A stretch of 64,000 nucleotides of DNA from a virus. Lineage: Duplodnaviria > Caudoviricetes. The stretch is from IMG/VR virus record IMGVR_UViG_3300046664_000044, positions 6 through 64,005 of that record. One strand, given 5' to 3'. The notes beneath the pieces are model-generated. The model saw only the letters and a program-made list of their open reading frames with translations. It was not told where the DNA came from and searched no databases. Within the stretch, counting starts at the first letter, position 1, and each line of letters begins with the position of its first letter. The translations under genes and the position numbers were made by a program. This document shows positions 1 through 64,000 of the stretch, piece after piece.

Positions 1-732
1 TATTGCAGCTCGCCGTCAGGGAAGGCCACGCCGCTCGCCTCCATGTCGATGCCCTCGTTCATGTACACCGCCTCGTGCCACAGCGGCAGCATGAACTCCG
101 CGCTGCCCAGGCCGACGAAGAAGTCGTCCAGGCGATTGCGGCGTGCGCGCTGGCGCAGGAAGTTCGCCTCGAACTGACGGCGTGCGTTGCGGCGCACGCT
201 GCGGCGCTGCTCGGCCCCGTTCTCGCTTTCCAGCACGTTCGTCATCCACGACAGGCGCTCGGTCACTCCGTTCGCCCAATTCGGGAGCGTCGTGAACATC
301 GGAAGCGAAAACCTGTAGTCTGCTGGCGGCGGCAGATCATCATCGCTGATGGCCGAGTCGTCCAGCAGCCAGCCCTCGCGTGCTGACGAATAGATGATCT
401 CGTCGCCGCGCTTGATGACGAGGGTGAACCAGCACGGCGTATCCGCAGGGATGTTCTGAAGGATCACGTCCAGGCGGTAGTCGCCCTGCGGGATATTCAG
501 GTAGGCGGTCGTCGGATTGCCGAGCTGCGTGGACGCCACGAGGCGCATGTTGAGCTGCGATGGGCCGACCCACAACGTCGCCGCGTCGTCGGCATCAATC
601 GTCATCGTGTAGTTGCCATCCTCGAAGTGGAACCGGCGCGACAGGTAGTAGGTGTGATCGCCCAGCGCCGTGTCGATTGGGTCGGTCGGCGCGACCCGCT
701 TCTCTCCATCAGGAGGTGGCGGGTCGATGGCA
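1..732. repeat. Diverged direct repeat, copy 1 (copy 2 = 63269..64000)
   Basis: Manual alignment: colinear, no indels, about 60 substitutions in 732 bp. Identical blocks at 292-377 and 606-732. Confidence 0.95.
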
Positions 733-758
733 AAGTCGAATGGTGTGCGAAGGGTCAT
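1..758 (-). CDS. Tail protein downstream of tape measure (distal-tail/virion structural protein), 5' part, allele A; runs off window start
   Basis: ATG at 758 with SD GAGGA after the tape-measure stop. Open frame MTLRTPFDFAIDPPPP... to position 1, and paralog/allele of 62320..64000. Not in the ORF track because it has no stop. Confidence 0.85.
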   Translation of the reverse strand, partial: MTLRTPFDFAIDPPPPDGEKRVAPTDPIDTALGDHTYYLSRRFHFEDGNYTMTIDADDAATLWVGPSQLNMRLVASTQLGNPTTAYLNIPQGDYRLDVILQNIPADTPCWFTLVIKRGDEIIYSSAREGWLLDDSAISDDDLPPPADYRFSLPMFTTLPNWANGVTERLSWMTNVLESENGAEQRRSVRRNARRQFEANFLRQRARRNRLDDFFVGLGSAEFMLPLWHEAVYMNEGIDMEASGVAFPDGELQ

Positions 759-767
759 GTCTTCCTC

Positions 768-3700
768 TTACTTGATCATTTGTTTGATGGACGCGGCGTT
801 GCGGCGGATCGCCTGGACGATCACGCGGTCGCCGTCACTGCCGGACATCGCTTCAGGCACCGAGCTGCGGTCATCGACCAGTACCATGCGGATGCCCGCG
901 CCGCTATCACCGCCAGCCATGCCGCCGTTCATGCGATTGCGCGGATCGTCGCGGGTGATGACTTCCTCACCCTTCTGCAAAATCGCTGGCACTTCGTCCG
1001 GCTGAAGACCTGCCATGCCGCCCGTGTGATAGCGCGCTGCGCTGGCGAAGATCGCCGGATCGACGCGGCGGCTGAACGTGGAGTATTGACCCACCATGCC
1101 GCCCGTGTGCTTGCCGCCCGCGACCACGCCGCCGAGCTTCACAGCGCCCGCGCCGATGCCGCCGCCCCAGGACGCGATGGCGTTCAGGATGAGCTGCTTG
1201 GCGATTGCCAACGCGATGTCGCGCAGCAGGGATGCGAAGAACTGGCCCACCGCCGTCAGCGCGTTGCGGAAGCCTTTGCCGATGCTGTCCGCGCCGGTAG
1301 CCACGCGACCGACCGCCTCGCCAAGTTTCTCGAACGCGGTCAGGCCGTTGTTCGCCAGCGAGTTGACGATGGTGTCTTCAAGCTGCGTCGTCACCTGCTG
1401 TGCGTTCGCGGTGGCGAGCGCGAGCTGGTCAATGCCGTTGATCTGCTTCTGATACGACTCTGCGCTGATCGTGCCAAGTGCGAACTGCGTGTCGAGCTGT
1501 TCGCGCAGCGATTGCGTGATCGACAGAATCTTCTCCTGATACATCGTCTGCTGCTCGTTGAGCATCGCAGCCTGCTCTTCCGACGAGATCATGCCCAGCT
1601 TACGCATGGTGTCGATGCGCTCGATGTCGGCGGCCTGCTGTTGCAGCACGGTGTTGAGCTGCGTCTGCGTCAGCGCGAAGTTGTTTGCGGCGGTCGTGGC
1701 GTCCACGTTGGCCTTCGTCACGCCGTTTTTGATGGCCGCAGTCATGCGCTCGTACATCACCGGGTCGAGCATGGCCCGCGACTTCTCAAGGAAGTCCAGC
1801 GCAGTCTGACCAGCGGCTTGCAGGGCCGGGCCGGTTTCGGCCACCACGCGGTTCATCTCGGCGGTGCGTTCGGTCAGCGTGATCTGGCCCTGCTCGTACT
1901 TCGCGTTGATCTCGTCGAGCTGAATCTTCTGGATTTCCTGCTTCTTCGTGAAGGCGTCGTTCAGCTCATTGGCGCGCTCGCGGTACACGTTGGTCGCCGC
2001 GATCTGCTTGGCCTGCTCCTTCAGCGGTTCGAGCTGGGCCATCATGGTCTTCGCCATGCTTGCGCCAGCCGGGCCGGTGGCGGCCAGGGAGCGAATCTTC
2101 TTCTCGATCTCGGTGAAGGTCTTCTGCACCGCGTCTTCCGCAGCCTTCAGTTGATCCTCAATCGGAATCTGCAAGCCCTTCTGCTGCGCCAAGTCCTTCG
2201 CCAGCTTTGCCTGCAAGTCGAAGATCATGGCGTTCAGGTCTTCGGCCAGCTTCTTGCGACGTTCGGCTTCGGCAGTGCCAAGCTTGGCCTGCTCGTTGTT
2301 GAACTTCATCGTCTCGGCCAAGCGCGCCTTGCTCGCACGCTGGTCGATCTCGGTCATCGCCTTTGCCAGCGTGTCCGCGTCCTTGATGGTGGCCTTCGCC
2401 GCATCACGGCGGGTCTGGTATTCCTCGTCCACGATCTTCAGGCGCTCGTCCAGTTCTTCCTTGGCCGACTTCAGGCGTTGATGCTTGATCGCCGCGTCCA
2501 GCTTCGCGTCTTCCTTCGCCAGCTCGCCCTTCAGTGCGCGCAGTGCGTTCGCGTCGCTATGCAGATCGCCAGGGTCGGCGGTTGCAGCGGCAGCAGGGGC
2601 TTTCGGCTTGATGATCGAGGTGAGATCGACGCCTTTGTCCTTCGCTGTTTGCAGCGCCGCGTCCTGGGCCTTAATCGCCTTCACAGCGATGTCGCGCAGC
2701 CGGTCGTACTCTGCCTGCGTCTCTTTCTCCTTCTCGGTGCCACGGGCCTTGTCGCGGGCAGCAGCAGCCTTCTCGGCGTCGGCCACGGCCTTGTCGGTCG
2801 CGGCGATGGACTTCACGACGGTCTGCCGCACGTTGTCGTCCAGCTTGTCGAGGATCGCGGTCGTGACCTGATAGGCGGCCACAGCTGCGCCGATCACCGG
2901 CAGCGCACGGGCGACGAACAGCAGCGCGGAACCCACGCCCATGATTGCCGGTGCGAGGCGGGCCATCAGCGCGGCGAAGCCGGTTGCCTGCGTGCCTGCA
3001 ATTGCACTGGCCGCCGTGAACGCGCCGAGCTGCGTGTTCGCCGCAAGCATCGCTGCATTCCAGGCGGTGATCGGCGCGATGGCTGCGGTGAACAGCGTCG
3101 GCAGCGTGGTCAGGAACGACAGGAACTTCAGCGCCAGGATCGCGCCCATCACCACCTTGATCGTTTCGAGGTTGTCCACGAAAATCTGGATGGCGTTGAT
3201 GGCGAGCGTCAGGCCGTCCGCGATCAGCTTACCGAGCTTACCGGCGCTGCCGTCGTTCAGGAAGGTCGTCAGGCGATCCAGCAAGCCCTGGTAGGCGTCG
3301 ATAAAGCCGCTGTTGCCGATGTCGGTCAGGAACTTGTTGATCGCGTTCTCGAAGCGCGCCTGGGCGGCGGCCAGCTTCACGGTGCCGTCGTTCACACCGG
3401 CATACGCATCACCGAGCTGGCGGGCCACGGCCACGAGGATGTTCGCGCCGACCTGACCCTTCTCCATCATCTTCTGGAAGTCTTCGACGGCCACGCCTTG
3501 CGCCTTGGCGAAAATCTGCACCGCGCCCGGCAGCACGTCACCGAGCTGCTGGGTCAGTTCCTCGGCCTGAACTTTACCCTTGTTGAACATCTGCTCGATG
3601 GCCTTGAACACGCGCTCCGTGTCAGCGCCGGTCAGGTTCAGCGTCGCGGCGGTCTTGGCGAAGTTCTCGAAGATGAAGCGCGTCTCCTGCGTGTTCATGC

Positions 3701-5435
3701 CCGCCTGCTTCGCGGAGATGGCGAACTTTGCGAATGCAGGTGCGGTCTTGGCGAAGTTGATGCCGATGCGGTCGGCCTGCTCTTGCAGGTATTTGAATTC
3801 GTCGCCCGCCGCTTTCGCGTTGCCGTTGTTCTCCACCAGCAGGCGGGACATGATCCCCTGGTTCTCGTTGAAGGTGTCGATCACCTTGCCGCCGAGGCCG
3901 ATGGTCGCTTGCAGGCCGACGTAGGTTGCGATCAGCGACAGCAGCTCGCCGCGCATACGCTGGAAGAAGGACAGCGTGGTGCGGCCACCTTCGTTCGCGT
4001 CGTTGCTCGCTTGGCCGTAGCGGCGCACCTGATCCGCGAGCTGCGACATGGCGGAAGCACCACGGCCAGCTTCGGCCACGAGGCGGTCTTGCGCTTCGGT
4101 CAGGTTGCGCGTGTCGATGCCTGCGGCGCGCAGCGATGCCTGCGTTTCGCGTGCGCGGCCCGACACGTTGTTGAAGGACGCGGCGGCGCGGTCGAGGGTG
4201 TTCTGTGCGGCGCGCAGGCGCGAGGTGATGTCGTCGCCTCCACCGCCGTTGCGCATCTCCGTAACCAGGGCGGCCACGGCGGCGCGTGCAGTCACATACT
4301 CCTGCCGGGCGGCGCGCACGGCGGCGATCTGCCCATTGAAGGTGTCGAGCTGGCCCGCGATCTGCGCGAGCGAGCGCTGGGCGGCTGCGGCGTCCTGCAC
4401 GGCACCACGGTAATCGCGCACAGGGCCGCGCACGGCGGTCACGCGGGCTTCCAGGCGACCCATTGCTTCGGTCAGCCCGTCCACGGTGCGGATCGCGGCG
4501 CTGTTCGGGTCAGCGATGTCCTGCACCTGCTGGCGCACGGACGGCGTGCTCACCGGGCCGGTGCCTGCGGTCGCGGCGCTGCCGCTGGCGCGCATCTGGC
4601 GTTCGGCTGCGTCGGCAGCATCGCGCATCGCCTTGGCCTGCTTCTCGACGGCGGCAGTGCGCTTGTTGGCCTCGCGGGTGAACAGCGCTTCCAGATCGGC
4701 TTCGTGCTGCACGTCGCGCATCGCTGCGGCTTCGGTGGCTTCGCGTGCAGCCTTCGCTTCCTGCTCCTGGGCTTGCGCGGCTGCGCGCACGGCGTTGTTG
4801 AACACCACCTCGGCCTTGACCTGGGCGTGGCGTTCGTCCAGGCGGGCCTGGGCCTCGCGGCGGCTCTTCGCTGCGGCGTCGGCACCGTCAATCGCGGCTT
4901 CCTGTTTGGCGAGCGATGCGTTCGCAAGATCGACGGCTTCCGCGATGGTCTTCTGGCTATCGGCCACGGTCGCAGCTTTGATGCCGAAGGCGTCCATGCG
5001 GTTTGTCGTGTTGTTCACGCTGGCCTGGATGCGGTCATACGCACGTTCGGCGCTGGTGACTTCTTTGCCCAGGCGCTTCAGTTCGGCGGTCTGCTCCTTC
5101 GTGCGCTTGGCCGCAGGGTCGAGCGAGTCGGAGTAGTCCTTCTGCGCCTTGCGTGCAGCTTCGAGCCGGGCCTCGGTGTCGGCCAGCACTTGCGACTGCT
5201 GCTCGAAGAATTTGATGAGCGCCTGTTGTGACAAGAGCGCCCTGACAGCGCTCTCCATGCGGGTGTAACTTTTCTCAAGGTCGGCTACGGTGGCTTCGCC
5301 TTTTTCGGCGGCCTGCCGTTGCGCCTCCTGTGCCTTGGCGAGTTCCTTCAGGGCGTCGGCTACTTCCGTGGTCGTCTTCTTGGAGTAGTTCGTGGCCCTG
5401 ATCCGCAGTTCAACGTCTTGAGTTTGATTAGCCAT
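768..5435 (-). CDS. Tail tape measure protein (~1555 aa)
   Basis: Very long Ala-rich helical ORF after the tail chaperones. Likely start MANQTQDVELRIRA at 5435 overlaps the GT stop. Tape-measure domain (GKVQAEEL..QLGDVLPGA) and C-terminal HTGGM motifs. Confidence 0.95.
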   Translation of the reverse strand: MANQTQDVELRIRATNYSKKTTTEVADALKELAKAQEAQRQAAEKGEATVADLEKSYTRMESAVRALLSQQALIKFFEQQSQVLADTEARLEAARKAQKDYSDSLDPAAKRTKEQTAELKRLGKEVTSAERAYDRIQASVNNTTNRMDAFGIKAATVADSQKTIAEAVDLANASLAKQEAAIDGADAAAKSRREAQARLDERHAQVKAEVVFNNAVRAAAQAQEQEAKAAREATEAAAMRDVQHEADLEALFTREANKRTAAVEKQAKAMRDAADAAERQMRASGSAATAGTGPVSTPSVRQQVQDIADPNSAAIRTVDGLTEAMGRLEARVTAVRGPVRDYRGAVQDAAAAQRSLAQIAGQLDTFNGQIAAVRAARQEYVTARAAVAALVTEMRNGGGGDDITSRLRAAQNTLDRAAASFNNVSGRARETQASLRAAGIDTRNLTEAQDRLVAEAGRGASAMSQLADQVRRYGQASNDANEGGRTTLSFFQRMRGELLSLIATYVGLQATIGLGGKVIDTFNENQGIMSRLLVENNGNAKAAGDEFKYLQEQADRIGINFAKTAPAFAKFAISAKQAGMNTQETRFIFENFAKTAATLNLTGADTERVFKAIEQMFNKGKVQAEELTQQLGDVLPGAVQIFAKAQGVAVEDFQKMMEKGQVGANILVAVARQLGDAYAGVNDGTVKLAAAQARFENAINKFLTDIGNSGFIDAYQGLLDRLTTFLNDGSAGKLGKLIADGLTLAINAIQIFVDNLETIKVVMGAILALKFLSFLTTLPTLFTAAIAPITAWNAAMLAANTQLGAFTAASAIAGTQATGFAALMARLAPAIMGVGSALLFVARALPVIGAAVAAYQVTTAILDKLDDNVRQTVVKSIAATDKAVADAEKAAAARDKARGTEKEKETQAEYDRLRDIAVKAIKAQDAALQTAKDKGVDLTSIIKPKAPAAAATADPGDLHSDANALRALKGELAKEDAKLDAAIKHQRLKSAKEELDERLKIVDEEYQTRRDAAKATIKDADTLAKAMTEIDQRASKARLAETMKFNNEQAKLGTAEAERRKKLAEDLNAMIFDLQAKLAKDLAQQKGLQIPIEDQLKAAEDAVQKTFTEIEKKIRSLAATGPAGASMAKTMMAQLEPLKEQAKQIAATNVYRERANELNDAFTKKQEIQKIQLDEINAKYEQGQITLTERTAEMNRVVAETGPALQAAGQTALDFLEKSRAMLDPVMYERMTAAIKNGVTKANVDATTAANNFALTQTQLNTVLQQQAADIERIDTMRKLGMISSEEQAAMLNEQQTMYQEKILSITQSLREQLDTQFALGTISAESYQKQINGIDQLALATANAQQVTTQLEDTIVNSLANNGLTAFEKLGEAVGRVATGADSIGKGFRNALTAVGQFFASLLRDIALAIAKQLILNAIASWGGGIGAGAVKLGGVVAGGKHTGGMVGQYSTFSRRVDPAIFASAARYHTGGMAGLQPDEVPAILQKGEEVITRDDPRNRMNGGMAGGDSGAGIRMVLVDDRSSVPEAMSGSDGDRVIVQAIRRNAASIKQMIK

Positions 5436-5754
5436 TTTCGAGCTTTCGGATGAGGTCTTTGATGTTTTGGCCTGCCGCCCGGCCACCGTAACGCGAGGCC
5501 ATGACAGTAGAGAGGATGGTTACTTCGGTGACGTGATTGCGGTTGATCCGCTCTCTCACAAGGTCTGCTTCGTACCACAGTTTAGACAACGGATATCGGT
5601 TCGCATACGGATGCCCCTCGGAGAGAAGCAGCGATGCGGTCACGCGGAGCGACCTGTGGAATCGCTCGGCGCGTGAAAGGTGTTCTAGCCCCCGCTCAGA
5701 CTCGACGGACGCACTTGAGTCACCAGACCCATAAACTTGTCCAACAGCTTTTTT
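5428..5754 (-). CDS. Tail assembly chaperone GT extension (-1 frameshift product, ~230 aa fused to 5685..6119)
   Basis: The -1 frame is open from the slippery site through ORF 5428..5643 to its stop at 5428. Classic position before the tape measure. Confidence 0.85.
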   Translation of the reverse strand, partial: KKAVGQVYGSGDSSASVESERGLEHLSRAERFHRSLRVTASLLLSEGHPYANRYPLSKLWYEADLVRERINRNHVTEVTILSTVMASRYGGRAAGQNIKDLIRKLENG

Positions 5755-6119
5755 GCGCCGCCCGCTTCTTCAACGGTAAGCGTCCAGATCGCGTTCACCA
5801 GTTCGACTTGCAGGCCCACCGGGAAGGTGGAGACATGCTTGATCACTTCCGGCGTCACGACTTCATCTGCGCAGCGTGCGATGAGCGTGTGGCACAGCTC
5901 CGGTGCTTCGGAGATCAGGTGCACGGCGAACTTCGCGGCTTGCGCCATGACGGTGTTGCGTTTTTCTTCGTCGTCGTACAGCGCCATCAGGCGGTTCACT
6001 TCGACGAGGTGATCGCGGAAGATGAAGGTGATATCGTCCAGGGCCACACCGCGTACATCTACGGATGCGGCCCCGAACGTCACCGTGGTCTTCGGTACTA
6101 CAAAGTCCATGAGTGACAT
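5685..6119 (-). CDS. Tail assembly chaperone (lambda gpG analog)
   Basis: 144 aa between tail tube and tape measure; carries the slippery site; SD AAGGAG. Confidence 0.8.
   Translation of the reverse strand: MSLMDFVVPKTTVTFGAASVDVRGVALDDITFIFRDHLVEVNRLMALYDDEEKRNTVMAQAAKFAVHLISEAPELCHTLIARCADEVVTPEVIKHVSTFPVGLQVELVNAIWTLTVEEAGGAKKLLDKFMGLVTQVRPSSLSGG
5748..5754 (-). other. Programmed -1 ribosomal frameshift slippery heptamer A-AAA-AAG
   Basis: GCA AAA AAG codons near the 3' end of the chaperone gene, with an open -1 frame downstream. Confidence 0.85.
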
Positions 6120-6140
6120 TCGGGTTCTCCTTGTTATGGG

Positions 6141-6956
6141 TTAGGCTGCGGCCACGCCGTCGATGTACAGACGCTCGGTGGTGCCGTCCTTCTTCAGCAC
6201 TTCGCCGGTGAAGGACATCTGCTGCCACGTATCGCCTTTCAGCGCGAAGTCACCGTTCGGGGTGATCTTCACATACGGCCAGTAGTGGTCGCTGTTCGGG
6301 CCGACCGGGTTGTCCGCGACGTAGCGCAGCGCGCCGCGAATTTCCTTACCCTTCGAGACGACGATGGTGCGGGTGATGCCGCCCTGGTCGTAGGTCACGG
6401 ACAGCACATCGCCATCGACCAGATCAGGTGCGTCCGGTTCGATGTAGATGCGAGCGCGCACCAGATCAACGTCCACGTTGTTCGCGTTCGTGATCGGGCT
6501 AAGGGTCGGGTCGGTTGCCGGTGGGACTGGCGGTACGACTTTCGAGATGACCACGTTCGAGATCGAGCGGGTGCCGGATGGGGTGTCAGCATCGACGCCC
6601 ACCTGATACCACAGACCCTTCTTCACGACGATCTGGTTAGGATCGGTGACGCCCGGCGCGGCGGCCACGGTCAGCTTGTCAGCATCGCCGCCGTACCACA
6701 GCGCGAAGTTCGCGTTCTCGATGTTGTCGGTTGCGAAGGTCAGGGTCATGTCGTTGGAGATCGTGACCTGTTCGTCCTTCACGTTCATGCCCTGGTCGGC
6801 GTCGATGTGATCCAGGGTGTCCTGGGATTGCGCGGACGACAGCTCCGGGGTGTTGCCGAAGTAGCGCTCACCGATGCCGACGGTCTTGCCCGGCTCGATC
6901 AGATCGAAGTACAGCTTGCCCTTACCGAGCACATAATTTTTACCTGGGCCTGCCAT
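6141..6956 (-). CDS. Major tail (tube) protein
   Basis: 271 aa; YVLGKGKLYF...ERYFGNTPEL...P.GDFALKGD.WQQMSF pattern of Chi-like tube proteins; synteny. Confidence 0.85.
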   Translation of the reverse strand: MAGPGKNYVLGKGKLYFDLIEPGKTVGIGERYFGNTPELSSAQSQDTLDHIDADQGMNVKDEQVTISNDMTLTFATDNIENANFALWYGGDADKLTVAAAPGVTDPNQIVVKKGLWYQVGVDADTPSGTRSISNVVISKVVPPVPPATDPTLSPITNANNVDVDLVRARIYIEPDAPDLVDGDVLSVTYDQGGITRTIVVSKGKEIRGALRYVADNPVGPNSDHYWPYVKITPNGDFALKGDTWQQMSFTGEVLKKDGTTERLYIDGVAAA

Positions 6957-7008
6957 AGTAGTTCTCCTTAAAAGGTCGTTTCAATTACAGGGAATGCGAG
7001 CGGTTCTT

Positions 7009-7533
7009 CTACTCGCCTATCTCTACTGCCATACCGACTCGGATAGGCAAGTAGAAGAATGCAAAGCTCGATACTTGCGCCTCTGGCGGGCGTACCACCG
7101 GAGCGCCAATCTCGACGGACGATATCTTACCATCGAGCATATAGGTGCCTGGATAAGCAGCCCTGCCCCCGTCCTTCAGCGCGCTAATACGGGCCAAACG
7201 CCGCTCCACGTCTTGCAAAAGGAAGTAGGCGTCGTCTTTGGTGTTTGCAGTTTTGTCGTCCTGGGTCAAGCCCTGGATCAGCAGCGTCCAGTTGTCGGCG
7301 CGGCCCTGGCCGTCGTCAGCGAAGAACGCGATGTCGGGACGCGGCGCTTCCAGTACCGACAGGATGGCAGGGTTGGGCCGGTGTTCGGAGCCGATCAAGA
7401 CCACGCTGCGCAGCACCTTGTTCGTGTCCATGTCGAAGGCGTCGCCCTCGGCGGTCTTGATGGTGGCGAGCAGTTCTTGAATCGCCCTGATCACGGCCAG
7501 TCGTTTCGGCAGTGGGCGGGTTGGGTCTGTCAT
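7009..7533 (-). CDS. Putative tail terminator/completion protein
   Basis: 174 aa immediately before the tube gene; synteny. Confidence 0.6.
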   Translation of the reverse strand: MTDPTRPLPKRLAVIRAIQELLATIKTAEGDAFDMDTNKVLRSVVLIGSEHRPNPAILSVLEAPRPDIAFFADDGQGRADNWTLLIQGLTQDDKTANTKDDAYFLLQDVERRLARISALKDGGRAAYPGTYMLDGKISSVEIGAPVVRPPEAQVSSFAFFYLPIRVGMAVEIGE

Positions 7534-8117
7534 TTCGAGAGCCTTTCAAATTGTCGGAAAAATTCAGTAGTGACCATCGTGCCGATTGGAGCGGCCACCT
7601 TCTCGCTCGTGGTGCGGAACACCTGATCCACGGACGGGCCGTAGAGCAGCGCCACCTTGTCCGGTATCAGCCACGAGGTCACAGCTTTGTTCTTGTTGTC
7701 GAACGGCTTCTGGTGCGTGAGCCGCATTGCGAGGCCCACGTTGCCGTTCTTCAGGCGCACCAGCCACGCCTTGTTGAACATGCGGCCACCGCCTTGCGCC
7801 GACACCTGCACGTTCACACCGGCTTGCAGGCGCGAGCCGATGGGCGTGCCGGGCGTTGCGAAGCGTGCGAGGGATGTAGGCCGCTCGCGTGCGCCGATGA
7901 CGGCTTCCAGTTGTCCAGGCTTGGCCTTCTGCGTGACGCGCAGGCGGTCGCTGGTGAGGTAGTCCTTCGGGAACCGGATGTGTTCCAGAATGTCGTTCTT
8001 GATAAGAGAAAGGCCGCCACGTGTGGCGACCTGATTGATGGCGAGCTGCGCGGCCTTCTCGACTACATCCGGCAGATGGTCGATGAACGCGGCAGTGTCA
8101 AGGAGCGAGTCCGGCAT
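7530..8117 (-). CDS. Putative neck/minor tail protein (lambda gpZ-like)
   Basis: 195 aa, basic; LYGPSVDQVF motif; position in the neck block. Confidence 0.65.
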   Translation of the reverse strand: MPDSLLDTAAFIDHLPDVVEKAAQLAINQVATRGGLSLIKNDILEHIRFPKDYLTSDRLRVTQKAKPGQLEAVIGARERPTSLARFATPGTPIGSRLQAGVNVQVSAQGGGRMFNKAWLVRLKNGNVGLAMRLTHQKPFDNKNKAVTSWLIPDKVALLYGPSVDQVFRTTSEKVAAPIGTMVTTEFFRQFERLSK

Positions 8118-8469
8118 GGAGTTTCCCCACGCGCCAAACTTCGTTGACTGGCCCTGGCTGATCTTCCTGCGTGTCGATCACAAGGACAGTCTCAAAGCCC
8201 GGCGCTTTAACGGTAAGACGGCCACCGGCTGCGACAGTAACGCCTTTCGCCAGCAGCTCGTCTTTGTCGAAGATGGCCTTCTCGATCAGGTCGATGATCA
8301 TGGCATAGCCAGTGTTCTCGATGTCACCGATTGGGGCTTGCTTGTAGTGCCAGCGGACTCGCAGCTCGACCGGCGCAGCCAGCGTGCCGTCCACGTACTC
8401 GCACGCGAACGCGAACGTGTTGTGAACCTTGCGGCGGCTGCGAGCGATGAGAGCTGCGAAGTCGGCCAT
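8098..8469 (-). CDS. Head-tail joining protein (lambda gpFII-like)
   Basis: 123 aa, beta-rich; position after the capsid genes. Confidence 0.6.
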   Translation of the reverse strand: MADFAALIARSRRKVHNTFAFACEYVDGTLAAPVELRVRWHYKQAPIGDIENTGYAMIIDLIEKAIFDKDELLAKGVTVAAGGRLTVKAPGFETVLVIDTQEDQPGPVNEVWRVGKLHAGLAP

Positions 8470-8471
8470 GA

Positions 8472-8804
8472 TTACAACTCTTCTTCCTCGCCGCCAGCGC
8501 CGCCCTGGTCGCCTTCACCGGCACCAGCGCCGTCGCCTTCAGGCTTCGCGTCGGTCTTGCCCTGCTGCTTGCCCTGCTGCTTGCCGCCCTGCTGCTTGCC
8601 ACCCTTGCCGGTGTCGGTCTTCGGCGCTTCGATGGTCTGCACGGATTCGCTCTCGTCGCGTGGGGTGCGGATGGAGTCGGGCGAGCTGGCCTTCAGGTCT
8701 TCCAGTTCTTTCGCGGTGAAGTCGAAAGCTTTACCGGCAGGGATGCGCACGCGCTTACCTTCGCGGTACAGGATGATGGTGTTATTGGCGATACGTTTAG
8801 GCAT
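8472..8804 (-). CDS. Protein after major capsid gene (gpFI-like position) with low-complexity GKQQ repeats; ends EEEEL
   Basis: 110 aa, SD AAGGAG; synteny only. Confidence 0.6.
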   Translation of the reverse strand: MPKRIANNTIILYREGKRVRIPAGKAFDFTAKELEDLKASSPDSIRTPRDESESVQTIEAPKTDTGKGGKQQGGKQQGKQQGKTDAKPEGDGAGAGEGDQGGAGGEEEEL

Positions 8805-8830
8805 GGTGTTCTCCTTGGAGTCTATGAAGT

Positions 8831-8854
8831 AGGCCGAGGTGTTACCCCCGGCCT
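8831..8854 (-). terminator. GC stem-loop after major capsid gene (terminator or mRNA stabiliser)
   Basis: AGGCCGGGGGT-AAC-ACCTCGGCCT on the minus strand; weak U tail. Confidence 0.45.
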
Positions 8855-8865
8855 TGTGTCACTGC

Positions 8866-9927
8866 TTACTTGACCTTGATCTTGAAGGTCGCATTCGGTT
8901 CACGCGGAACCATCAGCGGCGCAGATTGGGTCAGCAGGTATTCCTGGCTTGGGTCTTCCTCGTCCCAATTCTTGAAGAACAGGTCGAGGGAGCGGAAGCC
9001 AGCGCGCTTGTCGCGGATCGCGCCGAAGCAGCGCACGCCGGACATCATATCGCTCACGCCTACCACGGTGTCGGTGTCGAGGTAGTAGGTTTCGGCCAGG
9101 GTGTCCGGGTCGATGTAGCGGGTGGTGTCCACGTAGCATTCGATCCGGCCTTGACCCGACACGCCGCTGATGGTGCCCATGTATTCGATGCTGTCTTCGT
9201 AGCCATCGGTCAGGGCGTTGATGCGGGTAACGGACGCTTGCACGCCGCCCACGGTCTTGTCCATCAGGTCTTTCAGGTCAACGCGCTGGGTGAACAGCTC
9301 CCAGGCATTGCCGCCGAAGATCAGGCGCGAGATGCGTGCGCCGGACAGCTCGTTCGACTGCTTGCGAGCGTCCTTGATGTCTTCCAGCGGATTCGCGGTG
9401 GTCTGATCCCAGGCGGCAGCGCCGGTCAGGGTGAAGGTCAGCGACGCATCGCGGCGGAAGTCCACCAGGGTTTCCGGGTAGTCTTCGCCTTTGATGATCA
9501 CGGCACCGTCGATGGTGGCGCGTGCAGCCAGATAGTTCCAGGTGTTTTGGGTCTTCTCTTTCTGCGTCTGGATCAGGTAGGCGATGACGGCATCGCGGCG
9601 CTGTTGCAGGGTCAGGGTGCCGCCATAGGCTTCACCGGCCAAGCGCTCCATGTGCATCGTCGGATCAACGATGTCTTTCTGCTTGGTGTAAGCAGGCTTG
9701 AAGCGCTCCGAGGTGTAGCCGGACAGGCGGTTCGGGCGACCGGACACGTTCGGCACGACGAACGGTGCCAGATAGCGCTTGTCTTCAAACACGCGGTCGA
9801 AGGAGATGTACTCCTGATCGAAGTTGATCTGCTGTTTGTAGAACTCGGTCAGCCAGAAAGCGGGTGCGACCTTCACGCGGCGCGATACGCCTTGGAGGGT
9901 CATCAGATCGTACAGGTCTGCGGCCAT
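8866..9927 (-). CDS. Major capsid protein (lambda gpE family)
   Basis: 353 aa; FKPAYTKQK, TQSAPLMVP motifs; follows the decoration gene. Confidence 0.92.
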   Translation of the reverse strand: MAADLYDLMTLQGVSRRVKVAPAFWLTEFYKQQINFDQEYISFDRVFEDKRYLAPFVVPNVSGRPNRLSGYTSERFKPAYTKQKDIVDPTMHMERLAGEAYGGTLTLQQRRDAVIAYLIQTQKEKTQNTWNYLAARATIDGAVIIKGEDYPETLVDFRRDASLTFTLTGAAAWDQTTANPLEDIKDARKQSNELSGARISRLIFGGNAWELFTQRVDLKDLMDKTVGGVQASVTRINALTDGYEDSIEYMGTISGVSGQGRIECYVDTTRYIDPDTLAETYYLDTDTVVGVSDMMSGVRCFGAIRDKRAGFRSLDLFFKNWDEEDPSQEYLLTQSAPLMVPREPNATFKIKVK

Positions 9928-9964
9928 GTTGTTGCTCCTTAATCAGTGTAAATGGTTTATACGG

Positions 9965-10351
9965 TTAGCCGACCAGATGGCCGACTTGGATGTTCTGGCC
10001 GACCAGCAGGGCTTTACGCTCTGCGTAGGTATCGACGGCTGCTTCCCACTTCAGCGCTTCGTGGTTGAAGCGGCCAGCAGTCCAGTACGGCACGTCCACA
10101 CCGGCACCGGCTGCGGGCTGCGCGGCGATGACGATCTGGTTCGGGGTGTGAGTGCCGGTGACATACGGGGTCACGGTGTTGTTAGCCAGCAGGGCGCACA
10201 CCTGATACTTCAGGATGGCCGCAGCCGACTTGGCAGCGTCGGTGACGGGTTGTACGCCGCCGATCCACAGTTGGAACGGTGCGGCACGGGTTGCGAACAC
10301 TTCGCTCGCGGCCAAGTCCTGTTTCGGATTCAGCGGGGTTTGGTCTGCCAT
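9965..10351 (-). CDS. Head decoration protein (lambda gpD-like)
   Basis: 128 aa between protease and capsid; G.FNHEAL.W motif. Confidence 0.8.
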   Translation of the reverse strand: MADQTPLNPKQDLAASEVFATRAAPFQLWIGGVQPVTDAAKSAAAILKYQVCALLANNTVTPYVTGTHTPNQIVIAAQPAAGAGVDVPYWTAGRFNHEALKWEAAVDTYAERKALLVGQNIQVGHLVG

Positions 10352-10398
10352 GATGATGCTCCTATAAAGGGTTTAGAGATTTACTGCCGGGCCGAATT

Positions 10399-10851
10399 TT
10401 ACTGCTTGGCTGGTTCCACTTTGTAGCCAGTCGCCAGCGAGAACGCGGACAGGATCGTGTCCACCTTGCTGCCAGCACCGTTGCCGCCCTTGTCAGCGCC
10501 GACATTCGGGTGATCAGCGTTGTTCATGGTTTCTTCAAAGCCGGTGCCTTTGTTGCCCTTGCTGGCGTCTTCCTGGGCCTTGCGGTCGGCTTCAGCTTTC
10601 TCGGCGGCCTTGCGGTCGGCTTCAGCCTTTTCGTCGGCGGCCTTCTTGTCGGCAGCAGCCTTTTCGTCGGCGGAAGGAGCGCACAGCGCCAGGGCGGCCT
10701 TCGCTTCGTCCACGGACATCGAGGTGGAGAAGGCGTAGTGGTTAGCCAGGGCCGGGTTGTTCTTCGCTTCAGCCGAGTTGATGATGCCTTGCACGCGGGC
10801 GCGTTCGGCGGTCTGTGCGGCGGCTGCTGCGGCTTTCTCTTGTTCGTTCAT
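10399..10851 (-). CDS. Nested in-frame scaffold protein (lambda Nu3 analog, 150 aa)
   Basis: Internal ATG (MNEQEKAAAA) with strong SD AAAGGAG, in frame with the protease; Ala/Lys/Glu-rich helix. Confidence 0.65.
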   Translation of the reverse strand: MNEQEKAAAAAAQTAERARVQGIINSAEAKNNPALANHYAFSTSMSVDEAKAALALCAPSADEKAAADKKAADEKAEADRKAAEKAEADRKAQEDASKGNKGTGFEETMNNADHPNVGADKGGNGAGSKVDTILSAFSLATGYKVEPAKQ

Positions 10852-11802
10852 GGTGCTCTCCTTTACAGGTTCAGTGGTTACTACGGTTTTCGTGTTGGCT
10901 CCTTCACCGCCGTCGTCAACTTCAACGTCTTCGATGTCGTCACCGTCGATCAGGGCTTGCAGCGCCGCACGCGGCACGGCAATCACGTCCACCAGACCCA
11001 ACGCTTTCGCATCGTCGGCTCGGTAGGTTTTGGCCTCGGTATCATAGACGACTTTCTCGTCCAGCTTCCGATTTTGCGCTACGACACTCACGAACGTAGC
11101 GCGGGACTTGTCAACGCCTTTCTGGATATCGGCCTTCACCGACGCAGGAAGCGCCTGATATGGATTGCCATCGACCTTGTGATCGCCGCTGTAGATAAAG
11201 GTGATCTTCAGGCCGATCTTGTCGAGCCATTGGCTCATATCCATGTGCATTGCAACCACGCCGACACTGCCCAGCCCTGCGGACGGAATGGCAATGATCT
11301 TGTCGGCAGCGGACGACAGCGCGTAGGCGGCGCTGTAGCAGTTCGAGTCCACCACGGCGATGATCGGCTTGCTGCCGCGTGCTGCCGCGATCTCGGCGGC
11401 CAGCTCGAAACAGCCTGCCGCTTCGCCGCCGTAGCTGTTCACGTCGAACACGATTGCGGTCACGTCCGGGTCGTTCAGTGCGAGGTTGAACTGCGAGCGC
11501 AGGAAGTTGTAGCCGGTGACGTAGCCGTAGTAGCCGCCGAAGCGGTTGATCAGCGAGCCGTGCATCGGGATGATGGCGAGGCCGTCAGCGAACGCGAACG
11601 CCTTGTTCTGCACGCGGTTGCTGAAGCCGTAGGCTTCGCACAGCTCGCCGCGCACCTGGGTCATGAACTTCTCTTTCGCCGTGTCCGGGTTCTGCGCGGC
11701 CATCATCATCAGGTCGTTGCTGAAGCCCTGGTAGGACGGGTGGATGAATTGCTCGCGCAGGTTCATGCGCTGCGCGGCGCTGTGGGCCAGATGGTCGCTC
11801 AT
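10399..11802 (-). CDS. Prohead protease, S49 family (lambda gpC-like), with C-terminal scaffold
   Basis: DVNSYGGEAAG, CYSAAYALSS, GSVGV motifs of S49 peptidases. Confidence 0.92.
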   Translation of the reverse strand: MSDHLAHSAAQRMNLREQFIHPSYQGFSNDLMMMAAQNPDTAKEKFMTQVRGELCEAYGFSNRVQNKAFAFADGLAIIPMHGSLINRFGGYYGYVTGYNFLRSQFNLALNDPDVTAIVFDVNSYGGEAAGCFELAAEIAAARGSKPIIAVVDSNCYSAAYALSSAADKIIAIPSAGLGSVGVVAMHMDMSQWLDKIGLKITFIYSGDHKVDGNPYQALPASVKADIQKGVDKSRATFVSVVAQNRKLDEKVVYDTEAKTYRADDAKALGLVDVIAVPRAALQALIDGDDIEDVEVDDGGEGANTKTVVTTEPVKESTMNEQEKAAAAAAQTAERARVQGIINSAEAKNNPALANHYAFSTSMSVDEAKAALALCAPSADEKAAADKKAADEKAEADRKAAEKAEADRKAQEDASKGNKGTGFEETMNNADHPNVGADKGGNGAGSKVDTILSAFSLATGYKVEPAKQ

Positions 11803-13460
11803 TACTTCTTCTCCTTTTGTTTGCGTGCAGGCGGTTGATCATCCTCGTTGCCGTGTTCGTCCTGCATGGTCTGTTGACGGTCGTTGGTTCCAGGCTTGGT
11901 CGCGTCCAGGCTGAACGCAAGGCCCAGCTCTTCGATCAGCTTCTCTTCGCTGGCGCGCTGCTGGAACACGGCGCGGTAGTCTTTGCCCAGGTTGGCGATC
12001 TCGTCCTGATAGGTGGACAGGCCGCCCTTGATGCGCATGAGTGCCGCCTGGGTTTCCTTCGTCTCGTCGATCTGCGACTGACCAGCGCCGATCCATGTGC
12101 AGGCCACCAGCGCCTCGCGCATGTACGGGTCGTAGAAGTTGAAGTTCTTCGGCAGCGGGATCACCGAGTCCTTGCGGTTGATCTCTTCTTCCAGCCAGCA
12201 GATGTACATCATGGTCGCCTGCTTGTCGGCCACGGTCTTCTTCCGGCCACGCATGAACTTCTCGGTTTCCGACATGGAGGCCCGTGCGCCCGCGTAGTTC
12301 GACTTGCTGAAGTCCTTGGTGAACTGCTCGGCGCTGATGCCCAGCGGCGCGGCGATGCGGCGCAGCAGGCTCTCTTCATACGACTGGCCGATGCCGCCCG
12401 GCGTGCCTGCGGTCTTCAGGTTCAGCTTCGTGCCTGGGAACAGGTGCGGCATCTTCACGCCGTCGATGCTGATGTTGTTCGCGCCGTTGATGTAGGCGGT
12501 CATGGCGGCCATGTAGTCGGACAGCGCAGTCTTCAGACCTGGGCCGCCAGCGCCCATCGACGCGAACACCACTTCGCTCGGCAGCTCCGATTCCACGGCG
12601 GCGGCGTAGGTCGCGTTGACGATGGCGTTTTGCAGCGTGATCTCGCTGAACTTGCGCGTCATCTTCATGTCCTTCAGCGCGCTCACCATGTCGGCCACGC
12701 CACGGGTCTGCTCGGCTTGCAGCATCTCCTTGATGTGGATGACCTGACGGCGGCCCCACGGGAAGTAGGCCGGGACACGACGCCATTTCCACTGATCTTC
12801 GCCTTGCATGAAGTCGCCGGGGAAGCCCTGGCGAATCCAGTAGGCTTGCGGGCGACCGTAGATGTCACGCTCGATACCGGCGCGCACGTTGGAGTCGTCC
12901 ATGCTGCCGTTCGGATTCGACAGGCGGGTAGGCGACACCATCTGGAAGCAGGTGTTGAACGGACGCGCCGCGTCGCGCTGCCACTCCACGGTCGCCAGGA
13001 CTTCGCCGGTAAAGAGGAAGCCGCCGACGCCGAGGCGGATCATGTCGGTGAAGGTCATGGTGCGGCCAGCGTCGAACCAGCAGTCCACGGAGTCGGCCAT
13101 CAGGTTGAAGCGCGACTCGACGACTTCCTTGAACTGCTTGGCCCAGGCTTCAGTTGCGCCGAGGGCTTTGTAGTTCGGATTGGAGACGAGGCGGAACTGC
13201 GCGCCGACGATGGAGTCGCGGTGGACGTGGACAGCGCCGGTAATGAGGCCGTCGTTCTGCACGGCGTCACGACCGCGAGCATCCATCAGCTCCTTGCCGC
13301 TGTTGATCTGCTGGTCGGGTGACACGATGGCCGGACGCCACGAACCCATCTCGCGGCTCCACTTCTCGGCACCTTCGATGCCACCGCCGTATGCCTGCTC
13401 GACCACGCCACTACCACCTGCGGTCGTAAGGGCTAGGGCTTTCTGTTTGCGGGATGCCAT
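11802..13460 (-). CDS. Portal protein, lambda family
   Basis: 552 aa; QTRGV, D.SKSNYAGAR, EEIANLG.DY motifs; follows gpW. Confidence 0.93.
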   Translation of the reverse strand: MASRKQKALALTTAGGSGVVEQAYGGGIEGAEKWSREMGSWRPAIVSPDQQINSGKELMDARGRDAVQNDGLITGAVHVHRDSIVGAQFRLVSNPNYKALGATEAWAKQFKEVVESRFNLMADSVDCWFDAGRTMTFTDMIRLGVGGFLFTGEVLATVEWQRDAARPFNTCFQMVSPTRLSNPNGSMDDSNVRAGIERDIYGRPQAYWIRQGFPGDFMQGEDQWKWRRVPAYFPWGRRQVIHIKEMLQAEQTRGVADMVSALKDMKMTRKFSEITLQNAIVNATYAAAVESELPSEVVFASMGAGGPGLKTALSDYMAAMTAYINGANNISIDGVKMPHLFPGTKLNLKTAGTPGGIGQSYEESLLRRIAAPLGISAEQFTKDFSKSNYAGARASMSETEKFMRGRKKTVADKQATMMYICWLEEEINRKDSVIPLPKNFNFYDPYMREALVACTWIGAGQSQIDETKETQAALMRIKGGLSTYQDEIANLGKDYRAVFQQRASEEKLIEELGLAFSLDATKPGTNDRQQTMQDEHGNEDDQPPARKQKEKK

Positions 13461-13469
13461 AGTCGCACC

Positions 13470-13733
13470 TTAGAAGAGGAAGCCCGCAGGCGCGGACGGG
13501 ATCAGGCCGCCGCCGCAGGGATCGGTGACACTGAAGCCGAGCTGGGTCTTCAGCGAGAGGATGTAGGCGTTCAAGCGCGCCGCGTTCGCCACGGCGTATT
13601 CGACACGCTGGCCGTTCTGATCGACCACGACGCGGGCCGACGTGCCGGTCATGAGTTCGTGGTATGCAGCGAGCGCTTCGTCGAGTCGCGCCTGAAGTGC
13701 TGCTGCGGTTACAGGGTCGGGAGTACAAGTCAT
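13470..13733 (-). CDS. Head-to-tail joining protein (lambda gpW-like, 87 aa)
   Basis: L.EAL.AYHELMTG...VVDQNGQRVEY...L.AYI motif between terminase and portal; start reassigned to the ATG at 13733. Confidence 0.85.
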   Translation of the reverse strand: MTCTPDPVTAAALQARLDEALAAYHELMTGTSARVVVDQNGQRVEYAVANAARLNAYILSLKTQLGFSVTDPCGGGLIPSAPAGFLF

Positions 13734-13746
13734 TTGATATTTCCTT

Positions 13747-15813
13747 TCAGGCGAGAGCTTGGGCCATTGCTGCAAAGTCAGGCTCGGATTTTACACGGTT
13801 TCCATAGGGGTTCTCTTCGTCGGCTTTACGGACAAAATCGTTCTGATCCCACTCTGCCGCCCAGGTCGGCGGGTTCGACCAGTCCAACGATTCGACACGG
13901 ACGTAGGTGGATACGCACAGGCCAATGCAGTAATACAGCAAGTCCCATGCCTCGTTTCGGGCGTTCACTTTCAACCAGCCCTTCATTTCCCGCACCTCGG
14001 CGCACAATTCAGCGAACCACGAGTCGGGGAGCCACGCCGGGAAGCTGATCATGCCCTTGCCCGGTTCCAGGCTGTCCAGGCGACCGTTCAGGTCGTCCTT
14101 CAGCACGTTCGAGTTCAGCATCAGGACAGGGACATCACCCCGCGCCGAGGTCTTACTATCTTTGCGCTCCGAGTCGGGGAAGGACACGCGGGTGCGCGGC
14201 TGGCCGGGCTTACCGTCACCCTTCAGCAGCACGAAGCGATTGGCGGCCCCCTGGTTGCGCAGACGACGCCAGAACTCGTAGGCTTTGCCGGTCACGCCCG
14301 CTTTACCACCGGAGTCGCAGCCGGTGATCTTGATCATCATCTTCCGGCCACTGCCATCGGACAGCTCGTATTCGAGGTTCATCACCTGCTCGACCAGCAA
14401 GTCCCAATCCTCGGTGTACGTCGCCGGGCGCACCGGCAGCGGGTGGCCGTCTTCGTCCAGGCGTTGCGACTTCTTGATCTCGAATCGGTCGATCACTTCG
14501 ATGTCGAACGGTGCACCCGGCTTGATGCCGTTCACCTGCACGACGAACGCGCCCTTCTGCACGTCCACGGTGGCCGCCAGGAAGCGCACGTGTTCCGGCA
14601 CCGTGCGGATCAGGTGTTCCGGCACCTTGGTGGCGCGGGCCTTCAGCGTCTCCGGTACGCGCAGTTCTTGCTGGGCCTTGCTGATGTATGGCTCGCCCAG
14701 GTCGTTGTTGTAGAACTTCTTCAGCGCTTCTTCGGAGCCGGTGCGCTCGAACTCATCCATAGCGTCGAGGTACATATTGACCAGCTTCTTCCACGTCACG
14801 AACGCGGCGGCCACGCCACGGAGCCAGAACGACGCGATCAGCGACTTCATGCCTTGGCCGCAGCGCTTGCCGAACTTGTTGATGTACTCGCCGTCCTTGA
14901 TCCACATGCCCCACTCGTTCATCTCGAAGCGGTTGTCGCCGTGGATGTGGTGGCCGCAGTGCGGGCATTCCATGCGCGTGCTCTCGGCGGCTTCAGTGTT
15001 GGACATGCCCTCTTCGCGGCGGTACTTCAGCATCTCGAATTTGCCCTCGAAGTAGCGGTCGCATTCGGGGCAGGGCCAGTACCAGCGGCGGCGGTCGCCA
15101 CGGTTGTACAGGCCGATGATGCCCGGTGCCGGTGGCGCTTCGTGCGGCGTGCGGCAGATGTACTTGATGTCGGTGATCTCGCGGGACGGCGACGACTCCA
15201 CAAGGCACATGGCATTGGAGCCGAACGTGGTGGTTCGCTTCATCGCCAAGTCGAACGGCTCGCCGTCACCATCCACGTCATCCGGCATACGGTCACGGTC
15301 GGTCAAGACCACACGCGGGATCGGCTTACCTGCCAGCTCGGTCGGCGTCGGCCAGGAGATCGACAGCATCATGCCGTTCTTGAAGTGCTTGTCGAACGTG
15401 TTGTCGTTTGCGGAGCCTGGGATCATCATGTCGCCCACGGCCTCGCTGTCGCGGTTCAGGCGGTCGATACGGCGCATGGAGAAGTCGCGGGCCGCCGTGT
15501 TGGTCGGACAGACGATCATCATGTCCATCGGGTCGATCTTGACCGAGTAGAGCGTGGTGTTGATGATCAGGCCGTCCGTCTTCGCGCACTGCGCCGGGCC
15601 GACGAAGGCGATGCCGCTGAACTCCGTCGATGCGAACACGTCCATCGGCTCGCGCATGTAGGGCGCAGTGCTGTTGAGCCACGGGCCGACATACGCGCCG
15701 GGCGAGTTCACCTTGCGGTACTTCGCGGCGGCTTCCGATACGGTCATTCGTTCTGGCGGGCGCAGTTGATCCGCGCACGCGATCACGATCTCGCCAATTG
15801 ATTTAAAGCTCAT
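13747..15813 (-). CDS. terL: Terminase large subunit (lambda gpA family)
   Basis: GPAQCAKT Walker A, ESSP, CPEC/CPHC zinc motif, VDVQ and CDSGG nuclease motifs, NEAWDLLYY; start MSFKSIGE at 15813. Confidence 0.95.
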   Translation of the reverse strand: MSFKSIGEIVIACADQLRPPERMTVSEAAAKYRKVNSPGAYVGPWLNSTAPYMREPMDVFASTEFSGIAFVGPAQCAKTDGLIINTTLYSVKIDPMDMMIVCPTNTAARDFSMRRIDRLNRDSEAVGDMMIPGSANDNTFDKHFKNGMMLSISWPTPTELAGKPIPRVVLTDRDRMPDDVDGDGEPFDLAMKRTTTFGSNAMCLVESSPSREITDIKYICRTPHEAPPAPGIIGLYNRGDRRRWYWPCPECDRYFEGKFEMLKYRREEGMSNTEAAESTRMECPHCGHHIHGDNRFEMNEWGMWIKDGEYINKFGKRCGQGMKSLIASFWLRGVAAAFVTWKKLVNMYLDAMDEFERTGSEEALKKFYNNDLGEPYISKAQQELRVPETLKARATKVPEHLIRTVPEHVRFLAATVDVQKGAFVVQVNGIKPGAPFDIEVIDRFEIKKSQRLDEDGHPLPVRPATYTEDWDLLVEQVMNLEYELSDGSGRKMMIKITGCDSGGKAGVTGKAYEFWRRLRNQGAANRFVLLKGDGKPGQPRTRVSFPDSERKDSKTSARGDVPVLMLNSNVLKDDLNGRLDSLEPGKGMISFPAWLPDSWFAELCAEVREMKGWLKVNARNEAWDLLYYCIGLCVSTYVRVESLDWSNPPTWAAEWDQNDFVRKADEENPYGNRVKSEPDFAAMAQALA

Positions 15814-16444
15814 CGTCGTCTTCCTCAACTTGCACCGGGGCGTGCTTCACTTCGTACACCATCTCCGCTGCGGCGTCCTTCACTTCATCGTTCGTGGGCT
15901 TTTCCTCGAACTCCTTCAGCACCGTGCGGTAGGACTCATTAAGCAGGCCGTCGCCCAGGTTCTTCAGGATGCGGCGCTGCGTCTCGTTCAATTCCGACTG
16001 GCGATCCACGGCGTCCACGAACAGGCGCACGGAGTTCTTCACGATCTTCATCACGCCGCCGATGGCGCGCACAACGCGGTCGGTCGGCCACAGGTTGCCC
16101 TCGCGTTCCTCCACGTCTTGCTTGATCTTCTGCGCGGCCCAAAACTCTTTCGCAAGCATCTTCGGCAGATCGCCAGGGTTCATGCGGCGGATCGTTTCCT
16201 CCACGTTGAAGACCGGGCGCACAAGGTACGGGGCGGCCACGTCGATGCGCCAAATTTGCGTGCCGTTGCGGATGCCGGTCGGCGGGCATTGGTGCAGTTT
16301 CTCGACGAGGATGCGGTGATCCATGCGGAACAGCACGGAGAGCTGCGACAGGTTCGCGCCTTCGTACATGATCACGTTGCTGGTTTCGTCGGCCTGCGCG
16401 TTCTTCCGGCGAGTGATGTGTTCCTGTGGCTTAGTCATTGCCAA
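15803..16444 (-). CDS. terS: Terminase small subunit; ends DDDEL
   Basis: 213 aa directly upstream of and overlapping terL; N-terminal HTH-like region followed by coiled coil. Confidence 0.75.
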   Translation of the reverse strand: MAMTKPQEHITRRKNAQADETSNVIMYEGANLSQLSVLFRMDHRILVEKLHQCPPTGIRNGTQIWRIDVAAPYLVRPVFNVEETIRRMNPGDLPKMLAKEFWAAQKIKQDVEEREGNLWPTDRVVRAIGGVMKIVKNSVRLFVDAVDRQSELNETQRRILKNLGDGLLNESYRTVLKEFEEKPTNDEVKDAAAEMVYEVKHAPVQVEEDDDEL

Positions 16445-16646
16445 TCCTTTCTGCGATCAAGGTGCGCAGCTCACGCGACGAGAGGCGCATGATGTCCTTG
16501 ATGTGGTTGTGGTGATAGATCGGCAAGGCGCGGCTGCAATTGCGATAGGCCGCGTAGGTGGGATAGGCCATGCCGATTAGAAGGCAGGCTTGTTGCGCCG
16601 GTCGCCCGACATGCGCTTCAAACCTTTCTATTATCTTGTTCGCCAT
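16431..16646 (-). CDS. Small putative DNA-binding (HTH-like) protein heading the late operon
   Basis: 71 aa; AQQACLLIGMAYPTYAAY resembles an HTH; overlaps the terS start. Confidence 0.55.
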   Translation of the reverse strand: MANKIIERFEAHVGRPAQQACLLIGMAYPTYAAYRNCSRALPIYHHNHIKDIMRLSSRELRTLIAERIGND

Positions 16647-16684
16647 AAAAAAAATCCCCAGCTATTCATTGAATAAGTGGGGAT
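16647..16684 (-). terminator. Intrinsic terminator between helicase and late operon
   Basis: ATCCCCAC-TTATTCA-A-TGAATAG-CTGGGGAT followed by T8 on the minus strand. Confidence 0.7.
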
Positions 16685-16690
16685 AATACA

Positions 16691-16707
16691 GCAGGGAAAA
16701 ACCCTGT
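16691..16707. promoter_or_regulatory. Palindromic operator (G/A)CAGGG-AAAAA-CCCTGT, copy at late-operon start
   Basis: Same 17-mer as at 28699, 32320, 32366 and 39607. Confidence 0.8.
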
Positions 16708-16715
16708 GGGCGTCT

Positions 16716-18398
16716 TTACAGAACTTCCTCGGCCAGCAGCGCTTCCACGCGAGTGTCCATGTCCAGGGCTTTGCCTTTCGCGTCCTTCAGCAGCTTCATC
16801 AGCTTGCGCCGCATCTTCCGCAGGATCGAGAACAGGAGCATCTGTGCGTCGTCCTTGGCCGTCAACGCTTCGATCACGGCTTCGTCCAGGGTGCCTTTGC
16901 AGACGATGTGGAAGACCGTCACGCGCTCGATCTGGCCTTGGCGATCCAGGCGGCCAACGAACTGCTGGTACAGCTCAAGGCTCCACGGGATGTCGAAGAA
17001 GACGACGATGTGGCCGCCGTCTTGCAGGTTCAGGCCGTGGCCGCCGCTGGCCGGGTGCATCGCCAGGATCGGTATCTGCCCCTTGTTCCACTTCTTGATG
17101 CACTTGCCGGTCTTGTCCATGAAGACGAGATTCGGGAAGTGCTTCTTCAGGCGCTCCTTCGACGAGCGATGGTGATAGCCCAGCAGGATCGGCTTGCCCT
17201 GTGCTTCCTCCACGATCTGCTTCAGCATGTCGATCTTGTGATCGTGGATGCGGTGAATCTTCAGCACCTTGGCGTGGTCGTCCTCTTCTTCCAGGCCCGG
17301 CTCCATCGTGGTGTTGTACAGCACGCCGGACGCCATTTGCAGCAGCTTGGCCGACAGCGCGGCGGCGGATTCGGCCACCACCTCGGTGCCGTCCGCGAGC
17401 GTCACCACCATGTCCTTCTCCATCTTGCGATAGAGGGTCATCTGCTCTTCGGTCATGTGTACCGGGCGCTCGATGTAGCGCGGCGGCACCATCGGCAGGT
17501 AGTCCTCGCGCTTCATCACCATGCAGATGTCGGAGATGCGCGCCAGGATGTCCTTCTCGCCGTCAGGGCGCAGCTCCCACTTGCGCGTGTACTTATTTTC
17601 GGTGAAGTATTTGCGCTGGTAGAAGGACAGCTCTTTGCCCAGGCGCTCGCCTTTGTCGAGCAGGTAAATCTGCGCGAACAGCGACATATAGCCTTCGGCG
17701 GCTGGCGTCGCGGTGAGGATGTGGCAGCGCGTGACGTTGCCGGGGTAATCGACCACGCTTTGCAGCGCCTTGAAGCGGTTGCTGTTGTGGTCTTTGAAGC
17801 CGCTGCTCTCGTCGATGATGATGCAGCGATACGGCCAGCCCTTGCCGCGCTTCAGGTAGAACTGCACCAGCCACTCGATCCAGTCGCGGCTGATGAAGTG
17901 CACCTGGGCCTTGTCCAGCGCCGCCTCCTGCCGCAGCTTCTCCTTCATACCAGCCATCCAGGCGCGGGCGTGCTTCTCGCGCTCGCTGGTGAACATCTGG
18001 CGCGACAGGCCATCGGCCATGCCGTCCTTGTAGGCTTTCTTCAGGCGCGGGTCGTCGTCGTCCACGTGCACGACGTTGTAGTTCATGGAGGCCAGATGCT
18101 CCCACTTGTCGAACTCGTTGGGCCACGTCGCGGTCGCCACGCGCAGCGGGCCGATCACCAGCACCTTCTCGCCGTCCTTCAGCTCTTCGTCGTCCAGCAG
18201 GCCGTGCACGAGGTCGGAGATCAGCGTGCCAGCACTGACAGTCTTGCCCAGGCCCATGTCGATGAAGAGGCCGCTGAACGGGTTGTCGCGCATGAAGGTG
18301 TACGCGGTTCCCTGGTAGCCGTGCATGTTCTCGCGCTTGAGCTTTACTTCGTCGAAGCGCGAGAGGATGTCGTACAAAAACGGATCGCTGTGACTCAT
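16716..18398 (-). CDS. SNF2-family (SF2) helicase
   Basis: DMGLGKT, DESS, LTATP, HPASGGHGLNLQ, Q..GRL.RQGQ motifs. Confidence 0.93.
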   Translation of the reverse strand: MSHSDPFLYDILSRFDEVKLKRENMHGYQGTAYTFMRDNPFSGLFIDMGLGKTVSAGTLISDLVHGLLDDEELKDGEKVLVIGPLRVATATWPNEFDKWEHLASMNYNVVHVDDDDPRLKKAYKDGMADGLSRQMFTSEREKHARAWMAGMKEKLRQEAALDKAQVHFISRDWIEWLVQFYLKRGKGWPYRCIIIDESSGFKDHNSNRFKALQSVVDYPGNVTRCHILTATPAAEGYMSLFAQIYLLDKGERLGKELSFYQRKYFTENKYTRKWELRPDGEKDILARISDICMVMKREDYLPMVPPRYIERPVHMTEEQMTLYRKMEKDMVVTLADGTEVVAESAAALSAKLLQMASGVLYNTTMEPGLEEEDDHAKVLKIHRIHDHKIDMLKQIVEEAQGKPILLGYHHRSSKERLKKHFPNLVFMDKTGKCIKKWNKGQIPILAMHPASGGHGLNLQDGGHIVVFFDIPWSLELYQQFVGRLDRQGQIERVTVFHIVCKGTLDEAVIEALTAKDDAQMLLFSILRKMRRKLMKLLKDAKGKALDMDTRVEALLAEEVL

Positions 18399-18685
18399 TT
18401 CAAAATCCTCATTGCTTCCTCAAGGTTGTCAGTCCAATAGATTTCGGCACCGTAGCGGCGCATCTCTTTGTGCTTCGAGAGCTGCTTCGGCTTCGGCTTC
18501 TCTCCGAACTTCTTCAGCTCGATGAAGATCACGCGCCCGCGCCGGATGAAGATGCGATCCGGCACGCCGGTCTGACCTGGGCAGATGAACTTCCCTTCCC
18601 ACCAGCCGCGCTTGTGCGCGTATGCGATCACCGCTTCCTCAAGGCTCACCTCAAGGTCGCGGCGCATGTTAGGCAGTGGCAGCAT
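18395..18685 (-). CDS. VRR-NUC domain nuclease (96 aa)
   Basis: GQTGVPDRIF...FIELK..G.KP...Q motif; start reassigned to the ATG at 18685 with SD GGAGG. Confidence 0.88.
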   Translation of the reverse strand: MLPLPNMRRDLEVSLEEAVIAYAHKRGWWEGKFICPGQTGVPDRIFIRRGRVIFIELKKFGEKPKPKQLSKHKEMRRYGAEIYWTDNLEEAMRILK

Positions 18686-20864
18686 CTTGATCCACCTCCA
18701 CGTCCACGTAGCCGCGCTCTTCACGGCAGGTTTTGCACACGCGCATACCTTCCGGCACGAAGGCGTGCTCCTGCCACGCATCGCGCACCGTCTTCTCGGC
18801 GCGTTCGCAGTACGCCGTGCGCGTGCCGCGCTGGACGTAGTGCAGGGTCTTCTGCTTCGGCAGCGACGCGAGCATGGTGCCGTGCTGCTTGGCGATGCGC
18901 GGGTCTTGAATCTTCAGGCCGATGTCGTCCAGGCGCGCATACGCTTCGCGCACGTACCATTCGTAGTCGAGGTCTTCCGGCACCGAGTAGTCGTCAGCCA
19001 AGTCCATGATCGGGCGACAGCCGGTGGTGCCGGACACGCGAGCGCCCGACTCCTTGCTGATGAACGCATACGGCGTGTCCACGCTGTAGTACCAGCGCAC
19101 CATCACGCCCAGGTGCTCGCCGTTGTAGAAGCCGCCCGGCTTCTCGACTTGCTTCACGCCGACGAACTCGCGGATGTCCGCGCACGAGCGGATAGTCTTC
19201 TCGATGTCGTCGCCTTTCAGCAGGTAGTTGACCACGGCGGTCGAGCAGATGTCGAACGTCGGGTCGTGCTTCTCTTGCAGGCCAGCCTTGGCGAACAGAC
19301 CCTTGCGCTTCGCTTCGACCGGGTTGCCGTCTTCGTCGCAGGTGAGCGCGATGTAGCTGTTCACGTCGCGGCTGTACACGCCGTAGTAGCGCACGGCCTC
19401 GGTGGCGAGGTGCGTGTCGAACTCCCAATCCCACACGATGTTGTCGAACTCGTTGTAGCGGTCTTTCGGGATCACGGTCACGATGCCGTCAGTGTTGGCG
19501 CTGATGACGGTGAACCCGGCCACGGTCAGGCGCTCGATCAGCATCAGCAAGCAGAGCTGGCCGGTGATCGTCACGTTGATCATCATCTTCGGCGCGTACA
19601 GCACGGAGTACGGCGAGCCGGTCTTGCCGAACGTGCCGTTGTTGACGATCTTGAAGGCGTCGGAGACGCGCTTGTACGAAACGGACTTGGCCTTGTCCAG
19701 CTTCTTGAACTTGGCGGCCAGGGACTTGTAGCGGTTCCGCGTCTCGACGAAGTTCTTGAAGATCGGCTCGAAGTGCACGCCGATGGATGCAGGCGCGAAG
19801 CCGCAGGCCAGCATCAGCGCTGGGTAGTAGCCGCGCACGTCGCGGTCTTCGATCACGGTGTCTTCGTCCATGATGAACGAGCGCTTCTTCTCTTTCGAGT
19901 GCAGGCCGCCGATGCCCATCTTGTACTGCGTGCCGTTGATCTTGATGTCCAGCGCCTTGATGGAATCCGGCAGCTTCACGACGCCCCAGGCTTTCTTGTA
20001 GGCGTCGCTGCTGTGGTTGTCCGGCTTCGGCCCGCCGCGCACCTTGAACGATGCGGTCGTGACCACGCGCAGCATCTCTTGGAGCTGTGGCGTCTCGAAC
20101 TTGATGAAGTCGGGCGGCGTGTACTTGAAGTCCATAGCGACCACGGTTGGCTTTTCCGGCCACTTCTTCGTCTTGCGCTCGTACTCCGCGCTGATCAACG
20201 CTTCCGCGATCTGCGCATCTGACTTGCTGCGCACGTCCACGCGGTACTGGCGGGTCAGGTCGAAGCGCAGCGTGAGTTCGTCCGGCAGGCGGCGCTTCAG
20301 TTCGGCGGTCACGTCCAAGTCGTTGAACATATATTCGACCACGCGCTTGCGCAGTTGCGGGCGCTCGACCGGGCGCAGCGGCTTATCGAACGGCACCGGG
20401 GTTTCCTTCATGCGGCGCATACCCATGCGGGCCGCGTACTTCTTCAGCGAGATTTTCACGCCGGGTGCAACGTCGAACAAGTCCACCGTGTCCAGCCACG
20501 CCGGGACGATGATCGGGTATTTATCGACGAGCTTCCACATCGGCATACGGCGCACGATGATGTCGTCGTTGCACTCCTTGAGTGTTTGATTGTCTGCGCC
20601 CGACATGGCGAGGCAGATCATGGCGATGTCGTAGGTGGCACCGTTGAAGGTGTAGATGCGGTACTTGCGAAGGATGTTCCTGACCTTGGGGATGTCCAGG
20701 GCGCAGCCGTCGTACAGCTCGTACACCACCTGCTTGTTGGTGGCGATGTTCTGGAAGCCGATGCACCAGTAGTCGGAAAAGCATTCGGTGTCGCACGTCG
20801 CCTCTTCTTTATCGAGATCGGTGATCGAGTCGATGAACGATTGTGTGAGTGAATCGCGTGGCAT
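18669..20864 (-). CDS. DNA polymerase, family B, with 3'-5' exonuclease and a C-terminal Cys/His extension
   Basis: Exo motifs CDTECF, FNG..YD, Y..ND; Pol motifs DVRGYYP, K...NGTFGK, NTDG; likely start at 20864. Confidence 0.9.
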   Translation of the reverse strand: MPRDSLTQSFIDSITDLDKEEATCDTECFSDYWCIGFQNIATNKQVVYELYDGCALDIPKVRNILRKYRIYTFNGATYDIAMICLAMSGADNQTLKECNDDIIVRRMPMWKLVDKYPIIVPAWLDTVDLFDVAPGVKISLKKYAARMGMRRMKETPVPFDKPLRPVERPQLRKRVVEYMFNDLDVTAELKRRLPDELTLRFDLTRQYRVDVRSKSDAQIAEALISAEYERKTKKWPEKPTVVAMDFKYTPPDFIKFETPQLQEMLRVVTTASFKVRGGPKPDNHSSDAYKKAWGVVKLPDSIKALDIKINGTQYKMGIGGLHSKEKKRSFIMDEDTVIEDRDVRGYYPALMLACGFAPASIGVHFEPIFKNFVETRNRYKSLAAKFKKLDKAKSVSYKRVSDAFKIVNNGTFGKTGSPYSVLYAPKMMINVTITGQLCLLMLIERLTVAGFTVISANTDGIVTVIPKDRYNEFDNIVWDWEFDTHLATEAVRYYGVYSRDVNSYIALTCDEDGNPVEAKRKGLFAKAGLQEKHDPTFDICSTAVVNYLLKGDDIEKTIRSCADIREFVGVKQVEKPGGFYNGEHLGVMVRWYYSVDTPYAFISKESGARVSGTTGCRPIMDLADDYSVPEDLDYEWYVREAYARLDDIGLKIQDPRIAKQHGTMLASLPKQKTLHYVQRGTRTAYCERAEKTVRDAWQEHAFVPEGMRVCKTCREERGYVDVEVDQDAATA

Positions 20865-20935
20865 TGATGTGTCCTTAAACGAGAACAGGCCCACGGGCTG
20901 TTACGCACGCGGGCCTGCGGTACTACATGGAGGTA

Positions 20936-21655
20936 TTACAGCTCATCGTCGTCATCGACCGTGGTGGCCTTCTTACGATTCGGCTTGCTGCTGCCCAGGT
21001 CATCATCGTCGTCGTTGCCACCAGCGGTGCTCCAATCGACTTCGGAGTCGTTGATGCGGCCTTGTGCGAACGGCTCGCCCTTCTTGAAGAACTGGATGGC
21101 CGACAGGCCGCAGCAGATACGCTTCGGGAACTTCTTCGTCGCACCCTTCGCGGTGCCGTTGAAGTACCAGGGGCGCAGCAGGATGTTCACGTAGGAGCCA
21201 GCGAAGAACATCTCGTCGATGCGATCCAGCAGCGCTTCGACTTCATCGCCATCCGTGACCTGTTCAGGGTCGAGGATCAGCTTGCCGCGTGCGTCGCGTG
21301 CGGTCGGGCGGCGGGATTCGGACGCGGAGATGACCCAATGGCCCGCATACTCTTCGCGGTCGGAGTCGTCGCCGTTTTTGATGCAGCGGTACTCCGGTGG
21401 AATCTTCACCTCGTTCTTTTCCATCAGCTCGTTCATCAGGGACACGAATGCGTCCTTGGCTTCCTTGTGGGTCGCCTTCGGCAGCATCGGGACGCCAGCG
21501 TACTTCTTGGTCTTCTTGCCGTTGTCGTCTTCGTTCTCCTTCATGTGGCCGATGGCCGGGAAGGAGAGGCGGACGTTTTCGAGCAGGATGAATTTGTTCT
21601 CACCCTCTTTGTAGATTTTGAAGTTCTCGCCGGATTCGATCTGTTTCAGTGCCAT
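20936..21655 (-). CDS. ssDNA-binding protein, DUF2815 family; acidic tail ending DDDDEL
   Basis: NVRLSFP, ..L.AIQF.K.GEPF motifs; position between DUF2800 and the polymerase. Confidence 0.85.
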   Translation of the reverse strand: MALKQIESGENFKIYKEGENKFILLENVRLSFPAIGHMKENEDDNGKKTKKYAGVPMLPKATHKEAKDAFVSLMNELMEKNEVKIPPEYRCIKNGDDSDREEYAGHWVISASESRRPTARDARGKLILDPEQVTDGDEVEALLDRIDEMFFAGSYVNILLRPWYFNGTAKGATKKFPKRICCGLSAIQFFKKGEPFAQGRINDSEVDWSTAGGNDDDDDLGSSKPNRKKATTVDDDDEL

Positions 21656-21689
21656 GATTTCAGTTTCCTATTCAGGGTTTCGTTTCGTG

Positions 21690-22997
21690 TCAAAGGTCTG
21701 TGGTGTCGGAGAACACGTCTTCAAACTTGTCTCCGAGTGCTGGCCTGCGATCCGTCTTCAGCGCCAGGGTTGTACCCCCAGGCGGTTTGAACACCAGACC
21801 GGCCAGCAGATCGGGCAGCTCCTTGGTCTTGTACCCGGCCTTGCGCAAGAGGTCTTCTACTTGCGCTGGTGACGGAATGACTTCGGAGAGCAAGTCTTCA
21901 CGCTTCAGGCCCAGCGACACCAGATGATCCAACGTCTTCTTCTGGTTCCGCCATGCCCTGTGCGTGACGCCCTCAACCTGCTTGTACATATCGAGCGGAT
22001 GGCCGTTACGTGCGCGGCGCATCAACTCTTCGCCCACCTTCTTGAAGAACTGCTCAACCGATCCGCGCCAGTTGTACAGCACCTCCATGTCGTAGGTGGA
22101 CAGCGTGTGAACGTCCACGGGCGGCTTTGGGTAGTTGTCGAAACAACGAAGACCCAGCTTCAGGTTCTCCGATTCTTCCGCCGTCACTTCTTGCGTCGTG
22201 TCGGGGAAGATACCTTCCGTCAGCTTGACCACTGCAATCGCTTTCGCGGTGCATGTGGCCTGCACGCGGCACCATTGACATGCTTCAGGGCTTGCACGGC
22301 GCGGTGCGTTCTGAACCCACGCCGCAGCAGCCTTGACCTTCACTTCATCTGCGAAGGCCAGCAGCTCTTCGCGGCTGATCTCCCAGGTGTCCCAATTGTC
22401 CATGCGAGGTTGAGCGATGCGGATTCGGATGGTCTTGAACCCGTACAGCCAATCCCACTTGTAGAAGAAGCCCAGCGCGTACAGCATCGCTTGCGTGTTC
22501 TTCTCCGCATACACGCGCACGCCTTTGCCCATCTTCAGGTCGGTGATGACCAGCAGGCCGGGACTGCACGCTGCATGGTCGGCGGTGCCGCCCTGGTTCG
22601 GGATCGGGGTGAGCCGAGAGAAGTCCACGCGGACTTCGACGAAGTGCTGGCCCGGCAAGTTCTCGCACCACTTCACATACTGGCGCACGAACTCCATCAT
22701 CACTTCATCTACTTCTATGGGAAAAACCCCCTCACCGCACGTCACATGATGAACCGTGCCGAGCAGGTGAGAGGGTTTCTTGGAATCGCGGAGCCACGTT
22801 TCACCGACCATGTGGCCCACGGTGCCGTAGGCCGCGTCCTCGCCGGAATCGTCCGGCGCGAACAGGTTGGGGATCAGCGACCCCGGACAATTGAGCCACA
22901 TTTTCGATCCAGAGGGTGCGAACACGGAATGCCCGCCGTCCATCACCCGCTGAATCGCCTCGCGCATCTGCGCGAGCGTGAAATGCTGCTCAGACAT
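21690..22997 (-). CDS. DUF2800 PD-(D/E)XK (Cas4-like) exonuclease
   Basis: APSGSKMWLNCPGS, GTADH, DLKMGKG, QAMLYALG, I.QPR, CQWC motifs. Confidence 0.88.
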   Translation of the reverse strand: MSEQHFTLAQMREAIQRVMDGGHSVFAPSGSKMWLNCPGSLIPNLFAPDDSGEDAAYGTVGHMVGETWLRDSKKPSHLLGTVHHVTCGEGVFPIEVDEVMMEFVRQYVKWCENLPGQHFVEVRVDFSRLTPIPNQGGTADHAACSPGLLVITDLKMGKGVRVYAEKNTQAMLYALGFFYKWDWLYGFKTIRIRIAQPRMDNWDTWEISREELLAFADEVKVKAAAAWVQNAPRRASPEACQWCRVQATCTAKAIAVVKLTEGIFPDTTQEVTAEESENLKLGLRCFDNYPKPPVDVHTLSTYDMEVLYNWRGSVEQFFKKVGEELMRRARNGHPLDMYKQVEGVTHRAWRNQKKTLDHLVSLGLKREDLLSEVIPSPAQVEDLLRKAGYKTKELPDLLAGLVFKPPGGTTLALKTDRRPALGDKFEDVFSDTTDL

Positions 22998-23006
22998 CGG
23001 CGCTAA

Positions 23007-23408
23007 TTACAGGCCGTCGTCTTCGCCGCCTTCGCCTTCACCGGCAGCGGCTTCCAGCACTTCCTTGCACTTCTTCACGATGGCGGCGCGCTTGCCTTCA
23101 GGGATGTCGGCCATCTTCTCGACTTTGGCGACGCTCTTGATGATCTTCTTGGCTTCGTCGCTGCCCAGGTCTTCCTTCACCTTGTTCAGCGCGGCCTTCA
23201 TCACTTCTTCGCTGATCTCGTCGTCGTCGGACGCGGCGGGCTTGGTCTTGCCGGTGGTCTTGGCGGCAGGTTTGGTGTCGGCGTCTTCCTTGTCAGCGGC
23301 TTTACCAGCAGCAGCCTTGCCGCCTTGCGACTTCTGCAACGCCTGGACGGCTTCGGTGTTTGCGATCAGGGCTGCGGTCAGGTCGGCCAGTGCTTTTTCG
23401 ATACTCAT
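23007..23408 (-). CDS. Hypothetical Ala/Lys-rich protein of the replication cassette; ends EDDGL
   Basis: 133 aa from the ATG at 23408 with SD GGAG; typical first gene before DUF2800. Confidence 0.7.
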   Translation of the reverse strand: MSIEKALADLTAALIANTEAVQALQKSQGGKAAAGKAADKEDADTKPAAKTTGKTKPAASDDDEISEEVMKAALNKVKEDLGSDEAKKIIKSVAKVEKMADIPEGKRAAIVKKCKEVLEAAAGEGEGGEDDGL

Positions 23409-23516
23409 TTTGTAGGACTCCATGTAGTCGTTAAGAGGGGTTTTAGAGAATGAACTACCTATTAGGTAGGCCACTATCAGATCACAACCGAGTGATTTCT
23501 CGTTGCAACGGAACGA

Positions 23517-23545
23517 ACTATACCGACAACATTGATCATCGTCAA
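23517..23545 (-). promoter_or_regulatory. Sigma70 promoter for the replication operon
   Basis: TTGACG-17 nt-TATAGT on the minus strand. Confidence 0.7.
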
Positions 23546-23561
23546 GCATTTGTGCCATAAT
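23532..23561 (+). promoter_or_regulatory. Divergent overlapping sigma70 promoter for Cro-like/primase genes
   Basis: TTGATC-18 nt-CATAAT. Confidence 0.55.
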
Positions 23562-23626
23562 TCTCAAAAATAATTTAGACCATATCGGTTTAACCCTTTA
23601 ACTTCCCTGTCAACAAGGAGAATTTG

Positions 23627-23935
23627 ATGAAGTTTCCAAGCTGGGTCAGCGCACCGCACCACGGTCGCAAGGCACCACCTGAAGTAGTAGCAAAACGCCG
23701 CCTGTCATACATCGTTCGTCGCCTCGCGCTCGAACACGAACCGACCGGCAGCTTGAGCGACCTGGGCGAGCGCGTGGGCATCTTGTCCTCGCAATTCAGT
23801 CTCGCCTTTCGCTCCGGTCGCTTCACGCAACGACAGGCAGAGACGATTGAGTCCGCGCTGGGCCGCCGCGTGGTGAAGAAGGAGCACCTGATGTATCCAC
23901 TCGATATCGAAGAGAGCAATAAGGATGAACTGTAA
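23627..23935 (+). CDS. Cro/CI-like HTH transcription regulator; ends NKDEL
   Basis: GSLSDLGERVGILSSQFSLAF HTH-like segment; SD AAGGAG; first gene after the divergent promoters. Confidence 0.6.
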   Translation: MKFPSWVSAPHHGRKAPPEVVAKRRLSYIVRRLALEHEPTGSLSDLGERVGILSSQFSLAFRSGRFTQRQAETIESALGRRVVKKEHLMYPLDIEESNKDEL

Positions 23936-26508
23936 TGAGTAATGACATCGACGTGAAGAACGGAGCCTTCCTTGCAGCTTATGGTGCCAAGCTGCTTGCG
24001 AGGGGCTACGAAATTATTCCAATAGCGGTCGGCAAAAAGGCACCAGGGTTCGATGATTGGTCGAAGACGAAATCCACGAAGAAGCAGTTGAAGGAGTGGC
24101 TGGAAAACGGCCACGAGCGCGACGGCGTGGGCATCCTCACGACCAACACGCCGTTCATCGACCTGGACATCCGCAACGAGCAGATCGCGCTGGAAGCGGA
24201 AGAGAAGGTGCGCGAGCTGATCGGTGAAGGGCCGCTGCGAATTGGTAACGCACCGAAGCGCGGCCTGCTGTTCCGCACCGACAAGCCGTTCACCAAAAAG
24301 CGCACGAACAAGTACATCGACGAGTGGGGCGATCTGCACCAGATCGAAATTCTCGGTGACGGCCAGCAGTTCGTCGCGTACCACATCCACCCTGACACGA
24401 TGCGCCCGTATGACTGGCCCGCCGAAAAGCTGGACGACGACGGCGAGGTAGTGAGTGTTGGTGGCCCTTGCTCCATCGACGCGGAAGACTTGCCGCTGCT
24501 GACCGAGGAACAGTGCCGAGAACTGATCGAGTGGTTCGAGGAACGCGCCGCCCAGGAGTCGGACTGGAAGGTGCACCGCAAGACGCGGAGTGCCGCATTC
24601 GACGGCGACATCGACCGTGACAACGCATTCATTGAAGACGCACAGCCCATCGACATCAGCGACGAAGAACTGCGCGAACGCTTGATGTCGATCCCGCACC
24701 CGGACGACTACGACATCTGGATTCAGATCGGCATGGCGCTGTTCCATCAGTACCACGGCGACGACAAAGGTTTGGAGCTGTGGCACGAGTGGGCCGAAGA
24801 AGCGAACAACTACGACCGCGACGGACTCGACTCGCGCTGGGGTGGCTTCAGTATTGGCGGCAAAAAGCGCGCACCGCTGACCGCTCGCTTCATCATGCAG
24901 TTGTCGAAGGAGGCCGCCCAGGAGGAAGAGCAATCCCTGCTGCTGAAGCTGAAGGATATGTTCATCAACGCGAAGGATGTGGTGGCGTGGGACAAGGCGG
25001 CCAATGCTGCGAGCAAAGCGGAGATCGACACGCTGAAGCGTTCGAGCCTTTGCGACCTTGCGCGTGATCGCTTCAACTCGATCAACGGCAGCAAGGTTCC
25101 GATGGCCGAGATTAAAAAGCGCCTCGCGTTCTCGCCTGCCGACGAAGGGATGCCGGATTGGGTTTCGACCTGGGTGTACGACACGAGCGACGACCGCTTC
25201 TACTGCACCGAGCGCAAGATCAGTGTGACCAAGCAGGGCTTCGACGCGATGTATGACCGCAAGGCCATGACGAAGAAAGACCGCCTGGATGGTAAGTCGG
25301 CCCCGTCGTCCACGGCGTCGGCACTGGCGCTGAACGTTTATCGGATCAAGACCGTCCAGGGTCGCCGGTACGAGCCGGGCATGGACGGCATCTTCAGCGA
25401 GCACGGCGCGTTCTACGCGAACACCTACCCTGAACACCTGATCCCCGAAGAGCCGGACGAACTGACGCCGCGTGACAAGAAGGCCGTCGAGCGCGTGAAG
25501 AACCACGTGCGTCACCTGCTGGCCGACAAGCGCGAGCGCCGCATCTTCGTTGACTGGCTTTCATGGATTGTGCAGAACCCAGGCAAGCACGCAAACTGGT
25601 CGATCCTGCTGCAAGGCACCGAGGGTGATGGCAAGTCGTTCTTCGGCTTCCTGATGCAAGCGGTGATGGGGCAGACCAACGTGCGCTTCCTGAATGCGCA
25701 CAGCCTGGAACATCCGTTCACCGATTGGGCGGTCGGCCAGTGCTTGACTTGCGTGGAAGAGGTGCGCCTGATCAAGTCCCACAACAAGTTCGAGGTGATC
25801 AACAAGATCAAGCCGTACATCACGAACGACCGCATTGAAGTCCACCCGAAAGGTCGCCCGGTGTATGAGGCGAAGAACACCACGTCGTATCTGTTCTTCT
25901 CCAACTTCAAGGACGCGCTGCCGCTGGACGACGATGGCCGCCGCTACTGCGTGCTGTTCTCGCAGTGGCAGTCACGCGAACGACTGGCAGAGTTCACCGA
26001 CGAGAACCCGCACTACTACACCGACCTGTACCGCACGATCAGTACGTCGGCGGGCGCGCTGCGCAAGTGGCTGATCAACCACGAGCAGGAAGAAGACTTC
26101 AACCCGCTGGGCAACGCACCGCAAACTGCGGCCCGCCGCTTCATGGTTCGCATGGCGACGCCGGAATTCGTCAACAACCTGCACGACCTGATCTCCGACC
26201 ATGTGCATCATCTGGTGACGGAAGAACTGCTGTCGATCAGCGCGTTGACGGAAGTGCTGCACGAGCGGGCGCTGGAAGTCCCGACCGGGAAGGCGATGAC
26301 GGCCATGCTTTCGCGTGCCAAGTTCGACTTCATCGGTCGGCACCGGATCGTTGACGGTGATCGCCACTACCTCTACTCGAAAACTCCCGAACGCTGGCAA
26401 CCGCCCGGCGAGCCTGGACGGGACGAGGAAGGAAACGTGATTGTTGACAAGGACTTGATCCGAGAATACGTGAAGAAAAAACTCCGAGAGATCAGCGAAG
26501 ATTTGTAG
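23935..26508 (+). CDS. Primase-helicase (Prim-Pol + PriCT-2 + SF3-like/DUF5906 ATPase); ends SEDL
   Basis: GYEIIP..GKKAPG, IDLD, Q.VAY.IHPDT; DYD.W..IGMAL; LLQGTEGDGKS Walker A, EEV Walker B. Confidence 0.92.
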   Translation: MSNDIDVKNGAFLAAYGAKLLARGYEIIPIAVGKKAPGFDDWSKTKSTKKQLKEWLENGHERDGVGILTTNTPFIDLDIRNEQIALEAEEKVRELIGEGPLRIGNAPKRGLLFRTDKPFTKKRTNKYIDEWGDLHQIEILGDGQQFVAYHIHPDTMRPYDWPAEKLDDDGEVVSVGGPCSIDAEDLPLLTEEQCRELIEWFEERAAQESDWKVHRKTRSAAFDGDIDRDNAFIEDAQPIDISDEELRERLMSIPHPDDYDIWIQIGMALFHQYHGDDKGLELWHEWAEEANNYDRDGLDSRWGGFSIGGKKRAPLTARFIMQLSKEAAQEEEQSLLLKLKDMFINAKDVVAWDKAANAASKAEIDTLKRSSLCDLARDRFNSINGSKVPMAEIKKRLAFSPADEGMPDWVSTWVYDTSDDRFYCTERKISVTKQGFDAMYDRKAMTKKDRLDGKSAPSSTASALALNVYRIKTVQGRRYEPGMDGIFSEHGAFYANTYPEHLIPEEPDELTPRDKKAVERVKNHVRHLLADKRERRIFVDWLSWIVQNPGKHANWSILLQGTEGDGKSFFGFLMQAVMGQTNVRFLNAHSLEHPFTDWAVGQCLTCVEEVRLIKSHNKFEVINKIKPYITNDRIEVHPKGRPVYEAKNTTSYLFFSNFKDALPLDDDGRRYCVLFSQWQSRERLAEFTDENPHYYTDLYRTISTSAGALRKWLINHEQEEDFNPLGNAPQTAARRFMVRMATPEFVNNLHDLISDHVHHLVTEELLSISALTEVLHERALEVPTGKAMTAMLSRAKFDFIGRHRIVDGDRHYLYSKTPERWQPPGEPGRDEEGNVIVDKDLIREYVKKKLREISEDL

Positions 26509-26518
26509 AATTCGACCA

Positions 26519-26545
26519 GGGCGGCCACGAACCGCCCTTTTTCTT
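26519..26545 (+). terminator. Intrinsic terminator after primase
   Basis: AGGGCGG-CCACGAA-CCGCCCT followed by TTTTCTT. Confidence 0.8.
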
Positions 26546-26602
26546 GCCCCGTTGGTGCTATACTGAATTTGTCGAGAAAAATCGCCGTACCCTCTACTCG
26601 AT

Positions 26603-26770
26603 GTCAAACCCCCTCTTTTTGAGGACAAACGAGGCCAAACCTCTCTTTTTGTCCTTGACTGTCCTCTATTTACCTAGTTTCCATTACGCGAGCGGCTGAA
26701 TAAAAATAAAAAAAGGAAAACGGTAAGGAATAGCAAACCCCCGTTTTTCGAGGCCCACCGAGGCCAGCCG
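26603..26770. repeat. Short dispersed repeats next to cos (CAAACC.C..TTTTT x3; CGAGGCC x3) and A-rich tract
   Basis: CAAACCCCCTCTTTTT, CAAACCTCTCTTTTT and CAAACCCCCGTTTTT seen directly; noncoding. Confidence 0.55.
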
Positions 26771-26788
26771 TGGTTGGTCAATCGAATT

Positions 26789-26805
26789 ACAGGGAAAAAC
26801 CGTGT
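26789..26805. promoter_or_regulatory. Degenerate operator ACAGGGAAAAACCGTGT
   Basis: One mismatch to the 17-bp palindrome; ~40 bp from the cos candidate. Confidence 0.6.
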
Positions 26806-26844
26806 TGGTGTTGTAGTGAATTCTGAAAAAGCACGGGAGCCGAG

Positions 26845-26856
26845 GCTCTTCGCACC
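26845..26856 (-). other. Putative cohesive end (cosN) GGTGCGAAGAGC
   Basis: 11/12 match to the phage Chi 12-nt 5' overhang as I recall it (GGTGCGCAGAGC). Lies in the largest noncoding gap, past the primase 3' end as in Chi-like maps; lambda-type terminase present. Confidence 0.7.
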
Positions 26857-27020
26857 CCCGTGGCCCTCGCCAAACCGGGGTAGTACCTTGTCGCCCTGCC
26901 GATCTCTTTTTTATCGGCCTAGAACGCACGGAATCATAGCTAGGAGCTGCGAACTCAACATGGCATGTGGGGTGATAGCCTAATGCACACATGGCGTCCT
27001 ATACGCACGTATAGATACCC

Positions 27021-27080
27021 CTATGGGGAAGATGCTTTAGGTAAGGGCTTTTATGGGGTAATACGGGGTTATGTGGGGTA
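27021..27080 (+). repeat. 10-bp-phased G-tract repeat
   Basis: GGGG at 27025, 27055, 27065 and 27075, and GGG at 27045. Confidence 0.7.
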
Positions 27081-27252
27081 TGTGCTACAGGCCACCCCGG
27101 CAGGCGGCCCGGCCTAGCCCTCATGCTGCGCCGTATGTCGCGCACCACACACAGCGCCCATGCGCACGTACACGCACGCGAGGCCCGCCCAGCAGAAGGC
27201 CCGGCCATGGGGCGGCCACGCCGTCACACGAACAGCCAGGAATGCGAGGGGC

Positions 27253-27282
27253 AAAGAAAAAGCCCGCTTGCTAGGCGGGCTT
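27253..27282 (-). terminator. Intrinsic terminator ending the terminal minus-strand operon
   Basis: AAGCCCGCC-TAGCAA-GCGGGCTT then TTTCTTT on the minus strand. Confidence 0.75.
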
Positions 27283-27304
27283 GTGGGGAAGGGGTAAGGC
27301 GGGC

Positions 27305-27409
27305 TTAGTCAGTGACAGACCAGCGCGAGAAGGGCAGCGGAGTAACGCCGTTCAGGTCGCACCGCTTTACATAGATGATGTACAGGGCGTACACGGTAGG
27401 GCTTGCCAT
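27305..27409 (-). CDS. Putative 34-aa peptide MASPTVYALYIIYVKRCDLNGVTPLPFSRWSVTD
   Basis: ATG with GAGG SD right after the upstream stop; ends before the terminator. Confidence 0.45.
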   Translation of the reverse strand: MASPTVYALYIIYVKRCDLNGVTPLPFSRWSVTD

Positions 27410-27421
27410 GGCCGGGCCTCA

Positions 27422-28645
27422 TTAGTTGAACGTGACCACGACGACCCATTCCAGACCCGCGCCGGGGTTCAGGGCAGCGGCCATGCTCATAACGTCATGC
27501 GTGTAACTCTCGTCATGGCTGTCCGGCGTCCATGCGTGAATGCTGTGCTGTGCGGCGCTGCGCAGCTCTTCCGCCTTGTCGCTGTCGTCCGTGTGGTTGA
27601 TGGTCAGGCGGCACACTTCAACCTGTTTAGGGCCGCTATGCGCCTGTACGGTACGGCGTGCCACCACGGACACGGAATAGATAGCCTTGATCATGTCTTG
27701 CTCCTTCGGTTGATTGCTGGTCATGGCGGCCCGCAGGTTATCCACGAAGCCCGCCCAATGCTGCATAAGGCGCTGAACGCTGGTAGAGCTGGCCGCCAGC
27801 GTGTGAACCGGGCGCACGCCTTCCGCGTTTTTCGGGCCGTGCATCACGAACATAAAGCCCTGCTCTACGCCGGGGTAATCAATGGTCAGGACTGCGCCGA
27901 CATCGTCGCCGGGCGTGTTCTCAAGCGCGCAATCTACGGCATGGCGTGCCTTGCGCAATGGGTCATTGCCGCCTAAGTCGGTTGCCTCTTCCTTCGGGCC
28001 TACTTTGGCCGCCGCTGCCTGATAGCGGGCATGTGCCGCCAGCGCACGCACAGCGCCGGTAAAGTCGCCGCTCCACGCTACCAGCTTGCCGCCCAGCGCT
28101 TGCGCCTTGAACTCAACGCGGCCACGGTTGACGCCTGCGAACACGTGGCCGATAACTGCGCCGTCAACCATGACGCGCTCCACGTCAACCAATGCGCCAT
28201 TGTCGCCCGCCGTGCTGTCGCGTTCTACGGCCACGCCTTCAAGCGCGTACAGGGCCGGGGCAAGTTCGGCGATGCGTGCATCGAAGGCGGCCAGCGCTTT
28301 AGCTTGCAAGTGCGTGCGGTCATTTTCGCGCAGCGTGTCAATGACGTTTTCCCGGTGCGCGTTGACTTCGGCCAGCAAGTCGCCGCCCTCATCAAACGCG
28401 ATGTTTGCGGAAGTCACGGCAAAGCCGATTGCATCAAATGCCGTGCCGTCAACCGCTGTCCACTTGGACGCGGCCACGATAGAGCGGCCTTCCACGATGC
28501 CGCGCAATGCGCGCAGTGCCGGGATAGCGTGATTGTTCAGGCGAGCGGGCAAGGAGCAGATAGCGCCGGTCTTGCGCTTCGTGTCATATACGCCAATGCG
28601 CAAAACGCCCTGTTCATCCTTGTAGCTTGCGGTATATAGTGCCAT
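27422..28645 (-). CDS. Hypothetical protein (407 aa), probable fusion with internal start at 27694
   Basis: Directly downstream of the promoter at 28690-28718; no recognisable family. Confidence 0.75.
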   Translation of the reverse strand: MALYTASYKDEQGVLRIGVYDTKRKTGAICSLPARLNNHAIPALRALRGIVEGRSIVAASKWTAVDGTAFDAIGFAVTSANIAFDEGGDLLAEVNAHRENVIDTLRENDRTHLQAKALAAFDARIAELAPALYALEGVAVERDSTAGDNGALVDVERVMVDGAVIGHVFAGVNRGRVEFKAQALGGKLVAWSGDFTGAVRALAAHARYQAAAAKVGPKEEATDLGGNDPLRKARHAVDCALENTPGDDVGAVLTIDYPGVEQGFMFVMHGPKNAEGVRPVHTLAASSTSVQRLMQHWAGFVDNLRAAMTSNQPKEQDMIKAIYSVSVVARRTVQAHSGPKQVEVCRLTINHTDDSDKAEELRSAAQHSIHAWTPDSHDESYTHDVMSMAAALNPGAGLEWVVVVTFN

Positions 28646-28689
28646 GATTCGCCCCTTTCAGATTAAGGCTTGTTTGTGAATGAGCCTTC

Positions 28690-28718
28690 ATTATGACGAC
28701 AGGGAAAAACCCTGTCAA
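28690..28718 (-). promoter_or_regulatory. Sigma70 promoter containing the operator (28699..28715)
   Basis: TTGACA-GGGTTTTTCCCTGTCGT-CATAAT. Confidence 0.85.
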
Positions 28719-28787
28719 CAGATTTACGCATGGAAACAACAAAGCCCGCACGCGGCGGGCCTGTCATGTGCTGCTAGGGCGAGCGGT

Positions 28788-29042
28788 TCAGCGTTGCGCC
28801 ATGGCGGCCAGTGCGCGGCGCTGGGCATCTTCGGCAAGCTGGCGCTTGCGCTGTGCGTGTGCCTTGAACTGTTCGAGCGTGCCGCCGTCCGGCATGACCA
28901 CGAAGCACAGCAATGCGCCGATGAGCAGCGGCCCCCACGGCAAACGGTTATCGAATCCAAGATTAAGGAGCGATTGCACGCCGCCCCACGTGACGCAAGC
29001 CAGCGCGACCCAAAGGCGCAAGGCGATAGTGATGTACCACAT
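28788..29042 (-). CDS. Small membrane protein (84 aa)
   Basis: MWYITIALRLWVALACVTWGG...; two hydrophobic segments and a charged tail; start reassigned. Confidence 0.6.
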   Translation of the reverse strand: MWYITIALRLWVALACVTWGGVQSLLNLGFDNRLPWGPLLIGALLCFVVMPDGGTLEQFKAHAQRKRQLAEDAQRRALAAMAQR

Positions 29043-29044
29043 GA

Positions 29045-29227
29045 TTAAATCCCCCAAAGAAGGATAGCGACGCACACGCCAGCCGCTACCACAGCACAAG
29101 CGCCCATGATGCGGCGCACCTTGACCAGTTCGGGCAGCGTTTCGCGCCGGTACATCAGATAACCGCCCAGCGCCATAGCGGCCACGCCTGCGAGGCATTG
29201 AGCAAGGATAGCGGCGGCACTCATCAC
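29045..29227 (-). CDS. Small membrane protein (60 aa, 2 TM)
   Basis: Two hydrophobic helices; GTGA coupling to the upstream gene. Confidence 0.65.
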   Translation of the reverse strand: MMSAAAILAQCLAGVAAMALGGYLMYRRETLPELVKVRRIMGACAVVAAGVCVAILLWGI

Positions 29228-29475
29228 ACGCCCCGCGACAGATAGACAAAATAAGCCGTGCCAAGGCTGAACGGGGAACCGATGGACTTGCGGAACCCCA
29301 CCACTTTAGCGACCGTTGCGACAAGCTGCCGGTGTTCCCAGCTCATCGTATGTACGTCAACGTGTGCGCTAAAGTCCACGCCTTGCGCCTTCAGGTAATC
29401 ACGGATAGCGACCTTGCGCGCCGCGCCGGTAAGCGTGCGATAGCGGCGCAGTTCGAGTGCAATTTGCTTGCTCAT
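29224..29475 (-). CDS. Hypothetical protein (83 aa)
   Basis: SD AAGGAGG; ATGA coupling. Confidence 0.7.
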   Translation of the reverse strand: MSKQIALELRRYRTLTGAARKVAIRDYLKAQGVDFSAHVDVHTMSWEHRQLVATVAKVVGFRKSIGSPFSLGTAYFVYLSRGV

Positions 29476-29786
29476 TTCCTGGCCTCCTTATCGGTTACGG
29501 CGTACATGATGGCGAGATCGTAGGAGCGTTTCAAGTCCGCCTTAATGGCCGCGATAGTCTCATCGCTAAGGCCGTCTTTGATCATCACGGGGTTAATGAT
29601 TTCCTTACCGCCGATGGCCGTCAATTGCAACAGGACGCCGGACGCCATCATGTGCTTTTGTGATGCGCGGTGAATTTCAGTGTTTGCGAACTGGTACACG
29701 TGCGCAAGCTGGGCGGTAAGTTCCAGCACTTGCCGCGCAAGCTGGGCGCGGGTCTTCTTCGCTGGCTTCGTGGTTTGCTTAGTCAT
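29472..29786 (-). CDS. Hypothetical protein (104 aa)
   Basis: SD AAGGAGG. Confidence 0.72.
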   Translation of the reverse strand: MTKQTTKPAKKTRAQLARQVLELTAQLAHVYQFANTEIHRASQKHMMASGVLLQLTAIGGKEIINPVMIKDGLSDETIAAIKADLKRSYDLAIMYAVTDKEARK

Positions 29787-29798
29787 GGCCGGGCCTCC

Positions 29799-30191
29799 TT
29801 ACAGGTCACGTTTGCGGGACACTTCGCGGTGATCGTAGTCAATCCCCAGCTCGCGGAAATAGATAGTTGCCATGCTCGCATCAATGGCGGGGAACAGGCC
29901 GCTATCCTTCATTGCCTTTGCAATTGCCCATTCCCAACCGCTGCCGCCGCCTTCGCGGAACAACACAACATTGCCGGTATCGAGTGCGCGCAGCTCAACT
30001 TTAAATTCAGGGGAACCGCTGCGCGGCCACCACGTCCGGGCCGTGATTCGGTACTCTTTGAACTCGTGGAAGGCGCGCAGCGCTTCGGATGCGATGGCGG
30101 CCAGCTCCACCGGGTTAGAGTTAGACGATGCGAGCGCGACACGTTCGAGCGCGTCAACCAACACGCGAGCCGCTTTGTTTGCTTGTGCCAT
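29799..30191 (-). CDS. Hypothetical protein (130 aa), ends VSRKRDL
   Basis: ORF in a contiguous operon with SD. Confidence 0.7.
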   Translation of the reverse strand: MAQANKAARVLVDALERVALASSNSNPVELAAIASEALRAFHEFKEYRITARTWWPRSGSPEFKVELRALDTGNVVLFREGGGSGWEWAIAKAMKDSGLFPAIDASMATIYFRELGIDYDHREVSRKRDL

Positions 30192-30222
30192 GATTCGGAA
30201 TCCTTATAAACGGTTTATACAG

Positions 30223-30924
30223 TTATTCTTCAATGTCGCTGAACTCGCCTTCAAGGCGTGCGCGTGCGGTCTTGATTTTCTCCACAAGTTCGGCCACGTC
30301 CGCCCGGTAGTCGTCTTTGAATTCGGGATCGTTGCGGCACTTGAAGATGGCGCGCAAGTCGCGCAGGCTTTCGGCCAGTTCCTCGCGCAGTTCGCGGGCC
30401 TCGTGCCAGCGTTCGTTATATTCCTTTTCCTGTTCGGCGTAGTGCTGCGCCTCGTGGTCGGCACTGGCCGCCGCATCGCGCACGGTGGCGTGCACCTCAA
30501 GCAAATAAACGCGCTCGCCGCTATCCGAATCGGCGTAACCGCAACCATAGCGACCATGCGGCAAGTCAAACACGAAGGCGCGCAGCGTGCGCGAGCAATC
30601 CGCGTCGCTATACCATCCGCGATGATCAAGGCCCGAACCTTCGCATTCGTCCGCCCACTCTTCGCCCCGGAACTGCGGGCCGTCATAAGTGACCATGACC
30701 GGGTAACGATCCGTGCGTACCCCGTAGTCTTTCGAGTTATAGCCCGGCGACAGTGCGGACACTTCCGGCGCGTGCATCGCTGCGCGGGCCTTGCGCCAGT
30801 CGCCGCCGTGGACTGCGGCCATGGTGCGGAAGAAGTGCAGGCGCAACCATGGCGTTGCGTTCGTGCGGATCATGTGCGGCGCTACGTTGTTACGGTAGCC
30901 CTTGATAGTGGTGATTGCTTTCAT
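30223..30924 (-). CDS. Hypothetical protein (233 aa)
   Basis: SD AAGGAG; C-terminal coiled coil. Confidence 0.75.
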   Translation of the reverse strand: MKAITTIKGYRNNVAPHMIRTNATPWLRLHFFRTMAAVHGGDWRKARAAMHAPEVSALSPGYNSKDYGVRTDRYPVMVTYDGPQFRGEEWADECEGSGLDHRGWYSDADCSRTLRAFVFDLPHGRYGCGYADSDSGERVYLLEVHATVRDAAASADHEAQHYAEQEKEYNERWHEARELREELAESLRDLRAIFKCRNDPEFKDDYRADVAELVEKIKTARARLEGEFSDIEE

Positions 30925-30936
30925 GGCGGTTACTCC

Positions 30937-32073
30937 TTATTCCTGGCATTCGGTAGCGATGAAATACGGCGTCGTCATGTCGGCTTTGGCGCGGTACGCC
31001 ATGACGACAGCGCCGGACAGGTACAGCTCGCCCTTGCGCGGCGGCCGGGCCGGTTGACCATCCCAGCGCGCATACTTGACCGGCAGGCGCACGCCCTCCA
31101 CTGGCACGCGCTTGTAACCGATTGCCGGGCGCATCGTGGCCGCGCCGCTATCGGCGGGCAGGACGTAACCAGCGGCGCGCAGGCGTTCGGCCATGGATTG
31201 CAGCGCCTCGTAAGTGATTGTGTGGCAACCGACACGCAGGCCGCCCAGCGCGTCAAACTCGCCGAAGTCATACACGCCAACGCGGCGCACCATGCGCGAG
31301 GCGTTGCCCGCATCCATGCGACCGGCGCGCACGTCTTCAATGAGCGGCCACAGTGCCAGCGCGTCGCGCACTGGAATGCTTGCGCCGTGGCTGGTCTGGA
31401 TAACGTCGTTGCCGCGCTTGCCTTCCGGGTCTTTGTTGGCAAGGCGCAGCGCTACCGGCAGGGCGTGCATACTGCCGTGCACATTCTCCCCGGCGAGCCA
31501 GCTTTGCAGGCGTTCGGCCTGCGACATGGCCGCTTGCTGGCGGGCCTTCTCTTTCGCCTCTTCTTCCGCACGCTTTGCCGCCTCGCGGGCCTCGCGCAGT
31601 GCGATAAATCCGGCGTCTTCAAGATCGAACGGCGGCACGCCTTCGCGCTCGCCTTCCGGCATGGCGGCAAGGTATCCATTGAACTGTTCGGCCACGTTCA
31701 GCGCTTGACCGCGCAGGCGGTCGCGTGTTTCGTCTTTGATGCGGCGGGTAGTCCCGGCCTCGTCCAGTAAGCGCATTACTTCGGACACGGCGGCGGCCTT
31801 GTTGTCGGTGGCGCTGGCCGCCGGGTCTTCCACGTGCCACACGGTAGCGTGCGACAGGGCGCGGCGGGCATAGGCGAGATGCTTAGAGGTGGCCGGGCCG
31901 TAAGTGCGGGTAGTGTAGGCGAACACGTCGCGCCCAAGGCGGCGGGCAATGCAGAAGTGCGAGCCGTAGCTGTACAGCTTGCCGAACTCAAAATAGAAAT
32001 TGTTGGCGCTGGCCGCGTCAACGTTGCCCGATGCGTACAGGTGGGCGAGTTGTTCGTTATTGCGTGCTTTCAT
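30937..32073 (-). CDS. Hypothetical early protein (378 aa; LYSYGSHF..ARR...TY...TSKH and VGCHTI motifs)
   Basis: SD AAGGAG; motif pattern I associate with uncharacterised phage early proteins. Confidence 0.78.
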   Translation of the reverse strand: MKARNNEQLAHLYASGNVDAASANNFYFEFGKLYSYGSHFCIARRLGRDVFAYTTRTYGPATSKHLAYARRALSHATVWHVEDPAASATDNKAAAVSEVMRLLDEAGTTRRIKDETRDRLRGQALNVAEQFNGYLAAMPEGEREGVPPFDLEDAGFIALREAREAAKRAEEEAKEKARQQAAMSQAERLQSWLAGENVHGSMHALPVALRLANKDPEGKRGNDVIQTSHGASIPVRDALALWPLIEDVRAGRMDAGNASRMVRRVGVYDFGEFDALGGLRVGCHTITYEALQSMAERLRAAGYVLPADSGAATMRPAIGYKRVPVEGVRLPVKYARWDGQPARPPRKGELYLSGAVVMAYRAKADMTTPYFIATECQE

Positions 32074-32112
32074 TTTTCATGCTCCTTTTCGGATTGTTTG
32101 AGGGACTACGTT

Positions 32113-32229
32113 TTAGAACAGGTTCAGGCCGTGGCCTGCGATTACAACAAAGAAGATTACAGCGACGTGAACGAAGTAATCAGCGGCCCGGAAAATCCAG
32201 CCTTCGGCCATGTTATCGGACTTGATCAT
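32113..32229 (-). CDS. Putative 38-aa membrane peptide
   Basis: MIKSDNMAEGWIFRAADYFVHVAVIFFVVIAGHGLNLF; ATGA overlap with the upstream 20-aa ORF. Confidence 0.45.
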   Translation of the reverse strand: MIKSDNMAEGWIFRAADYFVHVAVIFFVVIAGHGLNLF

Positions 32230-32288
32230 TTCGAGACTTTCACCGTAGCTAAAAGGAATTCGTAGAAGTCGATTTCTTGGATGTCCAT
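32226..32288 (-). CDS. Putative 20-aa acidic peptide MDIQEIDFYEFLLATVKVSK
   Basis: First ORF after the promoter at 32357; purine-rich SD. Confidence 0.35.
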   Translation of the reverse strand: MDIQEIDFYEFLLATVKVSK

Positions 32289-32319
32289 GTTAAAGCCCTT
32301 TCTATCTGCTGACTTGTTG

Positions 32320-32336
32320 ACAGGGAAAAACCCTGT
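32320..32336. promoter_or_regulatory. Operator ACAGGGAAAAACCCTGT (perfect palindrome arms)
   Basis: Preceded by TTG, forming TTGACA; lies downstream of the 32357 promoter. Confidence 0.8.
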
Positions 32337-32356
32337 AATTGCGTTGACTTGTGGCA

Positions 32357-32385
32357 AGTATGACGGCAGGGAAAAACCCTGTCAA
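32357..32385 (-). promoter_or_regulatory. Sigma70 promoter containing the operator (32366..32382)
   Basis: TTGACA-GGGTTTTTCCCTGCCGT-CATACT. Confidence 0.85.
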
Positions 32386-32392
32386 CAAGTTT

Positions 32393-32545
32393 TTACAACA
32401 GGGCCGCAAAAATAACAACGGCGGCAAACGCCAGCGCCCATTTAGGCCCGTCGTTAAGCCAGATAGCGGCGCACAGTACCAGGGCGGCGGCCAGGGTCAG
32501 GCCATACACGAAGAGGGCTAGAAACATGGCCGTTATCCCTGTCAT
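32393..32545 (-). CDS. Small membrane protein (50 aa, 2 TM)
   Basis: Almost entirely hydrophobic; ATGA overlap with the upstream gene. Confidence 0.55.
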   Translation of the reverse strand: MTGITAMFLALFVYGLTLAAALVLCAAIWLNDGPKWALAFAAVVIFAALL

Positions 32546-32829
32546 TTCCGCACCAGGGTAACGCCGAACACTTCCGGCCACTGTTCCGCCTTCGCGTCAA
32601 CCGATGCGACGTAAAACCATCCGCCCAGGTTTTGCACGCACAAGCGGCGGCGGTACGGCACAGCGTTAAACGCAACGACAGTTTCCACACCCGGCGCGGG
32701 TAGCGGGTACATACCGCACAGCTTGCGCGCCGTATCCCTGCTAATGCGGGCTTGATGGTCAGCGCCGTATGCGCTGCTGCACATGCTCGCTTTCAGGTCA
32801 TACGGTGCGGATTCTTTAATGTTGATCAT
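32542..32829 (-). CDS. Hypothetical protein (95 aa)
   Basis: SD GGAG. Confidence 0.65.
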   Translation of the reverse strand: MINIKESAPYDLKASMCSSAYGADHQARISRDTARKLCGMYPLPAPGVETVVAFNAVPYRRRLCVQNLGGWFYVASVDAKAEQWPEVFGVTLVRK

Positions 32830-32876
32830 GGGTTAATTCTCCACTTGTTTGCACGGCAGGATTGCCGCTAGTCGGG

Positions 32877-32906
32877 ATTGCACCACGCCTAGCGCCGCCC
32901 CGTCAA
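32877..32906 (-). promoter_or_regulatory. Possible sigma70 promoter for the terminal arm
   Basis: TTGACG-18 nt-TGCAAT. Confidence 0.4.
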
Positions 32907-33181
32907 TCCCCTGTCGCCGATTCCATGCAAATTTCGCATACCGCCTTTACCTACGGGCTTTTCGCCTTTTTCGCTATGTTTTTGCCAACAGGGTTTCAAC
33001 CAGGGCAACACCGTGGCGATCGTCGCCGGTACATATACGTGGGCGCGAGACTGCTATTCCGCCTTACTTCAAAACCCCAGCCTGTTCCAAAATTTATTCC
33101 CCAGGATTTCAGATTCGACTTCCGGCTTACTTCGGAAGGCCAGCGAGTTCCATGTGGCGAAACCGTATTTACGAAAAGTTG

Positions 33182-33209
33182 TTGACAGGGATTTCGTGGT
33201 GGTGATATT
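33182..33209 (+). promoter_or_regulatory. Sigma70 promoter for the plus-strand accessory arm, with operator half-site
   Basis: TTGACA-GGG...-16 nt-GATATT. Confidence 0.65.
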
Positions 33210-33245
33210 GTTCGTTTCGCAGTATTCATTGAATAGGAGAACAGA

Positions 33246-33599
33246 ATGAAAGAACCCCGCAAGTCAGTACAAGCCAAGCTGCTCGCCGCAGCCGGTGGTG
33301 TCGAGACTGACGTGTCCCTGCCAAGCCGTGCACGCGCCAGCTCGTTCACGTCCACGCTTGTCGATCTGAAGGTCGGCCAAGACCCAGCGGCCAAGGTCGT
33401 GCGCCTGGAGCCGGACGTGAACATGGAAGCGCTGGCCGATGTCCTGGCCGCAGAAAAGGAACGCTTGCGCAACAACGTCACGTCGTCCATCTCGGCGGCC
33501 AAGCGCCGCGTCGAGAACTCGCAGTACAGCATCGAATGCACGCACTTCATCTGCAACAGCGGCATCTACGTTGCAGCCCTCGTCACCCGCACCGAATAA
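33246..33599 (+). CDS. Hypothetical protein (117 aa)
   Basis: SD AGGAG; phage-typical codon usage. Confidence 0.75.
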   Translation: MKEPRKSVQAKLLAAAGGVETDVSLPSRARASSFTSTLVDLKVGQDPAAKVVRLEPDVNMEALADVLAAEKERLRNNVTSSISAAKRRVENSQYSIECTHFICNSGIYVAALVTRTE

Positions 33600-33612
33600 G
33601 GAGAACACACGA

Positions 33613-33798
33613 ATGGCAACCATCGCAGCACTGCGCCAGCAACGCACGAACCTGCTGGCAAACATCAAGGACAAAGAACAGACCGTCAAGAACATGGACG
33701 CCAACATGCGCGCCGTGCGTGGCGAAATCTCGCGCCTGAAGTCCCAGGAGCGCGAGCTGACCAGCAAGATCACCAAGATGGCGAAGGAGGAACTGTAA
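33613..33798 (+). CDS. Coiled-coil protein (61 aa); ends AKEEL
   Basis: SD AAGGAG; start reassigned. Confidence 0.7.
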   Translation: MATIAALRQQRTNLLANIKDKEQTVKNMDANMRAVRGEISRLKSQERELTSKITKMAKEEL

Positions 33799-34226
33799 TG
33801 AAGACGATTGGAGATATGAAGCAGTACATCCGCGACAACCTGCAACCGGGTGCCTACAGGCTTTCCGACCAGGGATCGGTGCCTGACATTTTGCTCCGGG
33901 GAGTCATGCCCGCCACGGAAGCGGAGATGAAGGCCGAGATGGCGCTGTCCGGCTCCGTGTTCTTGGACGGCCATGGTCGCATCATCTCGCCGGAATTCGT
34001 GAGCATCGACCCGGATGGCCGCATCTACGTGGACATCGACCGTGCGAAGCGCTTGGCCCAGGCCGCCACGCAGCCCGCCGACAACAACCGCCGCTGGCAC
34101 GTGATCGACAAGAAGGCCAAGAAGGCGCAGCCGGTGGTGCGCACGCCGCAGGTCGGCATGCCGCGCCCGAAGCTGCTCACCATGAACGTGTGGCGCGCAC
34201 TGTCGCAGATGGGAGCGCTGCAATGA
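33798..34226 (+). CDS. Hypothetical protein (142 aa)
   Basis: TAATG coupling. Confidence 0.72.
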   Translation: MKTIGDMKQYIRDNLQPGAYRLSDQGSVPDILLRGVMPATEAEMKAEMALSGSVFLDGHGRIISPEFVSIDPDGRIYVDIDRAKRLAQAATQPADNNRRWHVIDKKAKKAQPVVRTPQVGMPRPKLLTMNVWRALSQMGALQ

Positions 34227-34507
34227 GCGGCGAATACACGATGAGCCACCTGAAGGCCGACATCGAGCGCTTCGTGGAAAGCCGCGACGACACGAACTCG
34301 AACGAGCGCTTCGACACCGAGCGCCATCAGGCGCGTGACATCCTGGGCCAGTTTGCCGCGTGGCTGGACAAGAGTGACTCCGAGAAGATCATGGAAGAGC
34401 TGGTCGAGGCCCGCAAGCTGAACTCCGACTTGAACCGCCGCCTGGACTCCGCGCTGATCCAGCGTGACCAGTACAAGGCGCAGCTCGACAAATTCAACCA
34501 ACTCTAA
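34223..34507 (+). CDS. Hypothetical protein (94 aa)
   Basis: ATGA coupling; SD GGGAG. Confidence 0.68.
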   Translation: MSGEYTMSHLKADIERFVESRDDTNSNERFDTERHQARDILGQFAAWLDKSDSEKIMEELVEARKLNSDLNRRLDSALIQRDQYKAQLDKFNQL

Positions 34508-34516
34508 AAACGATCC

Positions 34517-34726
34517 ATGGCACGGACTTCCCTCATCAACCGCCCGGCCACGGAGATGCGCGTCGCAAACTACGACCGCTTCGCCGTGCGTGTAAAGGGC
34601 GAACTCATTACCGCTATCGACTCCTGCCCGTCGTACATGGTCGGAACCGAAGCACAGAAGGACGCCATCGTGGCGCTGGATGCCGCGATGAACAAGATCA
34701 ACGCATTGTGGAATAAGGAGCGCTAG
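34517..34726 (+). CDS. Hypothetical protein (69 aa)
   Basis: In operon. Confidence 0.6.
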   Translation: MARTSLINRPATEMRVANYDRFAVRVKGELITAIDSCPSYMVGTEAQKDAIVALDAAMNKINALWNKER

Positions 34727-34729
34727 AGC

Positions 34730-35653
34730 ATGGCCCGTGAACACTACAAAGACTTCAACTTCCGCGCCGACACGCTGGTGCTGATCGACGAGATGAACGA
34801 AATCATCCGCGACTACCAGCGGCAAGGCTTCGTGCTGACCGTGCGCCAGCTCTACTACCAGCTCGTCGCCGCAGCGAAGATCGCCAACACCGAACAGTCG
34901 TACAAGCGCATTACCGGCGTGTGCAACGACGCCCGCCTCGCTGGCCTGATGGATTGGGACGCGATTGAAGACCGCACCCGCGAGTTCATCACCCGCTCGT
35001 CGTGGATTAGTCCGCACTCGCTGATGGACACTTGCTCGCGTCAGTTCCACATGGACTTGTGGGAAGACCAGACCGAGCGCGTGTTCGTCATCGTCGAGAA
35101 GGAGGCGCTGGTCGGCGTGCTGCAACGCACCTGCCACGACTACGACGTGCCGCTGCTGGCCGCTCGCGGCTATCCGTCCCGCACCGTGGTGCGCGAGTTC
35201 TGCGAAGAGATGGTGATCCCTGCCTTCGACGCCGGACAGGAAGTGACCGTGCTGCACCTGGGCGACCATGACCCTTCCGGCATCGACATGAGCCGCGATC
35301 TCGAAGAGTGGATCGGCCTGTTCTGCCGCAGTGACGAGCGCGGCGACTACATCAACTTCGAGCGCATCGCACTGAACATGGATCAGATCACGAGCCAGCG
35401 GCCACCGCCTAATCCGGCCAAGTCCACCGACTCGCGCTTCAAGGACTACGCCAGCAAGTTCGGCACGAAGAGCTGGGAGCTGGATGCGCTGAAGCCAAAC
35501 TTCCTGAACCAGCTCGTGTCCTCGAACATCGAGCTGCACATCGACGACGAGAAGTGGACGGCCCGCAAAGAGCTGATCGCACACGGCAAGAATGAGTTCA
35601 TCCGCCTGAAGGATCAGATCGTGTTCCCGCCCGCCGAGGTGGAAGATGAATAA
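34730..35653 (+). CDS. Topoisomerase VI-A/Spo11/JetD-like Toprim protein
   Basis: WH motif LTVRQLYYQLV; Toprim EK..L, RGYPS, GDHDPSG (DxD), ERIALN, WELDAL. Confidence 0.8.
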   Translation: MAREHYKDFNFRADTLVLIDEMNEIIRDYQRQGFVLTVRQLYYQLVAAAKIANTEQSYKRITGVCNDARLAGLMDWDAIEDRTREFITRSSWISPHSLMDTCSRQFHMDLWEDQTERVFVIVEKEALVGVLQRTCHDYDVPLLAARGYPSRTVVREFCEEMVIPAFDAGQEVTVLHLGDHDPSGIDMSRDLEEWIGLFCRSDERGDYINFERIALNMDQITSQRPPPNPAKSTDSRFKDYASKFGTKSWELDALKPNFLNQLVSSNIELHIDDEKWTARKELIAHGKNEFIRLKDQIVFPPAEVEDE

Positions 35654-36275
35654 GCTCGATCCCTTCTATGCGCAGCTCACCGCGCTCTCCGTGCAGATCA
35701 GCGAGACGGAGCGCATGGCCGAGAGCCTGGGCCTGGGCAACAGCGTCGAGAAGCTGAAGGACGCACGCGCAATGGTCAACAGCATGGCGAACAAGGTCAT
35801 GACGAAGATCGAGGCCGAGCACGTGGCCGGGCTGATGAACCGCGACCAGATGCCGAGGCATAAGGAGTGCTCGATGTCGTGCGCCCAGGCCGTCGAGTAT
35901 GGCGTGTGGCCGCAGAATGAGTGCTACCCGAAATGCGTGTGGCTCGAAAAGCACCACGAGAGCGCCAAGCTGCACACGGGCGGCATCGTCCCGCCGTCGT
36001 CGCAGGTGCCTCGCGTGTTGAGCGGCGGTTGCAGCGGCGCATACGACCCGCGCCTGTCGCCGTCGCAGAACATGGCCGCGTTGCAGCAAGGCTCACTGCT
36101 CGACGAGCTGGCGGCCACCGGCTTGCAGGTATTCGTGATCGACGAGAACACGGACTTCAGCAAATTGCCGGTGCCGGGCGCTGGCGTAGAATCCCAAGAA
36201 TCCCAAGAATCCCCACAACCCGATCAACAACAAGAAGGAGCAAACGATGGAAATCCAAGTGCGCCGGAAGTATAA
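35646..36275 (+). CDS. Hypothetical protein (209 aa)
   Basis: ATGA-type overlap; contains LHTGGIV motif and ESQ repeats. Confidence 0.65.
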   Translation: MNKLDPFYAQLTALSVQISETERMAESLGLGNSVEKLKDARAMVNSMANKVMTKIEAEHVAGLMNRDQMPRHKECSMSCAQAVEYGVWPQNECYPKCVWLEKHHESAKLHTGGIVPPSSQVPRVLSGGCSGAYDPRLSPSQNMAALQQGSLLDELAATGLQVFVIDENTDFSKLPVPGAGVESQESQESPQPDQQQEGANDGNPSAPEV

Positions 36276-36486
36276 GCCGGACTTTATCAAGGCAGTGCAT
36301 GACGGCCTCGCCGCCGACAAGCGCGACACCAGCGCGGTCGCCGTCAGCACCACGGCCAAGCTGCTGTACACGAACACCGTGCTGCCGCAGAAGATCGGCG
36401 GCAAGATGCTGATCGCGGAGAACCCGCACCACCTGGGCGCGAACGTTGCGACCATCCACGAAACCATTGCGCGATTGGGACTCTAG
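36247..36486 (+). CDS. Hypothetical protein (79 aa)
   Basis: SD AAGGAG. Confidence 0.68.
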   Translation: MEIQVRRKYKPDFIKAVHDGLAADKRDTSAVAVSTTAKLLYTNTVLPQKIGGKMLIAENPHHLGANVATIHETIARLGL

Positions 36487-36488
36487 CC

Positions 36489-37004
36489 ATGCCACATCCT
36501 GACGAACAAGCCAAAGTCATCATGCCGACGCTGCAAGAGATCGCGGAGCGCAACGGCTTCACCTACCCGGTGCCGCGCTTCCTCGCACAGATGCCAGCAC
36601 AGAAGGACGTGCCACCCGCACCGAAGCCACGCGATCTGCCGCCGCCACCGAAGCCCGCAGAGCCGAGGGTGGTGCCGGTGCGCCTGGACGCGATGGCGAT
36701 GATGAACCACACGGCCAGCGTGGACGACTTGCTGCGCTCGGTGAGCCGCATGGACATCATCGAAGGCCGCGTGAACATCGCAGACACGGTTGCACAGATT
36801 GCCGCGATGACGGACGCCCAGGCCCAGGCCAAAGCGTTCGCCATGATGGAGGCGCTGTGCGACTTCAACCTTGCCGAGCAAATGACCGTGGTTGCCCGGC
36901 GCAAGAGCCGCGAGGGTCAGTTCACCATGAGCAAAGCGCTGACCACGCTCGCACGAGAAATCAACGAACAGGCCGAGGCCGCACTGAAGGAGGCACAGAA
37001 ATGA
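36489..37004 (+). CDS. Hypothetical Pro-rich protein (171 aa)
   Basis: In operon. Confidence 0.68.
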   Translation: MPHPDEQAKVIMPTLQEIAERNGFTYPVPRFLAQMPAQKDVPPAPKPRDLPPPPKPAEPRVVPVRLDAMAMMNHTASVDDLLRSVSRMDIIEGRVNIADTVAQIAAMTDAQAQAKAFAMMEALCDFNLAEQMTVVARRKSREGQFTMSKALTTLAREINEQAEAALKEAQK

Positions 37005-37531
37005 ATCAAGCTGTTAAATGGGAAGACGCGCTGAAGATCACCGAAACGAAGAACGTCGAGGATGCTCTGCACGCCTTCAAGGATAGCCCCAGCGAAGACA
37101 ACGCGGTCGGGCTGGCGCAGTACATCATCGAGACGTATTTGCAGCAGGAAGCCGACCGCACGACCCTGATGCTGCAAGACGAGCTGCGCGTCCAGCAGGC
37201 CGCCGATCTGCACGACGACCGCGCAGAGCCGATCCCGCTGGCGCAGGAGCGCAAGAAGCAGCCGTGGGCGAGCAGCTTCCAGTCCTTGCTCACGGATGGC
37301 CGCCGCTTCCGCATCCTGGCCTGCGGCTTGATGCTGGCCGCCCGGCGCGACGACAACCACAGCGAGGTGGACGAGATGATCGCCAAGATCGACAAGGCCG
37401 TCGATGAAATCATCGGTGACGATGACGTGCCTGACCTGACGCTGATCCGCCGCGTGGCCGACCAGCTCTATGCCCGTGGACTCTTGATGGAGGTCGAAGA
37501 TGAACCGCACGACGACAAAGCCGCTGGTTGA
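37001..37531 (+). CDS. Hypothetical protein (176 aa)
   Basis: SD AAGGAGG; ATGA overlap; start reassigned. Confidence 0.72.
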   Translation: MNQAVKWEDALKITETKNVEDALHAFKDSPSEDNAVGLAQYIIETYLQQEADRTTLMLQDELRVQQAADLHDDRAEPIPLAQERKKQPWASSFQSLLTDGRRFRILACGLMLAARRDDNHSEVDEMIAKIDKAVDEIIGDDDVPDLTLIRRVADQLYARGLLMEVEDEPHDDKAAG

Positions 37532-37994
37532 CTGCTACCGGGTCGTGCGCATCATTGGCTCGACCCGTATGCACGCGCTGTGGGAAAAGGAGGACAAGAC
37601 CATGTGCGGTCACGTCCAGGCGCTCGACGCCGAATCGGCCAAGGGCTACAGCGTGAGCTGCGGCGATTGCCAGAAGGCGTTGAAGAAGGAGCGCCAGCGT
37701 CGCAGCGCTGAAGGTGTGGTGCGCGGTGAAGAACGCCGCCTCGCTGCACACTTCCGCGCCGAGAGCGAACCGCAGCCGCTCGGCCAAGCCGAACGTCACG
37801 CGCTCACGCTGGCCCGCAATCTGTTGAAGGCGTCGGTGATGAACATGCCCATGTTCGGCAAGACCGTGAGCGCGTGCACGTTCTGCCTCGCCGTGAAGCA
37901 GGAAGAGAACGTGGTCGGCCAGTACGAGCACGAAAAGGACTGCCCGGTGATCCTGGCCGAGCAGGTGATCGAAAACTACGGAGATCGAGAATGA
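37500..37994 (+). CDS. Hypothetical protein with Cys/His zinc-finger-like motifs (164 aa)
   Basis: H..W....TMCG...SCGDC and CTFC...HEKDCP. Confidence 0.7.
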   Translation: MNRTTTKPLVDCYRVVRIIGSTRMHALWEKEDKTMCGHVQALDAESAKGYSVSCGDCQKALKKERQRRSAEGVVRGEERRLAAHFRAESEPQPLGQAERHALTLARNLLKASVMNMPMFGKTVSACTFCLAVKQEENVVGQYEHEKDCPVILAEQVIENYGDRE

Positions 37995-38335
37995 TCGCTC
38001 AACATCCAGGCGTCGCGCTGCCCTTTATGATCGTTCACGGCCTCGAAGAGTGGAACGAGATTCCGCCGATGACCGACCCGCTGGGTAAGCACTGGCGGCA
38101 ACCGGCAGACATTCGCCATGCCCCGATGGATGGCGAGCATGTGCTGCTCACGAAATCGCAGATCGACGCACTGCCGGAATATTCGAGCAGCTATCCGTCC
38201 GGCTGCTACGACGGCAAGTGCTGGAAGCGCGAAGGTGAAGACTTCTGGTGGCTGTGCTGGTACTACCCTAGCCCGAAGCCGAACACCATCAGCATCGGCT
38301 CACGCATCATTATCGAAAAGGAGAAGAACAAATGA
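37991..38335 (+). CDS. Hypothetical protein (114 aa)
   Basis: ATGA overlap; L.EYS.SYPSG.Y.GK.WKR motif. Confidence 0.68.
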   Translation: MIAQHPGVALPFMIVHGLEEWNEIPPMTDPLGKHWRQPADIRHAPMDGEHVLLTKSQIDALPEYSSSYPSGCYDGKCWKREGEDFWWLCWYYPSPKPNTISIGSRIIIEKEKNK

Positions 38336-38967
38336 TTGGATACCTGCTGTCCCGCCCACGCATCCGCGACTGGATCATCAACCGCGCTATGCGCACGCCC
38401 GACGACCCGATCTACGCGGGCGACAACAGCGGTCGTGTGTACATGGCGCGCTACTGGCTGTTCAACCCGCTGACCAAGAAGGATGACGGTGAATGGGTAC
38501 GCAAGTATCCACTGCTGCCGTTCTCGATCCGCGTCCACAATATCCTGCTGCCGGACGCCGACCGCCACCTGCACGACCACCCGTTCAACGCACGCACGTG
38601 GATCATGGTCGGCGGCTACGACGAGCTGCGCGCCGAGGAACGCGACTTCTTCTACGACAGCCAGAAGTACCACATGGATCAGATCGTGGACATCCGCGAC
38701 TACTACGACAACGACCAGTACGTCGGCGTGCAGTACGAGCGGCACGAAGGCGACACGACCACGCTGTCGTTCGAGCGCTATCACAAGATCACGCGCATCC
38801 ACCATCACGACAATCCGGTCGGCCCTGGTGCCTGGACGTTCTTCTGCTTCGGCGGCTACAAGGGCGCGTGGGGCTTCCTCGTCAACGAGGTTAAGATGCT
38901 GCACCGCGAGTACATCGAGAAGTTCAAGCGCACCGTGTCCAAAGCACCGAACATCGCGGAGAAGTAA
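38332..38967 (+). CDS. Cupin-fold protein
   Basis: RVH.ILLPD.DRHLHDHPF...GGYDE...YHKI...WTFF motif pair. Confidence 0.65.
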   Translation: MIGYLLSRPRIRDWIINRAMRTPDDPIYAGDNSGRVYMARYWLFNPLTKKDDGEWVRKYPLLPFSIRVHNILLPDADRHLHDHPFNARTWIMVGGYDELRAEERDFFYDSQKYHMDQIVDIRDYYDNDQYVGVQYERHEGDTTTLSFERYHKITRIHHHDNPVGPGAWTFFCFGGYKGAWGFLVNEVKMLHREYIEKFKRTVSKAPNIAEK

Positions 38968-38970
38968 CGT

Positions 38971-39303
38971 ATGCAGCGGAAGACTGACCGGGGTGCAGGC
39001 AAGGTCATGGCCGACATCATCGAGCTGATGAAGTCGCGCCGGTTCCGTGTGGTGGGCTGCACCCAAAAAGATATTGCCGACGAGCTGGGGTGCTCGGTCG
39101 GTACAGTGAGCCGCTACCTCAAGGTGATGCTGGCCGAGAGGAAGGTTCACTACCACGGCAGTGCGAAGTGGAAGAACGGCGTCGTCAGCGGCGCTACCTA
39201 TAAACACGGGCCTGATCCGAATCAACCGCCACCGCCGCCTGTGCGGCCACGGCGCGAGTACAAGGATATCCCCCTGGCCTTCTTTGGAGTGAAAACGAAA
39301 TGA
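38971..39303 (+). CDS. Winged-HTH DNA-binding protein
   Basis: TQKDIADELGCSVGTVSRYLKVM. Confidence 0.75.
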   Translation: MQRKTDRGAGKVMADIIELMKSRRFRVVGCTQKDIADELGCSVGTVSRYLKVMLAERKVHYHGSAKWKNGVVSGATYKHGPDPNQPPPPPVRPRREYKDIPLAFFGVKTK

Positions 39304-39593
39304 GTGAATTCACAGCATGGCTCCCCGGCACTGGCGATCTGCCAGCACACGCCGGGCCTTATCAGTGCCGCATCGCTTGGCCCTACGGGAAGACGGAGAA
39401 CGAGCCGCCGTCGCACTTCCGCTGGTTCGACAAGGCGCTGGGCTGGTCGCATCCGTTGGAGTACGACCCGGACTTGGACGACGAGATCAAGCGCCCGCCC
39501 GCCGACCAGTTCTTCGGCGGCATGGGGGAAGAGGCGCTGTTCCGCGAGCGTTTCGACTGGCGCGGCTACACCACGGATCAGGAAGAGCTGTAA
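39300..39593 (+). CDS. Hypothetical protein (97 aa); ends DQEEL
   Basis: ATGA overlap. Confidence 0.7.
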   Translation: MSEFTAWLPGTGDLPAHAGPYQCRIAWPYGKTENEPPSHFRWFDKALGWSHPLEYDPDLDDEIKRPPADQFFGGMGEEALFRERFDWRGYTTDQEEL

Positions 39594-39603
39594 TGTAAAT
39601 GTG

Positions 39604-39632
39604 TTGACAGGGAAAAACCCTGTAGCTATACT
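39604..39632 (+). promoter_or_regulatory. Near-consensus sigma70 promoter containing the operator (39607..39623)
   Basis: TTGACA-GGGAAAAACCCTGTAGC-TATACT. Confidence 0.9.
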
Positions 39633-39663
39633 GACATAACTCAACTAAGTAAGGAAGGAAATC

Positions 39664-40134
39664 ATGGCAAAAGAGAAAAGCATCAACGGGTTGGCGAACA
39701 TCGGCCTGCTGGTGGCCGGTGCCGCGCTCCGCGCTGCTCCACCGAAGCCGAAGGAGGCCGACGTGAAGGCGGCCATCATCAAGAAGACGGTCGGCGCGAT
39801 GCCCAATCACCTCGACCCGACCAGCCCGCGCACGGTGGACGCTGTGCAGCGGATCGTGACCGCCGCAGTGCGTGAAGCGTTCAACGCCGGTCACGCGAAC
39901 GCCCTGGATCAGAACCACATGGTCGAAGAGCTGCTGAAGCAGCAGTACAAGACCCGCACGGAGCTGACGCTGCCGGTGGCCGCCATGGCGATCATGGAGC
40001 AGTCGGGCATGTCGTCCCTGCTGCTCGATCTGGACGCCGTGGCGACCGTCAACGACCGCTGCCGCGTGGAGATGATCCCCGATGGTAACTACATGCGCTT
40101 CGATCTGCGCGTGAAAGGAGACGACCGTGGTTAA
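39664..40134 (+). CDS. Hypothetical protein (156 aa)
   Basis: First gene after the promoter; SD AAGGAAGG. Confidence 0.75.
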   Translation: MAKEKSINGLANIGLLVAGAALRAAPPKPKEADVKAAIIKKTVGAMPNHLDPTSPRTVDAVQRIVTAAVREAFNAGHANALDQNHMVEELLKQQYKTRTELTLPVAAMAIMEQSGMSSLLLDLDAVATVNDRCRVEMIPDGNYMRFDLRVKGDDRG

Positions 40135-40198
40135 GTGCTCGAAGAAGTGCGAACACTGCCGCAAGATGGGGAACTGCCCGAAGGAGAAGCGGCCATGA
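40127..40198 (+). CDS. Putative 23-aa Cys4 microprotein MVKCSKKCEHCRKMGNCPKEKRP
   Basis: GTG with SD AAAGGAG; overlaps the upstream stop and makes an ATGA junction with the next gene. Confidence 0.5.
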   Translation: MVKCSKKCEHCRKMGNCPKEKRP

Positions 40199-40374
40199 CC
40201 GGCGCGATCCTGGGCTACATCATCGAGCCGAAGAACGGCGGGGCGATCTATCTGACGTTCAAGAAAGAGGTGGCCGAGAAGCGCACCCGCGCTGGCGACA
40301 TCGTGACCCCGTACACGAGCCGCAACCCGGACATCCATCATCCACCGCAGGCCAGCGAAGAAGAGGAACTGTAA
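40195..40374 (+). CDS. Hypothetical protein (59 aa); ends EEEEL
   Basis: SD AAGGAG; start reassigned. Confidence 0.68.
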   Translation: MTGAILGYIIEPKNGGAIYLTFKKEVAEKRTRAGDIVTPYTSRNPDIHHPPQASEEEEL

Positions 40375-41345
40375 TGGCTAAGTTGAAGGGAATCAAAGCA
40401 GCAATGCCGTTTGCCATTGGCGCGGCGCTGCATACGTGGTGCGGGAAGGCCGTGAAGAACCCGGAGAAGGTATCCGAGTTGATCGCGGGCTTCAAGCACA
40501 TCGAGCCGGGCGCGGACGCCTGGATCAGCTACGGGCTTGTCGAGCCGTTCGAGGAAGGCAGCTTCGTGCACAGCCTGGACGGCCTCGCCCACCTGATGTT
40601 CATGAAGTTCAGCGAGAAGATTCTGCCGGGCGCTGTGCGTGACAAGGAGCTGGCGAAGCGCCTGAAGGAGCTGTTCGACAAGACCGGGCGTGCGCCGACC
40701 AAGGTGGAGTACGCACAGACCCGCGACGAAGCGGAAGCCTACCTGCTGCCGAAAGCCTTTGTGCGCGACACGATCATTCCGATCCTCGTGTACAAGGACA
40801 AGATCATCTTCTGCACCACCAGCGCGAAGAAGATGGAGCAGGCGAACTCGGTCTTGACCCAGCTCGCCCAGGCCCGCAAGGTCGAATACGATCCGCACTA
40901 CATGGACGGCGAGCACATCAACTTCCACATGACCGAGCTGGCGAAGTCGGGCGTGATCCACTTCGACGACGAAGACAGCGCCTACCGCTTCGACGCTGGC
41001 AAGTCCGGCGTGTTCAGGCGCGACGGCGAGCAGAAGGCCGTGGCCCGTATCAAGGATCGTGACCTGTCGCACGCGGAAGTGCAGAAGCTCTTCGACAGCG
41101 GCTACGAGGCCACGGAGATCGGCATGTCGATGTACGACCAGACCGAAGGCAAGGACAGCGCGCAGTTCACGCTGACCGAGAAGTGGGTCATCAAGGGCAT
41201 CAAGCTGGCCGACAAGGACGAGCTGCGCACGCACGCCGACGCCCACGCGACCTACTGGCTCTACGCCCGCTACATCGGCATGATCGTCGATCTGCTCCAA
41301 GAAGCCCTGGCTGAAGCCAAGCCGGACGGCGACGACGAGCTGTAA
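40374..41345 (+). CDS. rdgC: Recombination-associated protein RdgC; ends GDDEL
   Basis: G.V.P.....VH, EKILP, ..RDE....LLPKAF, ..SAKK.E motifs; 323 aa. Confidence 0.85.
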   Translation: MAKLKGIKAAMPFAIGAALHTWCGKAVKNPEKVSELIAGFKHIEPGADAWISYGLVEPFEEGSFVHSLDGLAHLMFMKFSEKILPGAVRDKELAKRLKELFDKTGRAPTKVEYAQTRDEAEAYLLPKAFVRDTIIPILVYKDKIIFCTTSAKKMEQANSVLTQLAQARKVEYDPHYMDGEHINFHMTELAKSGVIHFDDEDSAYRFDAGKSGVFRRDGEQKAVARIKDRDLSHAEVQKLFDSGYEATEIGMSMYDQTEGKDSAQFTLTEKWVIKGIKLADKDELRTHADAHATYWLYARYIGMIVDLLQEALAEAKPDGDDEL

Positions 41346-41355
41346 GGAGACGGCC

Positions 41356-41586
41356 ATGCCACGCACTTCTGAAGCGACCCAAAAACTCGTCGCCAAAATC
41401 CGCGCCATGCGCATCGGTGCCTCGTTCTTCGTTGAAGGGGTGAGCCGGGATGATGTCGAGTTTCTGCGACGCCCGCTGAAGAAGCTGGGCGTGGGCGTCA
41501 AGTTTGTAGAAACCGAGTACGACGAAATCTATCTGTGCCACGGAGTCCGCATCTTCCGTGAAGAAGGGCCGTATGACGAACTCTGA
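41356..41586 (+). CDS. Hypothetical small DNA-binding-like protein (76 aa); ends PYDEL
   Basis: M.IG.SFFV ... GVRIFR pattern; SD AAGGAG. Confidence 0.68.
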   Translation: MPRTSEATQKLVAKIRAMRIGASFFVEGVSRDDVEFLRRPLKKLGVGVKFVETEYDEIYLCHGVRIFREEGPYDEL

Positions 41587-41797
41587 AGACGACGAAGAAA
41601 CTGAAGTCGAGCGCCTGCGCCGCCTTCTCAAGATCGCGCTGAACCACGCCGACAGCTACAAGGCCCACTTCCACCACCTGCAAGAAAGCATGTGGGCCGC
41701 AGAGCGAAAGGCGATCCAGCGCGGCAACCTGATCAAGAAGCAGCGCGCCAAGATCGGGGAGCTAGAGAAGCGCCTGGGCATCGACGACGAGTTGTAA
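41573..41797 (+). CDS. Coiled-coil protein (74 aa); ends IDDEL
   Basis: Overlaps the upstream gene end. Confidence 0.65.
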   Translation: MTNSEDDEETEVERLRRLLKIALNHADSYKAHFHHLQESMWAAERKAIQRGNLIKKQRAKIGELEKRLGIDDEL

Positions 41798-41802
41798 ATC
41801 AT

Positions 41803-41825
41803 TTGACACTGTTTTACCCTGTAAC
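41803..41825 (+). promoter_or_regulatory. Possible promoter with operator half-site CCCTGT
   Basis: TTGACA followed by CTGTTTTACCCTGTAAC; -10 element unclear. Confidence 0.35.
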
Positions 41826-41849
41826 GCCATTTACCTAAAGGAGATACAC

Positions 41850-42398
41850 ATGGCTACCACCCGCAAAACCGCAGCAAAGCAAACCCTGGCAACCGCAATC
41901 AGCACCGTGGCCGCCGCTGGCACGAAGCGCATGATCGACAAGCCAGTGACCCGCAAGCCCGCAGCGAAGGCCATCAAGACCGCAGCCAAGCCTGCTGTGA
42001 AGGTCGGCCAGCTCGCCAAGGATATCGCCAAGGAGCGCAACGAAGGTGCGGTGAAGAAGACCACGCCGCGCAAGGTGCAGGCCGAGCTGGACAAGGATCG
42101 TGCAGGCGGCGCATCGTACAAGAAGGCCGCAGCGCCGAAGGTGGACAAGCGCCGCGAGACGCCGCAGCTCAAGATCGGCAAGATTATCATCGAGCGCCCG
42201 GCCCGCAAGAAGTCCGACGCCTTCGACAGCACCCCGACCATCAGCGTGAAGAACGGCGCTGACACGATTAAGGTGTTCTCCAAGCTGCCGAAGGGCTTCT
42301 CCTGGCTGACCGACCTGGGCAGCTCGACCCGCGACACGCTGATGGTCTTCAACAAGCACGGCGTCCACATCGCGGACGTGCGCATCGAGCGTAAGTAA
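41850..42398 (+). CDS. Lys/Ala-rich histone-H1-like protein (182 aa)
   Basis: Repeated KPAAK/KTAAK/KKAAAPK in the N-terminal ~110 aa; SD AAGGAG. Confidence 0.65.
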   Translation: MATTRKTAAKQTLATAISTVAAAGTKRMIDKPVTRKPAAKAIKTAAKPAVKVGQLAKDIAKERNEGAVKKTTPRKVQAELDKDRAGGASYKKAAAPKVDKRRETPQLKIGKIIIERPARKKSDAFDSTPTISVKNGADTIKVFSKLPKGFSWLTDLGSSTRDTLMVFNKHGVHIADVRIERK

Positions 42399-42400
42399 TC

Positions 42401-42904
42401 ATGGCTCGGCACCTGCTTTTCCACCCGGAGAGCGACTGTCTGTTCGAGGTGTTCTGCGACGAAGAAGCGGATCAGGCCGAGCTGTTCGGGCAGTGCGATG
42501 TCGTTACCGGCGTCGCACGGTTCGAGCAACAATTCAAAAAGGAACAGAGCATGGCAAAGGAAGTCACCATCAAGAAGACCTTCACCCGCGACGAGCTGGT
42601 GGGCGTCATCCCGCGCACGGGCAAGCAGGCCGAGTACAGCCCGATCAACAGCGGCAACTACCTCACCGCCCGGCTGCTGGAAGCGGGCATTCCGGTGATC
42701 GGCTCCTTCGGCGTCCTGGGCGTCGAATGGGGCGTGCTCACCATCACCCACGACGACGGCCTGGATGGCGACGAATGGGAGTTCGCCTGGACGGGCGAGA
42801 AGATGCCGGAAGGCTGGCCGAAGCGCGGCACCGCGAACACGCTGGAAAAGCTGTCGATGGCGAAGCCGCTTAAACAACTCATCGCAGAAGAGGACGAACT
42901 GTGA
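42401..42904 (+). CDS. Hypothetical protein (167 aa); ends EEDEL
   Basis: LLFHPESDCLFEV N-terminal motif; YL..RL..AGIPV.G. Confidence 0.72.
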   Translation: MARHLLFHPESDCLFEVFCDEEADQAELFGQCDVVTGVARFEQQFKKEQSMAKEVTIKKTFTRDELVGVIPRTGKQAEYSPINSGNYLTARLLEAGIPVIGSFGVLGVEWGVLTITHDDGLDGDEWEFAWTGEKMPEGWPKRGTANTLEKLSMAKPLKQLIAEEDEL

Positions 42905-44097
42905 AGACCCTCCACAATCACTACACGCTGGCGACGAAAAAGCCGGGCGGCCCGATCATGATCAACATGGGCGCGGTCGAACTGATCGAGCCTGCACGCC
43001 ACGACGGCTTCACTCGCCTCGGCATCAAGGCGAAAGGCACCACGACCGGCGAATGGCTGATAGTGGATGTCGGCCACAACGATGCCCACTGCTTCATCGA
43101 ATACTTCAACAAACATTTCAAGGACAAGACCATGAACAAACTCTCCGACTTCATCGACTTCACCGCAGTGAGCGGCGCTGAAGTGAAGCTGTACGCCCAG
43201 GACATCATGCGCGCCGACATGCTGGCCGACCACGGCGAAGACGCGATGGACGAAGTGAAGCTCGTCGTCACGATGCAGAACGGTCGCACCCGTAGCTGGA
43301 TGCTCGGTGCCACGGTCGGCCAGCTCGTGCAGGACTGGCTGAACTCGCACAGCGAGGTGCTGGCCGCCGCACACGCCGCAGGCATCAGCACGTGGCTGTT
43401 CAAGGCACCCAGCGTCGATGCGGAAGTGAAGGCCGAGCGCGACCTGGGAGCCGAGGCCGGGCCGAAGCGCGCCGAGACGCCGGGCGACCTGTCGGAGAAC
43501 ATGCAGCAAGTGTACGGCACCGTGGAAGCGCGCCTGGGCGAGCTGTACCACATGGCCTACGGCGACCGCCTGTTCAACAGCCACGACTTCCGCAACGACT
43601 TCGTGAAGGCGCTGGTGCTGTCCATCGGCACCGTGGCCCGCGCTATCGCAATGGAGGAATGCTGCCGCCTGGAGTCGATGCTGACCGGCGACGACTCGAC
43701 CCCCGACGAAGACGCGGAAGCGGCCAAGTTCTTCGCGTCCAAGCTGGGCGTGCCGGTCGATGAAGTGCACGTCGTCCGCATCGACGCTGGCGAAGCGCCG
43801 GAAGGCATGATCGACGCGCTGCGCAAGATGATGAAGCGTGGCGCGACGCCGGACGGCCAGAAACTCACCGCGCATCACGTGCTGGGCAAGCAGGCGTTCG
43901 AGTGCCTGGGCGATCTGCTGTCGCACCGCGACGACTTCCTGCGCGCCATCCGCACGATGAAGGCCATCGCGGCGGCCAACGGCGAGCCGGGCGACGCGGA
44001 CTACTGGAACCATCAAGAGAAGGTGCTGATGCGCATGTGCGGCCAAGCCAAGTTCGCAGCCGACGCCCACAACGAAGCCGTGAAGGTGACATCGTGA
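42901..44097 (+). CDS. Hypothetical mosaic protein (398 aa)
   Basis: GTGA overlap; host-like codon usage. Confidence 0.72.
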   Translation: MKTLHNHYTLATKKPGGPIMINMGAVELIEPARHDGFTRLGIKAKGTTTGEWLIVDVGHNDAHCFIEYFNKHFKDKTMNKLSDFIDFTAVSGAEVKLYAQDIMRADMLADHGEDAMDEVKLVVTMQNGRTRSWMLGATVGQLVQDWLNSHSEVLAAAHAAGISTWLFKAPSVDAEVKAERDLGAEAGPKRAETPGDLSENMQQVYGTVEARLGELYHMAYGDRLFNSHDFRNDFVKALVLSIGTVARAIAMEECCRLESMLTGDDSTPDEDAEAAKFFASKLGVPVDEVHVVRIDAGEAPEGMIDALRKMMKRGATPDGQKLTAHHVLGKQAFECLGDLLSHRDDFLRAIRTMKAIAAANGEPGDADYWNHQEKVLMRMCGQAKFAADAHNEAVKVTS

Positions 44098-44510
44098 GCC
44101 GCATCGGTGATCGCTCGCACGCCGAGCGCTTAACCCGCGAAGCCGCCCAGGCCATCGGCATCAACGTGCCGGACGGTGCGCGCTGGGACACGCTTCTGGG
44201 CGGCCTTCAACTCGCGCCGACCACGCCGTATGCGAAGAACACGTTCGCGCCGCTGAACGACTTTGCGGACGCCTATCATGTCGAGACTGCGTTGCAGCTC
44301 TCGGTGCAGTACATGGCGAACGGCGGCGGCACGATCTTGCAGATGTCGCACAAGGACAAGACCGGCGCGATGTTCGAGGTGCTGCGGGATAACGACCCGG
44401 ACTACAACGCCCGCAAGCGCATGGAGCTGGCCGTCATCATGGCGAGCCTGCACCTGATGATCAACGGCGCGCAGAAGCGACGGGAGAGCGATCATGGACT
44501 GGCCGGATGA
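44094..44510 (+). CDS. Hypothetical protein (138 aa)
   Basis: GTGA overlap; start reassigned. Confidence 0.65.
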   Translation: MSRIGDRSHAERLTREAAQAIGINVPDGARWDTLLGGLQLAPTTPYAKNTFAPLNDFADAYHVETALQLSVQYMANGGGTILQMSHKDKTGAMFEVLRDNDPDYNARKRMELAVIMASLHLMINGAQKRRESDHGLAG

Positions 44511-44802
44511 ACTGCTCGACCAGCAACCGGCAGAAGAGCGCCGCCGCCAAGCCAAGATGGGGAAGAAGTTGAAAATACCTGCTGAACACGTGCTGGAAGT
44601 GACGAAGGGAGCGCCCTGCTACAAGGGGGTCGTGACCGCGATTGAGGTGGCCGGTGTGCAGGTGATCTTGATGGCCCGCACGAGTAGTGACCTGATGATC
44701 GCGCACCAGAAGATCACGAACTTCGCTGACTTCCGATTGGGTCTAGTCCACAAGGCGGGCATCATGGCGGCCAGGGACGTGAGCCTGGACGACGAGCTGT
44801 AA
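44494..44802 (+). CDS. Hypothetical protein (102 aa); ends LDDEL
   Basis: Last gene of the plus-strand arm; SD GGGAG. Confidence 0.68.
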   Translation: MDWPDELLDQQPAEERRRQAKMGKKLKIPAEHVLEVTKGAPCYKGVVTAIEVAGVQVILMARTSSDLMIAHQKITNFADFRLGLVHKAGIMAARDVSLDDEL

Positions 44803-44838
44803 AAAAGAGGCCCGGTTGGATTACTCCTTCCGGGCCTT
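44801..44838 (-). terminator. Intrinsic terminator between converging lysis and accessory operons
   Basis: AAGGCCCGG-loop-CCGGGCCTC then T6 on the minus strand. Confidence 0.7.
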
Positions 44839-44927
44839 AAAGCATGGACTCCCACTCCGTAAGGAGTACGCCGATTATACCAGCGTGGGAGAGAAGCCCA
44901 TGCGGGCGGGGTGAAAGCGACGCGGAC

Positions 44928-45176
44928 TCAATTCTTTTTGCCCCACCCGCACAGCGCCTTGCCGGTCAGGTTGTGTTCGAGTATCTGTCGTGCAGTCTCG
45001 TCGCTAATCACGTCCGACTTCCTGATGTAGATCGGCTTTGCGGTGTTGCAGTAGGTCGAATCAGTTGTCGCTTCCCTTATCTCCTTCTCCTTCGTCGTCA
45101 TCATCCCGCATCCAGTCGCGGCGCAGCTCGTCGCCAGCGCCACCGTGGCGTAGGCCACCCACTTGAACTTGCGCAT
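44928..45176 (-). CDS. o-spanin (Rz1-like lipoprotein, 82 aa)
   Basis: Signal peptide with Cys lipobox-like sites (LATSC/ATGC), further Cys residues; overlaps the i-spanin in another frame. Confidence 0.7.
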   Translation of the reverse strand: MRKFKWVAYATVALATSCAATGCGMMTTKEKEIREATTDSTYCNTAKPIYIRKSDVISDETARQILEHNLTGKALCGWGKKN

Positions 45177-45345
45177 TGTGTGCTCCTTCTGCTGCCGCAG
45201 CTTCGCGGCGTGCTTTCTCGTACTTGTACTTTTGTTCGGTCGAACGGCGAGCCGCACGACCGCCCAAGGCGTATGCACCGAGCAGGACAGCCAAGACCGC
45301 CAAAGCGGTCAAGGCCCAGCTCTGAAGCCTGGGCAGGATGCCCAT
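45061..45345 (-). CDS. i-spanin (Rz-like, 94 aa)
   Basis: N-terminal TM (ALTALAVLAVLLGAYALG) then helical region; TAATG coupling to the endolysin. Confidence 0.7.
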   Translation of the reverse strand: MGILPRLQSWALTALAVLAVLLGAYALGGRAARRSTEQKYKYEKARREAAAAEGAHNAQVQVGGLRHGGAGDELRRDWMRDDDDEGEGDKGSDN

Positions 45346-46034
45346 TACGCCACCACGCCCTGCTGGTGCTTCTTCACCTGCGACCATGCGATATAAACCG
45401 CGAGGCCGATGGTCAAGACACCGAATGCAATGCGAACCCAGGAGCCGCTGTTGATGTGATCCTGCTGGTTGTCGATGGCGGTCATCACCTGCGGTGCCAC
45501 GTCGGCCAGTTGCGCCACGCCCAGGCCAGCGGTGCCGGTGGCGGCCACGCTCTCCTTGGTCACTGGCACGGCGGCCACCACGGCTGCGGGCTTCACGACA
45601 CCGGCCTTCATCAGCGCCGCGTCGATGGTCGCATTGTCGTACCACGAGTTCGTGTTCGACTTCGGCCCGTTGCCGTTCTCGTGGCGGATGATGCACTCCA
45701 CGATTGGCTTCAGGTTCGCGTAGGTGTGCATGTCGAGCTGCTGGTCAGCGCCCAGGCCAGAGCGTGCACACACGATGTCGATGTACGCCTGCGTGTTGTT
45801 CTCGGATGGTGGTGCCCAACGGGCGATGATGGCGCGGATCGTGCGGATGTCGTACTTGTCCTGATACGAGATCAGGGTTCGGGCGATTGCGCGAATGCCC
45901 CAGGTCGGGTCGATGAAGATGGCGAAGCGTGGATCGGTTTGCTGATCTGGCGGGGCTAGACCCTGCCACTTCGCAGACCCTTTATCCAGATTACCCGGAT
46001 TGTGGTTGCGGATACCGCGTGGTGTCGAAGACAT
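45345..46034 (-). CDS. Endolysin (lysozyme-like, RGIRNxNPGNL type) with C-terminal TM helix
   Basis: RGIRNHNPGNL...F....WGIRA...RWAPPSENNT.AY; hydrophobic WVRIAFGVLTIGLAVYIAW. Confidence 0.8.
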   Translation of the reverse strand: MSSTPRGIRNHNPGNLDKGSAKWQGLAPPDQQTDPRFAIFIDPTWGIRAIARTLISYQDKYDIRTIRAIIARWAPPSENNTQAYIDIVCARSGLGADQQLDMHTYANLKPIVECIIRHENGNGPKSNTNSWYDNATIDAALMKAGVVKPAAVVAAVPVTKESVAATGTAGLGVAQLADVAPQVMTAIDNQQDHINSGSWVRIAFGVLTIGLAVYIAWSQVKKHQQGVVA

Positions 46035-46463
46035 TTACTTCCTCCATTCGTTGAGTTCTCGTTGAGGGGTGCGCTGGCTTACGGACGGGCCGTAGTAGAG
46101 ACGGTTCAGCAAGTCCTTGATCTCGGCCACGTCGCCCTTCATTTCGGCGCGCAGGGCTGCTTCTTTCCTGCTCTGTTCTTCGCGCAGATTGACCACGGCG
46201 GTTTCGTTCTTCTCGACGCGCTGATCCAGCTTGTCGATCTTGAACTCCGTGGTCATCTGGCGCTTGTCCAGGCCGTTGTAGAGGGTGATGCCGGAAGAGA
46301 CGAGGGCTACTACCGTTGCGAGCATCGAAAGGATGGTCGGGACGTTGAGCGTGAAGTCGAAGCGCATCAGCGGACGCCTCCTATCAAGCCCAAACACATG
46401 ACCATCATGACCCGCCCCGCGACGCTCGCTGCCTTGGTTTGGTCGTTCATTGGTTTGTTCCAT
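46035..46463 (-). CDS. Single-TM protein, putative holin/lysis accessory (142 aa)
   Basis: One TM (LNVPTILSMLATVVALVSSGITLY) plus coiled coil, immediately upstream of the endolysin. Confidence 0.45.
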   Translation of the reverse strand: MEQTNERPNQGSERRGAGHDGHVFGLDRRRPLMRFDFTLNVPTILSMLATVVALVSSGITLYNGLDKRQMTTEFKIDKLDQRVEKNETAVVNLREEQSRKEAALRAEMKGDVAEIKDLLNRLYYGPSVSQRTPQRELNEWRK

Positions 46464-46503
46464 TGTGATTCCCCCGTGAGAAGGGTACATGGTTGAAGGG
46501 GTA

Positions 46504-46530
46504 CAGCCGGGAGCGATTATACCCCCGGCT
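46504..46530. other. Stem-loop between tail block and lysis cassette with TATAAT (minus strand) in the loop
   Basis: CAGCCGGG...CCCGGCTG arms. Confidence 0.45.
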
Positions 46531-46540
46531 GAAAACCTCC

Positions 46541-48304
46541 TTACGTTATGGAAACAGAGAGGATGGCCCTGCGGCGGTCAACCCTTGCTGGTATGCGCTG
46601 CAACAGGGGATCGACCAGTACAACCATTTGCGCAACGGTGAACGCATCTACAGGGCTTGTCGGTGCCAACGGGTCGGCAAAGGCATCGCCAACGACCGGC
46701 ATGGCCCCTACAAGCTGCGCATTGAGCGTGGAGGTCGGCAGGTAGGGGTCGGGCAGATCGGCGTCTCCAAGGGCCGCAAATTGCGCCACGGCGAATGCTG
46801 TCACTTCGCTAACAGGCACGGTCGGATCGAACCGCACGCTGTCGTCGGCGGCCACCACCTTCTGCTGCACGGTGAACACCCTGGCCTCGCTTTGCGGCAC
46901 GGTCGGATCGAACACGGTGCTGTCGTCGGCAATCACGATCCGCTGCTGCAACGTGGTCACGACCACTTCCGACCATACCGTGTCCTTGTCGGGGAACGTG
47001 TCGGCCACCACCGGCTGCATACCGATGTCGTACACGTAGATGGCGTTGAGCAGCGCGTGCGGCGATTCCGTCTCCTTGTGCTGCGCGGCCTGCATCATGA
47101 ACTGCGGCACCATGACCCCGTAGTCCGGCGACATCACATCCGGTGGCAGCGGGTAGTCTTTGCCCAGGCAATACTGCACGCGCATCTGCGGCACGGTGAT
47201 GAAGCTGCCGTTCACGCCATCGGTGTACCTGTGCATCAGCGTCATCTGGTAGAACGACTTGCTGTAGCGGTCGGCGGTGGCGTTCGGCGGCGCGTACTGC
47301 TTGCGCACGGCCACCTGCTGCACGTAGCCTGCCACGCGCTCCATGCCGATGTACACGTCGGTCGATGGTGAGCGATGCTGAAGCACTTCCTGATACTGCT
47401 GCTTGACGTGTTCAGGGCCGATGACGCTGGTGTCCACCGTGCGCTGCTGCGCCACCTGCTCCACAAAGCTCGGCACGTCCACGGTGGTCGTGATGACCGG
47501 GCCGGTGCCAGCGGTGCGCGAGAGCGCGATCTGCATGCGCAGCGTCGGCACGCTAATCTGGCTGCGCGTGTTTGCCGCTGGCGTGGTGACGCGGTGCTGC
47601 GCCGCCATCATGTAGAGCTGCTTCACGTAGTCCATCGACACGGCCACGTAGGTCTTGTTCCGCGATTGGAGCGCAGACTGGAAATACTTGTACGTGTAGA
47701 TGTAGCCGATGATCTGGTTCGTCGGTGTGAAGAAGCGCCGCATGATCGTCTGGTGGCGCAGCGTCTTTGTGAACTTGTCGGAGACGGCCCAGGTGCGGTT
47801 GGCGTGCAGCGCGATCTGCTGGCGCAGCGTCGGCACGATCTGCGGAGACTTGACCGTGTTGGGCAGCGGGTAGGCCGGGTGCACCATCAGCACTGCCTGC
47901 CGGTAGGACGGGACGATCTGGCGAACGGTGAGCGGATCGCTCGGCAGTTGCATCAGCACTTCGCGCACGGCGGTGCTCGTGCCGAACGGCGGTTGCCACA
48001 TCAGCACCTCGCGCACGGCACCGACAAGGCCGCCGTACCACGTCATGCCGTAGCCGTCGCCGGTCAGCACGTCGCGCACCGTGGCTGGTAGCGCATCGCA
48101 GAACGTGATCTTGCCAACACCGTCGCCGGTCAGCACGTCGCGCACTACGGCGGGCAGCACGCTACCCTGGATGTCGATGCCGAAGCCGTTGCCTGTGATG
48201 ATCTCGCGCTCGACGTTGATAACGTCGGACGCAATATCACGACCGACGCTACTCCCGCCCAGGCTCTCACGAACGCTTGTACTGCTTGCGGTCTTGTTAG
48301 CCAC
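46541..48304 (-). CDS. Repeat-rich tail-associated protein (587 aa)
   Basis: VR(D/E)VL, VPxLRxQ and DPxxPxS repeats; last gene of the tail block. Confidence 0.75.
   Translation of the reverse strand: MANKTASSTSVRESLGGSSVGRDIASDVINVEREIITGNGFGIDIQGSVLPAVVRDVLTGDGVGKITFCDALPATVRDVLTGDGYGMTWYGGLVGAVREVLMWQPPFGTSTAVREVLMQLPSDPLTVRQIVPSYRQAVLMVHPAYPLPNTVKSPQIVPTLRQQIALHANRTWAVSDKFTKTLRHQTIMRRFFTPTNQIIGYIYTYKYFQSALQSRNKTYVAVSMDYVKQLYMMAAQHRVTTPAANTRSQISVPTLRMQIALSRTAGTGPVITTTVDVPSFVEQVAQQRTVDTSVIGPEHVKQQYQEVLQHRSPSTDVYIGMERVAGYVQQVAVRKQYAPPNATADRYSKSFYQMTLMHRYTDGVNGSFITVPQMRVQYCLGKDYPLPPDVMSPDYGVMVPQFMMQAAQHKETESPHALLNAIYVYDIGMQPVVADTFPDKDTVWSEVVVTTLQQRIVIADDSTVFDPTVPQSEARVFTVQQKVVAADDSVRFDPTVPVSEVTAFAVAQFAALGDADLPDPYLPTSTLNAQLVGAMPVVGDAFADPLAPTSPVDAFTVAQMVVLVDPLLQRIPARVDRRRAILSVSIT
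48054..48145. repeat. 26-bp direct repeat (48054..48079, 48120..48145), 66-bp period
   Basis: CCGTCGCCGGTCAGCACGTCGCGCAC twice, encoding VRDVLTGDG. Confidence 0.85.
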
Positions 48305-48313
48305 AGGCGCTCC

Positions 48314-50482
48314 TTACGAAGTGAGGCGCATACCGAACTGCGATGCTGACGCTTCAGCCGCCGTCCAGGCTGCGGACGTGGCCGGATTCACAGAGGTGTA
48401 GTTGGCATATGGTGTGTAGCCCGCCAGCGCTGGCATCGAACCATCGACCAGACCGACCGAGTACACGGCCAGATAGCCCGCGTTGCCGATCATGACCCAA
48501 TCACCATTGGCCGCCTTTGCGAGTCCGCGAATGTTGCCCGACGCTCCGATCTGCGGCAGCACGCGGTAGTCGATGCCGTTCAGTGAAACCTGCACCGCAC
48601 CGTTGTTTCCGACGAATACGGACTGACCGGCCACGTCAGGGTCGCCAGCGGCGGCCAAGGCTGCACCGGCAGAAGTTCCCGGCGCTTGCGTGCCACCGGA
48701 CACAGTGTTCCACGTGATGCCGTCAGGGCTGCGTCGCTGGTAGGCGGTATTGAACGTGCCGAGGTTCTGGAACGCGATGAACGCATTACCATCCCAGCAG
48801 ATGTACGGTGTGCCGGTAAAGCTGATGTTGCTGCTCGTGCTCCACGTTGCACCTTCATCGTCGCTACGGTAGGAGGACGCCGGGTTGGCGTTGTTGGAGA
48901 CGACGAGACGACCGCTGCCGGTGCCGAGGCCGGACGCTGCCGGTGCGTGAGCCATTGAGCCGAGATTGCCAGCAGCGGACGTGATGCGAGTCCAGTTGCC
49001 ACTGACATCCGGCGTACCTTGTGCGATGGACGGCCCGCGCAGGAAAGCGGAAGAAAGGCATCCAAGCGCGATGCGACCGCTAGGCATGGTGATCGCACAC
49101 TGGCATGCAAAGGATGCCGACTGGCTGGCGAGCGTGATTGCAGCGCCGGGAACATCGGTGCCTGGGGCGATGGTCTGGAACTTGCCGTCACTGCGACCGA
49201 TTACGCCCCAACCATCGGAGCGGAAAGTGATGCAGGTGTAGTGGATCGAACCGCCGTCGTCGCTGACGGTCGTCCATGCGCCCTGCCCGTTGTTCGCGTT
49301 GGTCAGGAGCGCGATGGAGTCACCGACAGCGAACAGCTTGCCGTCAGTCGGGCGGCGCGCAATCCCGTTGAGGTTCTTAGTGGAGATCGCGGTCATGAGG
49401 CGCATCTCGCGGGCCTTCTGCGCGGTGAACTCGCTGCCATTCGATGCGCGCACGATTGCACGAATGGAATGCGGGTTGGCCTCCAAGTTCGACGCAAGGA
49501 CTTTCACGCCGACTGAGTGGATCGTGGTGCCGCTTGCCGTGGTCGTGTCGGTCGTGCTGGTATAGATGTCCTGATCGCCGACAGTCGAGCTTTGCAGCGA
49601 TGCCGGTGGCGCGTCCACCAGATCAAGTGCGGCCACTTGGGCGTTGGCCGTGTAGCCGCCTGGGCGGATGAAGTTCGCCACCACGTCGGTGTTTGGGCGC
49701 ACGCCGATCACACGAGTGGACGGGCCGAGGCGCACATTGGGCGCGTTCGCATCTTCGACGAGGTTGTACCAGTTGCCGATGGCCCAGCGAGCCGGTGCGC
49801 CGCTGAACTGGCTGCTGCCGCTGGTGACGGACGTTTGCTCGTACAACAGCGCTATGCACTCGACGCCCAGGCCCAGGCCGGTCTTCTGCATCACCAGCGT
49901 GTCGTCGATCCATACGCGCACATCGTTCGACGAGATGCGGTATTCGATGAAGTAGGTGCGCCCGGTGCCGAGCGTCTTCTGGCTCTGCGCCGCGTCCACG
50001 CCCCAACGAATCTGCAAGTCTTGCGTGACGCGAAAGGCTTCACGAACGGTGTGCGTGTTACCGGAGCTGGACACGTCCCAGCTCGCGTCCTTGCTCGTGG
50101 TGGCAATCACGCGCAGGATCGGGTTCGTGGCCGCCGCCGTGGACTTGACGTATTCGTTGGGGATGTACAGCGAGAAGCCGCCGACGATGGCCTCGCCGAG
50201 CACCACCGGCAGCGACTTGCGGATGCCAGCTTTACCAACGTTGGCCGCGAATGAACCAGCCGAGAAGAAGAGCGCGTTGCGATCAGGGTTCACCGGGTCA
50301 GGGCGGATCGCAAAGCCTACGTGCTGGTTGGCCGTCTGGTCGCCAATGCTGACCGCATGGCCGCCACGGCGCAAGTTCGCGGCCACGGCGAGACGCGCAT
50401 TGTCGTTGCCGGTAGTGCTGGTGTCATCGCTGCTATTCACCGCCTGATATGCGATGAACGATTCAGTGTGAAGGGTGCTCAT
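48314..50482 (-). CDS. Tail fibre/virion protein, lectin-like paralog 4 with beta-propeller insert (722 aa)
   Basis: RLGP...RP..D and terminal FG motif shared with paralogs; Asp-box S.D.G.TW repeats. Confidence 0.75.
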   Translation of the reverse strand: MSTLHTESFIAYQAVNSSDDTSTTGNDNARLAVAANLRRGGHAVSIGDQTANQHVGFAIRPDPVNPDRNALFFSAGSFAANVGKAGIRKSLPVVLGEAIVGGFSLYIPNEYVKSTAAATNPILRVIATTSKDASWDVSSSGNTHTVREAFRVTQDLQIRWGVDAAQSQKTLGTGRTYFIEYRISSNDVRVWIDDTLVMQKTGLGLGVECIALLYEQTSVTSGSSQFSGAPARWAIGNWYNLVEDANAPNVRLGPSTRVIGVRPNTDVVANFIRPGGYTANAQVAALDLVDAPPASLQSSTVGDQDIYTSTTDTTTASGTTIHSVGVKVLASNLEANPHSIRAIVRASNGSEFTAQKAREMRLMTAISTKNLNGIARRPTDGKLFAVGDSIALLTNANNGQGAWTTVSDDGGSIHYTCITFRSDGWGVIGRSDGKFQTIAPGTDVPGAAITLASQSASFACQCAITMPSGRIALGCLSSAFLRGPSIAQGTPDVSGNWTRITSAAGNLGSMAHAPAASGLGTGSGRLVVSNNANPASSYRSDDEGATWSTSSNISFTGTPYICWDGNAFIAFQNLGTFNTAYQRRSPDGITWNTVSGGTQAPGTSAGAALAAAGDPDVAGQSVFVGNNGAVQVSLNGIDYRVLPQIGASGNIRGLAKAANGDWVMIGNAGYLAVYSVGLVDGSMPALAGYTPYANYTSVNPATSAAWTAAEASASQFGMRLTS

Positions 50483-50492
50483 TCATTTCTCC

Positions 50493-51506
50493 TTATCGAG
50501 CGATGATGCCGAAGTTCGAGGACTCGACCAAGTTCTGCGTCCACGTCGCGCCGCCCGGTGCCTGCTCGAAGATCGTTTGCTTGTAGGCGAACGCGGTGTC
50601 CAGGCTCACCTGCACTTCAACGTTGCCGCCAGTGGTGCCGATGGTCATGCCCAGGTTGCGGTTGTCGAGGTCGCCCTTGCGCGCATACGACGTGAGCGCC
50701 ACGGCGAAAATCTGGTTCGCGTTCGGCAGCACCACGTTGGAAGTGAACTTGTCCGTCTTGCCGTCCACGTTCGCTTGCAGGTACGGCGCGTTCGATGCGT
50801 TCGGCGAGAGCTGCGCCAGGATCGAGTAGTGCGAACCGCTCGCGCCCACGGGCGTCCACTGCGTCGTCACGTCGGCGGTCGGCGCACGGGTCACGATCTG
50901 CACCGGGCCGAGGCGCGCATTGTTCTGGCCGCCCGTGTCGTCAACGATGTAGAAGTCGTCGATCTCGATGGTCGCTGCGGTCGAGGAAGTCGCGGTGATA
51001 CCCCAGGTGATCGTGTAGTCGTTGCCCACGCCGCCCGGCAGATCGACTTCCAGTTGCAGCGTGTCGTTGGCGTACACGTCGATCTTGCCGGTGGTCTTGT
51101 TGACGACGATCTCGATGTACCAGTAGGCGTTCAGGATGATCACGTCCGCGCCGAGCGTGGTGCCGACCTTCATCTTGCCGGTGCTGGTGTCCCAATCGAG
51201 GTCGATCACGCCCGCGATACGAGCGAAGCGCATACGCGAGGTCTGACCACGGAACGAGAAACCGAAGACCACGATGTTGCCCGTGCTGGTGATGGTCTTG
51301 GACAGCGACGGCGGCGTGGACGAGCCAGCGGTGATCGTCATCTTCAGGCCCAGCGAGTTCGCATCCTGGCCGTCCACGATGTTGAAGGTGGTGTTGGTCG
51401 CGTTGTTCACCACGTAGCCTGCGGCTTGCAGGTAGGCCGTGATGTTTGCGGCGGTTTCGGTCTTGGCTGCGTACTGATCGAAGCCATCCATAGTTTTGAG
51501 AGCCAT
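50493..51506 (-). CDS. Tail fibre/virion protein, lectin-like paralog 3 (337 aa)
   Basis: DGFDQY, IDDFY, LGP.QI..R.P..D, ARKGDLDNR, FGI. Confidence 0.78.
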   Translation of the reverse strand: MALKTMDGFDQYAAKTETAANITAYLQAAGYVVNNATNTTFNIVDGQDANSLGLKMTITAGSSTPPSLSKTITSTGNIVVFGFSFRGQTSRMRFARIAGVIDLDWDTSTGKMKVGTTLGADVIILNAYWYIEIVVNKTTGKIDVYANDTLQLEVDLPGGVGNDYTITWGITATSSTAATIEIDDFYIVDDTGGQNNARLGPVQIVTRAPTADVTTQWTPVGASGSHYSILAQLSPNASNAPYLQANVDGKTDKFTSNVVLPNANQIFAVALTSYARKGDLDNRNLGMTIGTTGGNVEVQVSLDTAFAYKQTIFEQAPGGATWTQNLVESSNFGIIAR

Positions 51507-51522
51507 TCTATTTTCCTTTCAA

Positions 51523-53427
51523 TTACGGGCGAACGGCGATGCCGAACGGGGTGGAGACGGTATTCGTTGCGTCCCAGGCGACATCGCCCGGTGCCTTCTC
51601 GAACACGGCAAAGCTGTATTCTGGCACGATGGACAGGGTGGTATCCACAACCTCCTTCTGCGTCGAGCCGTTCGGGCCGACCAGCAGGCCGAGTTGACGG
51701 TTGTCGATGTCGCCTTTCAGCGCGAGTGCGACGACGCCGACAGCGATGATCGGCAGCGTGGTGCCAGCACCTTCAGGCAGCGGCGTGTCGCTCGTGTACA
51801 AGTCCTTCTTGCCGGACGTGCCGCTGCGCACATACGATGCGTCGCTCGGTGGCAGCAGGCCGACCATCGGCCAGTGCGCGGAGCCGGAAGCCGTGACCCA
51901 TTCAGCAGTGGCCGTGTCGGCGGTCGGCAGGCGCAGCGGAATCTGCACAGGCCCGATGCGGTCAACGATGGTCGCGCCGCCAGCAGTGGAGTCGTCCACC
52001 ATCACCATGTCGTCGATCTGGCTCACCGCGCCGTTCTCCGACATCCACGTGAACTCGAACGAGGTCTTCGTGTCAGTACCGGTAGGCAGCGGGCAGGACA
52101 CGTCGAGCGTGTTGTTGATCCACAGGTGCGCCAGCATCGCGGTCTTGTCGATCACCAGCTCGTAGTAGTAGTCGATGTTGCGCGCCGGGATCGCAACGCC
52201 GTGCACCACGGTGCCGCCGGTCGGCGTCAGGTCGATCTGCGCGGGCCAGTCCATGTCCAGCACGTCCTTCACCGACAGAACACGACCGCGTGCGGTAGCG
52301 CGATGGCACCAGCCCACGGTGAACTTGTTGCCCGCCACGGTAAAGGTGCGCTTGATGGTGGTCGGCGGTGCCAGCGCCACGTAGATTGCTGCGCTGCTGC
52401 CCGGCGCGCTTGGCACTTCACCGACCGTGACCCAGCCGGTTTGCCCGCTGTGCAGCGCGAACACGTCGTTGAGGCCGACGCCGCCGCCGATCACGGTGGC
52501 CGCCGTCCACGTGTCCTCGTCATCCGACCACGTGATCTCGCCGCTGTTGCCGACCGCGATCCAGCGGCCATCCGAGAAGGCCAGCGCGTTGACGAAGCTG
52601 CCAACAACGTTCGTGGCCGCCGCTGTCCAAGTCACGCCGTTGTTGATCGAGCGGCGCAGATCGTTGCCGACAGCGACGAACCAGTGGCCCGCAGTGCTCA
52701 CCTCCACCGCCGTGATGTTCTCGGTCGTGCCTGACGTGCGCTGCGTGAACGCGGCCAAGTCCTGCGTGGTGATGATCCTGCCGGTGACGCCCGCCGCAAC
52801 CCAGGTGCCGCCGCCGAACGCCACGTCGTTGAGAATCTTGTCGCCCGCGTTCGCGCCGGATGCCGCCGCCCAGGTCAGGCCGTCGTCGGTGGAAGTCCAG
52901 ATCGCGCCCGACGCGCTGCCGTTGCTGCCGACCGCCATCCACTTGCCCGCGCCGTCCGTCTCCACGGCCAGCAGGAAGTCCGTGGCGTTCGGGCCGGTGA
53001 TCGGCGCGAAGTTCTTGCCGTCAGTCGAGCGCATGATCGTGCCGCTGCCGCCCACGGCGATGAACACGCCATTGCCCCACTGGATGTCGGAGAGGTTCGT
53101 GGCGACGCCCATGATCAGCGGCAGGAAGGTATTCAGGTCGTCGCTGTAGATCGCCACGCCAGCGTCACCGACTGCGACGAAGCGCCCGGTGGCCGACACG
53201 ACTGCGCCATTCAGCGCGGACTTCGCATTGTTCGTGCGAGGCGACCACGAATCGCCAGCAGCGCCCGCGATGACTTGCAGCTCCAATGCGAAGCTGTCGG
53301 TCTTACGGCCCGGCACGATGTCGAGGCCGGTGGTGCAGACGTAGCCCGCGCCCGCCAGCGAGGCCAGGAGGTCTTGATCGCTTTGACCCTGGTACTGGTC
53401 GAAGCCGTCAATGTGTTTGATTGCCAT
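51523..53427 (-). CDS. Tail fibre/virion protein, lectin-like paralog 2 with beta-propeller insert (634 aa)
   Basis: DGFDQY start; ~300-aa insert of AVG..G.I..S.DG..W blades; LKGDIDNR, FGI. Confidence 0.78.
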   Translation of the reverse strand: MAIKHIDGFDQYQGQSDQDLLASLAGAGYVCTTGLDIVPGRKTDSFALELQVIAGAAGDSWSPRTNNAKSALNGAVVSATGRFVAVGDAGVAIYSDDLNTFLPLIMGVATNLSDIQWGNGVFIAVGGSGTIMRSTDGKNFAPITGPNATDFLLAVETDGAGKWMAVGSNGSASGAIWTSTDDGLTWAAASGANAGDKILNDVAFGGGTWVAAGVTGRIITTQDLAAFTQRTSGTTENITAVEVSTAGHWFVAVGNDLRRSINNGVTWTAAATNVVGSFVNALAFSDGRWIAVGNSGEITWSDDEDTWTAATVIGGGVGLNDVFALHSGQTGWVTVGEVPSAPGSSAAIYVALAPPTTIKRTFTVAGNKFTVGWCHRATARGRVLSVKDVLDMDWPAQIDLTPTGGTVVHGVAIPARNIDYYYELVIDKTAMLAHLWINNTLDVSCPLPTGTDTKTSFEFTWMSENGAVSQIDDMVMVDDSTAGGATIVDRIGPVQIPLRLPTADTATAEWVTASGSAHWPMVGLLPPSDASYVRSGTSGKKDLYTSDTPLPEGAGTTLPIIAVGVVALALKGDIDNRQLGLLVGPNGSTQKEVVDTTLSIVPEYSFAVFEKAPGDVAWDATNTVSTPFGIAVRP

Positions 53428-53439
53428 ATCGTTTTCCTT

Positions 53440-54441
53440 TTAAGGTGCTGCTACGTTGATGCCAAATTCAGATGCTTCGATGCCCGCCTTCGTGTCTGCA
53501 CCGTTCGACGGGAACATCACATACTGCGTGCGCCAATCCTGTTCGACGGTGCGCGTGTCGCTGCGCCCGGCCACTGCCCCGGAGTTACCGCCCATGAAGA
53601 CGCCCAGCTTCGCGTTCAGCGTGGGCGACTTGCGGGCCATGACCACGATGCCGGTAGCCAGGACGCCGTTCGTGTTCGGCAGCGCGAGGTTCGACAGGAA
53701 GCGATCCTCCTTGCCCACGGTGTCGCTCGCCACATAGGAGTCCAGCGGATCAGGCGGGTGCTGCGACAGCGAGGCCGCGTGCGACATCTCGGCGCTGGCC
53801 TTGAACCATTCGACGTGCTGGTCGATGTCGGGGAAGCGCGTCGTGATGATGATCGGGCCGAGCGGGTCGCCGTCGTTGGCGTAGAAGTCGTCGATGAACT
53901 TGTTGCCGGTGTCCTGACGCGGCGGCAGGCCCGCAGCCGGGCGATAGGTGGCCGGGTCTTGCCAGCCCAGCTTCACCACGGCACCGCTGGCCGACGTAGC
54001 GCCGTCCGGCAGCACGATGGACGAATCGAACTTCCCGTTGATCCACAGCTCGCAGGTGGCCGCCGTGCGCGACACGCGCAGCTCGTAGTAGTACCAGCGG
54101 TTGATGGTCGGCAGCGCGCCGCCCGGTGACGAGTTCAGCATCGGCGTCCCTGTCAGCTCGTTGGCCCAAAGCTGGATCACCGCAGCGCCGAGTTGCAGGC
54201 GCATGATGGAGCCGCGTGCGGAGAACTCGAATGCGCAGCCACACGAGAACTTGTCGCCCGTCCAGGGGAAGGAGCGCTGGATGTTGCCGTTGGCACCGCC
54301 AATCGCCGCAGAACCGGCGTATGCGGCGCGGCCTTGCACGATGGTGATGGTGCCGCTCGGCGTCCACTCGGCGCGCTGCAAGAGCGGATTCGGCGTGCCG
54401 CTGCCAGCGAATTCTTCAAAGCCGTCAATGAAGGCGCTCAC
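53440..54441 (-). CDS. Tail fibre/virion protein, lectin-like paralog 1 (333 aa)
   Basis: DGFEEF, WYYYEL, IDDFY, LGP...RFPD.D, ARK, FGI. Confidence 0.78.
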   Translation of the reverse strand: MSAFIDGFEEFAGSGTPNPLLQRAEWTPSGTITIVQGRAAYAGSAAIGGANGNIQRSFPWTGDKFSCGCAFEFSARGSIMRLQLGAAVIQLWANELTGTPMLNSSPGGALPTINRWYYYELRVSRTAATCELWINGKFDSSIVLPDGATSASGAVVKLGWQDPATYRPAAGLPPRQDTGNKFIDDFYANDGDPLGPIIITTRFPDIDQHVEWFKASAEMSHAASLSQHPPDPLDSYVASDTVGKEDRFLSNLALPNTNGVLATGIVVMARKSPTLNAKLGVFMGGNSGAVAGRSDTRTVEQDWRTQYVMFPSNGADTKAGIEASEFGINVAAP

Positions 54442-54442
54442 G

Positions 54443-55171
54443 TTAATCTCCCATCAGGATGAGGCGCAGCGTCGCGCCGTAGTTGCGCCAGAAGTCCGGC
54501 AGGAGCACAGGCATGTCGAAGCTGATGGTCTGCCCGCGTGCGAAGGCTTTGTCGCCGTCAACCGTGAACGTCGCTTCGATGGAGCCGGGGATGAAGTGGA
54601 TCGTGCCGATCTGGTCGTCGTAGTTGCGCATGATGCCGATGTCCACCGGGAAGGCTGGCGCGGTCTTGCAGCGGCCAACGCAGTCCACGCCATCGGCGCG
54701 CAGGATCATGTCCTGCGGCAGCGCGATACCGCCAATCGTCTCCAACGGTTCCGCGTCGTAGCCGACCGAGAAGATCACGTCGTAGCGCTGGCCTTGCAGC
54801 GGCGGCGGATCAGGCACGACATTCTTCTCGTCCGTCCACTGCTCGCCGTCCCAAAAGAACCAGCCAGCAGGTGCAGCGGAGCCGACGCGGATGCCGCGCA
54901 CTAGCGGCTCGCAGAACAGCCAGCCGAACTCGGTGTACACCGCGAGGTTGTTGTCCTTGCCCGTCCAGTCGCCGGTTGCGTTCGCGCCGATGATGTAGGA
55001 CAGGCCGATGGTCGGGATGATCGGCGGTGCCGTCTCGTTCATCGTCTCGACGAACGGGTGCAACAGCAAGTCGATCAGCGAGAAGTTATTGGAGACTGGA
55101 TCGCCCCACCAGTCTTCGCCGCGCAACCAGCCGTAGCTCAATTTCCAACGTGATGATTCGTGTCGTGCCAT
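54443..55171 (-). CDS. DUF2793-like tail fibre/adaptor protein
   Basis: YII...ATGDW.GKDN.LAV....W.F..P..G motif. Confidence 0.7.
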   Translation of the reverse strand: MARHESSRWKLSYGWLRGEDWWGDPVSNNFSLIDLLLHPFVETMNETAPPIIPTIGLSYIIGANATGDWTGKDNNLAVYTEFGWLFCEPLVRGIRVGSAAPAGWFFWDGEQWTDEKNVVPDPPPLQGQRYDVIFSVGYDAEPLETIGGIALPQDMILRADGVDCVGRCKTAPAFPVDIGIMRNYDDQIGTIHFIPGSIEATFTVDGDKAFARGQTISFDMPVLLPDFWRNYGATLRLILMGD

Positions 55172-55172
55172 G

Positions 55173-57608
55173 TCAATTCCCTGTGTTGTCTTTGGTGTAT
55201 GCGTCCCAATGGCGATCCCAATTCAAGTCCCAATGGGCGGCCAGTGACGGGTTAGGATCGTTCGGGTCAATCGGTGGAGGATCAACCGGATCGGGCCAAT
55301 CTGGCGGAACTACGGGCGGTGCTGGTGGGCCGGTGCCGTTGTCGCCGCCAGCGTTGTCTGCCGGGTCTTTCGGGCCGTCGCCAGGATTGTACCCGCCCGG
55401 CGTTTGACCACCCGGAGTGTCGTCAGTGGTATCGCCATTCCCCCATCCAGTTCCAGGCGGGAGCTGGCCGCCACCGGGGTGCTGACCGGGTGGGCATTTG
55501 TACGACGGCAGGCTCACCGGGATCACGTAGAACTGCCACGAGTCCAGGTCGTAGCGCACCGTGGAGAGCTGGATGCCGACCGTTACGCTGCCGCACACGC
55601 CGAGCGCCGCGCCCGCACGGTAGCCGTCGATCTTCGCCATGTCCGGCGTGTACACGAAGCTGGTTCCGTCCACGATCTGTTCGCGGATCAGCACCTCGTA
55701 GGATGCGCCGACTTTCGGCCTGACCCACACGCTGATTTTGAGCCGGTATTTTTGCGCTTCCTCTGCGCCCTGGTCGGCCATCGTGTGATCGACCGCCTGC
55801 CACGATTGCGCGGTGCGGTGGCGGTGAACCCAGGTGATCGTGGCCGGGCCGGTGACGGTGCTGATCTGCGCGCCCTTGTACCACGGGTTGCCGTTGATCT
55901 TGACCTGTCCAGGCGGATAAGGGCGCATGGAGCGCGTGCGCGTTTGCAGCCGGTCGGTCGGCACGTCCTTCAGGTCGAGCGGCGGGCCGTACACACTTGG
56001 CCGCATCTTCACCTGCACCGCGCCGCCCAGCACGCCGCCGACGATGCGCTCCGGGTAGGCCGTGTGGTCATGACCGTATTGCGCGCCGTAGAACCACACG
56101 CGAGCGCCGACCGGATGGATGGCCGGGATGGTGTCGTAGCAACCGCGTGCAATCGTGATGCCCAGCTCGTCGATGTCGTCGATGCGGATCATCTCGGCGT
56201 CCACCAGGGCGACTTGGCCGACACGCAGATCATCGAGCGTGACGCCATCGAGCACCGAGGTCTTGTCGAAGTCGATTCGCGTGTCGAGCTGCTTGATCGT
56301 CGTCTTCAGCGTGGCCCAAGGCGTGAACTGCGGGTCGGCCACGTGCGAGTAGGTCAGCGCATTGCCGGTGCCAGCGGGCCAGTCGTAGCGCGTCCAAACG
56401 TCGTGCATGTCGGTCAGGCGGTCGGAAGGACGTGCGGCCACGGTGATCAGCATGTGCTGCTCTGGCGAGTCGCCGTGCAGGGCCATGAACGCATACGGCG
56501 CTTCAAACAGGTTGCGGTTCAGCGGCGTGTAGAAGTTCGTCGGTTGACCGGCACCTTGCGCGAGCTGGTTCACGAACATACCGTCCGCGCCAATCGAGCC
56601 GTCGTCTTCCGCTGCACCTGGGCGCTGCGCCACGATCTGACCGAGCTGACCTTCAAACAGCGCAGGGTTCGTGGTCGGCGTGTTCGGATCGTCGGCGGTC
56701 GTCTGCGCGGCCAGCTCCGCGAGCTGCGCGACCTTCAGGAAGTAGCCCTGGCTGTCCACCTTCAGGTCGATGCGGTAGCCCTGCCACGAGTCGAAGCCGT
56801 CGCGGGTCGAGAAGAAGGTGATGTAGCCCGGCACCAGAATCTCGGCCTCGGTCGGATTGTCGAAGCCGAAGTCGTCCATCGCCTGCTGCCACGTGTAGTT
56901 CCACGACGGCGGGATCAGGTTGCCGTACTTGTCGTACACCACGGACATGATGCCGCTGACGGTGCGCTTCAACACGCCCTTGCCGTCGTACACGCGGGCG
57001 GTGTAGGTGGTGCCGGGTTCAGGCCCGATGTTGGTCACGTCATGATCGACGAGCTGGTCGGCTTCGATGATGCGCGAGCGATGCGCCCAGGTCAGTTGCA
57101 GGTTCGGCGCGTTCACCGTCAGCGTGTGCTCGATCCACCAGCGGTCGCCATTGGCGCGCATCTGGCCGGGCGGGTAAGGTCGGAAGAAGCGGTAGTTGTA
57201 GGTCACGCTGTCGATGGCGCTGTTGGCGATGGGGTAGTTGCCGCCACCGATGGTGTACGGGCTGTACTTCACCGAGTTCGTTTCGCCAGCGCTGTGCTCG
57301 ACCGCATCGGTGCCGACAACCGGCGCGTCGAAGAACCAGATCAGCGAGCCAGGGGCGTGCGGCGCAGGCACGGTATCCGCGCAGCCGCGCTTGACGGTGA
57401 CGCCGGTTGACGTGATGCCGGTGAGCTGCATGAACTCGTCGTCGCACAAACAGGCCATGCCGATCTTGATGGCGTCGATGGTGGGGAAGTTCGTGCGGCC
57501 AAGCGGGATGTCGTGATCGAGGTAGTCCACGCCAGCCGAGAGTTCGGCCAGCGGCGTGAAGTGCGAAGCCGGTACAGTGCCGGATACTTTGTAGTCAGAG
57601 TTCGCCAT
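55173..57608 (-). CDS. Tail tip protein with two RGC.DT/RPYPP modules and Pro/Gly tail (811 aa)
   Basis: Internal duplication; paralog of 57612..59516. Confidence 0.78.
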   Translation of the reverse strand: MANSDYKVSGTVPASHFTPLAELSAGVDYLDHDIPLGRTNFPTIDAIKIGMACLCDDEFMQLTGITSTGVTVKRGCADTVPAPHAPGSLIWFFDAPVVGTDAVEHSAGETNSVKYSPYTIGGGNYPIANSAIDSVTYNYRFFRPYPPGQMRANGDRWWIEHTLTVNAPNLQLTWAHRSRIIEADQLVDHDVTNIGPEPGTTYTARVYDGKGVLKRTVSGIMSVVYDKYGNLIPPSWNYTWQQAMDDFGFDNPTEAEILVPGYITFFSTRDGFDSWQGYRIDLKVDSQGYFLKVAQLAELAAQTTADDPNTPTTNPALFEGQLGQIVAQRPGAAEDDGSIGADGMFVNQLAQGAGQPTNFYTPLNRNLFEAPYAFMALHGDSPEQHMLITVAARPSDRLTDMHDVWTRYDWPAGTGNALTYSHVADPQFTPWATLKTTIKQLDTRIDFDKTSVLDGVTLDDLRVGQVALVDAEMIRIDDIDELGITIARGCYDTIPAIHPVGARVWFYGAQYGHDHTAYPERIVGGVLGGAVQVKMRPSVYGPPLDLKDVPTDRLQTRTRSMRPYPPGQVKINGNPWYKGAQISTVTGPATITWVHRHRTAQSWQAVDHTMADQGAEEAQKYRLKISVWVRPKVGASYEVLIREQIVDGTSFVYTPDMAKIDGYRAGAALGVCGSVTVGIQLSTVRYDLDSWQFYVIPVSLPSYKCPPGQHPGGGQLPPGTGWGNGDTTDDTPGGQTPGGYNPGDGPKDPADNAGGDNGTGPPAPPVVPPDWPDPVDPPPIDPNDPNPSLAAHWDLNWDRHWDAYTKDNTGN

Positions 57609-57611
57609 GAG

Positions 57612-59516
57612 TTAGCAAGGATAAGATGGGACGCGAATCGGAATGCGGTAGTTCTGCCACGAGCTGTAGCCAGCGCGGATCGACATGATGCGGCAGTAGA
57701 TCACGACCGTGCCGCAGATGCCGAGGGCGCGGCCAGCGACGTTGCCGTCAACCTGGGCGAACGCATACGGGTAGCTGTAGAAGCCGTCCTGCACCACACC
57801 GCCAACGGTCTGCGGCGTCACGTATGTGGCGCGCAGCGGATGCTCCGTGGGCGGCCCGCCCGGCGTCGCGGATGGCGTCTCGTAGTAGAACTCGACGACG
57901 ACTTCAGCGCCCGCTTCCGGTGGGATGGTCGGGTATGCGTGGTCGAACGTGTTAGCGCCCTGCGTCACGCGGTTACGCCACGCCCAGGTGATGTTCAGCG
58001 GCAGGCCCGACGTGACTTGCGCTTCCTCGTACCACGGGCGACCGCCGACGACGAGCTGGCCGACGTTGTATGGCCGCAGTGCGCGTGCGTTGTAGTGCAG
58101 CAGGTTGCGCGATGGGAGCGTGTTGCCATCCGGCAGAGAGCCATACGTGAGCGGCTGGAAGCGGAAGTCCACCTCGGTGCCAGCAGGGTGTGGCGACGGA
58201 TCGACCACGTACACATTGTCGAACATGACCACGCCGGTTCCCGCGATGTGCCGCGCAGGGATCGTGTCGCCAACACCGCGACCAATCGTGTACACGTCGC
58301 CGTGCAGCTCTTTGAAGATGACCAGCTCTTCGTTGATCAGCGCGATCTTGCCGACCAGTGCGCCGATGTCGGGAATGCGCACGCCGTCCCACAGCGACAT
58401 GGCGGCCACGTTCACGGTCGTCTCCAATTCCGTGATGCCGAATTCCAGCGTGAACCAGGGCGTGTAGTCGCCGGTCGCAATCGGTACGGTGTGCTCCACC
58501 GCGACCCACACGGGGTCTTCCGGCGTGCCGTGGTTCTCGTTCTCCCAATAGTGCCAGCACAGGTTGTAGCCGTCGCTCATGCGGTCGGAAGGCCGGGCCG
58601 CCATAGCGAGGCCGCGCCCTTCTTCCAGGCCGTATCCGTGGCGTGCGTTGAACACGTAAGGCGTCTCCATCACGAACTGCCAGAAGTCGGCCCACACGGG
58701 CATGATTGGCGACGCGCTCGGCTCCACGTGCAGCGGGATCACGTAGCCGGTGTACGACTGCATTCCGTCACGCTCGGTCGTGAACGTGGCGAAGCCGTCC
58801 ACTGCGCTCGATGGATAGCCGAAGTCCTTCAGCGCTTTGCTGTGCTGGTACAGGAAGGCGTTGCCACGGATGCCCGGTTCCTCGCGCAGCAGCGTGCCGT
58901 CCGGTCGGTAGATGCGCAGCGCGTAGGTGGTGTTCGCTTCCGGCGTCATGCCCGCATCGTTGTGGCCGAGAAGCTGGTCGGCCTGCGTGACGCGATTGCG
59001 GTCAACCCAGGTGAGGTTCATGCTGCCGGTGGTGTCGTTGATCGCCGCGCCGCTGTACCACGCTGCGGTGTTGGCCTTCATCTGCGCTGGCGGGTACGGG
59101 CGGAAGAAGCGCCAGTTGAACGTCACCTCGTCCGGCGCGACCGTGGCGATTGGGAGATTGCCGCCACCGATGGTGTAGGGCGACACCTTCACGGCCACTG
59201 TCTCGCCCGCCCCGCGCTCGATCTTATCACTGCCGGTGTTGCCGGTGATGATCCAGATAAGCGAGCCAGCCGCGTGCTCGGTCGGCACGGTATCCGCGCA
59301 GCCGCGCTTGCAGGTAAAGCTGCGGATGCCGACCGTCTCGATGCGGATGAACTCGTTGTCCCACATGGCGGCCATGCCCGGCTGGAAGGCATCGACCACG
59401 GCGAAGTTGAAGTCGGTGTATTCGATGGTGGTGTCGAGGAAGCTGTACGCCACGTCCGTCTTCACGAACGATGAGAAGGAGCCAGCGCCTTTGTTCTCGT
59501 AGTCTGCGTTGCTCAT
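57612..59516 (-). CDS. Tail tip protein with two RGC.DT/RPY modules (634 aa)
   Basis: Paralog of 55173..57608, with DNA-level similarity (e.g. GGCACGGTATCCGCGCAGCCGCGCTTG). Confidence 0.78.
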   Translation of the reverse strand: MSNADYENKGAGSFSSFVKTDVAYSFLDTTIEYTDFNFAVVDAFQPGMAAMWDNEFIRIETVGIRSFTCKRGCADTVPTEHAAGSLIWIITGNTGSDKIERGAGETVAVKVSPYTIGGGNLPIATVAPDEVTFNWRFFRPYPPAQMKANTAAWYSGAAINDTTGSMNLTWVDRNRVTQADQLLGHNDAGMTPEANTTYALRIYRPDGTLLREEPGIRGNAFLYQHSKALKDFGYPSSAVDGFATFTTERDGMQSYTGYVIPLHVEPSASPIMPVWADFWQFVMETPYVFNARHGYGLEEGRGLAMAARPSDRMSDGYNLCWHYWENENHGTPEDPVWVAVEHTVPIATGDYTPWFTLEFGITELETTVNVAAMSLWDGVRIPDIGALVGKIALINEELVIFKELHGDVYTIGRGVGDTIPARHIAGTGVVMFDNVYVVDPSPHPAGTEVDFRFQPLTYGSLPDGNTLPSRNLLHYNARALRPYNVGQLVVGGRPWYEEAQVTSGLPLNITWAWRNRVTQGANTFDHAYPTIPPEAGAEVVVEFYYETPSATPGGPPTEHPLRATYVTPQTVGGVVQDGFYSYPYAFAQVDGNVAGRALGICGTVVIYCRIMSIRAGYSSWQNYRIPIRVPSYPC

Positions 59517-60994
59517 GGTGTCTCTGGTGGTTGTTCATCGGGAGTGGCCGGGCCGTTCTTCACGAACAGGTTGTAGGCCAGCGAGAGGTCGGACGGCTTG
59601 GCAACCACGGTGCCGAGGAAGCCCGCGTCTTCCGGCAAAATCTGGAAGTCCGCTGGACGCATCGACTGGTTCAGCAGGAAGTACGGCACCTCGAATGCGC
59701 GGTGCTCCTTCAGCGTCGGCTTGTTGTTCGGCTTGACCCAATTCGGCGGCTCGTTGCCGATGAACGAAGCGTTCGGCAGCGCGAACACGTCCTGCACCGC
59801 AGTGATGGTGATGGTGCCATCGGTCAGCGTGCCGCACTCGATACGGCCAACGCGCACGATCACGTCGTTGATGCCGCGTACCGGATCGCTGATGCGCATC
59901 ACGCTGCCCGGCGCAACCTTCCAGGCGCGGCGGTCGAAGGTCATGGTGAACTTGCGCAGCGCCATAGCGTGCGTGCGCAGATCGCGCTGGGCCACACGCA
60001 GGGCCAAGCTGGAAGTCGGAATGCCGTTGTACGTTTTCTTCAGCGAGTTGAACACGCCGCGTGTCGCCTGCAACGACGCGATGTTCTGGTTGGCGACAGT
60101 GCGCACCTTCGCGCTGACCGGATCGAAGTATTCGACCACGATCTCGTTCACTGCCGGGCCGAGCGCCGACACGTTCGCCTCGCGGATGTCGAGCAGGCCC
60201 GCGCTCACGTCATAGATCGGCAGGGTCTTCGGATCGTAGTCGTAGCGGATCAGCTTCAGTGTGAGCAGCGCCGTCGAGCGGTCGGAGTAGAGCACGGCAC
60301 CGATGTGGTCGGCCACCGATTGCAGGAATGATTCGAGCGAGTCGCGGCGGTTCCAGCGCAGGCACAGGCCGAAGCCTTCACTGTGCAGCGTGTCGGCAGC
60401 GGCGGCGAACGATGCGAGGTTCAGCGCGGATGCAGGCAGGCCACGGCCCCACTCGCGGTTGGTCAGCAGCTCGTAGATGATGTGGGCCGGGTTCATCGCC
60501 TGGACAAGACCCGTTCCCATCACAGGGTTGCCCAGCTCGTCGATGATCGGGTCGCCCTGCAAGTCGATCACGCACTTCTCTGGATACCACACGTCGCCAT
60601 CCCAGCCCTTCAGTCGGCGCGTCACGCGGAACTTCCAGGGCTTCGGGTATGGCGAGTTCGATGCGATGGCACCGTTGAAGAAGTAGGTCGCCATGCGGCG
60701 GAAGCCGGGCAGCGCGTGGCCGAGCATCGCAACGAGGCCAGGGTCGGCCACCTGATCCGGCTTGCCCATCATCAGCGTGCCGGTGCCGTCGATACCGCCT
60801 TCCTGCTTGTCGCCGCCGAACAGGTCGGGCGCGTGGACGTTCAGCGGGCCGGTGTCGTTGGCGAAGCCAAACCATGCGGGCTTGTCGCCCACACGGATTT
60901 CGCTGACGGTATCGAGCGGGCCACGCGACAGGCCCATGTGAATGCCGAAGTGGTACTTGTACCCTGTGACTGGATTACTGCCCTTTTTGCCCAT
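59513..60994 (-). CDS. Tail tip/baseplate hub protein (lambda J/GTA-like N-terminal part)
   Basis: Y...HMGL.RGP.D...I..GDK, DLFGG...EGG, NPAHIIYE.LTN..WG.G motifs. Confidence 0.85.
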   Translation of the reverse strand: MGKKGSNPVTGYKYHFGIHMGLSRGPLDTVSEIRVGDKPAWFGFANDTGPLNVHAPDLFGGDKQEGGIDGTGTLMMGKPDQVADPGLVAMLGHALPGFRRMATYFFNGAIASNSPYPKPWKFRVTRRLKGWDGDVWYPEKCVIDLQGDPIIDELGNPVMGTGLVQAMNPAHIIYELLTNREWGRGLPASALNLASFAAAADTLHSEGFGLCLRWNRRDSLESFLQSVADHIGAVLYSDRSTALLTLKLIRYDYDPKTLPIYDVSAGLLDIREANVSALGPAVNEIVVEYFDPVSAKVRTVANQNIASLQATRGVFNSLKKTYNGIPTSSLALRVAQRDLRTHAMALRKFTMTFDRRAWKVAPGSVMRISDPVRGINDVIVRVGRIECGTLTDGTITITAVQDVFALPNASFIGNEPPNWVKPNNKPTLKEHRAFEVPYFLLNQSMRPADFQILPEDAGFLGTVVAKPSDLSLAYNLFVKNGPATPDEQPPETP

Positions 60995-61190
60995 CGCTCA
61001 CCTCTTTGTTTTTGTTGCGGACGTAAGCGGCCACGGTCATGCAGAAGTGGTCGCCATACGATTCCATGCGCTCGACCGGCATACCGTTCTGGATGAAGTC
61101 GCGGAAGTCGTAGTGGTGCTCCTTGGCCCACTGGCGCGCACCGCGAGCACAGAAGCCCGCGTCGCGGATGTCCTGAATCGTCACGATCAT
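60975..61190 (-). CDS. Small tail assembly protein (71 aa)
   Basis: VT..DIR..GFC.RGAR.W....DF..F...G motif; ATGA overlap; start reassigned. Confidence 0.7.
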   Translation of the reverse strand: MIVTIQDIRDAGFCARGARQWAKEHHYDFRDFIQNGMPVERMESYGDHFCMTVAAYVRNKNKEVSDGQKGQ

Positions 61191-61495
61191 TTCTTGCCCC
61201 CGCCGCCCGCGTGGATTTCGGTCACGCGGTAGTTGCCGACCGCGAGCACCGTCCAATCGCTGATCCAGCAGTCACCGAAGACCACGCACTGCGGCGTACC
61301 TTCGTCGGCCTGCGGGAAGTCGATGTCTTTGAATGCGGTGGGCTGCGGCGTCTGCTGTTTCGGTGCGAGCGCGAGGTTGATGATGATCGACGCGATGATC
61401 AGGTAGAGCGCGTCGTCCCACCCCATCACGCCGATCATCCACGGCGTCAGCGCAAGCGGGTGAATCAGGAAGCTCCTTGTTGTCCAGCGCAGCAT
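61187..61495 (-). CDS. Small tail tip assembly protein (102 aa)
   Basis: Hydrophobic helix then P..DEG.P..VVFG motif; SD AGGAG. Confidence 0.7.
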   Translation of the reverse strand: MLRWTTRSFLIHPLALTPWMIGVMGWDDALYLIIASIIINLALAPKQQTPQPTAFKDIDFPQADEGTPQCVVFGDCWISDWTVLAVGNYRVTEIHAGGGGKK

Positions 61496-61504
61496 GTCGT
61501 TCTC

Positions 61505-62323
61505 CTAGAAGACTGGATTGCCATCGAACGGCGACTTGCCGGGCATGTCCGGTACACCGCCGTAGTTTGGAAGGTTGTTGAATTTTGTCTGACACGTTCC
61601 CCAGCGTCGGTCGCAGCCGGGGTATGCAGTGACTTCGAGGCCGTAGTATAGATCATCGGCCAAACCGAACATTCCGACCACGCTACCCTTTTGGGACTCG
61701 ATACCCCTGTATTCCAGTCCACGCACCGGATGCGTCCATTCGATAAACCCGCCTGCCAGCACGTCGTCTTCGAGATCGTCGATCCCCTGGAACACCACGT
61801 TATTCCCTGTCACGTCGAAGACTTTGACGGTGATGCCGTTTGCAGTCTTGTCCGCTTGGCAGGTGAGCGGGTCATACAGCGCATACGGGCAAGTGCGCTG
61901 CCAGCCCAGGCGCAGGCCGTCGCGCTGCATGGACGCGCCAATCGCATCGCACGTCAGTGTGGCCTTGCCGGGTTCCGGCTGGCCCACCTGAATCAGCTCG
62001 CCCATGTAGCCCAGGACGGCCTCGGCGTCACCTTCGTGATACTGGAAGATGTTGACCAGGATCGGCTGCGACGGCGGCGTGCTGATGAACATCTGAACCG
62101 GCGCGATGCGCGACGGCGCGGTGATCTGCATCACGTCGGTCTGTGCCTCGCCGGTCAGCTTCACGCCATCGTCGGAGATGGGCAGTGCCGTCCAGTGGTA
62201 GTCGTTGATCGTCACGTCCTCGTCGGAAGACGTGTAGCGCCATGTTGCGGAACCGAGGGTGAAGGCATAGAGGAAAATCGGCCGCCCCTGGTCGTTGCCG
62301 CTCTCGATAGTATTGAAGCTCAT
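61505..62323 (-). CDS. DUF2163/BR0599-family tail tip protein
   Basis: CPYALYD..C, YPGCD..W.TC..KFNN..NYGG.P..P motifs. Confidence 0.85.
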   Translation of the reverse strand: MSFNTIESGNDQGRPIFLYAFTLGSATWRYTSSDEDVTINDYHWTALPISDDGVKLTGEAQTDVMQITAPSRIAPVQMFISTPPSQPILVNIFQYHEGDAEAVLGYMGELIQVGQPEPGKATLTCDAIGASMQRDGLRLGWQRTCPYALYDPLTCQADKTANGITVKVFDVTGNNVVFQGIDDLEDDVLAGGFIEWTHPVRGLEYRGIESQKGSVVGMFGLADDLYYGLEVTAYPGCDRRWGTCQTKFNNLPNYGGVPDMPGKSPFDGNPVF

Positions 62324-64000
62324 GCTGGTGTCCCGATACGTGGATTGAATGCCTGCTTCATCACGACAGATACGTCGATGACGGCCTGCTGGTTAGTGTG
62401 ATGCTGAATCTCGAAGGTGTCTTGGTCGAACCGCGACTCGGCCACAAAGCTAACACGCTTCACGTCCTTCATCGAAATGGCGGGCAGCGGCGGGTCGATG
62501 GACAGCTTCTCGGCCACCACCTGCAACGGCGTCGAGTTCGAGCCGTCCGCGTCCTTCTTGTAGATCGGCTCCACTGCGGTGATCGTCGTGTACACGCTTG
62601 GCCGACCGTCGTAGAACAGGAAGGCGATCTGGATGCGGATCGGCTGCGGGCGAAGCATGTAGTCGTAGAAGCCCTGCGGCTCGATGATCAGTTCCTCGGC
62701 GTTCAGTGGAATCTCGTCGTCGGTGATGTACACGTCCTGCATGAAGGTCGGCGCGAAGAAGTGCACGGCGCGGCCACGGGCGGCCTGGAAGAACTTGCGC
62801 AGCTTGCCCGCGTTGATGCGACCGAACAGGCGGAACTTCGATTGCACGATGGTGCCGGTGAAGCGGCCATGATCGGTCGTGATCGGCACGCCGCTGGTGT
62901 TGTCGAGCGTGAAGCTCTTGCGATTGTAGGTGAGGTCGAGCGTGCTGGCGCGATCCGGCGAGAACGCGAAGAACGGTTGACCGCCCGCCGACGCGCCGAA
63001 GTCCGCTTCGATCTTGTACGGCTCCGACAGGTCGAACTGCGCCTGGGCGGTGCTCACGGCGTCAGTCACGTTCGACATGCGCGCAGGCGTCAGCAGGCGC
63101 GCAGTGCGCATTGGGTAGATGCGCGTGCCGACCGGCCACGGACGCGGCGGCGGGAACTTCCACGAGAAGCGGTTGTTCGCGTAGTCCACGTCACCGACTT
63201 GCAGGATGTCGTAGTCGTCCGGGTTGCCGTTGTTGACGAACACCAGATCGTCTTTGAAGAACTCGCGGTATTGCAGCTCGCCGTCAGGGAAGGCCACACC
63301 GCTCGCCTCCATGTCGATGCCCTCGTTCATGTGCACGGCTTCGTGCCACAGCGGCAGCATGAACTCCGCGCTGCCCATGCCGACGAAGAACGTGTCCAGG
63401 CGATTGCGGTGGGCGCGCTGCCGCAGGAAGTTCGCCTCGAACTGACGGCGTGCGTTGCGGCGGATCGAGCGGCGCTGCTCGGCACCGTTCTCGCTCTCCA
63501 TCACGTTCGTCATCCATGACAGGCGCTCGGTCACTCCGTTTTGCCAGTTCGGAAGTACGGTGAACATCGGAAGCGAAAACCTGTAGTCTGCTGGCGGCGG
63601 CAGATCATCATCGCTGATGGCCGAGTCGTCCAGCAGCCAGCCCTCACGCGCTGACGAGTAGATCAGTTCCTCGCCGCGCTTGATGACGAGGGTGAACCAG
63701 CAGGGCGTATCGGCAGGGATGTTCTGAAGGATCACGTCCAGGCGGTAGTCGCCCTGCGGGATGTTCACATAGGCCGTCGTCGGGTTGCCGAGCTGCGTGC
63801 TGGCGATGATGCGCATGTTGAGCTGCGCCGTGCCGATCCACAGCGTAGCCGCGTCGTCGGCGTCGATGGTGAGCGTGTAGTTGCCATCCTCGAAGTGGAA
63901 CCGGCGCGACAGGTAGTAGGTGTGATCGCCCAGCGCCGTGTCGATTGGGTCGGTCGGCGCGACCCGCTTCTCTCCATCAGGAGGTGGCGGGTCGATGGCA
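62320..64000 (-). CDS. Tail protein downstream of tape measure, allele B (5' end beyond window; full length ~568 aa)
   Basis: Same frame as track ORF 62320..63816, open to the window end; homologous to 1..758. Confidence 0.88.
   Translation of the reverse strand, partial: AIDPPPPDGEKRVAPTDPIDTALGDHTYYLSRRFHFEDGNYTLTIDADDAATLWIGTAQLNMRIIASTQLGNPTTAYVNIPQGDYRLDVILQNIPADTPCWFTLVIKRGEELIYSSAREGWLLDDSAISDDDLPPPADYRFSLPMFTVLPNWQNGVTERLSWMTNVMESENGAEQRRSIRRNARRQFEANFLRQRAHRNRLDTFFVGMGSAEFMLPLWHEAVHMNEGIDMEASGVAFPDGELQYREFFKDDLVFVNNGNPDDYDILQVGDVDYANNRFSWKFPPPRPWPVGTRIYPMRTARLLTPARMSNVTDAVSTAQAQFDLSEPYKIEADFGASAGGQPFFAFSPDRASTLDLTYNRKSFTLDNTSGVPITTDHGRFTGTIVQSKFRLFGRINAGKLRKFFQAARGRAVHFFAPTFMQDVYITDDEIPLNAEELIIEPQGFYDYMLRPQPIRIQIAFLFYDGRPSVYTTITAVEPIYKKDADGSNSTPLQVVAEKLSIDPPLPAISMKDVKRVSFVAESRFDQDTFEIQHHTNQQAVIDVSVVMKQAFNPRIGTPA
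63269..64000. repeat. Diverged direct repeat, copy 2
   Basis: ~92% identical to 1..732; implies a unit genome length of 63,268 bp. Confidence 0.95.

Follow-up and report, generated by a model that had tools for sequence, protein, structure and literature searches.

An acidic C-terminal tail with an aliphatic last residue, shared by unrelated proteins of a Chi-like phage, as a candidate docking tail

Twelve otherwise unrelated proteins of an uncultured Chi-like phage share one C-terminal peptide, [DE]-E-L. The window analysed is the whole 64-kb IMG/VR genome of this phage, with a codon-based call of 71 genes. The ends are under selection at the protein level, are conserved family-wide on orthologs and change their last residue lineage-wide. 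We slightly favour the reading (probability about 0.55) that [DE]-E-L serves as a short docking tail, portable between proteins, and that a single common site reads all such tails. Each tail consists of an acidic run, then one aliphatic residue bearing the free carboxylate. Its carriers are a T7-type ssDNA-binding protein (SSB) plus about a dozen other proteins acting on phage DNA in the cytoplasm, namely primase, nuclease, helicase, RdgC, small terminase (TerS), an FI-position packaging protein and small early proteins. The common site, presumably a basic patch that includes a small hydrophobic pocket, would bring the tailed proteins together, or pass them on, at replicating and packaging DNA, on the model of T7 with its gp2.5 and gp4 tails and of T4 with its gp43, gp33 and gp55 tails.

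Occurrence of the tail in the window

An earlier note on this DNA had listed twelve tagged ends and four near-variants, and all are present in the sequence; its figure of about 85 genes becomes 71 in the codon-based call. The tagged genes are given below, with the stop at the lower coordinate on the minus strand and at the higher one on the plus strand.

8472..8804, minus strand: 110-aa protein whose gene lies at the lambda-FI position, next downstream of that for the major capsid protein; DUF7443 N-domain (PF24227, 4.6e-19), end GGEEEEL
15803..16444, minus strand: putative small terminase (TerS, DUF1441-like), end EEDDDEL
20936..21655, minus strand: T7 gp2.5 / Enc34-type SSB (PF10991), end DDDDEL
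23753..23935, plus strand: small protein upstream of primase, end NKDEL
33613..33798, plus strand: 61-aa coiled-coil-like early protein, end AKEEL
39300..39593, plus strand: 97-aa early protein, end DQEEL; a promoter-like site comes next, with no coupled gene
40135..40374, plus strand: early protein of 59-79 aa (start uncertain), end EEEEL
40374..41345, plus strand: RdgC-family protein (PF04381, 4.4e-25), end GDDEL
41356..41586, plus strand: 76-aa protein, phrog_7200, end PYDEL
41558..41797, plus strand: 79-aa protein, end IDDEL, no coupled downstream gene
42401..42904, plus strand: 167-aa protein, end EEDEL
44494..44802, plus strand: 102-aa protein closing the rightward early block, end LDDEL; a terminator-like hairpin comes next

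The near-variants are:

16716..18398, minus strand: SNF2-type helicase, end AEEVL
21690..22997, minus strand: DUF2800 nuclease-like protein, degenerate end TTDL
23007..23423, minus strand: 138-aa phrog_7721 protein, end EDDGL
23935..26508, plus strand: primase (PrimPol + PriCT_2 + DUF5906), end SEDL

Pfam confirms the SSB, RdgC, DUF2800, primase and SNF2 helicase families. The label 'Cro-like', given previously to the 23753 protein, has no family hit behind it. TerS is assigned from a sub-threshold DUF1441 match and from its location upstream of a gpA-type large terminase gene.

Such ends are far in excess of chance. The number expected is 0.04 from composition and 0.14 from the internal rate (binomial P about 4e-20), and when every protein was cut at random internally, 5000 trials averaged 0.10 such ends and none gave more than 2. 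None of the 754 spurious (non-coding) ORFs of the window ends in [DE]-E-L, nor does any of 25 virion-module genes, a set from which the tagged head-module gene 8472 was left out. That gene's product belongs to the head module (lambda FI position), so morphogenesis genes are not entirely free of the tag.

Conservation on orthologs and lineage-wide change of the tip

The earlier note had made conservation in orthologs a test of the tag, and orthologs do keep it: 10 isolate genomes and >30 IMG/VR loci have tags on the same protein families. Across much of Casjensviridae these families comprise the gp2.5-type SSB, primase, DUF2800 nuclease, RdgC, putative TerS, the lambda-FI-position protein and small early proteins. 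In metagenomes, 102/107 SSB homologs end in L, as do 72/80 TerS homologs (52 of these in DEL); among RdgC cluster representatives, down to about 27% identity, the count is 128/150. TerS orthologs of Chi and Redjac end in DDDEV. Orthologs of the 8472 protein end in EDEL, DGDL, EEEL, NDDL, DEDL, DDDI, EDEV or DDEV, and those of phrog_7200 in DDEL, DEEL or YDDL, in YDNDF in the F-tip locus L103, and in FDEL or WDEL elsewhere. The best matches in distant loci to the 42401 protein or its ortholog in the relative G1 end in ADDEF (L103) and DDEEL (L106). The relative of the 23753 protein in G1 (43-48% identity) ends in EEEDDL; homologs in more distant loci are untagged.

Among the near-variants, the primase ends in DEEL in G1 and in DDEL, DDDL or EDEV in other relatives, matching the SSB tip of each genome. 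DUF2800 ends in TSEL in G1, in ADEL, DDDL, FDDL, DDEV or DDDI in relatives, and in LLDD in the Salvo clade. Helicase orthologs end in DDEL, LEEL or DLEL in some L-tip relatives and in DDEE in the V clade. The phrog_7721 protein, built as an N-terminal helix, a disordered linker, a three-helix bundle and EDDGL, deviates from the genome tip more often than other families.

Within a genome the tip is nearly uniform: 92% of tags carry the modal tip of their genome against 72% in shuffles, and none of 10000 shuffles reached as high a value. In some genomes one or two proteins depart from the mode (M, I). Most lineages have L, and L103 has F. Chi/Redjac share V, which has a single origin (support 100/100), and I is found in two separate lineages, A18P4 and R22L/L067. 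Tip and tag status follow the phage lineage and not the host. Thus, Pectobacterium phage MA11 has L and the enterobacterial phages Chi and Redjac have V, and Xanthomonas phage FoX4 is tagged whereas Xylella and Stenotrophomonas phages are untagged. On a single-gene, midpoint-rooted tree with long branches, about five independent tip changes are counted; with so few, part of the co-variation is phylogenetic inertia. The Salvo/Sano clade has no hydrophobic cap. There, TerS ends stay acidic and the acidic SSB tails keep a hydrophobic residue at or near the end, so acidity and cap may have separable roles.

These comparisons show near-uniform tips within genomes and, between lineages, concerted changes on many proteins; in this the tail resembles an address with a common reader.

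Comparison with known systems

In T7, exactly two proteins have such ends, gp2.5 (SSB) and gp4 (helicase-primase) (PMC10359462); their acidic tails end in Phe and dock on the gp5/thioredoxin polymerase and in the gp2.5 DNA groove. For the related Enc34 SSB, crystals show the acidic tail placed in the DNA groove of a neighbouring molecule (PMC5686142). The phage SSB resembles gp2.5 in its fold, in a disordered acidic tail at the extreme C-terminus and in a hydrophobic last residue, and the primase has the same kind of tail. The SSB profile matches Enc34 SSB 5odj (E 8e-46), and the AF2 model (pLDDT 89.5) superposes on 5odj with TM 0.86 and matches T7 gp2.5 1je5 with E 6e-5. Its tail runs from an internal DDDDDL through a basic linker to the terminal DDDDEL, and the tip takes no docked conformation in the model, which is neutral between readings. 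The differences from T7 are that 12-16 proteins are tagged, among them small early ones and proteins of packaging and recombination; that the last residue is aliphatic (L; V/I in relatives) and not aromatic; and that the polymerase, which is family-B-like and shows no recognisable thioredoxin-binding domain, bears the tag in many relatives and gives way to an unrelated one in others.

As in T4, where the tails of gp43, gp33 and gp55 are read by one hub, the clamp, unrelated proteins of different processes share one C-terminal peptide, with flexible linkers before the tip in some; several tags instead follow a predicted helix or coiled coil without such a linker, which speaks against the docking reading. 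Compared with that of T4, the peptide is shorter, richer in acidic residues and present on many more clients. No sliding clamp gene was detected, PF09116 and PF00712 having no six-frame match in the whole genome and no clamp family appearing among the window proteins scanned against Pfam. The bacterial SSB tip (E. coli ...DDDIPF) likewise combines an acidic run with a hydrophobic C-terminal residue, is read with its free carboxylate and links many DNA-metabolism proteins; there, however, SSB alone bears the tip and its partners bear pockets, whereas here many partners bear the tip. A three- to four-residue C-terminal code of unrelated proteins read by one domain also recalls, as an analogy with no evolutionary link, CAP-Gly domains, which read acidic ...EEY/F ends, and PDZ domains, which read ...[DE]-x-[VLI]-COOH. 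Neither domain was found among the 50 window proteins scanned against Pfam. By analogy, the pattern fits a shared docking tail as in T7 and T4, on four to six times as many proteins.

Candidate readers and implications

We infer a single reader for all tails, probably encoded by the phage. The earlier note had proposed that the proteins address one hub; the uniform tips that change together agree with this, but the polymerase is a weak candidate for a universal one. Two untagged genes of the window are relevant.

13747..15747, minus strand: lambda gpA-type large terminase, untagged (PF05876, PF20454)
18669..20894, minus strand: family-B-like DNA polymerase (weak family-B hit only), untagged, end AATA

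The polymerase is a poor candidate because tag-bearing relatives have two non-orthologous types (a second, unrelated one replaces that of the window in MA11, SS2019XI, Chi and Redjac) and because its own homologs are often tailed, 67/120 ending in L, many after acidic runs. A T7-like family-A polymerase reader is set aside on the same evidence and on the weak family-B hit. As reader, our best guesses are the T7-type SSB through its ssDNA groove, the large terminase for packaging proteins (it would read at least the tails of TerS and of the FI-position protein), or else phrog_7721 or DUF7443, both small families. The large terminase is untagged in every genome examined. Both phrog_7721 and DUF7443 are found only where the tag occurs and are absent from the tagless Salvo and Bhz60.

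It is tempting to go further, although we consider this extension rather doubtful. A single phage-encoded reader (SSB groove, phrog_7721 or DUF7443) of a three- to five-residue C-terminal code, an acidic run plus one aliphatic residue, would bring proteins of replication, recombination, regulation and DNA packaging together on phage DNA as one unit. The lineage tip (L, V, I, F) would be an address separating the proteins of co-infecting phages, and accessory genes would join by gaining a tip.

Should a single site read every tail, then replication, recombination and packaging are coordinated, in a large and common phage family (Chi-like, Casjensviridae), by a simple peptide code that is readable from any genome sequence. 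Small tip-ended proteins of unknown function would then be assigned to the DNA-metabolism network, the way in which new genes plug into this network would be explained, and a handle would be gained for pulling down the replication and packaging assembly. As a natural experiment, the changes of tip between L, V, I and F would show how a hub and a dozen clients co-evolve. No paper describing shared [DE]-E-L tails in Chi-like phages was found, as the earlier note had supposed, but the principle is in print for T7 and T4.

Alternative explanations

DNA-mimicking, self-inhibiting tails are known in T7 gp2.5 and T4 gp32. Each tail of the window could likewise act in cis on its own DNA-binding protein, with no common reader and with the aliphatic cap as a general end constraint, e.g. 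acidic-end protection or efficient termination. This is the strongest competitor, at roughly one chance in five. Most tagged proteins of known family bind DNA, the Salvo-clade TerS retains an uncapped acidic end and, in Enc34 SSB, removal of the tail alters DNA selectivity (PMC5686142). However, unrelated folds are not expected to need the same last residue or to switch it together, as in the V, I and F lineages. Uncapped acidic ends occur in the same genome (34730 VEDE, 30223 DIEE), so the cap is not needed for termination. Moreover, the FI-position protein consists of an N-domain, a long Gly/Gln/Lys linker and a tip, the architecture of a docking peptide on a tether.

An unlikely alternative is a stability signal for a host or phage protease, either a degron that determines when early proteins are cleared or an end that protects. 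For ClpXP, FtsH and Tsp, degradation depends on C-terminal residues, and the tags are on non-virion, mostly early or middle proteins. In known bacterial degrons (ssrA-like), non-polar ends promote degradation when no acidic residues are adjacent, and acidic residues near the end block it; nearly all tags here have D or E at positions -2 to -5. In addition, SSB, primase and TerS are required throughout infection, and the tip tracks the phage lineage, not the host, though hosts of one order have nearly identical proteases.

Selection on the peptide

That the tails are a by-product of nucleotide signals where genes end (Shine-Dalgarno or translational coupling, a recombination boundary, some other DNA or RNA element) is very improbable and already largely refuted: GAGGA or AAGGA does fall within the tag codons of genes 23753, 33613, 40135 and 42401, 6-9 nt before the next start, with 8472 as a possible fifth, but seven tags have no coupled gene or a Shine-Dalgarno after the stop, the Leu is not accounted for by this signal, non-coding ORFs have no such end, and the tags are kept in relatives with unalignable flanks (megablast, short matches only, about 72% identity). 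In gene 33613, the GAGGA doubles as the Shine-Dalgarno of the next gene. With overlap confined to 4-5 of the 12 tags, the earlier argument against Shine-Dalgarno sequences as the explanation holds.

The argument from variable codons is also borne out. Leu is encoded by CTG (8), TTG (2), CTT (1) and CTC (1) and Glu by GAG (7) and GAA (5), as in the genome at large. Compared with an 85%-identical relative, the 12 canonical tags of the window differ in their last five codons by D/E interchange, synonymously or upstream of the acidic run only. Codon use and substitutions together indicate, at the level of sequence, that selection acts on the peptide. The final L is conserved in 17/17 pairs, and the DUF2800 near-variant has an additional Thr-to-Ser change.

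Genome and gene set

The IMG/VR virus record comprises 64,005 bases, has a completeness rating of 100% and is essentially covered by the window. Since a single gene is split over the window ends (62320–63999, resuming at 3–758; 568 aa in G1, a 61-kb IMG/VR relative), the record represents a circularly permuted complete genome. GC content is ∼62%. Megablast of the window gives short matches only, at ∼72% identity, to Chi-like Salmonella phages, Burkholderia AH2, Xylella Salvo and Xanthomonas AhaSv; at the protein level, all relatives fall within or near the family Casjensviridae. Gene calling with a self-trained codon log-odds model yielded 71 genes in the window. The head module is lambda-like (gpA-type TerL, gpW, lambda-type portal, S49 protease, gpD-like decoration protein, then the capsid protein), and the tagged gene 8472, encoding a DUF7443 protein, comes next after the capsid gene, at the position of FI in lambda. 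The ∼25 rightward early genes (33246–45200) are nearly all without a Pfam family, those assigned being RdgC, a DUF7609 protein and an HTH/sigma-region-4-like protein (38971–39303).

An acidic C-terminal tag under peptide-level selection

The 12 protein ends in [DE]-E-L listed in the earlier note, and the near-variants on the primase (SEDL), DUF2800 (TTDL), the phrog_7721 protein 23007 (DDGL) and the helicase (EEVL), were all found at the stops it gave. Against these 12, composition predicts 0.04 and the internal tripeptide frequency 0.14 (P ∼4e-20); when each protein is cut at a random internal position, such ends average 0.10 and never exceed 2 over 5000 trials. The tag is absent from all 754 spurious ORFs. 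It is also absent from the 25 virion-module genes considered (0/25), a set without gene 8472, which is tagged and lies inside the head module. Leu is the last residue of 19 of the 70 complete proteins, versus a Leu frequency of 7.5%.

The tag is a real feature, and selection acts on it at the peptide level. Its Leu, Glu and stop codons are used as they are genome-wide. When the last five codons are compared with those of G1, whose proteins are mostly 80–95% identical to those of the window, every difference in the 12 canonical tags is a swap between D and E, a synonymous change (TTG to CTG, GAC to GAT, GAG to GAA) or a substitution lying 5′ of the acidic run; the DUF2800 near-variant shows an additional Thr-to-Ser change. 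Codon usage and substitutions thus agree with the original argument that varied codons reflect selection at the protein level. The final Leu is retained in 17/17 pairs, and two near-variants are closer to canonical in G1 (primase SEDL to DEEL, DUF2800 TTDL to TSEL). Despite 43–48% identity, the small protein 5′ of the primase has an acidic L-tip in both genomes (NKDEL in the window, EEDDL in G1). An origin in the Shine-Dalgarno sequence of the next gene, or in coupling to it, is ruled out for most tags. Such a sequence does fall within the tag codons of four genes (23753, 33613, 40135 and 42401), possibly also of 8472; the remaining seven tags, for which the next start lies 10–70 nt off with its own Shine-Dalgarno, or which are followed by a promoter/terminator or by nothing, bear out the earlier view that the tag is not merely this signal. 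In no case does a Shine-Dalgarno explain the tag Leu.

Reach of the tag across relatives

Ten annotated relatives were taken as whole genomes and processed with the same gene caller as the window. Ends were counted per genome as acidic-acidic-hydrophobic, one residue being allowed before the tip (the last residue). A18P4, S-ESS1, APSE-7 and T7 are listed in addition to the ten.

C-terminal ends of the tag type per genome (genome; ends; tip or form)
Window; 12–15; tip L
FoX4; 8; tip L
MA11; 10–11; tip L
AXY1; 10–15; tip L
SS2019XI; 8; DDL/EDL
AH2; 5–6; tip L
Chi; 10; DEV
Redjac; 8; DEV, DDI
R22L; 3; DDI, DDL
Salvo; 2, chance-like; no tip
Bhz60; 0–1, chance-like; no tip
A18P4; 8; DEI or DDI
S-ESS1; –; [LFM]-I form
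APSE-7; no such ends; –
T7; exactly two, its known tails; gp2.5 ...DEDGDF, gp4 ...NDTDF

The results show that the tag does not reach the whole family. Ortholog tables, a check proposed in the earlier note, show it recurring throughout on one set of families: the DUF7443 protein at the FI position, TerS, SSB, DUF2800, primase, phrog_7721, RdgC and phrog_7200; SNF2 helicase orthologs are often tagged too. This pattern recurs in 32 IMG/VR loci that surround the SSB gene and in seven that surround RdgC. In large protein collections, an L end is found in 102/107 SSB homologs and in 72/80 TerS homologs, 52 of which end in DEL. In the RdgC family the tip is very deeply conserved, with an L end in 128 of 150 cluster representatives down to ∼27% identity. 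Two loci depart from these forms. In IMGVR_UViG_3300028809_000014, an acidic run followed by Phe occurs on at least five proteins (NDEDF, YDNDF, ADDEF, SDDDF and DDDSF), among them the best match to the window's early gene 42401. In IMGVR_UViG_3300009978_000001 (L082), TerS, SSB and DUF2800 end in ...EFDD, ...DFDD and ...DEFD.

Co-variation of the tip

In the 24 genomes or loci that have three or more strict tags, 92.3% of tags carry the modal tip of their genome, as opposed to 71.6% in shuffles; 0/10,000 shuffles reach 92.3%, although relatedness inflates this figure. On the DUF2800 tree, L tips are widely distributed and the V genomes group in a single clade (support 100/100), to which I-tip A18P4 is sister. 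R22L and the locus L067, both with I, are placed elsewhere, and the Salvo/Sano clade together with L082 has no hydrophobic last residue. About five tip changes, hence few events, are counted on this tree, which is built from a single gene, is midpoint-rooted and includes several long branches; each change affects five to nine unrelated proteins together. Tip and tag status track phage lineage and not host in two contrasts: among phages of Enterobacterales, MA11 (Pectobacterium) has L versus V in Chi and Redjac, and FoX4 (Xanthomonas) is tagged versus untagged Salvo (Xylella) and Bhz60 (Stenotrophomonas). From these two contrasts only, a phage-encoded reader, i.e. a common binding partner of the tails, is favoured.

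Candidate readers

The tag is best read as a shared docking tail, with a probability of about 0.55 that these tails have a common reader. A T7-type SSB is found in every genome, with a fold matching Enc34 SSB and T7 gp2.5. Its groove is a reasonable candidate reader, because in the Enc34 SSB crystal the acidic tail lies in the DNA groove of a neighbouring molecule (PMC5686142). Complex prediction with the SSB core (residues 1–205, 99-row alignment) and the last 50 residues of TerS (78-row) gave an ipSAE of 0.00 in both runs, made without controls. In the AF2 model of the full-length SSB monomer, the core is confident and the tail has a pLDDT of 44–57, with no rise at the tip and no docked tip. 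Neither prediction speaks for or against docking. The SSB tail (20936–21060) carries the motif twice, as internal DDDDDL and terminal DDDDEL separated by a basic Ser/Lys/Arg linker, and the SSBs of AH2, Salvo and Bhz60 have alternating acidic and basic blocks that are longer still. Blocky charge patterns are typical of condensate-forming proteins.

TerL, untagged in all genomes examined, is a natural candidate partner for the tails of TerS and of the FI-position protein. Only two conserved families, both small, match the tag in their distribution: DUF7443 and phrog_7721. By six-frame profile search, each is found in Chi, FoX4 and AH2 but is missing from Salvo and Bhz60. Being tagged themselves, they may merely be clients. 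The phrog_7721 tail departs from its genome's tip more often than that of any other family, with M (FoX4, AXY1, L055), I (Redjac) or V (L056), which is a lead and not a finding. The predicted fold of protein 23007 consists of a helix, a linker and a three-helix bundle (mean pLDDT 66), with no PDB match at E ≤ 0.001. In five tagless Salvo/Sano-like loci (L065, L066, L071, L072 and L075), the phrog_7721 slot, in the primase/DUF2800 interval, holds a protein of ∼136–158 aa with no BLAST similarity to phrog_7721 and a basic end of opposite charge (GSKK, TKKK, SRKK, AKKK, SKKK).

The polymerase, the reader in T7, had been proposed along with the terminase or a host factor as a single hub. The window polymerase (18669–20894) is family-B-like, as in FoX4, AH2 and AXY1; at the same replication-module slot, MA11, SS2019XI, R22L, Chi, Redjac, Salvo and Bhz60 have an unrelated one of ∼680 aa, whose C-terminus reads YRKD, YKKD or CYQK. 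Homologs of the window polymerase end in L in 67 of 120 cases, many after acidic runs. Because two types exist and homologs of one carry the tag, the polymerase is unlikely as a universal hub. Conserved core proteins were also screened for columns in which tag-bearing genomes keep a Lys/Arg that Salvo and Bhz60 have lost. The second polymerase type came top (19/57), but the control run in reverse gave a higher number (33), so that the screen does not discriminate. An RdgC ring is ruled out as hub by the AH2 lineage, which is tagged without RdgC, and no sliding clamp is detectable in the window genome.

Precedents

Among known tails, the literature search retrieved those of the Enc34 SSB and of T7 and those that bind the T4 clamp. 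The bacterial SSB tip is a further published case of the principle. The tails of T7 gp2.5 and gp4 are in print (PMC10359462, PMC12339929), as are those of T4 gp43, gp55 and gp33 on the gp45 clamp (PMC2988020), and the Enc34 paper treats the SSB tail alone (PMC5686142). The tag system greatly enlarges a kind of system already known and is not a new kind. T7 has two tailed proteins (gp2.5 and gp4); the window phage has 12–15 tagged ends. The literature searched, which covered few subscription journals and leaves absence from print unproven, describes no genome-wide tag in a Chi-like phage. The present analysis contributes an F-tip lineage and a second lineage with I, the argument from two polymerases, the contrasts between host and phage lineage, the two small families linked to the tag and the very deep conservation of the RdgC tip.

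An operator-like repeat

A 15-base inverted repeat, CAGGGAAAAACCCTG, occurs in five exact copies, all intergenic (16692, 28700, 32321, 32367 and 39608), and in a one-mismatch copy at 26790. With at most one mismatch, 11 matches are found versus 2.0 expected, a number reached in 0/100 shuffles. The repeat overlaps a TTGACA −35-like hexamer, e.g. TTGACAGGGAAAAACCCTGTAGCTATACT 3′ of the early gene 39300, and faces either strand. These sites look like a set of phage promoters with one common operator-like spacer.
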